A stretch of 64,000 nt of DNA from Geosiphon pyriformis uo1 (GCA_016748015.1 JAAOMT010000302.1:124001-188000), one strand, 5' to 3'; shown: positions 1-64,000, numbered from the stretch's first letter. The notes: a model not told the origin generated them from the sequence alone. Made by a program: numbers and translations.

Positions 1-2056
1 TGATACAAATTAATTAGTCGAGTATTCGGGAAGGAAAAAAAAAATAAATTAAAAAAATAAATTAATTTGAAGAATAAGTATCGCGGGAATATTTTTTTGA
101 CAACTTTAAAGTTCTCAATGAACTAATTTTTGTCTATCCTAATCTAGTAACAAAGCTAAAATACTTGAAAAAAAAAAAGCGATTATCTTGATAAAAGATA
201 TTTATTTTGCCAAGTAAAAATTAAAAAAAGGTTTAATTGAATCTAACAATTTTTTGTATTTTTGATAAGCCCATTTCATGGTTCAAATCTTATTTTATAT
301 ATCAAAAATTATACTAACTAGCTTAAAAAATCATTAAAACTATTTTATTTTCAGGTTCAATATTAAATTTATTTTACAGTAAAAAATTTTATATTAATAT
401 TTTTTTACAATTCAGATTCCCATTTTACGCGTTTTTCATGTATCAAAAAAGTCTAAATTCTTAACCTTTTTATTTTACATGACACTATTCAAAAAAAAAA
501 AAAAAAAAAAATTTGAAAACCTTTAACCGTGACTTTTCGGACGTTACCAAAAGGGATTTTATTTCAGCCACTGGCTAACCTAATGAAATTTTAGACTCTA
601 GGGCGTACTTTTTTCATTTATTAAATTTAAGAATGCTCTTTGTATTGATTCTACGATTTCGTTTCATAGTTTTCTTGAAAAACCAAAATGCCTAAAACCA
701 GAATTTAAAAAGACGCCTTACTCATTTATATCTTCAGATGGTAGCATGTTTTTTAAAACCCCATTTAAACAAATAGTAAGCTCACTAAATACTAAAAATA
801 AAAATCTTTGTAATTGTGTAAATAGATTACAGCGACTTTGATCATACCACCATTTAATTCATTCTTTAGAAGAACAATTTCTCCTAAATTCAACATGCAA
901 CTCCTTTTATTACAGTAAAACAAATGGTCGCTAAAAATAGGATTCCATTTTGAAACTGAGATTTACATACATTTGTCATAATTATTTGAAATCTTATTAC
1001 ACACTATTATTTTAGATCAAGTTTTCTTTGGCAAACCATCAAATACATGATTCATTTTAATCCTTTGAAAAAAAATTGACATGACGAAAATTTCCCCCAG
1101 ATAAGTTTTTAGATTTTTTAGAGATAGTTACAATTTTTCATGTTAATATCCTTTATTTTAAAAGGTAGGAACAGCGAAAATTCGGGATTCTAAAAGCAGT
1201 AAAATTTTCGGGCCGGAATTTTTAAGGATCAATGAAGAAATTTGTCCAAACGAGGGAAGATTTCAGACCAAACTTTCTATAAATGCAATCAATTCTAGTA
1301 AAAGTATAGATTCCTATTAAAGAAATAGGAAAATCAAAGACCTAAATCTCTGAAAGAATTTATTTTTAAAATATGGGCTTCGCGATTCAGATAACTCTGT
1401 TTTGAAAAATAATTAAACCCTAAGATGGTTTCATAAAAAAAGTTGGCGTTAAAAAAGGAAGAAATGATAATCGACGTACATAATTTTCATCAAATAATAA
1501 TTGATTTTCAGATAGAAATTCCAGTTATGTTAAAAATCATTAAAGACTTTGTTGTCAAATCATTTCAAAAAGGAATACTTTTTATTATTACAGCAAATTT
1601 GGCCAGTCTTTGAATACATTATCGCAGTTTTATTTTTAAAGAATTACTAAGCTTGAAAGCAACTTAAAAGGATTCATGTTTATTGTGGTTCCCGATGCAC
1701 TTACAGCCAGTAGTTTCTCTTTTGATAATCATTTGTTAACCAGAAAAAGTAATTTTTCATTGTATAAACATTTTTACCTATTCTTTTCGCGACTGAAAAG
1801 ACAGCGGTGTGGTATCGAGAAGAAAAGAAAATAAAAGAAATTTTTTTAATAAACTTTTAAAGATCATATTTTGTAGCCAAAGAATTTATGTTAATGCTTT
1901 AGGATGAATTAATTTCTAGAAGGTTATAAGCACAGCCGTACTTGGAACTGAAAAATATTAAATGAAGCGAATTTTCTAAAGAGCCAAATTTTTCCCTTCT
2001 AAAAAATTCACTATAACCTTAGAAAAAATAATCTACCCTCTTGACCCGAGCTTTTT

Positions 2057-3280
2057 TCATATCCATCCAACTTGATTAAAGAATTCCCAGAGCTTACTGG
2101 CCTTATTCACATCAATTCTTAACAATCGTTGCGCATCACTTTTTCGAAATGGCAAAGAACGTGTTCGATACCGGCGTGAAGCGGTAATCAAACAATGCTT
2201 GGCGTTCAAGTATTGTAAAGGGGTTAGGCGAAAAGTTGATGCCGCCGGAATTTCATTTTGATGCAGTTCCTCAAAATGTGGCAAATTCTGAATTGATAAT
2301 GGGTGACCTTTCCAACTCACATCGATATTCCCAATTTCTAATAAACTATTATCAAGTTGTAATTCCGAAAGTTCTTTCAGAAGGTGGGAAATTTCGAGTT
2401 GGACAACAGGTATTGCTGGACGATTAGCTTGTAAATCACCAATTAGAACCGATGTCATACCAACTGGATTAAGTGACATATCTAAGAGACCTTGGTCAGC
2501 CAAAACACGTGCCAAAGAATTACCCTTTCGTCGAATTTCTTTTTGTTTCTTTGATTTGTTATTGCATTTTAGGGAATAAGTGCTGTTTAGGATATATGGT
2601 TTAGGTGTTGAAGGTTCTGAAGATTCATTTGATGAGAAGAATAAGTTGTTTGATTCGAACGAAACGGGATTTGTTTGGTCGAAAGGTCGAGTCAGACACG
2701 GTTGTAAAGGATCGAAATACATGATATCCTTGAAAGCTTTTACTTTGAAAGTTATCCCTCCTGAGGTTTTACTCGGAGAACGCATTGGATATGGATTTTT
2801 TCTTGAGCCATGACGCCTTTTTACAATCTTTGCCTTTTCAGCTGATTCAATTCTTGATCGATTCATTATTATGTTTAATGAATTTGAGGATGAGAAATCC
2901 TCTTCGTCATCTTTTATTCCAAACAATGTTCTAATTTCGGGGGGAGCTTCGAGAAGATAGAATCTTGATTTTTTTCTTGGTACTATTGTCGAAATATTTT
3001 TGTTATTTTCAATAGAAATTTCTTGAGTTTTTAATTGTTGCGATTCAATATTCTTGAATGAACAATTAGTTATGGTGTCTTCATTAGGTGAGAGCGGTGG
3101 AGTTCCAGGTGATTCATTTGAATCAAGAGTATTTGTTGTATTACTCAAATATTGTTTGAGATTATTACGATGCTCAAAGTTAGAATCAGGCGGAAGTCTT
3201 TTTCCATCATTTTCAGTGAATTGATTATTGAAAGAATTTGTGTTGAGAGAGCAAGCAAAAATTTGATTTCTACGATCCAT
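2057..3280 (-). CDS. SWIRM-domain protein, Fun19/Ada2 C-terminal type
   Basis: 407-aa ATG-started ORF. Low-complexity N-terminus; C-terminus LTPLQYL...FRKSDAQRLLRIDVNKASKLWEFFNQVGWI matches the Fun19-type SWIRM signature. Confidence 0.85.
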   Translation of the reverse strand: MDRRNQIFACSLNTNSFNNQFTENDGKRLPPDSNFEHRNNLKQYLSNTTNTLDSNESPGTPPLSPNEDTITNCSFKNIESQQLKTQEISIENNKNISTIVPRKKSRFYLLEAPPEIRTLFGIKDDEEDFSSSNSLNIIMNRSRIESAEKAKIVKRRHGSRKNPYPMRSPSKTSGGITFKVKAFKDIMYFDPLQPCLTRPFDQTNPVSFESNNLFFSSNESSEPSTPKPYILNSTYSLKCNNKSKKQKEIRRKGNSLARVLADQGLLDMSLNPVGMTSVLIGDLQANRPAIPVVQLEISHLLKELSELQLDNSLLEIGNIDVSWKGHPLSIQNLPHFEELHQNEIPAASTFRLTPLQYLNAKHCLITASRRYRTRSLPFRKSDAQRLLRIDVNKASKLWEFFNQVGWI

Positions 3281-4199
3281 GTTTATAAAACTTTTTCGTA
3301 AGAGTATTTGAAGAAAGTCAAAAAAAGCTTTTTTAAAATTTTGAGTTTTGTATATTGATTAAAATTTATTTATTTTATTTTATTTTATTTTATGAGAAGG
3401 AAGAGCTTTTAGAAAGAAAGAAAGAAAGCAAAAGAGTTTAAATGGTACTTGAAAAAATTGCAAACTTAAGACACTATTTCAAAACATTCGAATTTCGATC
3501 TACTGATTGTTAAATGAGCCGATAATTGAATAACAGAGAAAAAGCAATCAGTAATTGAGGTTTTTATCTCAATTTATTAAGATTGAAAATCATGAAAAAT
3601 TTTTTTTATACTCTTAAAATAAAAAACTCCGATTGATTGATTTCCAAATGATAGAAAGTCTACATAGACTAGCCAACTGTAACACATATTTTTCCTTTTC
3701 AAGCTCCAATTCAAGTTTTTAAGATTAGGAGTAGTGTTTTAATGAAACTCGAATTCTTTAGAGCAGTTCTGTTTTGAAATTAAATCAAAGCAAAAGCAAA
3801 GCAAAGGAAATGAAACTTGAAAAACTTTTATAAAAGTAACCCTTTTTTAACTTTTTCCGATTACTTTTAAAAAATGATCTAATAATAAACATTAAAACTA
3901 GTCTTTTAATAAAAATAATATATAAAAGCATGCAACAAATATCGAGATAAAATTCATTAAAATTACTTTGTTAATTATTACTTTTTTCTTCTTTTCTTTT
4001 TTTTTAAAAAAAAATGTTTTTAGTCGATGTCAAAGATTGGATGATAGACCATTTGAGCAATAAATTTCATAAGCTTTGTGCAGCTTTGTTTTGTGATTAA
4101 AAAGAAACTAAATTTTTTTTGACGCTACTCAAAATTAATGTCCGCATTAAAATAAATTATAAATAAATATATATATATATATATATATATAATCAGCTC

Positions 4200-4720
4200 A
4201 CAACAAAAAATGTCGTACCCAAAATGAGCTAGGTGATATCTTTGGAGTGACAGATCTAACAGTCTGTAAATAAAATTGTTTTTAGCTCATAGACGACAGA
4301 CTAGGCAAACCAAGAATCAGAGGAAGAATCTTTAAACTCTTACATACAGTGTTTCCTGAACACAAAAACGTTTGATAAGACAATATATATATATATATAT
4401 ATATAGTCAATTATGCAGTTTTCATTTGAATGAAACTTTTAAAGACATGGATATTCATTAAAGATGCACTTATCCTATTTTCAATGGCTAGTTATTTGTG
4501 ATGAAACCCAAATTGTGTGTATAGATAAATTAAAATAATAAAATTTAATTTTGATATATAAAAATCTTTTAAATATTTGATATCATTTACAAGTTTAAAT
4601 AAAAATATTATTAATAAATATAGTAAACAAAAAATTTTATTTTATTTGGAAACTTTTAATGCTTTAAGAAAATAATGATTAAATGTTCTAAAAAAAATCA
4701 TTATGGTGAATAAATTTCTA
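4200..4720 (+). mobile_element. Possible degenerate IS607-type TnpA (MerR-like HTH + serine recombinase) relic
   Basis: Fragments in expected order across frames: NELGDIFGVTDLTV (HTH), AHRR, VS*TQKRLIRQ (cf. RVSS..QK.DL.RQ), VCIDKL (cf. DRL). Interrupted by (TA)n tracts and stops. Confidence 0.35.
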
Positions 4721-5199
4721 TAAAGGTCAGAATGGTGAAAGAATGACAAAGACCTATTTATTAATTACTAATAAAAAAATAAAAGTAGGGCTGAAAAGAA
4801 AAAAGGTTAGTGGTCATTATTGAAAACAAAAATGGTCATTAGAAAATTGACAATGCGTCAATATGCTGATCCACTCCTTTTACCAATAATATTTAAAAAG
4901 AAAACAGTTTTACTATTTAAAATAAAATCCCATGAATAAAGTGAAAATAATCTAAAAAAGGAAAATTAAATCCTTATTGAATTTTAACTTTTCCCTTCAA
5001 CGCCTTTCTATAGAGCCTCATTGTCGTTATGTGTTACAAATGTTAAAGAAAAAAAAGTCCAGAGAACAAATCTTTGGTAGAGTATGACATCTAAGAGCAA
5101 TCTGGAAGATGTTACATCACAGTCTCCAAAGTCAATGGCTTGGACTTTTCTCTCTTTTTCTTTTTAATACCTTCATCGGCACTTAATTTTGATGCCTTC

Positions 5200-6640
5200 T
5201 ATGTCCTTTGTGGATATATGAACCGGATAGGCATTGGCCGGCCAACCAAACAAGTCTTTAACAAAACATTGAAGAATAATTGAGGATTGAATTTCTCCTA
5301 GAGAAAGTGTTAACATAAAATTGCCAATTTGGATTTAACACCATGACAAATGCTATGAGTGTCATTGTGAATTAGAAGAAGAGGATTCCTCAATGGAATG
5401 GGATAAAAATGAATTAATATGGTTTTGATGAAAAGGGAAACTATCATTCTTTACACAATAGCGAATGCTAGTTCTGGACCCAGAACTCAGTAATCTGTTT
5501 AAAGGGTTTATGGGAAAAAGAAGGGAAATCAGTTTCGTACATTACGAAAGTGTGGTATTCGATTATAAGATTCACAAGAGCACGAAAGTACGTCAGATGT
5601 GGAACAAAAACGGTGGGATCATTGAATGTATTCTTCACAGTAGTTTTAACTATTCTGTTTTCTTTGCAATTATTTGATTGATTAACACACTGGTAATTAT
5701 ATAATTAAGTATTCCTACCTATTATTGGACCACGATCGCTCAGTTTCCGATTCATCTAACGTATGTTTTTACTTACCGTGATGTGCTTCTTGGGTTTCAT
5801 GAACGTCACACATCAATCGTACTCAGGCTTATAATATAAGGAGATGGAAGATTTTGAAGTAGCTCAAGGAAATGCATCTAAAACAATTTAAGGGCTTGTA
5901 CTGAAAGTTCAAGTGGAGGTTGATACAAAGAGTTTGACTTTTAGATTAGTATCGAACAAACATTATATGATGAACTCGTGGATGAATCGTCATGAATCTA
6001 ATCGCAAGAACATATGTTTGGTAAGTTTTGCAAATTCTTCCCTTTCAAACCCTTTGGGATTGTGAAATAAATGCTGCCCATAACATCCGTTCTTCTTTTT
6101 CTAGACTTTTTCTAGTACCAGATTGACGAAATTACAGTCCGAATCAGTGTTCTACATTGTTGACTGGGAATTTCTTAAATTTTTTAGGTCACAATGGAAA
6201 AAGTAAAAATAGAAATTGTCTACAGCTTCAATCATTGATCGAAAAATTATGTGGAAGGTGACATGTGCTAAGGGATGATAGCCGAGGATTGGATTATGGA
6301 GCTAGATTCGATTCAATCAAAAAGTGTTTGATCCCATTATTACCAAAAATTATCAAGCTGATTTCAGATCAAATAACGGATACCACCCTACAACAAAAGC
6401 CTTTGGCAATGTTTCTTGTTGGAAAGTTTTTGAATCAATATATATATTTACTTTTTTGAAAATTTTATTTTCAATTTCAATACAAAATTTAATATACAAC
6501 TTTGAAAAGTTAGCTGGACGTGGTACGCAAGTCGAAGCAAATAAAGAATTTTCAAAAATATTTAAACCTGCTTTTGAAAACCAAGATTTGACCACTTTCA
6601 AAGTGTATTATACGCCCATGGCACATGCAAAGTAATGTAA
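5200..6640 (+). pseudogene. HSPA12-like (Hsp70/actin-like ATPase) pseudogene
   Basis: Frameshifted fragments MIAEDWIMELD, (V/M)FDPII / KIIKLISDQI, AMFLVG, FEKLAGRGTQVEANKEFSKIFKPAFENQDLTTFKVYYT, typical of the fungal HSPA12 C-terminal half. Many stops; 5' boundary approximate. Confidence 0.7.
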
Positions 6641-8129
6641 ACAGTGAAGCGTGTGTTATTTTGACTCATTGCATATAGGTTTGTCTTTGTTTTACCCTGG
6701 TTATCTCATAAACAGTTTACATTTTTACTTCGTTCATTGTAGATTTTGTTTTGATCAACCAATTGAATTTCCTTAAATTTGGAAAATTTAACTTGGAAAG
6801 GAAAAGTACGGAATAGACTTACTAGACGTTTTTATCAAATTTTGTGAAAAATGGTTTACTTTGTCAGCTAGAACAAGTATTGGTATAAGAAGCTAATAAC
6901 CATCAATTTATAAGAGTTTTTTATGAAAATGAAATATATACTTGTTGAATTTTTCGCAGCTGGTAAATAAACTAATTAAATGTAAACTGACATCTTTTAA
7001 ATGGTAAAACATTAAGAATTGTGAAATTTTCAATAATACAGTGTATGACAAAAAAATGACTACCACATTTCAACCAATGAATCAAATTAGATAAAAATTT
7101 ATCTAAAAAATTACATATTTACATTTAATAAGATATTAAAATGCTGTTTTCCATCATTTTTTTATTAATCATTCCAATTTTTTCTAATTTTTAGTAGTTT
7201 AAACAAATGATAATTTTAAACATACAATTCTGATTTGAACTTGTAAAATATTGTTTTTACAATATAAAAAGAAAAATGTTAAATTTTATGTTATAAAATA
7301 TGTTTAATTTATAAATAAAAATTATAAAAAATATATATATATATATACAAATTTAAAACTTGGAATTATAGCAAATTAAGTTAATTATAATAAAACTATA
7401 ATATTTTATTAAATTCATATTAAAGAAAAAAATAAAAAGATAAATAATAAATATTTGGTTAAATTTTAAAAAGATAATAACAAATTTTAAATATATTCAA
7501 AAAATTTATATAATGTAAAAAGCTTAGAATGTAAGTTTTATAAGATAATAATCGAAAATATTGGCCAAGATTAATTATATTACTTGACTAAAATTTAAAA
7601 AAATTAATATAATTAAAATTAGTAAACATTAAAAAGTTAAAAATAAAAATCATTTATTAAAAATTAATAAGTAATTTTAATTATTTTTGTTTTATCAATT
7701 GCAATTATGCTGTTTTTCAACCAATTAAGAAAAACATAATAATAATAATAATAATAATAATTAAATTAGGTAATTTTGTTTTAATTAAGAAATATTGCCT
7801 GTTTTTAATAATAAAAATGGTCATTTGAAAAATATTTAAATACTAAACTAATTTGAGAAAATAATTTAAAAATATTAATAAAAATCACATATTTTAATTT
7901 TACTTCGCTTAATAACAATTAAAATTACCTCAAGTAATGATTACATTAAAAACAATAATTAATAATATTCAAGTTTTTATTGTTGAGTAAATTAATAAAT
8001 TAAAATTACTTTCTTTTAGATACAATGTGTTCCATTTACTTCTATTATTTTGTACTTATGACATTCTTTTGCTTATATTTCTGCAATATTTTCTTCTTTT
8101 TTCACATATTTCCGCAACATAATTAATTG

Positions 8130-8415
8130 AAAATCATTCATTTGGGATGAGCCGAGACCAATCAAGCAGCTATTGTGGGAATTGAGAAAGAGGTGTTGGA
8201 TATGGTTGGTAAACGAATTTCGGACAGTTCATTATGTAAGTGTTGATTTTTCATTTAAAAGCATTTTTGGGCATTTCTCGTTTTATTTTGTTTTCATAGA
8301 CTCACTGGAATCTTGATGTTGATGCTGCTCAAAATGTAAGGAATATCTTATCCAGTGAACTCTGGTGGTGCCTACAATGGGATAATAAATAACCCAAAAT
8401 TTATGATAGGCTAGG
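8130..8415 (+). mobile_element. Fanzor1-family relic, copy A (C-terminus + 3' tail)
   Basis: RPIKQLLWELRKRCWIWLVNEFRT; 64-nt GTAAGT...CATAG intron at 8236-8299; THWNLDVDAAQNVRNI; tail ends GATAGGCTAGG. Confidence 0.8.
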
Positions 8416-8664
8416 ACCCCTAAATACATGTTGCTCATTATAAATGAATTTCTAAATTCAAAGGTCTCGAAGAAATATGTATATATTCTTAAAAAACATC
8501 TAATTTTAATTTCTTGTCATAAATAGGTGCTTTTCTAAAATAATTATATTGACTCGATTTTTGCACTAAAGGGAAATAAATCTAATCTATAAGATAAGTA
8601 TAATTGGTTTCCAAGGTAAACAAATTCCGGCTAAAAGTCTTCGATTCTGTTTAAAGAAAAATGA

Positions 8665-10291
8665 TTAAAAAACTGTCTGGAAGAAAAAAAAGAAAAATTC
8701 AGAAATTGGATACTGCCTTGAGTCAAATAAACTTGATAATTGATCATCAGCAGCCGATATTCCTTCTTCTAAAGCAGCCCGGTACCATCGAATCGCTGTG
8801 TGAACGTCTCGCGCGACACCATCCCCGTGTTCATAACAAATACCAACCATCACTTGACCAAACGGGTTTCCGGCTTCTGCGGATTTTTTATACCAAAAGA
8901 GGGCAGTCTTTAAATTTTCTTGAGTGCTTTTACCTTGATGATAGCATGTTCCCAAATGATACTGGCCTTGTGGGTCTGGATTGAATTGAATTGAAAATTT
9001 TTATTTAAAATCCAAGTGCCTTCTTTTAAAAATTATTAAGGTAAAATTCGAGCATTTCAAACAAACCTCCACTATTAGCAGATTTTCGATACCATTCAAA
9101 CCCTTTCTCTTCATCTACCTCAGTTCCCAGGCCTTTCTGATAGCACCAACCAATATTAAATTGAGCAGCTGAATTTCCATCATTTGCCAAGTTTTCAAAC
9201 CATTCAAAGGCTTTATTTAGATTCTTATCTGTGCCAACCCCATCTCGTATGCAAATACCAACGTTGCATTGTGCTATGTGGTTTCCAGCATTAGCCGATT
9301 TCTGATACCAATAAAAAGCAGCATCTTTATCCTCGCGAGTTCCAATACCATGTTGATAGCAAAATCCAAGTGTACACTGTGTTTCGACATCACCGCCCTC
9401 TGCTGAACGTTTATACCAATAGAAAGCTTTTTTCTCATCTTTCTCCGTAGCGATTCCTTTCTCAAAGAAATATCCAACTTTGAACTGAGCCACCAGATCA
9501 TTGCCTTCAGCTGATCTTTGATAATACTCGAATGCTTGATTGTCATCTTTTCGGGTTCCTATTCCATTTTCGAAACAGTTTGCGTAATTATAAAGTCCTG
9601 CCATGTTCCCATTTTCTGCTGAAGTTTTATACCAATGGAAGGCCCTTTCTTCGTTCCTCGGCACTCCAATTCCTTGTTTGAAACAGTAACCAAGAAAGTT
9701 TTGGCCAAATCTATTGCCTTCTTCTGCTGCTTTTTTATAGTATTTAAAAGCCATTTTTTCATTTAATGTTGTTCCAATTCCGTATTCGTGACATAGTCCC
9801 AGCAAGCATGGCGATTGTTTTCGTCGTTTCTCGCAGTTAAGGATGTTAAAAATCACTAAAGCATCTTGATTGCATTTTTTAATATGTTCTTTGAGTTCTG
9901 TCGACATTTTTTCAAAATATTCCCCTCGATTAAGTGCCGCGGAAAATACCTCAATTATTTGATCAACGACTGTGATGGCATCTATAACCTCAACACTTTC
10001 GTCGCTTGAAGATTGGCCAATTTCCTGACATTCAGCCAAGAAGCATTGCGATGACAACATTGAATCATCATTATTATCTTTCGAGGAGCCTTCAGAAGTC
10101 TGATCGAAAATATAACAATTCTGTGAAAGATTTCGCATCATATGTGCCAACTTATCTTCAGCTTTGAAATCATGCAGAGTGGATGGGGAAAGATCACAGA
10201 TATTTGATAGTTTTGTGTCCACATTTGTTAACCTTTGGAATGATTCAACCAAAGAAATAACTGTCTTATCACCGAAAGGATCGTTTGACAT
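8665..10291 (-). CDS. Sel1-repeat protein 1 (9 repeats, 2 exons)
   Basis: ATG at 10291. GT-AG intron 9066-8976 joins in frame (SANSG/DPQGQYHLG). Nine ~36-aa Sel1 repeats; last repeat RDVHTAIRWY. Confidence 0.9.
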
Positions 10292-13200
10292 ATCGTTTCG
10301 AAATACTGTTAAAAGTTTCAAGAGAGAAATTATTAATTATATTAAAGATAGAGACAATAAAAATTCTCGGAACTTTCCTGAAACTCGATAGGTCTGACTC
10401 AGGAGTGACCTGAATAGTATTTTTACTTTTTCATGTAAGGGATTAACTAAATGATTAACATTAATTCGACTTGAATCACGGATTGTGAGTAACGTTTTGA
10501 GCCGATCATTAGGTTCGACCTTTTTGTAATAATCGGGGTTTGGATTGCAAGGAATTTGATTCGTATAACATTGAACAATGAGCAGCATCTTTATATAACC
10601 AGAAACTAGAATAAAAACCGGAAAAAACAAGATGATAAAGTTAGTTTTAATAACAAAAATTTTAAAATGTTTATCGGGGATTTTCTCTGGTAAACAGAAT
10701 CAGGCTGAAAACAGTTTTCCATAATGAAAATATTTCTAAGCGATTGTGTTATCTGGAACCTCATGATTTTGCCAGGTATTTTATTGGCCAGTGCAAACCT
10801 TAATTTTCAAATCTTAATAGAACGAACAGGAATTATAAATGGCTTGGATTCTAGTGTGACAATCTTAAATGCATGTGTCAGGTATAGAATAACTCGGTCG
10901 CTCCTTAATTCGGCAAAGATTCAACCTTATTAGCTGGTTTATTGTTCCTTTTTAGACCTAAGAGCACTTCGGGGTCTTCTGATTGCAGGAGGCTTTTCAC
11001 TGGATGGCCTACTATTATAATTAAATCCTGGACAACAGCTTGAAGATCTGACCACATCTACAAATATTTTTTTAATCAAGTATTCTCAGTTTGGAAAAAC
11101 TAGTGTTAAAACATTTAATTTTTGCCACGCTTACTTAGATCTAGAACAATACTTTGAGCTTTTAAGAAAACCACATATTTTCCGCATCTTTTTTTACCGA
11201 ATGAGTTACCTTTTAGGGAAGAGTCGGTATTCTCTCAATCTGATAGTAAGGGTACATATTTTCTCGAGGAAGGGAATATCAGTACGTAATTCAGTAATGG
11301 AAATCACCAACTCTGTTGATTATATAAATAAGAAATTTCAATATTTCCATTTCAACCAAGTTGGTCTTTTAACTATAATTTTCTAGCTAGATAATGAGTT
11401 AAGTGTGAGCGCAATTTTTGCTCAGATTAAATAAATTTGCAAAAAAATTTCACGCCAAATGACTGATAACTAGTTGTGTAATGGCCCGAGAGTAGCTTTA
11501 ATTTTGGAAAATTCTCTTACTGAACGGTGGGATGAAACAGGTTAAAAAAATCTTGCAAAAGGAGCAATATCATCATACAAAGACGTACCAAAACGGTTTT
11601 TTGAAAGCTTTGGTAGTGAGAATGGGAATTTTCTGATCGAAAATCCCCATTCTAAGCTGGGTGGACCAGTACAATTATCAGAGTTGATTAAAGACGAAGA
11701 ACTTTGTGCCGATAAAAATCAAATAAAACTAAAGTGCACTGAAGACGATAAAGCTATATAAATTTGTTTACTTTCTTATTGTAAAAAGAAAATCGAAGGA
11801 ATTGGAGAAATTTTTCTTAAGTGTCGAGCTTGATATGCAAAGAACTTAGATAATCTGAGAGCGGGCATTACTTCAAAACCTTATGGAATTTTTTCTATAA
11901 AGAAACAACAGTTTTTTTTATGAAGCTCAAAGAGTTCAATTCTATATAGCAACATTTTTCAAAAAAATTTTTGTTCCCAGCTTAAGTGCTATTTTTGCAA
12001 ATTAAATATTTAACTGAAACAATTTACAACATTTGATTGGAGATTATTATAAATATCCTTATTAATAATTGATAAAATTTTAAAATTTTAATTTTTGCAT
12101 TTTACAGAAATGTTATTGTTAAAGATTTCTAAAACAAAAATATTTTAATAATACTTGTTTTAAATAATTTATTATGCTAAATTATAAACATAAGAAATTA
12201 TCTAATGGTAAAAATTGATTTTTAATTAAATGTATATTTATGTATTTTATTAAAATATATATTCATTCTTTCTAGTCAATTATAATGAATTTCAGAATAT
12301 TTAATTTTTCTGAATTTCTAATATATATTTTTTTATATTGTTTTTAATAATATTATATCTTTATTATTAAACAACTAGTTGATAATTTTAGACATTTTTT
12401 TTTTGAAAAGCCTAAGTATTATGAACAGTCTGCTTTAAATTATTGTTTTGTTAAAACTGCTATTTATTTTTGAATATCTGTTTATTATCAAAAATATTTT
12501 TTCAAAGTATTTTATACAGAATTGCGCATTCATAATTTGTTAAAAGTAAATTTATTTTACTTTATCTACAGAATTTGTTCTAAATAAAGATTTTGATAAG
12601 ATTTTTTAATAATTTTGATTATAATAATCTAATTGAAATAGAGAATTTTTACCATATGTATTGCTTAAATTTAATAAAGCTTAGCATTGACTTTTTCATT
12701 CGAAGCCAATATTTCGGGTACTAATTTATCTGAAAAAAAAAGAAAAGTCAACAAACACGACCTTTATTAAATTTAGCTTCAAACCTCAGTTTTGGTTTGC
12801 ATTTTGAATAATATAATTTGAATAAGTTATACAAATTTTTATTTCAACTTAAAATTTTCCTTTACGGAGTGAATACACATAGGTTCGATAAAAAGAACAA
12901 TTTTCACCCTTTGTACCATAATTTACAACAAATAGTATTTTGGGTCATTATGCAAAAAATTTGCAAAAGACTCGAATATGACCAAATTGTCATATTGAGG
13001 CCCTCCAAGTTAATATATAAACATTTAAATATAATATTTGCAATAATGAATTTTGAAAAATGAAAAAGAAATCAATAAATAATTATTTTGCTTTCTTTCA
13101 AGCTAAGGCACATAAAAAATCAAAACGCGCGCAACCATTTTTATAAGAGTAATTGTCATACATTTTTCATTAAATTTATCCCCTTACACAAACCTTCTAT

Positions 13201-13424
13201 TTTAAAGTAATCATCTCTTGACAAAGTAATCAGTTTTAAAGTATCTAGAATGTAATTGACCAGTAGTAATTATGGTAGTTGAATCGAATTCAGATCAGAA
13301 GGATTTGTTTGTTGCAGTAAAAGGAAAAGAAAAATGTAATTCATTGTTCAACAAAAGAATGGTATTTCCAAAATGGATTTATCAGAGTAAGGAAGTCTGG
13401 ATTAAGCATGTTAACCATTCTGTA

Positions 13425-14076
13425 TAGTAAATATTTCGACTTTTTGATTTATTATATCTTTTTATTAAGTTATTTTAATGTTCATCTATTGGTATCTATA
13501 AACATTATCTTGAATTCTTCAACATATGCACATTCTTCTAGGATTTCATGTCACAAGACATTGGCATCGTATACAATAGAAATCATATATCAACTGTCAA
13601 AAGGCATATAATATTATATGTAAAAAGATAATGAAGAAAATTAGCAGGAAAATGGTGGCCATTTAGGCATGGGGAGTTTTCAAACACTTAAGTTTATGCA
13701 CCGAGACCAATTAAGCAGCTATTCCGAGAATTAAGAGAGTTAAAGTACTCCAGCGATCTTTGGTCAGTTCAATTATGTAAGTAAATGTGTCTGGTAAGTG
13801 TTCGCTTTCATTCAAAACCTTTTTTGGGAGTTTTTCATTTTGTGTCTCATTTTATTTTGTTTTCATGGACTCACTGGTAGTGTGATGTAAATGCTGCTCG
13901 AAAATCTAAGGTTTATGAACTCTGCTGCACATTCAATTATGAGAGAAATAACAATGGATTAATGCATAACCCGTTAGTTTAATTATTTATAAGACGGGAT
14001 GTAGCCTCCATTAGAGGATCTGAGGTTTGCAGTGCCGCGATTCTATAGGATTAGTTCCATATGGATGATTAGCTCG
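13425..14076 (+). mobile_element. Fanzor1-family relic, copy B (longest + strand copy)
   Basis: HMHILLGFHVTRHWHRIQ*KSYINCQKAY; APRPIKQLFREL; DLWSVQLCK*MCL; intron from 13794 with acceptor mutated to GG; THW*CDVNAAR; tail TATAAGACGGGATGTAGCCTCC...GATTAGCTCG. Confidence 0.8.
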
Positions 14077-14115
14077 ACTCGGAGTGAGGGGAAAGTGATG
14101 ATTCCAAAAGATCGA

Positions 14116-26602: not shown

Positions 26603-28313
26603 AGGAAATTTTCTACTTTGTGATGGCTCTATCTCAACTAGTTTTGGCTTTGGGATTGTAAAGGGAAGCGGATCAGTTGGCTCGATCGCTTTGGGTTTTA
26701 TTGAGAATAATTTATCATCAGTGACATTTTTCCTTTAAATGAAAATTCTTTTTTATCATGTTTCCCGAATTCAATGAAGTTTCCTAAAATTTCCATTTAT
26801 AAAATTTTTTTAGGAATTTCGAGAAAATTTTATATTCAACAAGTACAGATGATTGAACAAGAGGTTAAATCACATATTTAAAATAGAAAGAAAGATTTAT
26901 TAGCTAATAAAAATTATGTTGAGATTGGGAAATCAAATTAGAACCTACAGTAAATACAATAACAAAATATTTTTCCAAAGCTTTGCAATTCAATAATTTA
27001 AAAATTTGATCAGAATATAAATATTTTTTAATTTGAAAAAAATTCAGTTTTCTTATTTAACATTGGATTAATTACGGTTTTTTGATTTTAAAAATTTTAA
27101 TCCAAGATAATTTTCATTTGCACTAGGAAGCATTAAAATTTGATAAAGGAAGAATAATTTAGGGCATCTCAATAATAATAAATTTTCCTGTTTGCAAGCT
27201 GAACTTTAAAATAACGCCGAGTTAAAAAGATTTTTATACCAATAGGTAAATTCGTATAACTCTTTTAAATTAAGAAATATATCTCTTTAGTAGTAGCAAT
27301 TATATACTTATATGATAAAGAATCATCTAACCCGAAAATGAGCTTTTCCTTTACTATATAACCAATCTGCTGTTTGATTTTATAATAAACCTTAAATATT
27401 TTTATTCAGAAATCCTTATCAATAATATTTTATTATGAATAATTTTCAAACTTACTTTGATGATGATATCCTATTAAAAAATAAAAAGTGTTGAAATTCA
27501 ATTTTCGCCTTTTCTTTATTTGTTGTTGTTGTTGTTGTTGTTGTTGTTATTTCTAGACAATTCTCGAACTATATCCTTTAAAAATTTGTCATTTTGCGAA
27601 ACTGAAAAGACAAATTAATGAGTTTGATTAATTAAGGTATTAGCAAGGGTAGATTTACCTCCACCACTTCTAGTTGAAAAATGTAAAATTATTCATTATA
27701 TAGGAGCTATGGGTTTTATTCTGTAGCAAATTTCAGAATAATGGATGTCCCTCTGAAATCAGTTGAATTTATTCGTGCAAATTAACACGATAAATTTAAT
27801 TATAAATAATTCTGAATTTAAGTTTTTTTTTGTTTACCCCAAGCAATCCTGAATTATCAGAGGAGTCGAAATATTTGACAAATAATTACTCCTTATTGTT
27901 TTATCATATATCTTAATGATTTTTGGGCTATTTATTTTCCAAACAAATATCATACTGATTTTTAAATCTGAAACAAAATTTGCAACTATTACTAAAGTTG
28001 TATAAATTTAATTAATTGATATTATTAAAAAAGTTCATTTTTATTTTATTTTTTGGCATTAAAAAATGAATATTAACTATATAAATGATCATCAAATAAA
28101 TAAATTGAAGCTGACATATTTTATATTTACAATTATTTCAGATATTTTGAAAAAATAAACAATATCTTTATATTATTCATTAAATAACTATTAATAATTT
28201 TCTAATTAAACTGTTTAAATGTTTCACGCGATCTCGTTAATCCGTATAAAAGATCATCATATTTTGTCTTACGCAAAAGACAGATTTTCAGGAACTATAT
28301 TTTTAAGAGAAAC

Positions 28314-29036
28314 ATGGCGAGAACGATGATCATCATCCCAAATTCAGAAATGGATTTACTTACCAACAGTTCTCGCTTGGAATCACTAACAAAGCTCGCA
28401 ATCGAATTTTCCTCCATAAAAGTTCCCGGTGATGATGACGAATACCTTCGAGCATGCATTAACAAATGGTGTAACTCCCACAAAATTGATGCAGAAACTC
28501 TCTTTGACCTATTATCCATTTCATCAAATGAGAACTTCAAATATTCATGCTTACTTGGATTCGCTTATGAATATGGTATTGGAACCGAGCCTGATCAAAA
28601 CGCTGCTTTCGAATATTATCTACAAGCTGCAAAAAATGGTGATAGTTTAGGACAAAATCAAGTGGGCTCGTATTATGACCGAAATTACTATTTGGATATG
28701 ATGATTGAATCTGAAAGTGATGTTCATGAACAAGCGTTCGAATGGTATCAGAAATCAGCAATGGGAGGGAATGCTAATGGTCAATACAATCTTGCAAATT
28801 GTTATCGTAAAGGGACTGGAACTTATAATGATATGCGCAAGGCATTTTTCTGGTATTATGAAGCTGCCAAAGCTGGCGATGTGACTTCACAACGCACTGT
28901 TGGGTTGTGTTTTGAAGCAGGACATGGGACAATGACAGATGTTCATCAGGCTATTTTGTGGTACCGACAATCTATTGTAGCGGGGGATGAAATTTCTGTC
29001 GATTTTTGTCGAAGTCTTTTTCAGAAGGCAGAATGA
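28314..29036 (+). CDS. Sel1-repeat protein 5 (4 repeats)
   Basis: 240-aa ORF; repeat 2 carries an insertion (RNYYLDMMIESESD); last repeat TDVHQAILWY. Confidence 0.88.
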   Translation: MARTMIIIPNSEMDLLTNSSRLESLTKLAIEFSSIKVPGDDDEYLRACINKWCNSHKIDAETLFDLLSISSNENFKYSCLLGFAYEYGIGTEPDQNAAFEYYLQAAKNGDSLGQNQVGSYYDRNYYLDMMIESESDVHEQAFEWYQKSAMGGNANGQYNLANCYRKGTGTYNDMRKAFFWYYEAAKAGDVTSQRTVGLCFEAGHGTMTDVHQAILWYRQSIVAGDEISVDFCRSLFQKAE

Positions 29037-30179
29037 AAAATGACCTTGATACCAAAAGTGAGATAGGCGAACCTATTAGAAAAAAGAATTAAGATAGAGC
29101 TCTAAGCATTTTCAGTCTCTGCTTTTCACAAATTTCAGAAATTATTTAAATCAAGAAATTAATCCATTTTTCAAATTTTTTATCTTTGAATTATGGATTT
29201 CTTTACTGTCTGATCACAATATTCCTGTTCAATATAATTAAGTACTTAGTTTTTATTTTACTTAAAACATTTCCAGATTTTTTTTATATTTTTTAAATTC
29301 ATAGGATTTTTATACCATTAACAATTCTAATAATTTTTCGTCAAATAATATGGTTTTAATTGATAAGATGACATCAATTTCAAGTTTAATAATTGAAATT
29401 TGAGTAATGAATTTAATAATTTATATGAAAAAAAGTAAAAAAGAAGTTTTAATCTCCAATAAACAACTATTTTATTACAATTATATATATTATCTAAATT
29501 TTTTTAAAATTGTGTTAAATTATTTAAAAATATATTGTTTGTTTATATTTTTTGATTCTTTAAATATTGTAATATTTTTAAAACAAAGTTTTTTTTTAAA
29601 TTATTAATATTATTAAGTTGAACAAAATTGATAGCTTTTTAAAATAAAATACATTTAAAAATTAATATTTTTTATAATTAATATATGTTATATCAACCTA
29701 ATAAAACATATTAAATTAATAATAATAAATAAAAACTTGTGTTTAAACATACTATTATAATTCAAAATAATAAAATAATCAAAATTAACTTGAAAAATTC
29801 AAAAATAAAGATAATAAATTTTACAATAAAATAAATAACTTAGTTAACAATCAGATCAAAAATAAAATAACAATTAAATTTTATAATCAAGTTAATAACT
29901 ATTTCTAAAAATAAAGTAGCTCCTTAATAAAATATAATGAATTAATAATTATTTTAAAAAAATAATATTACCAAAAAACTTTTTAATCTTAAAATATAAG
30001 AATAGATTATAATTATTAACAAGAAATTATGCTAAATAACATGATAAAACTACATTATAGATAAATAATAATATTTATTAAAATAAATGCAATTATTTCA
30101 AACCTTGCTTGTTTCAAATTTAAGCTTAAGAAAATTTTTTAAAGTACTTTTATTTCCACTTTAGTGTACACATACATAC

Positions 30180-30720
30180 AGTTTTTATATCCAATCAATA
30201 TGCAGTCGTTGGCCGTTGAGGTTTGACAATAATCGGAACACAATCTTGAAAGATATCTTGATTCAACGAGAAAAATTGGCAAAGGCCTTTTTTGTAGGGT
30301 ATTTGCCCCCGACCGCTTCCAATACGTCTTTTTCCTCTATTCTGCAAAGTTTGTTCTTTTTGATGGTGCAACCTTCGAAGAGCATGAACTTTCCCATGTT
30401 ATTCTTGCCATCAACACTATATACATGTCTATGCACATCGATTTTTATATATAATAAGGATAAAATGGCCTTACCCACACAGGATTACATCTTACGGAAA
30501 AAATTACATATTATCGGAAACCGACGAATGAACACGAAGACAAGTTCGCAAAACCTAAGCGGATAGTTCCCATCCATGCAGTCTTCATTGATCCATTAAA
30601 AGAATAATTTAAAATATTAAGTGTCTTTAAAATCGGGGTATATTGCATAGCCAGATTTCGCAATTTAAAAGTCATTTGCAGAAAATCCTGAAAATATAGC
30701 TTGTCTGAACTTCTTAGCTA
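30180..30720 (+). mobile_element. Fanzor2/IS607-TnpB relic, same family as the 54-kb element
   Basis: KFAKPKRIVPIHAVFIDP (RuvC-I). Nucleotide block GCAAAACCTAAGC...TCCATGCAGTCTTCATTGATCC is shared with 54008-54055 on the opposite strand. Confidence 0.72.
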
Positions 30721-31087
30721 AATATAGTTAGAATTCAGTAATAACTTCAAATGTTGAAGCTCTTTAGATCTATCATTTTAAAAACACCATTTAAAGACTG
30801 GCAGTAATTGTGATGATTGAAAATTTTGTAATAATCCGCCGAACTAGCTTTTAGTAGCTTGGGAATTTCAGTTTAGATCTGATCATTAATGTGTCAAATG
30901 AAATCTCATTTTTTCCAACCCCAGGAAAATCGTAAAGCAAAATTATACCCACTGTAATTGGATGTAGAACTGTGCATTTAAAAAAGCAATAAATAGGATC
31001 AGCACCTTAAGCCCTTATTCAAATAACCATTTTGCACTACAATTGTTATATATATAAGATACAGATCCTATCCATTGAAACTACAAA

Positions 31088-32305
31088 ATGGACGAAGCTC
31101 GTGACGGAATTTCAAATATTAAACTGAAATGTGATGCTGCAAAGCCCAATAAGATTGAAAGCAAATTGATCCTGATTAAGAACGAGAGTATGACTCCGGA
31201 AGCCAAACAAATATATTTTGGATGCTTAGATAATTTCATAAAAAGGTTGCAATTCGACATCTGCCAAATAATCCGACTGAATTTTATCACCCAGCATGGA
31301 CAATGCATCGCAGAATATTTCAAACAGATGCAATTGGACCCTGTCGTTGTTTTGGAATTACTTTTCAGGCCGAAATATAAATCCCAATATCCGGGATTGA
31401 TAGGGGTTTTTTATGAATATGGATTAGGCGTACCAGTTGATGTGCAAACAGCGGTGAAATATTATAAGCTTACTCAAGAAAACGATGATACTTTTTTCCA
31501 AGTATCTTTGGCAAATTGTCTTTTTGATGGAAAAGGAGTTCCAATCAACCAAAGACTTGCGATTGAACTATATAGAAAGGCTGCTGAAAGTGGTGAAAGT
31601 CGGGGACAAAACAATATTGCATATTGTTATCTGTTTGGAATAGGAGGTCCCAAAGATGAAAAAATGGCATTTCACTGGCAAGAAAAAGCTGCGAACCAAG
31701 GAAATGCGTATGCACAAAGTATATTGGGATGTTTTTATAGTGATGGCACGGGCGTTGAGAAAAATCAAGAGATTGCGTTTGAATGGTTTAAAAAATCAGC
31801 AGATAATAAATGTTCCAATGGACTATTTCACTGTGGACAAGCCTATCTTCTTGGAGAAGGCACCGAACAGGATGAAAGAAAGGCCTTTGAATGTTACAAG
31901 AATTCGGGACAATTGGGTCACCAGGACGGAAAATACTTTCTCGGCTATTGCTATGAACACGGAGTGGGGACACAGATTGATTCAGCGAAGGCTTTTTCTT
32001 GCTATCATCAAATTGCTCAGAATGGTGAGGCTCAGGGACAATATTCACTTGCCAAATTCTATTTGGTTGGTTTAAGCGTGAAGCAAGATCTCAGAATTGG
32101 ATTTTATTGGTCTATGAAGTCTGCAATTGGCGGTTACTCTCTAGGACAAATGAGAGTCGCTCTTTGCTATCGACATGGGTGGGGAATCCAAAGGGATATT
32201 CACAAAGCGTTGCGATGGTGTCGAAAAGCTGAAATAGATGGGAATGAATTAGCTATTCGCGATATCACGAATATTTTCAATTTGGATGGAGATGATCAGC
32301 TTTGA
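31088..32305 (+). CDS. Sel1-repeat protein 6 (8 repeats)
   Basis: 405-aa intronless ORF; last repeat RDIHKALRWC. Confidence 0.9.
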   Translation: MDEARDGISNIKLKCDAAKPNKIESKLILIKNESMTPEAKQIYFGCLDNFIKRLQFDICQIIRLNFITQHGQCIAEYFKQMQLDPVVVLELLFRPKYKSQYPGLIGVFYEYGLGVPVDVQTAVKYYKLTQENDDTFFQVSLANCLFDGKGVPINQRLAIELYRKAAESGESRGQNNIAYCYLFGIGGPKDEKMAFHWQEKAANQGNAYAQSILGCFYSDGTGVEKNQEIAFEWFKKSADNKCSNGLFHCGQAYLLGEGTEQDERKAFECYKNSGQLGHQDGKYFLGYCYEHGVGTQIDSAKAFSCYHQIAQNGEAQGQYSLAKFYLVGLSVKQDLRIGFYWSMKSAIGGYSLGQMRVALCYRHGWGIQRDIHKALRWCRKAEIDGNELAIRDITNIFNLDGDDQL

Positions 32306-32871
32306 TTGGTAAGCGATGTTTAATTGATATATTTGTGGTAATACTTTCTTAAAATAACTCTGAAATTTTAGCTTGGCTCTTTAGATATTTCTTTACATAC
32401 TGATCTCTAAGGTTTTATAATCAAATCTAACACTATCTCAACCCTTAAAGTAGAAACTCGCACCCTTCCCCGTTTTCTCCTCTAATCTGGACGAAACGAA
32501 GGACCAAACACTCGTATCTTTTTGAGGTCTTCATTGTCATTTTGAATATTAATAAATTTATATTGGGCTAGATTATTGATGTGAAATTATTATACTTTTG
32601 AAATTAATTGTCAACCAAATTTTGAATACTTAAATGCCAATTTTGGGTTCATAGGCCAATTAAGTATTCTTGTGGATTGAAAAAATGAGACTACGCATGA
32701 GTTTGGAGAATTCGGCTTAATACGTTAATTAAAATTGACCTGATTTTTAATGTTTCGGTGCAATTGAAAATTATTAGCAGTAGAATTTAATTTATCCTGC
32801 AAGGTTTTAAGAATAAATTCGTGATAGAATATTTTTTGAATTTAAAATTCTTAGAAATTAGGATAAAGAAA

Positions 32872-33858
32872 TTAAAGAGGTCTAGCACGAAATAATTTAA
32901 AAAGTGTTGATCGTTGTATTCCGTTGCAATCATACGGAATTTGAAGCCACTTCAACGCTTCATGATTATCCTTGAAGATCCCCTCACCCGCCATTAATTT
33001 TTTGGCGAGCAAAATTTGACTAATTCCACTTCCAAATTCTGCGGATTTTTTTAACCAATAAATTCCCTTGATTTTATCCGGAGAGTCCCCCTTCAAAAAT
33101 TTGCGCGCTACTCGTCTCATCGCGTACGAATAACCCCAATCAGCCGACTTCTGGAACCATTCATCCGCCAGCTTTAAATTTTTTGGAGTTCCAAAGCGAA
33201 TACCAAGCTTATAACAATAGGCAACCCTATATGCAGCACGAGGGAGGTGATTTTCAGCAGCCTTTAAATGCCACTGAAAAGCGATCTCATCGTTTCTCGC
33301 AATTCCAAATCCATGATGATAACAGAGACCTAGTTCATGTTGTGCTTTTGGGTCACCGGCTTTTGCGGCTTTCTGTAACCATAAAATAGCGAGCTGCGGT
33401 TCTCTAGTGGTGTTAACACCAGTTTTGTAACAAGTACCTAAGAAAGTTTGAGCAAAAACATGACCTGCATTGGCAGCTTTCTCAAGGTAGAAGAAAGATT
33501 GTGCATAATCACTTTTGACACCAAAATCATTTTGGTAGAAAATTCCAAGACGACTTTGAGCAATAGATGAGCCTAAATCTGCTGCTTTTTTGGTTTGTAA
33601 AAGCGCGTTTTTTTCATCGATAGTGCACCCAATCCCATAGGTCAAAAGAAAACCCAAGAAGTTTAAGGTCTCTGGTTCTTCATTTTGGTGATGAGTGAAG
33701 TCGTCAAAAAAGTCACGAAATTTTATTTCATTCTGAATCAGATGCTTTTTTATCGCATTAGCAATATCTTGTTCTTCATAGAAATGGTTGTGCAATTCAT
33801 AAAATATTTTATGAGGGGTAGTAGATTCATGTAAAATTTCAAAACTGGTTTCTTGCAT
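32872..33858 (-). CDS. Sel1-repeat protein 7 (7 repeats)
   Basis: First ATG at 33858 (the ORF track uses TTG at 33882); last repeat KDNHEALKWL. Confidence 0.87.
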   Translation of the reverse strand: MQETSFEILHESTTPHKIFYELHNHFYEEQDIANAIKKHLIQNEIKFRDFFDDFTHHQNEEPETLNFLGFLLTYGIGCTIDEKNALLQTKKAADLGSSIAQSRLGIFYQNDFGVKSDYAQSFFYLEKAANAGHVFAQTFLGTCYKTGVNTTREPQLAILWLQKAAKAGDPKAQHELGLCYHHGFGIARNDEIAFQWHLKAAENHLPRAAYRVAYCYKLGIRFGTPKNLKLADEWFQKSADWGYSYAMRRVARKFLKGDSPDKIKGIYWLKKSAEFGSGISQILLAKKLMAGEGIFKDNHEALKWLQIPYDCNGIQRSTLFKLFRARPL

Positions 33859-34139
33859 TGGTTTGATCAGATCCGTTTGCAAAAATGAGTTCTAATTTGT
33901 GCTTGAGCAAAACGTGTCAATATTCTTTGTTTGCCTATTTATTATATACATATTTTGATTGTTGCAGTGAAATTTGAACTAGTAAAAATCAAGGCTTCGG
34001 GAAACCCCTTTTTCATGTGTATTACTGTACCCAAAATGCCATCATGCTGCTGAGGGCCGAATTCGTTATTATTCTCTAAACAGTCACTAACGGATGGATT
34101 GTCATATATCAATAATAGGCAAGGCTAAGCATTGTCACT

Positions 34140-34581
34140 ATTTCCAAGAAAAAATTCCCCGAGCGCCCATTTTCATCTCTATCTATTACAGTCGTACAAT
34201 TTCGGCATTTACATATCGCAGATCCTCAGATGTTTTGGATGTTTCCACACCAACTAGTCTTGGAAGTTTAAGCTTCATTTTGGATAATAACATGAACTCC
34301 TAATTCCTCATTAAACGTTGGCGAAATTGACAATATGCCTAGCCAAGCATTTTCGGACCGTTTTTCGTGTAATTTTTCTTGACCATATTAGATACCTCGA
34401 ACGGCGGAATGATGATAGCGTCGAATTCATGAGTAAAAAAAGCAACAGTCTTTTTGTGAATCTCATTTTGCAAATGTTTAATTTTTTGTTGAATACATGC
34501 TATTGCTTTAAAAGTTAATTGTATTAACTTGTCTTTTTGTGATATTAATTGCCCATGTAAATGCAAATATAAGCAATACAT
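34140..34581 (-). mobile_element. Fanzor2/IS607-TnpB C-terminal pseudogene
   Basis: KIKHLQNEIHKKTVAFFTHEFDAIIIPPFEVSNM; KMLG*AYCQFRQRL; EELGVHVIIQNEA*TSKT (RuvC-II); WCG...CRNC (Zn finger); IDRDENG/ARGIFL (RuvC-III). Confidence 0.88.
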
Positions 34582-36197
34582 TCAATATTTTATAAACCCA
34601 GACAAACTTCTATTCATTAGTTTTTTGAAAATAAGTAGGTTTGTTATTAGATATAATCTTGTATAAAAAGAGCCATTGTGCTTTGTTTTAAATGAAAAGG
34701 TCATAATGAACATTATTATTATTATTTGAACTGGAAATAGGCTTGTACTAATATGTATATTTATATATTAATAAAGTTTAAAAATAAGAAACATAAAAGT
34801 AAATTCAACACAAATTGTAATAGTTTAATGTAATTTTTTAAGAAAATGAAAGAAAAAATAATATATTGATATATTTTGTTGTTATTGTGTATTATGTTTA
34901 ATAATTTTATTTTGTGCAGACAATGCTTAACAAATACTAAAAAACAGAAAACATTTTTAATCACACATTATTAATTAAGATATATCAAAAAAAATTGTTA
35001 TAAAAAATGTTAAATCATAAGAAAACAAAATAATATTATTGAAAAAAGTTGATTAAAGCCTATATGAGATAAACAAAAGTTGTGTAGAACTATTAAGGTT
35101 GTTTATGTCTAGTACCTGCTAGTATTGCAAATAAAGCAATTGATCATGAACTGTTGTCATTTTTTTGTATTTTTTGGTTTTTATGCTTTTATTTGTATTT
35201 TGTTTTTCATTATTTTTGCATTTTTATTGTTGATAGCAAGAATAGTCTTGACCAGCTCATGTTTATTATAGGTTGGTTTGTTGAAAAAAACCATAAATTT
35301 TGTAAAATATAAAAAAAAGACATAATGAGCAACCATAATTTTTGAGACTATTTTGCAACTTATTCATTCCAATAAGGTTTTAAAGAGCTGTTTTTGTTGT
35401 TTAAACTTCTCTTTTTGCTTAATGATGGTAGTGGTAATGGTAGTAGTAGTGAGATTAACATTTTTAAAAACTAGCTTGGAAAAAAAAGTAAAGAGTTACT
35501 TTTTTAATCAAAACAGTAATTGAAAAGAGGATGGTTCTAAAAAATGATGATAAAAACAGTGACAATAATAAAGACAGTAACAGTAGTTCTACTATGAATA
35601 TTCTCAAGACAAATCCTCTTTCAAGTGCATCTTCTATCTTCAATAATAATATTAATGAGTTGAAGCGAGAGCTTCTCAATTTTTTCTTATAGATATTTGA
35701 TCATTAATTGAAAGCGGTTTTACTCCAGTAATTAAAGAGGAAGTCGAAAAAAAGACCAATTATTAAGAAACCGAAATAATACCTCTTTCCACACATGGAA
35801 AAAAGTTCTTTTGCCCTTCATCTAATGCTTATTGCCAATCAAAAGAATATTTTTGACAAATACGATGATGAAAAAACATAAGAGGTTCAACAATAATTAA
35901 ATTTTCCTTTCAATTTCCCCTAATGGAAAGCACACTTGGAAAATAGAAACATTTGAGACAACTCAATTTTTTCAATTTAATACTCATTATCTTTTAAAGA
36001 CTGTCAACTTGGATTACCAAGAAATCTTTATTCCTAAATGTTTGTATTTTTGCAAGACTAATTTTTCACTTAATAAACCTAAAAGGTTGAATTTTTCTTG
36101 AATTTGAAGTTTGAATGGTAAATTTAAATTTGAAAATAATCATTTGTCGGAGCCATTTTGTCAACGTTTCCATTAATATTGTGGTTGTCGTTGTTGC

Positions 36198-36246
<49 letters not shown>

Positions 36247-36299
36247 TGAAGTTATAACATTATTTGTGGGCTAAATGCGAGGATAACTAAGAAATTAAG

Positions 36300-38249
36300 T
36301 GGTCCAATCTCAAAATACCACCTTCACATCAAGGGTTATTCATGTTTACTCAACTAGAAAATCAAATGCATTAATAAATTTTTAAACATTAGCCTTTAAT
36401 TCAAATGCCTCTCTCGCCTTCACTTCGGATCCTGGATCCATTTCACACTAAGGATCAAAACATATAACTTATAAGCAAAATCTGATAACCTTTCAATGGA
36501 GTTTTTGGATTAGAGAATAATTTACCTGGGATTTGGGTGCTGATGCTCTGACAAGGAAACGGAAACGATACTTCCAATAATTATTAGTCCGGAATGTATT
36601 TTCCACCCAGCAAGGTATTATTTCAGTATGGACAAGATGTGAGAGTGAAAATCCATTACTAACTAAAATTCAAGGGAAATTGATTAAAGGGAATTCAAAA
36701 ATGCAGAAATTAAAATATTTTCATTGAATACCATAGTAGTGTCAGTTATTGTAATACGGAGCGGGGCAGGATGAAGGTCTCCGTAAGGATTTGGGGGAAT
36801 CAATTGAAAAGGATCAGAAGAAGTGTACTCATTGTCGTATAATTTATTATTCAGAATAATTTAGGAAAATTTTGAGCTGATCAAATAAAAAAAGGATAAT
36901 TTCCAATAATTAACCCGACATGCTTCTTGATTTCATGGCTCTGAATTCGCAGGAGTAATCAAGTGAATAACAGTTGGAATTCGTGTTATATTGTAATAAG
37001 AATTTTAAAGTAAACCTGGGGCCATGGGAGTCAGCATTATAAAGATCTTTCTCATTTACTCTTGACAAATGACAAAAGAATAAATAAAGGAGAAAGAAAC
37101 GTCTTTCGTATGTCTATCAAATATTTCTTGAAATTGCGCTAAAATACCATCTCTCCAAGTCATTACGAACTCGTCTGCGTCTTGTTCTATTTACATTCTA
37201 AAAAAATTCGCAGAAGACTCAATGAGTTGTTCAACTAACCTCTTCTGGGCCCAGTCATCGTCAAAATTAGCCTTTTCAATTATGGATATTTCCAAATGTA
37301 TAAAATCCATCCACGGTTTCTTCATACTTTCATCTTTGATATGGTCATCTTGTTTTAGGAGGAATTGAAACTTCCCTAAAATTAATTGTCCCAATTACTT
37401 CTAAGTAGATATGAACCCGACCATATCACCACGATTCTAATTCAGAAAAGGATATTCTGAATAAATCGTGGTAAAAAGGTAATTCAAAATTTTCATTTTA
37501 AAACCTGTCCGAGTACTTGTCGTGGTAACATAATTTGGTTTCCCTTCTATCCAGGCATTGAGTATGTAATTCCGAATTTTCATATAAGGCTCAGGAGTTT
37601 TGGCAGCTAAGAATTCAGAATTAGCTTCTTTTTCTTCCTCGGTGATTATTAATTGAACTAAAATCTTGCACAAAAGGTTGCTCGAAATATGAATACTCTG
37701 TACCGTGGAAAATTCGAAAAAATTTTTTCTACCTTTTCTGAGGCCGAAACTGAAGCTTCCTATTATTCTCAAAATTAGCTATTAAAATTTTGAGAATAGG
37801 GTTATTATGTCAATAGTAGCTTTTTTAAGCCTCACATTCTTCACCGGTGAAATCATTATCGTCTCAAGTGACCCATCATCTGCAGATAATATTCAAAAAC
37901 AATTTGATAGAAGAAATGCTAGGAAGGCGCAATAAATATGAATTTATTTACCATCTTCGCCCAATTCTGTTAGGTCAGACACATCATCCAGATAATCTTT
38001 GTCATTCTCCATTTCACCACTTCAGCGAATTTCAAAAATTTCAGGTTTCTGTTCGATGACAACTCGCGGTATAACCAAATGCTTCAGCTCTTCATTTAAT
38101 TCGAATCTCTTTGCGATCTGAGCATTATTAATTTCTTTTTCATTGATACCAAGTCTCGGGGAACGCAAAATTTCATGACTTTCCAATTCTAGCTTATCAA
38201 TTCTAACTTCTTGAGTTATTGATAAATATGGAGATTTTGCCATTTCCAT
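36300..38249 (-). pseudogene. MYSM1: MYSM1-like (SWIRM + MPN/JAMM deubiquitinase) pseudogene
   Basis: [29 protein letters not shown]; GRVHIYLEVIGTINF; DPFQLIP; VMDFHSHL; CEMDPGSE. TGA at 38022-38024, a deletion at GD(VNCI)GR and no intact WYHSHP. Confidence 0.75.
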
Positions 38250-38349
38250 TTTTTTTTTGTTTTTGCAAATTGTATTTCTCTATCATCAGAGGAAAATTAA
38301 ATTTCTAGTAGAATAAAATTATAGTGTAATCGAATTTAGGGAGATTCGG

Positions 38350-38390
38350 TTATTAATTGTACCCGACACCTCTCTCACAATTCCCGGCAA
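38350..38390 (-). mobile_element. Fanzor1-family fragment, copy G
   Basis: CCGGGAATTGTGAGAGAGGTGTCGGGTACAA, nearly identical to copy C at ~19573-19603. Confidence 0.65.
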
Positions 38391-38523
38391 GCCCCAAAGG
38401 GTTGGTATACATGTGAAAAAAATCAGTGACTACCATAAATAGAATTTATGAGGTTTTTTGCTTAAACGTTCTATGAAATAATTAGGTAGCCCTAAATCTC
38501 GAGAACATGACCATTTTATGGTA

Positions 38524-39936
38524 TCAAGCAGACCTTGATAATTGGCAGAAAAGAATTTTGAGTTTTGGGTCTGCAGCTTTGTTTCCAGCTGCTGAGGCTT
38601 TGTGATAGCATTTGATGGCTTCGTGCAAATCACGTAATATCCCTTTTCCCACGGAATAAGAATCTGCCAAATACAGACTGCCTTGACTATGACCGTTCCA
38701 TGTTGATCTCAAGTACCAATAAGCTGCCTTTCTGTCGTCTTTTTTGTTCTGTTCTGCTGTGGAAAAACTATAGCCTAAGTAGTTCAAAAGAGGCCTGGAT
38801 CAAAATTTCATCTTGAAATAAAATTAACCTAAACAAGAATAAATTAAATACCATAGGAACACTGTCCCGAGCCATTTCCTCCTAATGCAGATTTTGTGTA
38901 CCATTCAAAAGCTTTTCTAGCATCCTTATCACATGCAATGCCATGTCGATAAAAATACCCTGAATTGGGAAATTTTGTCAATTAAATCTGTAAATTATAA
39001 TTAAAAAACATAGAAATCGAAATATGTGCCTATATTGTTCTGGCCTTGAGAGTTTCCCGCTTCAGCAGACTTTGTATACCAATAAAATGCTTTCGTTTTA
39101 TCTTTCTTTGTACCAATCCCTCTGTCATAGCAAAAGCCCTTCAAATTTTATGAACGTATTTAAGAATTGAGATTTTGAAATTAGATTAAAATATATAAAA
39201 TATTCGACATAAATAACAGATTGAAAAGAAAATGCTCATACAAGATTACACTGTCCATCACTATCACCTCCCATAGCAGATTTCCCATACCAAAGAAACG
39301 ATTTAGCTTCATCTTTTTCAACCCCAATTCCGTTTCGATAAGCGTATCCCAGCTTAAACTGAGCTACTAAATCACCTCCAAATGCCGATTTCTCATACCA
39401 ATAGAAAGATTTAGGCCTATCTTTCGGACACCCAATACCTTTTTCGTAGCAATATCCAAGATTATATTGGCCTGTTGTATGCCCATTCTGAGCAGATTGG
39501 GAGTACCAATAAAAAGCCGAATCAGAATTTTTTCTCACGCCAATTCCATCTCTGTAACAATATGCCAAAAAGTTCTGTCCATATTTGCAATTTTTTTCAG
39601 CCGCTTTTTTGAAATACTCGTATGCCGTTTCACTGTTAAATTCAGTGCCAATACCAAATTCATGACAGAAGCCAAGAAGACAGATAAACAAGGTTTCCCT
39701 TTGGGGATGCAAAGTATTTAGTTCAACATGATTTTCTTTCTCAGTTAAATTAACTTCGGCTAAAAGTGAGCTGAAAAAATCGGTAGTAGGGCAATTCAAC
39801 TCTGCGAGATTGGAGTTGAGTTCTGTAACCATTTTTTCAAAGTATTCTCCGCGCATTATCGCATTGTGAAATATTTGTAATTCTTGTTCAACTATTGAAT
39901 CATTCTTTGGACAAACTGATGATAATGATGATGATG

Positions 39937-39971
<35 letters not shown>

Positions 39972-40303
39972 ACATCTTCATCTGAAACTTCGATATTGGC
40001 AATTTGTTTTAGGGCTGGTAAAATGGGTAACTCCCCTAAACTTGGATGAGCAAAATCACAATCTGGTTCCAAGAATAGCTTATATTCAAAAATTTTTACA
40101 TGTAAACGAATTTTTGCTTCAAAGAATTGTGGGATATAAGTTGAATTAATCAAAACTTTTCATACCTTCTGGTGTGATAGCGGATGAACTTCCTTATTAA
40201 ACTGCAGGGTTTCAACAATAGGTGATTTTTGCCCGTTTACATCCATATCACTGTCAATATGACGAGCCCTTTTCTTCGTTAAAGTATGTTTTATAGTTGA
40301 CAT
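38524..40303 (-). CDS. Sel1-repeat protein 8 (8 repeats, 5 exons, poly-Ser tract)
   Basis: Exons 40303-40166, 40078-39242, 39138-39030, 38959-38852 and 38774-38524 join in frame (one GC-AG intron required); last repeat RDLHEAIKCY. Confidence 0.82.
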
Positions 40304-42049
40304 TTTTAACAATCCAAGATTTTCAGTAAATTAAAACCCTCGAAATCTAGAAAAAGTTGAAGAAAAATGAATTTTGCTTCGCATGAGCCTGCAGATATAT
40401 TAGAAATAGGAAGGTGTTTTGCGTGCTATTTGATCGAAGGATTGGTTGTTTGTTGATTGTGAATCATTAGGATGCAAACTTATGCATTTCGAGGATCAGT
40501 ACGGACATATTATTGTGGAATTGTTTATATAGCTAATTGAACAATCACGCCATTCAATGTAACCTGACTTATTTTAATTTTCAGTTCCGATCGAACACAT
40601 AAAATTAACCAATGACCTAACTTAAAAAAAAAGGTTCATATAAAATTTTCATGTCAAATTTCAGAAAATTTGTAAATTAAAACAATTTGAAAATATTTTA
40701 TTTTAAGTTAAAAAGCTGTAGTTTGCTAATATTCATATCAATAAAATTTTTTTTGAATTCAATATTTTACACATAATTTTAAAATTTCTTACATCAATTA
40801 ACTTCAAATTATTGCAGATGCCCAAAAATATTATAATGTGAAAGCTAGAATTTTCTATAAATAGTATTAAAGCTTTGATGTATTCATATATTTTGATAAA
40901 TTTTTCAAAAACTGGTTTAATAAATGTCATGTTTTTCAGTATAATGCTAAAGATATTATTTTTAATAATCATTACACTGACCAAGGCTAAAATACTTGTT
41001 TTATCTGTGATCTGTGATTGACCCCCCGAAGCTGACTCCTTAAAAATTAACAACAAAGAACAATAAATAAAATAACAATATCGAACTTTCAAATCCTTAT
41101 TTGATTGTTAATTAAAATAAAGTTCTAATTCGACATCGAGAATATAAATAATAAATTTGGGCAATCATTAAGGGCAAAAGAAACATGAAATATCAAAACC
41201 GGTGAAAAATTTAGCACATCAGCCAATCAATATCTCTCAATGAAACATATTTCTGTTTTCCAAGAATTTTTGCTCCTTTTCTTAATCGATTTAACATTTC
41301 GCAGCTATCTCGTGAAAAAGGCTGAAATTAGTTTTTTTTTGCATTGTTTCTATTTAAAGCTGGGATCGTTGCAATTATCTGCATCTTATAATGTAATAGT
41401 TTAACTAAGGGGTGAAAAATTGTTTAACCTTTTGGTGCTCTACTGTGCTTTTGGGAGATAGCGAGAATTCCAATCTCGCCTTTTTGGGTAGTGAATTCAA
41501 AAAAAAAAAAATAAAGATTTCAGAAATAGAGTTTGTTTAATAGATTTTACTATATCTTTGTGTTTCCAAGAATTTATTTCAAGGTTTTGGATATTAAATG
41601 TACATAATCGCTATCTTACGAATTTTATAATTGCGCATCACATTTACGCCAGCCGATTCGATATCGAAAAAGAAACCCTCTATGAAAGCTGTTCTTAATG
41701 GTAAAATGGTTATGCCATTTCAAGATTCAAAATGATAACGAGTTACGTTCCCCAAATATAGCCATTGAGAAGTTCAAAAATTACCAATTTAATTTAATTA
41801 TGAAATCCATAGTTTCATCCAATTTGTAGGAATAAATGATTGAAATCCAAATTAAATTGACAATTTACTAAGAGCAACATTGTATTTTGCAGAATATTTT
41901 TCTTTCAAAAAAAATATGAGCTCCAAAATTCCCTATTTCAAATTTTGTGGCAAAAAGATAGGTTTATCTTTTAAACAAACTAGAATTATATTGATCTTGA
42001 TATTTTTTGAATAGGAAACCAAATTTATAAAGAATATTTCTGGAGTCAA

Positions 42050-43600
42050 AATTCCTAATGAAAACGTTCAGTGTTATTTACTTCCTATCTTCTTGGTCAA
42101 GATCTATAAATTTGAGAGTATCAGTAATTATTGGAATTAGAAATATTTGATTTCATTTACACTACATCAACCTTTCAAAACTTTACTGATTCACGTCAAT
42201 CAATTTTATAATTTGAAATATTCTTGAGTAAAGAAGAGCACTATTGAAAAGATATATATATGCTTATTCAACTCTTTAAATTGATGCTATATCTGTTTTT
42301 TAAACCAAAATCGCTTATAAGTATTCAAAAATGAAATTGGTGTTCAAAATCAAATGAGCACCTTTGGATAATTTTACTCTTTTGATTAAGGAAGATTTTA
42401 TTTTGAGAATTGATAAATTAAGCTGACTTAATATGTTGGTAAGTTATAAACATAAGTTTTGTCATTTTGGAATTTTTGATTGATAAGTATTTTGGAAAAT
42501 CTGCCATATTGAATTAACGGAGAGCGCCCAACACAAATAGGAGGTAGTTGTCACACATGAGAACTGATTTCTCTCACCAAACCTCAATGGTTTGTTTCAT
42601 CATTCAAAACCAAGTTTTTTGCAAATTGAGTCAAATCTTCATATCATAGCCCCTTATTCCCGTTGAAATCCAAAACTTCCCAAGTAGTAACTCCTAAGGG
42701 AACACAAGTTGGACAAAAAGATTAATGAGAGATTGCAGAAATACTTGCTTCAAACTTCATTGACGAAAAGTTCCAAGTCAAACATGAGGAAAAGCTAGAA
42801 TTGATGCTTTTAGGCAGTGGCTGTAGCGGAATGTGAATCATTTGAAGTTTACTTTAATCAATACCTGGGAGTTTTTGGATTGAACCCACCAAATAAGAAA
42901 AAGCAGATGGAGTCTCATTTGACTACAATATATCCACATTTTTTGGTAAGAAAACTAGTCATTTGACCTTTAAATGATCCAATTTCAGATGGGGATCGAT
43001 AGTTAAGAGATCAATATGTTTGACCTAGGTGATGAAGTAATGTTAGCTATGACGAGATTGTTGGGCTCTATGGTGGTGCGACAGATTTGTGATTAAACAG
43101 TTAGATTAACAATTGAGAAATTTAAAGGAGTTTAGCTATTGGGAAGGATTTTTAAGGTATTTGACGTCGAAAATATTGATAAGATTTCTAAATGGAAAAA
43201 GATGCTAATTTGACTTTAAACTCGTACTTCTTATCAATTCTATTTATTAAAAATGGCTCGATTGGTTCAAATATGAGTTTTAAATATGGGTGGTGCTTAC
43301 TCTGAAATGAAGCTATAAAGATTTTCCTTTCAAAAATATTTAGCCATATCACATGAAGAAGTTATAATATCGATCCTTAACAATGTAGAATCTACAAGTG
43401 ATCATTTTTTTTTAACTCTTGGTGGTTTCGTTTTGGTTACCCAGTTGTGGATCGAAATACAGTGCATGAGAACCTTTTTGAGTATGCGGGAAATATCAAG
43501 AAATGGTTAAAGGAAAATAAAATACGACTATCAACTGGCCAGCGAATTCGCTCATTTTGAATCGGGTGTTACTTTTTGAGGGTACTTTACAGTCAACTTT
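42050..43600 (+). pseudogene. Possible F-box protein pseudogene
   Basis: KIPNE...SYLLGQDL...SISNYWN across frameshifts resembles an F-box motif, followed by ~1.4 kb of stop-riddled, coding-like sequence. Confidence 0.35.
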
Positions 43601-45898
43601 TTAATTCAGATTTCGTAAATATGAAATTTAAGAGGTTGCTTGAAAAAAAATTTGCTAAAGTATAATTCTATAAATCTTTTTTATTTTCAAGTATTTTTTC
43701 AGAAAAAGCGTGAATTTTAACCATTTATACAAATTTCTAGTTCGAATCAAAAAAAAAAAAAAATGTATATTTTGATATTGGAGCTGGTGAATAAAAAATA
43801 AAACGGATAAGGCTTGGATATGATTATCGGTCCTATATATATGACTTTGATCGTGAAAAAAAAACTTTTTCAAGGTGTGCTCAGAATTTTTTATAAACAT
43901 TGACGAAACATTTTTTTTGGAAAGTGATTGTCTAAATTCAAACTTTTATCTTTAATAATTTTTAAAAAAGTTATTTATATCAAATTAGAAAGTTGGTGGT
44001 GAATCAATGGGCTCAAAAATAAATTTCATTTCTATAGATTAACAACGTTGGTTAAATATATTTTAAGATGTATTTTTTTCTGTAAAAAACCGTTTTTGAA
44101 TGTTTAAATAACTAAAAATGTTGAATTGCCAAAAGATATAATGTATAAATCGTAGTTATTAATTAAACGTTTCAACATTCGATCAAAATTCGACACTCTT
44201 AGGAACTGTTGCGAGATTTTATTAAATTAATTTAATTATATTTACTTTTTTCATTTTATCCTTTATAAGTATCTTTGGAACATATTTGGTACTTTTATAA
44301 TAGAAAACTGAGTTTATCTTTAATAAAAGTGAGAGCTTTAAATTTATTTAAGTAGATTATTCCTTTCAAGATGAAATTTCAATAAGTTTTTGATTTCATT
44401 GAGGCTGTAGAGATTTTATCAGTATAAATGTAGTTTACTATTCGAAATAAAAAATATTCAATTTTCTTGAAAGATCTAAGGTTTACACAATTTGAAATTG
44501 GAAAGATCTTAGAGAATAAAGCTTTTTTTTTTAAAAAAAAAAAAAAAAAAGAAGAGATTTAAAAGTTAAAAATTATCAAATATTTTTATAGGAAAATACA
44601 AATTAAAACATTGACTATACAAAGATGAATTTTTGTAAAAAAAAAAAAAATTATTTTAAAGCTAGGTTTTAATTCACTTGCGTACTTGAAGATAAAACCT
44701 TTACTTTTTCGAAACCAATTAAATGTAAACACTATCTTTGTCAGAAAGTCATTATTTTAGAATTAAACTTAACTTCTCTAAATTTTAATCATATAAAAAA
44801 AAGGAAAAAATACATAGAAAATAATAGTAATAGAAAATTTTTTTATATGGGTGATTGAACTTTCTCAAAAAATTCCAATGAAAGTATTTGTTATTAATAA
44901 TACTCAGGTAAATCTTTGATCAATAATTATTTTCCTGATACACGTAAAACAATAAAATGAAAATCTATTTACTTATTTATATTTTAAAAAGCCGAAGGAT
45001 TCCGTCAATAGGAATTATTTTCATCCATGAATATGTTTACAAGTTTTTCAAAGACTGTTTTACAAACCAAAATACAGATAAAAAATATAGCCTCTAATAA
45101 ATCAGATAGGAAACAAAATTATTTATATTTGAAACAAAAAAGTTATTGCGTTTCTTGTAATACCAGTTAGAATAAACGTTTTTAATATAATTAAGTTACC
45201 TTAGTCTGTCAGTTTTAATATTGACCTTTGATTTGTTGATAAATGCACAATATATATTTGTTTCAAATTCATATTGAAATACCTGCACATCCTAAAAAAA
45301 AATTTTCCTCCAGATAACTGATATAGGCTTACAAAAGAGTCATGATTTATATTTTTTAATTTTTGTCAAAATCTAAAATATATATTGCGTTTAGAGTTAG
45401 TAGTTTCTATGATGGTTTTGCAAATTAAAACTGAAACGTAATCAAATCATTTTTCAACATTGAACAAGTAAAGACATGTAGAACGAAATTTTTAGGCTTT
45501 TATTTCAAATTTCATTTGGTATTGAATCTCTGAAAAAAAAATTTTTTTTTTCAGATATCAAAAGATTTTCAGTATTTTGAAAAACTTCTGACAAACGTTA
45601 AAGGCTTAAGCTATATGCATCATTTCATCATTTTACTCTCTCCGACACTAGAATCTTGTTTTGAATTTTATCATAGGCGTTAAAATTGTATTAATTTTCA
45701 CACGATCCATTCTAGGATTAAAAAAGTTTGGGACAAATTCTTTTCATTTCTCATAAACTTTGAAGATTAAAAATAGAAAAGATCGTAAAGAGAAAAAAAG
45801 AATTTCTGATATCTATTTCCAAGATGAAACACTTTCTTGCATTGACATATATTATTGAAACCTACATGAATACAGTTAATTATCCACGTTGAGGTAAC

Positions 45899-46440
45899 CC
45901 TAGCCAATCGTATTTAGTCGCGGCGCTCTCTTATACTAAGGGGCTATTCTATAACTTCTCTCCCCAAATTGTATAAGCACCTGCCCACCAGCAGAGTTCA
46001 TAGAAAAGAAGATATTCCTTATATTTCGAGCATCATTTATATCACAATTCTAATGAGTTTTTGAAAATCAAAGAAAAGGAAATACAAAATGAGAAATTCC
46101 CCAAAAGGTTTTCAATAGAAAACAAACACTTTCCAGACATGTATTTGGACTGACCACCCATCACATAATGAACAAATATTGCTTGTCTGAAATTTCTCTA
46201 CTAACCGTACCCAACACCTCTTTCTCAATTCCATTCCCAAGTGGTCACCATTATCTTTTTATAAAAGTAATATTGTATCCCTTTACATAGTTAATAATCA
46301 ATTTCCTTCCCATGCGAAATCAATGTCTTGTGCCATGAAATCTTAGAAGAGTATGCATATGGTGAAGATAATGTTCATAAGCAGCATATCTGTTAAAATA
46401 AATTAATATATTTACTTTGAAAAATGATTCCAGCTTGAGA
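45899..46440 (-). mobile_element. Fanzor1-family relic, copy E
   Basis: HHMHTLLRFHGTRH; ELRKRCWVRLVEKFQTSNICSLCDG; intron remnant; NCDINDARNIRNIFFSMNSAGGQV; tail ends GATTGGCTAGG. Confidence 0.82.
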
Positions 46441-46909
46441 ATATCATTATTTTGTTAAGCAATGAATCACATTTTTCTTATCTTTGTCATTTACCGCCAC
46501 AAAAAAATTCTTCCAAATCTTTATGAATGTTCAAGGGATGGAAATTACTCTTTTCATCAAATTCATACATTGTTGAGATTTGTAAAATTCATAAATAAAC
46601 AATGGTGGGATGATTTTAATACTTTCTATGAAAATGGTTCCATTTTATCAATCAACAAAAAAATAATAATCTGTAAATTCTTTATTTGTTAAAATTTAAT
46701 TAATTGAAAATATTTCACTGAGAGAATTTCTGTAATCAATTTTATGTTTCAAAATTCTTTTATTAAATTTGATAAGATACTATCTTCTTGAATCAAAACT
46801 TATTAAATTGATCCATGATTCAGCATTTTCAATTTTTTTTCGGGAAAATTAATTTTTCTCTTGTATACCAGATTGCTATCATTTCAAAAATTTCTCGAGG
46901 AAAAATAAT

Positions 46910-47125
46910 AAGAGGTCTCGAATATGGTTTGTGGTTTAAAGGACGTCAGGGATTTTGGTCAGTTTTGTAAATGTTTCTCATTTCATAGACACACACTGAA
47001 ATCATGATGTAAATGCTGCTCGAAATATAAAAATATCTTCTTGTCTATGAACTCTACTGGTGCCCCATAAGACGGATTTTATCCTCCGCTCGGGGGATGT
47101 GAAGTTTACAGTCCGGTGATTGGCT
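46910..47125 (+). mobile_element. Fanzor1-family relic, copy F
   Basis: TTTCATAG acceptor; H*NHDVNAARNIK; TATGAACTCTACTGGTG; CATAAGACGG...CCTCC...GGGGATGTGAAGTTTACAGT...GATTGGCT. Confidence 0.78.
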
Positions 47126-48513
47126 TCTTCATCATCATCATCATATCTAAATTTAATAAACACGCGTGATTAGATTTTTGACACCATAATAAATAACATA
47201 GAATATTCTTGAATTCCAATAAATCTCGGCTAGATCATATTCCTATCACTTCTTATGCTGATGGGTCTGAAGACGTGTAGATGATTTGCCTTTCTTAGAA
47301 ATTCCATTTTGTTTCATACGATTTTCTCAAAATAATTAATAAGAAAAATTATAAAACGTTTATACCCCAAACAATCTCCAAAAAGTTTTTGCAATAATCA
47401 GGATTGTTACATCATAATTATCATATATATTAAAAACCCCAATCCTCCCAATTCATAAACTCTTTTCAACCCGAAAAAGAGTCGGTCATCGCGGGTATCC
47501 ATGCATGATATTTGTTCACCTGTCATGCATATGATCATCGTTTTTGGCTCACAAAGATTAACGGCCATACACCCAAATAAAATCAAAAGAGTGAAAATTA
47601 TAAAGTTATAGATTGAACGGGAAAATTCTGCTATTTCGTTGTTGCTGTTGTTGTGTGTTGTTGTTGTTGTTGTTTCGTTTAATTATTTAACAAAGTTTCC
47701 ACTTGATCACTTTCCCATTCTTTTCTTCGACAAGGGTCATTCTTTCCATTTATAGCCCGGATGTCCGAGTTTATATAGATTTTAATCATTAGTTATTTCT
47801 TTAAATAGTGTTTAAATTACCAAAGGACAATATATATAAACTTTCTATTCTTTTTTTGATCTCTTTTATAAATATTCTCCTACGTACATCTGCAAAATAT
47901 AAGTTATCTGGTTTTTAGTATTTACCACGACAACGTTGGCTGGTCCAATTTTTTGTGTGTATATACCTTTACACCTCGTGTGTAATGTTATCTTTTCATA
48001 ATTCATCAATAAGTTTATCGACAATATCTTTCGCCACAGTTTCCATTAAAGTTGAAACTCTTTTCCGATTCTGTCTCCTTGGTTTTTTCAACGTGGGGAA
48101 GAATTGATTTTCATCAGTCGTTTCCTTTTTCTCTAGAGTCTTTCTAAAAAATAAATTCTCACCCTCACCCTCACTCTCACTCTCACTCTCACATAACAAA
48201 ACCCCTTCTCTTGCTGTAATCAAAAGATTACTCTCCTTGCTCGGTTTGACCGGTTCAAACTTTTGCAAAAGGAAAAAGAATCGAAACGTTATAAGAAGGC
48301 GGCCTTTAGCGCTAGCTACTAATTGATGCGATAAACTCTAAAGAGAAACGATATATTAACAAAGTACAACCATACCCCAAAGCAATTGTGGTTGTTGGAA
48401 TTTACAAACCGAAATCTCAAATTTTTAACTACAAATCCAAAGGAAGGCTTACCTGTTCTAAAACAGAACAGGTTTATTTTTTGACCATTCTTGAGCTTTT
48501 ATTAAAAAAGACG

Positions 48514-49892
48514 ATGATTTATCAAAATTCAGCTCGTTACGCAGTCGCTATTATATCAATTTTATTCATTGTAGGTGTTATAATTTAGAAATAAAAAAAT
48601 TTAGTTTCTTCTTTTTCAACCAAGTAACCCGGTCGAATCATTTCTTTTATTAGTCATGGTGCACTTTAATATCTGTTCGTACTTTTCTAAAAAATAATGG
48701 TGAGCATTTTCAACATTGTCACTGGAAAATTTAAATCAAAAAGTTAATAATCTAACTCTCAATCACAAAATTACAGAAGTCGTATACCACTTGTCAGGTT
48801 TTTATCTGTTGGTTTATGCGGCAATATATACTATTTTTGCACCTTTTGGTGTTGCCGGGATTCTTGGTGCTTTACACGTGAGTTAATTTGATTTTTTAAT
48901 GATTACTTTAGTTCAAGTTAATTTAAAATCTCACTCGTCCTAATTTTTTTAAACCAGCGAAAGAAGACATTGATTCGAGGGTTTCTTTATCAATATTGGG
49001 TCGGTTTAATCCTGTTCACTGCTATTAACATTGTTAATGTACTCTTGGCACATAAGTGGGAACAAAAAACACGTCTTTCTTGTCAACAAGATAACCACAG
49101 CGATGCGTTTTGTGCAAAAAAAGTAAAAGACACACAATTAGCCAGTCTTGTATTTACCTCTATGCAAAGCATTACAATGGTGAGTTTCTTTCTATTCTTT
49201 GGGTGATCTTATTTAATATAAAGTGGCGATTCTACATGTTAATTTTTTTCAAAATCGATTAGGGAATTTGTGGGATTATTTTGCTCATTTGTGGCAGGCG
49301 TGAATTCCAAGATATTAAAATCGACGAAGAAACGACTGACCTATTGGAAAAACAAATATTCGCCTCGAAAAACGATAATGGTTTACTTTCTGTACCACAA
49401 AAAGTTTACAGAGAACCAGATGACGCCAAATCTGATTACACGTATTGGAAATCGAATAATTATCCCAACAAAGCTGAGGATTTACTATCTCGCAAACCCA
49501 GTTTTACCTCACATGCTTTGAGCCGTCAGCCTACGAATACAAAAAAAATTAATGTTCAACAAAGCCGAGGTCTAAATCGAAGTGCTACAACTGCAAGTCA
49601 TTATTACAGCACTTATTCAACTCGCAGCGGCCCCCCTATTCAAACAATGAACTTTGGTCCTGTAGCTGTCCCAAAACGCGCTTTTTCCACGCGTACATAT
49701 CAAACACCACATTTTGAACAGAACAGTTTGTATCGTGCAGCTCCAGCGGCAGCGTCAATTCATCAAAAATCTCGGCCGTCGTCACCCAATTTTTTTGAAA
49801 ATAAAGCTCAATGTGACGACTACAATAATTATTGGCAGCCAAAAGTTGCAAAAACGTTGGCCAGCGATCTCACAAGGAAAGGTTTGTACTGA
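48514..49892 (+). CDS. Four-TM (tetraspanin-like topology) membrane protein with disordered C-terminal tail, 5 exons
   Basis: Exons 48514-48570, 48654-48699, 48777-48877, 48958-49179 and 49263-49892 join in frame via GT-AG introns. Four hydrophobic segments; Cys pair in the TM3-TM4 loop; S/T/R/P-rich tail. Confidence 0.8.
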
Positions 49893-50730
49893 AACTGAAT
49901 TCACCTAATGATGGTTTCGGCAAATATTATGTCTCTTTAGATAGTCTGTTAGCTAAAAACTGCTGAAGAACTATAATTCATCCCTAAACGTCGTGTCAGC
50001 TGAACAAATAAAACAAAAAATATCTTTGACACGTCATCCCTTTATCCCTCAAAATGTATTTATAACACTCCATCTCTTGATTATAACAATGTACAGCAAA
50101 CTCATTAACGTCTTGTAACAAAATTATTGAAATGAAAATCTATAAAAGTCAAAGTGTCAAATGATGCAAAAAATATAAAAAAACCCGTGGTTCTATCAAA
50201 AATTAAATTCCACATCAATTTGAGTGACTCAAAATAACCATTAAACCATATCATAAATAATTAAATTTATGCTATTGATAATCTTGAAAAAAACTAAATA
50301 TTGTTCGAGTTTAAAATATTCAGCATCTTTACACATGGCCTTGCATGTAGGCATAAGTTGATTGTAGTTGAATTTCTGAAACACTCCTGCATACATTGAA
50401 GCATCACAGATTGGCTATTTTGCAAATCGCTGAATTGTATATATATTTAACGTCAACTTCAATGACTCACCGATTCAAAAATCATGCAATTTTATTTTTA
50501 GAAAAGATATTGCCAAATTTTTTTTTGCCAAATTTCAGAGTTGTAAAAATTTAAATCGCTTTTAGATTTCAAAAATTGCCCAAATCCCAAAAAGGGAGAA
50601 TAATTCTTGATTTAAGATATTGAACCAATGTTAAATTAAAAGTTTTTTTGTCCAACCCCAATAATAGAAGTCGAAATTATTGTTTTCGAAAAATTACGAA
50701 ATTAATGGAAAAGGCTAATTGAATAAAATT

Positions 50731-52834
50731 TTAAGGGACAGACATTCTTCTTTCAAGCGATTCCAGTCTAGCCTTCAAGGTACTCAAGACGTCAAAGTAA
50801 CTTTTATCTTCTCCTTCATTTAAGGATGTAGCCGATAAAGGTGGGCTAAAGGCACCGGCTGATGAAAGATGAATATGGCGAGCGTAAGGTGATCCTGAAC
50901 TGCTACTGCCACTGACACTTTCAGCAGTAGATCGATGAGGGTAACCCATATTATGGCTGTTTGTATGAATATCGCTTAGACCTCCATCATGTTCAAGAGG
51001 TGGACTAAGGCTCATCCTGACAACAGTTGAATTCTTCATTTCACCTTCGATCTTGGTAATTCTTTTTTCAAGGGTCATTAAATCTTTGACGACCTCTCGC
51101 TGCATGTCTCTAAAATGACTGTGTACGAGACTCTCAATCATGGTGCCTGAAGTTTGAAGAGTCTGCAACAAAGTGGAAGTTTTTCGAATCTGATCATTTA
51201 GAGTAGACTTCAAATTTCGACTTTCAGCAAGGGTATCATAAAAGGAATCAAATGTATTTATAAAAGATTCCTTATTAATTCGGTCAGCATGTGTTAATTC
51301 GTGCGATTTTGCCATATATGAGGATGATCGTGAACCACCAAAGGGCCGGAATTCAACGTTTTGAGGTGAAATAAGACCATTGATACTTGCATTTGTAGAA
51401 GCCGAATGCAAACTATGGGTTCGATGTGCTGGGTGGTATCCAAAGTCAGAGTTTGATAATCCATTATCAGTACCATTAACTCTCGTCCTAGACTTATTTG
51501 CTATTGTAGGACTAATTGGAGTGGTAATGGAGGAGTTTCGTTTCAAGTTGGATGTATTTGGTGAAAGACTATCATGTGGAGATCCTGAAGTGCTGATGAG
51601 ATTTTGAGCATTATAAGGTGGAGCAAATACACTAAGGTTTCTTGAGTTACGATTATTTCTAGATCTTTGATGAGTTGGTCTCTTGGGTAAAGTGGCTGAA
51701 GAGCTACCCAAATTTTTTCTGTCAACTCCATTTTGTTGTTGCTGTGCTTGTTGTCTTGCTTCAATAATTGCCTTCTGTTGTTCTTTCAACTTTAAAGTAC
51801 TACGAACCTTTTCCATCACTTCAGGGTCATTAGTAACCTTTATGCTGTTGGAAGTGATGGTAGAAACTGCACAACGTCTTCTCTTTCTCATTCTTGAATC
51901 ATCATCAATTAGAGCAGATAAATCGGCAGTGGCCTCATGTGGTGAGAAAGGAGAATGAGATGACCTCGGAAAGTTTTTAGGAGAAACTGGCTTGGAGTTA
52001 TCACTTCCCAAATATGAAGTGGATGGCTCTTGTTTGATTAAAATTTCTCCCCTGAAAATAAAATAAAATAAAAAATGAGTTTCAAATTTTACAATCACTG
52101 AAAATATCTCGCTATTGACTTTGCCAGACTTACCGGTCTGATCTATTAGGGGAAGCAATCGGTTCGACTGGAGAAGCCACTTTTGACCCATATATTTGTT
52201 CATTGCTAGAATTACAATTATCAAGAACTTCCTCCACAGACATTCGCTTTCTTATATTGCCCAAAGCTGGAGGATTGAGGCGGTCAGAAGGTAAAAATTT
52301 ATGATTGGAATTTGTACAGTCTTCCTTTGGAGCAGGCGTAAATGATTCCAAAGGGGATAATGATTTACTTTTGGAGTTACTAGCAATAAACTCAAATTCT
52401 CCCTCAATGAAAGGGACTCGAGTAATTGAAACACTGTTTAATAGGCAATCTGCCATTCCTGAAAGTATTTCTAATTTACTTAATTTGCAAAATTCTGCTA
52501 GCAAATGATTGCCAAGGCGAGTTGCTGTATTGCTCAATGCGTTAGCAGATAGGTAAATATCACCAGACTCTTCATAAAAACAAGAACCTTCAGTGGCAAA
52601 GAATTTTTGTGGTATCTTTCCAGAATTATAAATATATCCAACGCTTGACTCAAAAAATATCCTATCAATGTCCCTCAAACGATAGAAAGGTTTTTGCGTT
52701 CCTTTTATAGTTGAGATCATTTGTGATGATGAATTTTGTTCCAACGATGACATGAAGTTTTCCCAAGGGAAAAGGTATAGACAAAAAGGCTGCTGGTTGG
52801 CGTAAACACCAAGCATTATTCGACTGACTTGCAT
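50731..52834 (-). CDS. Uncharacterised low-complexity / coiled-coil protein, 2 exons
   Basis: GT-AG intron 52133-52052 joins the 239-aa and 497-aa ORFs in frame. NLS-like RMRKRRR; coiled coils VRSTLKLKEQQKAIIEARQQ and LAESRNLKSTLNDQIRK. Start may be 52834 or a later ATG. Confidence 0.8.
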
Positions 52835-53779
52835 GATGTATTTTGCCAAAGGAGGGTATTAGAAAATAGTTGGAATTCGGCGAAATTTAATGGATTAAAG
52901 GGATAGGATATGCTGATAAACAGCGATTTAGTGACGGATAAAAGGGGTGATTTCTAAAAGAAAGGACGAAATTGTGTAGATTTCGACGAGTAAAGAGAAA
53001 TGAATAAAAGGAAATTTATCAGTCGAAAAGGTTGGCGTTTGGTTAAATAAGAAGGCTCAAAAGGAGATTTCCAAAAGAGCCACCACACAGTATGGTAAAA
53101 CTAACCAATAATAGCTGAAGCAGGTGCTCGACTGATAAGTTTACAAACAAAAAAAGAATGTAAGGTATAATAAGAGCGTTTTGATATTGAGTAAGGAAGT
53201 AACAGCGTTTTGTTGAATTGGCTGCCAAAGTCCATTTTCGGCTCCTCAAAAAGTAAATTCTCGTAATCATTCGGGGACTTTGTTCGGACAGTTAATAATC
53301 AGATTAACTGAGGCGTACCACAGTTAATATTATCTTGTGCATCAGGATTTTTATCAGTGTTTCATTTCATGTTGGAATAATGATAACGGATAATATGTTA
53401 TTTTTGGTATTAATGCAAAGACTCCTAAAGGGGGTTTAATGAAAATTGTGAAACTTGCATCACAACTATCCGAAAATTTATTGTAGAATTGAAACACAAA
53501 GGGACATTTAATTTATGCGGAGAAATATTATCAAACAAACTTAGGATTATGATTCAAAACTATATTTGGGTTTTTGAAAAATAGGGAGAAAAGTTGAAGT
53601 TTGATATCAATGAGAAAGCTTACATCATGAAGGCAAAGGGTGATTTCTGAGACAATACTAACGTTAAATTAGTAGAAAAACGTTGCAAACGAAAGATGGG
53701 TAAGGATTTTTGATTCAAAAATATATTTATTGTGAAAAAAAATACTTAAATATTTCTGCAGAATTGATAATTAATATTA

Positions 53780-54960
53780 AAATATGTTTTTAATCTCAGT
53801 CGAGCTTATTGATTTCAAATGAATCTGAATTTTAGCAGAATAAATGGCAATTTGAAACATTGAACCGGGGTTGTTTACTATTTCTTTGTTTTACAAGCAA
53901 AGGATATAAAAATTTAATATACCCAGGAAACACTGCTACATGAAGATCAAGGATCTCCCAAAATATATTTTTTGGAGGAATACCAAGTGAAGGGTATACA
54001 AACGCCGGGATCAATGAAGACTGCATGGAGGGGCTGTCTGCTTAGGTTTTGCGTGCTTGTTTATGTGTCTCATAGACCCAGGAAAACGTCCATTAATTTT
54101 CCCGTCTGTGTATAGGGCCACTTATTGCTTCTGCCCTTTGTTTCGAAGTGGAAAGGCCATACCACGCGTTCATCCTTTTTAAAATTGAAATTTTTGGTCT
54201 TAAATTTGTTTATCGATGTGCATTGACGAAGTGTGAAGCCAAACCTAAGCAGTCTCGTAAGGCATGCCAAGACGGATGACGGCTTTATAAAACTTTTCTT
54301 CCCCCAAAGCCGAAACATCATCAAAAAGAATACGTCTTTGCTGAAATGCCATAGGCTTCAACTATTTCTTTGCTTCTTTAACACAACATCTTTTGTTCCA
54401 CCTCACCACAGTATTAAAGGCAAATCTCTCCAATCCATACATCGCTTCATTAACTGCTTCTGACGGTGGTTGGGATACACCTTGAACAGCAACGTGGGGC
54501 TGATAGTTTCTCGCGAGCATAAATGTTGCCATTGCCTCGGTTTTCATCTTGCATTTTTTGCTTGTTTCGGAGTTCTCATCTATATTTAGCTGTTCGTCTG
54601 CGGATAAAGACGCTGTTAATGGAAAGAATATCTTGGTAGAGTTTGTATTCGTTGGAGGTTTTATCATCGAAAAGAACCACGAGCTTTGCAGAATTGAGGA
54701 AAAGTTGAGGGCAAAGTGGCAGTGACGGTTGTGATGGATAACCACAATTTTCGAGACCACTATACAACTCGTAGGTTGGAATTTGAGAGAAGAGCCGCTT
54801 TTGTCGGCCAAGATCCTCTTTTTTATTGGCACTAGAGACACAGGCATATCTTAGTAGTGGCGGTGTTAATGGCTGCATTTTGGGAAGTTAGTGGGGGAAA
54901 AACGAAAGAGTGTGCAGACAAGTACATGGAGATGGGAGTATTTATTGTCATGAATTTGAA
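53780..54960 (-). mobile_element. Degenerate IS607-type element: TnpA serine recombinase overlapping Fanzor2/TnpB
   Basis: ORF 54576-54878: RYACVSSANKKEDLGRQ...KLVVLFDDKTSNEYKLYQDILSINSVF (TnpA). Downstream frames: TLLFKVYPNHRQKQLMKR / MYGLERFAFN (OrfB HTH), AVFIDPGVCIPFTWYS (RuvC-I), PRFNVSN. Confidence 0.82.
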
Positions 54961-55908
54961 CCTCATATGCATTAATCAGTAGTTGATAAGATCAGTCTCT
55001 GTTTCGGTGTCTATTTCTAAAGGACGAATATATCTTTTGAAATCTATTTTCCAACATTTAAATTTGTGGTGTATAAAAAGGCCCGCCCCAAATATTATTC
55101 CCCTCCCAATACTGAACTCTTTTATAATTTTCAAACTAAATGATAAGCTACTCGCAAAAGCTGATGACTTGGATAATAATAAAAGATTCCTGGAAATTAC
55201 TAATATTATTTTTCGGAATTTGTCAAGGAGATAATACCTATATTTAAAAGAAAAATGTGTCGATGTGGGGGCGGTTTAGAAACAATAGTGATGGTAATTC
55301 AGGAAAAAATATTCAGAAACCCATTACTTGATTCTTAACACCAAAATGCAGTATATTTTATCCCCCAAGTTGAACTCGGGCAAGAAACTGCATTTTAGAG
55401 CAGAGCCCTCATTCCGTTATCAGATCATCAGGCGTTAATTATATTTCTGTCCTCGGATAAAATATTTACTTGATGGAATTTTTTCTACTTTCAAAAACAT
55501 TGTCCGATTTTACGCGATTATTTGGAAGGTAACAAGCGGAGAGATGATAGCGGAGGATTGGATGGAGTTAGATCTCGGATCAAATAACGGATGCTACCCT
55601 AGAAAAGAGCCTTTGACTATGTTTCTCGTAGGAATCTTCCAAGGTAGNNNNNNNNNNNNNNNNNNNNACTTAGGATTATGATTCAAAACTATATTTGGGT
55701 TTTTGAAAAATAGGGAGAAAAGTTGAAGTTTGATATCAATGAGAAAGCTTACATCATGAAGGCAAAGGGTGATTTCTGAGACAATACTAACGTTAAATTA
55801 GTAGAAAAACGTTGCAAACGAAAGATGGGTAAGGATTTTTGATTCAAAAATATATTTATTGTGAAAAAAAATACTTAAATATTTCTGCAGAATTGATAAT
55901 TAATATTA

Positions 55909-57089
55909 AAATATGTTTTTAATCTCAGTCGAGCTTATTGATTTCAAATGAATCTGAATTTTAGCAGAATAAATGGCAATTTGAAACATTGAACCGGGGT
56001 TGTTTACTATTTCTTTGTTTTACAAGCAAAGGATATAAAAATTTAATATACCCAGGAAACACTGCTACATGAAGATCAAGGATCTCCCAAAATATATTTT
56101 TTGGAGGAATACCAAGTGAAGGGTATACAAACGCCGGGATCAATGAAGACTGCATGGAGGGGCTGTCTGCTTAGGTTTTGCGTGCTTGTTTATGTGTCTC
56201 ATAGACCCAGGAAAACGTCCATTAATTTTCCCGTCTGTGTATAGGGCCACTTATTGCTTCTGCCCTTTGTTTCGAAGTGGAAAGGCCATACCACGCGTTC
56301 ATCCTTTTTAAAATTGAAATTTTTGGTCTTAAATTTGTTTATCGATGTGCATTGACGAAGTGTGAAGCCAAACCTAAGCAGTCTCGTAAGGCATGCCAAG
56401 ACGGATGACGGCTTTATAAAACTTTTCTTCCCCCAAAGCCGAAACATCATCAAAAAGAATACGTCTTTGCTGAAATGCCATAGGCTTCAACTATTTCTTT
56501 GCTTCTTTAACACAACATCTTTTGTTCCACCTCACCACAGTATTAAAGGCAAATCTCTCCAATCCATACATCGCTTCATTAACTGCTTCTGACGGTGGTT
56601 GGGATACACCTTGAACAGCAACGTGGGGCTGATAGTTTCTCGCGAGCATAAATGTTGCCATTGCCTCGGTTTTCATCTTGCATTTTTTGCTTGTTTCGGA
56701 GTTCTCATCTATATTTAGCTGTTCGTCTGCGGATAAAGACGCTGTTAATGGAAAGAATATCTTGGTAGAGTTTGTATTCGTTGGAGGTTTTATCATCGAA
56801 AAGAACCACGAGCTTTGCAGAATTGAGGAAAAGTTGAGGGCAAAGTGGCAGTGACGGTTGTGATGGATAACCACAATTTTCGAGACCACTATACAACTCG
56901 TAGGTTGGAATTTGAGAGAAGAGCCGCTTTTGTCGGCCAAGATCCTCTTTTTTATTGGCACTAGAGACACAGGCATATCTTAGTAGTGGCGGTGTTAATG
57001 GCTGCATTTTGGGAAGTTAGTGGGGGAAAAACGAAAGAGTGTGCAGACAAGTACATGGAGATGGGAGTATTTATTGTCATGAATTTGAA
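55909..57089 (-). mobile_element. Duplicate copy of the IS607 TnpA + Fanzor2 element
   Basis: Same sequence at +2129 offset, inside the gap-flanking duplication. Confidence 0.75.
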
Positions 57090-57129
57090 CCTCATATGCA
57101 TTAATCAGTAGTTGATAAGATCAGTCTCT

Positions 57130-58100
57130 GTTTCGGTGTCTATTTCTAAAGGACGAATATATCTTTTGAAATCTATTTTCCAACATTTAAATTTGTGGTG
57201 TATAAAAAGGCCCGCCCCAAATATTATTCCCCTCCCAATACTGAACTCTTTTATAATTTTCAAACTAAATGATAAGCTACTCGCAAAAGCTGATGACTTG
57301 GATAATAATAAAAGATTCCTGGAAATTACTAATATTATTTTTCGGAATTTGTCAAGGAGATAATACCTATATTTAAAAGAAAAATGTGTCGATGTGGGGG
57401 CGGTTTAGAAACAATAGTGATGGTAATTCAGGAAAAAATATTCAGAAACCCATTACTTGATTCTTAACACCAAAATGCAGTATATTTTATCCCCCAAGTT
57501 GAACTCGGGCAAGAAACTGCATTTTAGAGCAGAGCCCTCATTCCGTTATCAGATCATCAGGCGTTAATTATATTTCTGTCCTCGGATAAAATATTTACTT
57601 GATGGAATTTTTTCTACTTTCAAAAACATTGTCCGATTTTACGCGATTATTTGGAAGGTAACAAGCGGAGAGATGATAGCGGAGGATTGGATGGAGTTAG
57701 ATCTCGGATCAAATAACGGATGCTACCCTAGAAAAGAGCCTTTGACTATGTTTCTCGTAGGAATCTTCCAAGGTAGTGTCCCGAACTTGACAACCAATGC
57801 TACAGTAGTTAAAGGAGCTGTCGCGTATGGATTGAATATAGAAACTGTGCGTACACGTACACTCCCACGTTTGGGAATTCGGGAACGGGCAAGGTTTGAA
57901 ATAGCTATAGTTTTGTTTTTGAGAAATTATCTTTCAATTTCATTACAAAATTTGTTATTCCTTCTTTTGTACAAAAGCAGATGGCCCGATCTTTAAGTTT
58001 GAAAAATTCGCTGGACGTGATACGAAATCGAAGTGAATAACCTGGTTTTGAAAAACAAAGATCCACCTATTTCAAAGTATATTATACGCCTATGGCATAC
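57130..58100 (+). pseudogene. Second HSPA12-like pseudogene (5' part duplicated at ~55000-55647)
   Basis: VD-GGG remnant; MIAEDWMELD; PLTMFLVG; VVKGAVAYGLNIETVRTRTL; FKFEKFAGR. Nucleotide similarity to 6361-6425 (GATCAAATAACGGAT..ACCCTA). Confidence 0.7.
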
Positions 58101-58449
58101 GTAAATAGCAGAACGGGTATTATTTAGACTCATTGTGAGGTTTATTTTATATTGATTCTTTTTTGCCCTAGTTGTAAAAGCACGAAATAAACTTTGTGGA
58201 AAATGGATAGTTTTACCAGTTAGAAAATTTAATGGTACAATACGGGCGCATTCTTTACTAATCGAGTATCCTCGCGTGAAAAAACAACTAAATTTTATAT
58301 TCTAAATACTCAGCAAACAAATAAACCAGGAAATATGGTTTCAATGGTGTGATAGCTACCCAGGTCAGAATAAATTTAAATCAATTAGAGTTTTGCAATG
58401 ATTTATTAAGATTTAAAGCCTAGGATTTTTAGCTAAGTATATAAACAAA

Positions 58450-58830
58450 TTTTTTTCATCGATAATTAATTCTTTAAATGCTTTTGTGCACTTTATTCTA
58501 ATCCAATTGACGATTTTATATAAACAGGTCTTCTTACAAAAGCCCTTAAATGTAAAATTATCAGAAGCTGTTAACTAACATCTATTACATTTTAATACAG
58601 AAGTTTTTTATACTATATTAGAATTTAGTTTCTTACATTTGAGAAAGTCGTTCTAGCCGGCTTTTTTACAAAAATGTTTTTATAGGCGCTGCCAGAACCA
58701 AAGAGCAATAAACCATCTGGTGGTAAAAAACACAACATGAACAAACAAAGTGCATCAAAAGTAAGTTTTTCATTGCAATTTGTATAAATAGTAACATTAA
58801 TTTACTAATTCTTCTTTCTTGACAAACAAA
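58450..58830 (-). repeat. Dispersed repeat homologous to 18005-18405; possibly IS607 TnpA relic
   Basis: Same shared blocks as the 18-kb copy. CCVFYHQ could derive from CRVS.HQ by C>T changes. Confidence 0.65.
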
Positions 58831-58899
58831 CAACAAATAAGATTTACACAACAAAATTTTTTTTGCTAAACTTATATTGAATATATTATTAATAATATT

Positions 58900-60850
58900 G
58901 TAAACATATAACATATATTTTTTCGTGTGTATTTTTCTTCAAAAAACATACTCTGAATATTTTAAAAACATTATGAATTTAATATTAAAATACCCTTAAA
59001 ATAGTTTAGATATCATATGTATTTTGCAGATTTTATAAAAAACCATAAAATTTTATGTAAATTTATAACTTGATAATTTAAGCCAAATAATTAATTCTAT
59101 ACTATTGAAATCAATAAAATAATTGTACTTTTATTAAATTTTGTTTTTAGAATTATCAAATTTTTTATTTTTTGTCATGACGACTTTTTTTCTTTTTACT
59201 TTAATTTTACTGCTATTAATAAAGCTGAAATTTTTTTTATTCCAAAAAACTTATTTTCTTTTAATTCAACTTTTTTAATTTTTTTATTACTTTTATCTGA
59301 ATTGTTTTTATTATTTGATAATATAATTAATTTTTTAACTTACCTGATTTTGGTGTATTTTATTCTGTTAAACCAGTTTATAATTGCTTTGGTTTTAGTC
59401 AACCAACTATTTCTAATTAAAATTGCATAAATTATAACTTTAATAATTATAATATTAATTAAAATAACTTTATTTTGCAGATTAATTAATAAATTAATAA
59501 CTTGATCCAATAAACTTTTTTTATAAATTTTATTTATTAATTAAAAATAAATCTTTCATTTTTTTCAATTAATTTTAAAAATGGTTATATTGTTAAAACT
59601 TAATTAAAAATTTTTTTATTACCTTTTATATAACATATTATAACTTTGGTAAATAGTTTATCAAAAATATTGTTACTATTTTAAATATTGTTGACTTATT
59701 TTGGTTTAATTTATTGTTAATAATAAGTTTTTTAGTTAATTTATTAAATTATTAATTAATTATAAAAAATTTTAAAGTTATTTGCTTGGTAATAATTATT
59801 TTTTTTAATAGCCAGTTTTAAATTATATAATTAAAATTATATAACTTAAATAGTTATATTATTTTAAATTTGTAAATAAACTGTTAAATTCAGTTTTTTT
59901 CTTAATATTAGTAAATTGAATTTATTTTTTTTATAACTCAATTGGTTAATTAACATATTTATCTACTAATTTTTAATTTAATGTTATTATAATAATATAA
60001 ATCAAGTAAAAATAACATTTTTAAATATAATATAAGAATTTTATTTTGTAAGCAATATTAACGCCATTAATTTAATAAATATTTAAAAAAATTTCAATTT
60101 TGAATTCAATTTGTATTTAAAATAGTTAAATTTTTGATAATAGCTTCTAATTTTGTTTGTTTAATTCTCTGTTATAAACACCAAAATATTAATTAGTAAT
60201 TTAAGTAGCCAATAATAATTAAATTAAGTGATAATTTATGACTTTTGTTTACATAATAATGAAGAAAATAGTTATTTTGAAAAGTTTTTATAGATTTAAA
60301 TTGATTAAAGCTTGAAAAATTAATAATTAAATATTCTGAATAATAGTTGAAATGATATAGTCTGACTGAAAACTGATAATAAAATAATTTCGACTTATAA
60401 CAGTATAAAAAATTACATAAATATAATATCTGGATAAACCAAAATAAGTCAATTTTGTTATTATTAATCAAAATTATAAAATTAAATTTGTTAGTTAAAA
60501 TAACATATTTAATAAGATAAAAATTAATATTCTTTAATATTCTTTAATATACGTTCAATATTACTTGAATAATTCAAAGTGCTTTAAAAAGTTTATATAA
60601 GAATAAATTAGTAAAATTTAAGATATTATTAAATTATTATAAATTCATAAAAAAACTAAAAAATTAAATTAATTTTATCTATAAATAGTGTTACCAAGTG
60701 AAAATTAAGTTATTAATTAATATAAAATTATCTTTATAATTCGTATTATTTTAATTTATTACTTATTATTAATCAAAATATCAAATTTTAATATCTAATT
60801 AATAATTTAATTTGTACAATACACAAGTATAAATAAATGCAATGATTTAA
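58900..60850. other. Extremely AT-rich block, probably decayed transposon sequence
   Basis: Strongly G/C-depleted with almost no CpG. Similar blocks at ~7.0-8.0, 12.0-12.7, 18.4-19.5, 24.6-25.0, 29.3-30.1 and 34.7-35.3 kb. Confidence 0.6.
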
Positions 60851-60853
60851 TTA

Positions 60854-60985
60854 TACAGTCAAACCTTTATAAAAGAACTCTCTATAAAAAAACAACCTTT
60901 TACAAAGAACATTTTTTTATAGAACCAATTAATTAATTAAAAATTTTCTCTCTATATAAGAACAATTTATAAAAGAACAAAAACA
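60854..60985 (+). mobile_element. Possible pogo/Tigger-like terminal inverted repeat (left end only)
   Basis: TA-CAGTCAAACCTTTATAAAAGAAC followed by iterated TATAA(AA)GAAC subterminal motifs; no partner TIR seen. Confidence 0.4.
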
Positions 60986-61439
60986 TAATTTTATCAAATG
61001 TTTATTCGAAATTTATCTTCATATAAAAATAAATATCATGTGCTAGATGTTAATTGGTAATTAAAAAAGAGTTAGAATGTATTGAATTGATTTTATCTTT
61101 ATTTATTACTTCTAATCTTTATTTTTTGACTGTTCTTTCTCACTTTTTTCAACTCTATTTTATAGGAGAAAGAAAAAAATGCTATTAAAGAAATGAGACA
61201 GATTGAGATGGAAAAGGAATCACAGTAGGAACAAGAGATGTCTGTAAAAAACATTAAATCTAGTATAAAAACATTTGGTTTAAATGATAAAAGAAGAGAG
61301 ATAGCAATTGATAGAGTATATTGTATTAGGTAATGATTCATATATTAAAGGCTTTTAAAAACAAGCTTTAACAAAATATTAAACTCAATTAAACAAACAA
61401 AATCTAATCACTCACTAATCATTTTGGTTTATTTAAGAC

Positions 61440-62560
61440 ACTCTAAACTCTATGGATCAAAGGTTGTATCAATTTGATATCATTCTCAATGAAGACATTT
61501 ATTTAGGCAAGTATGAATACCTTTTTCTTTGCACATGATAATGCAGAAAAGACCAAAAAATGAATAAAGACCACTATTACGAAAGATATGACTGGTGAGT
61601 TGCCAGTATTATAATTTTTAAATAACACTCTTTGATTTCTCTTATACTTAATAGTGCTTTTTTTAATTAACAGATATTACTATATATACTATGAACCATT
61701 GCATATTTTCTCATCTCCACCATTAACAACTATTATTACTATCATCCTACGTGTACCCTTTGATTTCTCTTACACTCGATAGTGCTCTTTTTAATAATCT
61801 AATAATATTGTTGTTTATCTCCATATACAACTTTCGGAAATTTCTATCATCTTATTTCACCACAAACTCCAAATTCAAAATCAAACAAACTGTTAATAAC
61901 TTCACCATGTTTATTAAAACCTGCTGCAAGACCAACAGGATTTGATAGTTTTTTTCCTCAAACCAATGACCTCACAGTTCATCCAATTAGCATCTTTTAA
62001 TCAGTTTAAATGGCACATATAATCGTTTTAATTTGAATTTAGTGGTGATAAAAAAACTCTACATACCTCAACAGCCAATTGTTCATCATCCACCAGCCTA
62101 TTCCTAGCATTCAGCCCCACTTTGTCGACTAAATTACCAATCTATGCATCTGTTCTGTATTAGTGCTGAGGCGTATTAGAAGCATAAACATCTATTTGTG
62201 AACAGTGGCATGTGAATTAAAGGAGTACTCTAAGAAGAATACGAGGAATATTATCCCTGTTGTTTCTAGGATAAAGTTTCGGAGTTTTATTGAAAGGGTT
62301 GATAGTTGATAGTGTGCATCTTATAACTGGAAAAGTTGCCTGGTGGTTCAGGATAGAAGGGGCAAAGTATTGAATGATAAGAGAGTAAGAGCAATAATGT
62401 ACCTAGAATGTGTGTATACAGTTTTAATAGTAACCCATGGAATAATAACATTTTCTTTGGTAAAGTTTTGATGGCTTGATCTAATCACACTTTTTACAGA
62501 TAGTGAAACATCATGATCATTGTATTGATTTTGGATGCCTGTTTCGGAAACAATGGAATG
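61440..62560 (-). pseudogene. URA9: Dihydroorotate dehydrogenase (class 2) pseudogene
   Basis: TEQMHRLVI*STKWGL..RLVDDEQLAVE, intron, KKLSNPVGLAAGFNKHGEVINSLFDFEFG (cf. NPVGLAAGFDKHGE). Stops and frameshifts; introns retained. Confidence 0.75.
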
Positions 62561-62809
62561 TATGTAAACTGCAAAGACCTTTGCCTTTAAATGATTTGAT
62601 GAATTGTCACATTAGGGAATATATAGCATAATAACAGATGTCTTGGTAACCTTTTTATATTCATGTGTCATTCGTAGTTAGCTGAGCATTAAGAGAAGAT
62701 CAGGCGCTTATCACAGGGTTTCACTCATTAATAATTTAATTGAATGTTAAACATAAAATAAATATTCAATATTATAAAAACTATAATATCCTTGATCCCT
62801 TCCTACTTT

Positions 62810-64000: not shown

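Follow-up and report, generated by a model that had tools for sequence, protein, structure and literature searches.

The window analysed here is a stretch of 64,000 nt, positions 124001–188000 of contig C687 of the Geosiphon pyriformis genome (128.3 Mb, 792 contigs), and the remainder of C687 was covered through genome searches and individual loci. It is a host gene region that contains at least eight Sel1-repeat genes and a SWIRM gene, and interspersed with these are eight relics of Fanzor1 genes (copies H and A–G), pieces of an Hsp70-family gene and a probable Tc1/mariner remnant (Table 1). An association of the relics with the Sel1 genes was rejected, as no Sel1 motif lies within 1.5 kb of the copies outside the window.

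Table 1. Fanzor1 copies and associated features in the window
Feature	Position	Strand	Description
Copy H	5186–6100	+	Fanzor1 relic of a sister subfamily, 77 % to a relic on C663; WED piece, RuvC-I with D kept (5468–5500), intron 1 (5640–5709), shortened intron 2 (6021–6048), RuvC-III remnant
Hsp70 3'-part pseudogene (HSPA12-like)	6119–6886	+	72–82 % to the gene at C687:85.4–87.3 kb; adjoins copy A upstream
AT-eroded stretch	7000–8139	+	15 % GC; between Hsp70 relic and core of A
Copy A, core	8140–8415	+	RuvC-II with E kept (8206–8226), zinc finger deleted, intron 2 (8236–8299, GT..AG), RuvC-III with D kept, frameshifted
Copy B	13275–14082	+	RuvC-I (13275–13319) with D changed to N; probable intron 1 donor (13427); REC2/bridge-helix region interrupted by stops; E of RuvC-II deleted; intron 2 (13794–13868), acceptor mutated; RuvC-III; non-coding tail (about 13940–14082)
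3' end of spliced transcript of neighbour gene	13957–14158	-	Antisense over tail of B; one contig, CT..AC joint 14158–14268
5' flank in common with source locus C687:85167–84752	18007–18392	+	Left end of element or 3' flank of Hsp70 gene
Copy C	18476–19890	+	Longest copy; eroded N-terminal pieces (18476–18571, 18638–18691, 19297–19326), internal deletions, second cysteine pair, intron 2 (19687–19750, GT..AG), RuvC-III partly deleted, part of tail
Copy D	23045–23245	-	RuvC-III exon, preceded by the 3' part of intron 2 and followed by part of the tail; interrupted within the intron by Tc1-like relic
Tc1/mariner transposase remnant (probable)	23243–23400	+	Recognised by eye from its FQEDNAP motif, without a Pfam match; on the strand opposite D
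Hsp70 relic and common 5' flank	23647–24279	-	Upstream of D; holds gap 23743–23762 and 265-bp artefactual duplicate
Copy E	38339–38390	-	RuvC-II fragment of about 50 nt
Copy F	45866–46570	-	End of WED, frameshifted RuvC-I (46519), probable intron 1 donor (46415), RuvC-II (E to K), first cysteine pair; intron 2 (46133–46059) with mutations at both splice sites; RuvC-III retaining D; tail
Copy G	46905–47130	+	Intron 2 largely deleted; RuvC-III exon and part of the tail present; back to back with F
Hsp70 relic and common 5' flank	57572–58815	+	No recognisable Fanzor core behind

An earlier note on this DNA had overlaid seven segments (A–G) by eye and proposed that they are mutually homologous, and self-BLASTN recovered this homology at the same positions and on the same strands, with E values from 1e-6 to 1e-21. 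In nhmmer searches copies A, B, C, D, F and G scored 52–540 bits (the seed included B, C and F), and pairwise identity is 60–78 % in the family and 60–76 % among these six. Copy E, the smallest fragment, has 31 bp at 97 % to C (self-BLASTN). Though the seven positions were right, the extents were incomplete, as B starts at RuvC-I and F and C reach to 46570 and about 18476, respectively. The overlay had also missed RuvC-I itself, a second intron common with Gigaspora rosea and the eroded 5' half of C, and in counting at least seven copies it overlooked an eighth, more divergent relic (H). The AT-eroded stretch upstream of the core of A is probably the 5' half of that copy; short matches upstream are to C and D only and are not significant against shuffled sequences.

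Two assembly gaps fall in the window. The first (23743–23762) is flanked by 265-bp arms that are a 98.9 % duplicate in self-BLASTN, an assembly overlap artefact, and as the recognisable part of D ends at 23245 none of the segments claimed as homologous crosses it. The second (55648–55667) lies inside a 2109-bp perfect repeat and is an overlap artefact like the first.

Fanzor1 identity and intron positions

Pfam and PDB searches with short relic pieces gave nothing useful, and matches to caspase-9 were rejected as chance similarity to a 26-residue stretch. A profile built from the natural stop-free in-frame pieces retrieved 48 of 1.84 billion database proteins (best E value 2e-17), the named relatives being from Funneliformis geosporum, G. 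rosea, Entrophospora and Phlyctochytrium. PF07282 is present in nine of the ten relatives tested, in eight of them above its cut-off, and the full-length relatives tested have DPG in RuvC-I (DSG in G. rosea and L080), a glutamate six residues ahead of CxxC, a second cysteine pair CxxxC, and WNRD; DPG, E-x6-CxxC, a C4 finger and, 5–50 residues beyond the finger, R-D make up the published Fanzor signature (PMC10711439, PMC3627910). Compared with solved structures, the profile of the relatives best matches SpuFz1 (Spu-1) of Spizellomyces punctatus (E 1.4e-25; PDB 8GKH, PMC10432273), followed by GtFz1 (7e-21) and PpFz1 (8e-19), with the next match at 5e-9, and when it was mapped back onto the window the pieces fell in the correct order. 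Hence, the assignment to Fanzor1 made in the earlier note was borne out, and this profile together with the N-terminal pieces of copy C (up to 10.2 bits, where shuffled sequences reached 7.6 at most) indicates, indirectly through the relatives, that the family is closer to Fanzor1 than to Fanzor2 or TnpB. Fanzor2 or IS607-type relics in the same window have RuvC-II, the zinc finger and RuvC-III in common with these copies but form a separate family with other motifs, and a genome search with PF07282 gave 68 matches, which are the Fanzor2 family, and none on copies A–G.

A locus in G. rosea (GCA_003550325.1, RIB27796.1) is an unannotated, near full-length and lightly decayed Fanzor1 gene with few lesions and with both introns at the Geosiphon sites. 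It shares 63–69 % DNA identity with B and is nearer to copy H and L074 (70 % over 495 nt). Alignment to this locus located the RuvC-I position in B, which has N for D, and in F, where it is frameshifted; H keeps D-P, and an intact RuvC-I motif is absent from every copy A–G. The RuvC-II glutamate is kept in A, E, L003 and L047, and its spacing of six residues before CxxC can be read in F (E changed to K) and in the relatives. For the TS-x-x-C4 zinc finger, the first cysteine pair is found in F and the second in C and L003, and no single copy has both in frame. The majority sequence of the last exon, THWNRDVNAARN, includes the RuvC-III R-D motif, the D of which is retained in A, B, D, F, G, L009 and L047. 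The AT-rich stretch upstream of C and L006 had been read as host spacer, but this was rejected because it is eroded Fanzor N-terminal sequence, with ordered pieces in C.

The copies were also claimed to carry an intron at the same site, just before RuvC-III, and this intron (intron 2) was found as described, 64 nt long with GT and AG ends in A and C. It is 75 nt in B and F, separates the C-L from the T-H-W-N codons in phase 0, and begins with GT in 10 of 14 copies and ends with AG in seven of the 14. The intron is missing and the codons are contiguous in L053, L064 (relics of the Geosiphon genome), L077, L080 and L085, it is at the same site in G. rosea and in three metagenomic Fanzor1 genes, and five further database proteins have the ending that reading through it would produce. 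As intronless relatives read through this site and the G. rosea and metagenomic genes have an intron at it, intron 2 is, on comparative grounds, a spliceosomal intron. G. rosea and also four metagenomic genes have a further intron (intron 1), placed behind the helix that comes next after RuvC-I. A GT donor is present at the aligned position in B, F and H and the acceptor is clear only in H, so that intron 1 is probable in copies A–G.

In the F. geosporum gene the intron is just after RuvC-II instead, and L064 is apparently arranged likewise. Two sites are kept across Geosiphon, Gigaspora and the metagenomic relatives and another subfamily has a different one, which makes them useful as markers of descent. 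Gain of introns by Fanzor genes, cited as known in the earlier note, is indeed published (PMC10530073), and our literature search found no paper on conserved Fanzor1 intron positions. With introns inside the genes, ORF-based Fanzor surveys miss them, and, as had been stated, no single copy is an ORF and the spliced lineage escapes ORF annotation. Fanzor1 in fungi is already published (PMC10432273, PMC10530073); the present family, with the G. rosea locus and the Fanzor1 fragments in F. geosporum and Entrophospora, adds a Fanzor1 lineage in the Glomeromycotina, and the literature search found no paper naming Fanzor together with Glomeromycota.

The common Hsp70 flank

Nine of about 15 copies in the genome lie within 87 kb of C687, for which the binomial probability under a uniform distribution is 1e-22; the queries were drawn from the window region, and the copies outside are equally close to them as to each other. 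A second repeat, in the same orientation, lies upstream of A, C, D and L006, and genome-wide it is found essentially only on C687 and upstream of the copy on C490. The 5' part of this repeat is the 3' portion of an Hsp70-family (HSPA12-like) gene, and the relics are 72–84 % identical to an apparently intact gene at C687:85.4–87.3 kb, against 61–63 % for its paralogues. This gene sits directly upstream of the Fanzor copy L006. On C490 no more than about 100 bp separates the Hsp70 relic from Fanzor sequence, and the copy is split by a 4-kb insertion with a DDE_3 relic. The Hsp70 relic is absent at B, E, F, G and L002, and a downstream flank in common was found in none of 28 copy pairs.

The common flank indicates that A, D, the C490 copy and the coreless unit at 57.6 kb were copied together with host flank, and re-copying of the Hsp70 and Fanzor unit accounts for part of the cluster. 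Copy C has 0.4 kb of non-coding flank in common, is itself collinear with L006 (spacer score 209; shuffled sequences reached at most 196) and was probably re-copied with the upstream flank of the source locus, a flank that may be the element's own left end. Hence, the seven segments counted as copies in the earlier note are not all independent, since one source locus gave rise, together with its upstream flank, to at least two of them (A and D) and probably to C as well. Because a host Hsp70 fragment was copied along, local relic counts overstate transposition.

We consider it very probable that the copies belong to an old, dead Fanzor1 gene family, part of the cluster of which was re-copied with the Hsp70 unit. 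The ancestor would have been an RNA-guided DNA endonuclease of roughly 650 aa, encoded in at least three exons, with WED and REC domains, a split RuvC with D-E-D and a C4 zinc finger; past nuclease activity, in a Fanzor system an RNA-guided and TAM-dependent cleavage of DNA, would be that of the ancestor or of relatives only. By analogy, a non-coding tail of 150–190 nt would have held an omegaRNA scaffold and the right end of the element. Within a short time the element would have reached about 15 places in the genome that can still be recognised, presumably by means of a host transposase acting in trans, after which selection was lifted and the copies decayed by 14–27 %, suffered deletions and received later Tc1-like insertions. 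One copy would have come to lie about 0.3–0.7 kb behind the HSPA12-like Hsp70 gene at C687:85 kb, and the 3' part of that gene would have been re-copied with the Fanzor sequence at least four times (upstream of A, upstream of D, at 57.6 kb and on C490). The order of these events is likewise inferred.

As to the route by which the unit was copied, no Helitron feature was found and Hsp70 relics also travel with Fanzor2 relics (they adjoin such relics at 30.1–30.3 kb and 55.4–57.6 kb, arranged as beside Fanzor1), which makes host segmental duplication somewhat likelier, and we would give it roughly an even chance. Mobilisation anchored at the 3' end with 5' capture is possible with somewhat lower probability, and some other mechanism is unlikely.

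The principal rival to the re-copied dead family differs in the copying mechanism alone and is compatible with Fanzor1 identity. It holds that one-ended, Helitron2-like transposition anchored at the 3' end took along host DNA from upstream, the 3' part of the Hsp70 gene among it, the cluster resulting from local hopping and 5' transduction, and we regard it as a tentative and, on balance, somewhat unlikely account. Several copies have an upstream flank in common and none a downstream one, as it predicts, but old AT-rich downstream flanks may be unrecognisable. Homology among the copies ends in or at the end of the tail and there are no terminal inverted repeats (TIRs), but the 3' bias is partly a consequence of erosion of the 5' halves to 12–17 % GC and not of truncation. 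One Hsp70 and Fanzor unit is on another contig (C490), but the Hsp70 relics beside Fanzor2 relics point to general local duplication. The Fanzor1-bearing CRe-1,2,3 elements (CrFNuc; Helitron2) of Chlamydomonas, which carry upstream sequence along, provide a precedent (PMC3627910, PMC10530073), and they resemble the Geosiphon copies in that they are multi-exon Fanzor1, non-autonomous, variable in 5' extent and internally deleted, with the 3' end retained. However, the Geosiphon copies are far older and all broken, and no Helitron transposase, Helitron ends, terminal hairpin or target-site duplications were seen.

A fuller version, in which a fungal Fanzor1 element with two introns and no terminal repeats was mobilised from its 3' (omegaRNA) end, transduced upstream host DNA and so scattered pseudogene fragments of Hsp70 both locally and to another contig, is unlikely. 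If true, it would be a case of host gene duplication driven by a Fanzor element in an arbuscular-mycorrhizal lineage. The family offers no enzyme that works, and a new mechanism only if the transduction reading is right; its main interest lies in the common Hsp70 flank and in the intron sites conserved in the Glomeromycotina.

Copy number, decay and the 3' tail

Copies were sought in the whole genome by DNA, pattern and profile searches, with gene-model exons searched separately. About 15 were found, nine on C687 (at 83.8 and 106.5 kb, and A–G) and six elsewhere (on C490, C571, C622, C657, C709 and C714), together with more distant Fanzor1 relics; these counts are lower bounds, because the genome searches score first-look candidates only and some runs missed known window copies. 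The lineage had been described as high-copy and as possibly retaining an intact master elsewhere in the genome, and neither description is supported, the first giving way to about 15 copies (a lower bound) in 128 Mb. Searches of the whole genome with the full-length profile and with the G. rosea N-terminal exon returned only broken or partial fragments, with no intact gene among ten and five, respectively, and the matches at C709:398 kb and on C661 contain stops, though such searches could miss a multi-exon master, including one in assembly gaps. All copies found are broken and none has the three catalytic residues in an open frame; they are a dead, two-intron Fanzor1 family with no functional member.

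The copies diverge from the majority base by 14–27 %, and divergence is 0.164 and 0.148 in the exons, 0.163 in the intron and 0.189 in the tail. Their tree is star-like, with no starred branch, and speaks neither for nor against a clade of C687 copies. Pooled divergence at codon positions 1, 2 and 3 is about 0.17, 0.12 and 0.18, and the slightly lower value at position 2 allows some selection among masters. The pattern is one of neutral decay following one period of spread. A RIP-like CpA bias was rejected, C to T change being 0.13 at CpA and 0.20 at CpG. The 5' halves have 12–17 % GC, against 29 % in G. rosea, and most 3' halves have 31–36 %, so that the apparent 5' truncation is in part erosion.

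Fanzor1 genes borne by transposons occur in Mariner, Helitron, IS4, Sola and MuDR elements. No TIRs were found in a search of the copies, nor were target-site duplications or a transposase of their own, and the case for mobility is therefore their dispersion, on which footing the earlier view of a once-mobile, spliced lineage is supported. That every copy is an independent insertion of a high-copy family whose master is still intact is nonetheless improbable. The presence of copies on seven contigs and the star tree would fit such a history for B, F, G, L002 and the copies on C657, C571, C714 and C622, but there are only about 15 copies, no open full-length match and no young copies, and A, D and the C490 copy have the Hsp70 flank in common.

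Most copies of this dead, partly re-copied family share the non-coding tail, which is 150–190 nt long and lies at the place of the SpuFz1 omegaRNA; by position it is an omegaRNA candidate. The family is like SpuFz1 in its order of WED, RuvC-I, REC2, RuvC-II, zinc finger and RuvC-III, in being multi-copy in a fungus and in having a conserved non-coding region past the stop codon. SpuFz1, however, is a single ORF with 30-nt TIRs, represented by 19 full-length genes and 134 ghosts, whereas the Geosiphon family has two introns, no TIR that could be found, no intact gene and no homogeneous ghosts. Ghost loci are conserved, bounded by TIRs and contain the omegaRNA without a Fanzor ORF (PMC10432273), and the Geosiphon copies retain broken coding sequence, have differing deletions, are 60–78 % identical and have no TIRs. 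No young copies were found in the genome searches, and the tail pattern matched three known old copies only, so there is no young ghost family.

Retention of the 3' parts by selection, either as guide-RNA (ghost) loci or as domesticated non-coding RNAs, is very improbable. The higher GC content of the 3' halves and the tail common to most copies would be expected of it, but the tail has diverged as much as, or more than, the intron, deletions differ among copies and no nuclease of the same family is left to use the tail. Folding and covariation analyses of the tail (singly, aligned, majority and cross-species) gave no signal for a consensus structure (z-scores -1.1 to +1.9), there was no Rfam match, and similarity to the tails of other species was not significant (E 14–18). 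In one small public RNA run, in which positions 9600–15400 were examined, there was no sense RNA on the coding part or intron of B; the antisense contig over its tail, which, like the other RNA contigs, records presence only, was the sole RNA on any copy tested.

An origin of the decayed copies as remnants of an integrated giant virus is scarcely credible, as the intronless full-length relative on a giant-virus-like 95-kb contig with D5 primase and AEP genes, which would suit it, is set against spliceosomal introns common with other fungi, neighbours that are host Sel1-repeat, SWIRM and Hsp70 genes, and the absence of any viral gene seen beside the copies.

The Tc1-like relic that cuts D and the DDE_3 relic inside the C490 copy are later insertions, and do not show Tc1 to have been the host transposon. 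By eye, a Tc1-like relic is also present upstream of L047, on the same strand.

Fanzor2/IS607-type relics

Inspection of 20 loci from the 68 PF07282 matches found in a search of the Geosiphon genome revealed mostly broken Fanzor2/IS607-type relics, belonging to at least two subfamilies. The two intervals of the minus-strand IS607/Fanzor2-type relic (53539–55647 and 55668–57776) are 100 % identical and lie on either side of an N gap, and this doubling is an assembly artefact. The first of the two further Fanzor2 relics adjoins an Hsp70 relic in the same relative arrangement as is found at 55.4–57.6 kb, suggesting an inverted local duplication.

Features of the window, with positions in nt
Feature	Position	Strand	Remarks
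IS607/Fanzor2-type relic	53539–55647 and 55668–57776	−	HTH-like motif 54439–54489; DPG motif 53980–54024
Two further Fanzor2 relics	30090–30600 and 34166–34580		
Spliced, transcribed gene	14116–15086	−	Three CT..AC joints in public RNA run X1
ORF with ~11-residue repeats	17481–17855	−	Weak FNIP match (E 1e-4)
Sel1-repeat gene array	9026–40153	Both	At least eight genes, without kinase domains

Other Fanzor1 relics and relatives

Two Fanzor1 relics elsewhere in the genome, L053 (C778:645 kb) and L064 (C776:274 kb), belong to a different subfamily and lack intron 2, the GT-AG intron just before RuvC-III; L064 appears to carry an intron directly after RuvC-II, at the Funneliformis site. The two-intron Fanzor1 of Gigaspora rosea (QKWP01000087.1; L086:4380–6500) is near full-length, with a few stops and frameshifts, was mis-modelled as two short genes and is adjoined by a retrotransposon gag-like relic. 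An intact, intronless Fanzor1 of 687 aa was found on a 95.6-kb contig (L077, ENA ERZ27272766), where the neighbouring genes, for D5 primase, AEP and SNF2, make the setting resemble that of a giant virus.

On contig C622, a Tc1-like transposase remnant was seen by eye (L052) approximately 450–650 nt upstream of Fanzor1 copy L047 on the same strand, and is the sole hint at a mariner-type host.

Erosion of Fanzor copies, and transcription next to copy B

GC content falls to 12–17 % in the eroded 5' halves of Fanzor copies (window 18450–19300 and 7000–8140; C687:84130–84700), and the 3' halves are not eroded. The 3' end of the spliced minus-strand gene overlaps the non-coding tail of relic copy B. 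Within the span of this gene, a plus-strand GT..AG joint (14934–15013; one contig, depth 2) possibly represents an overlapping transcript from the opposite strand.
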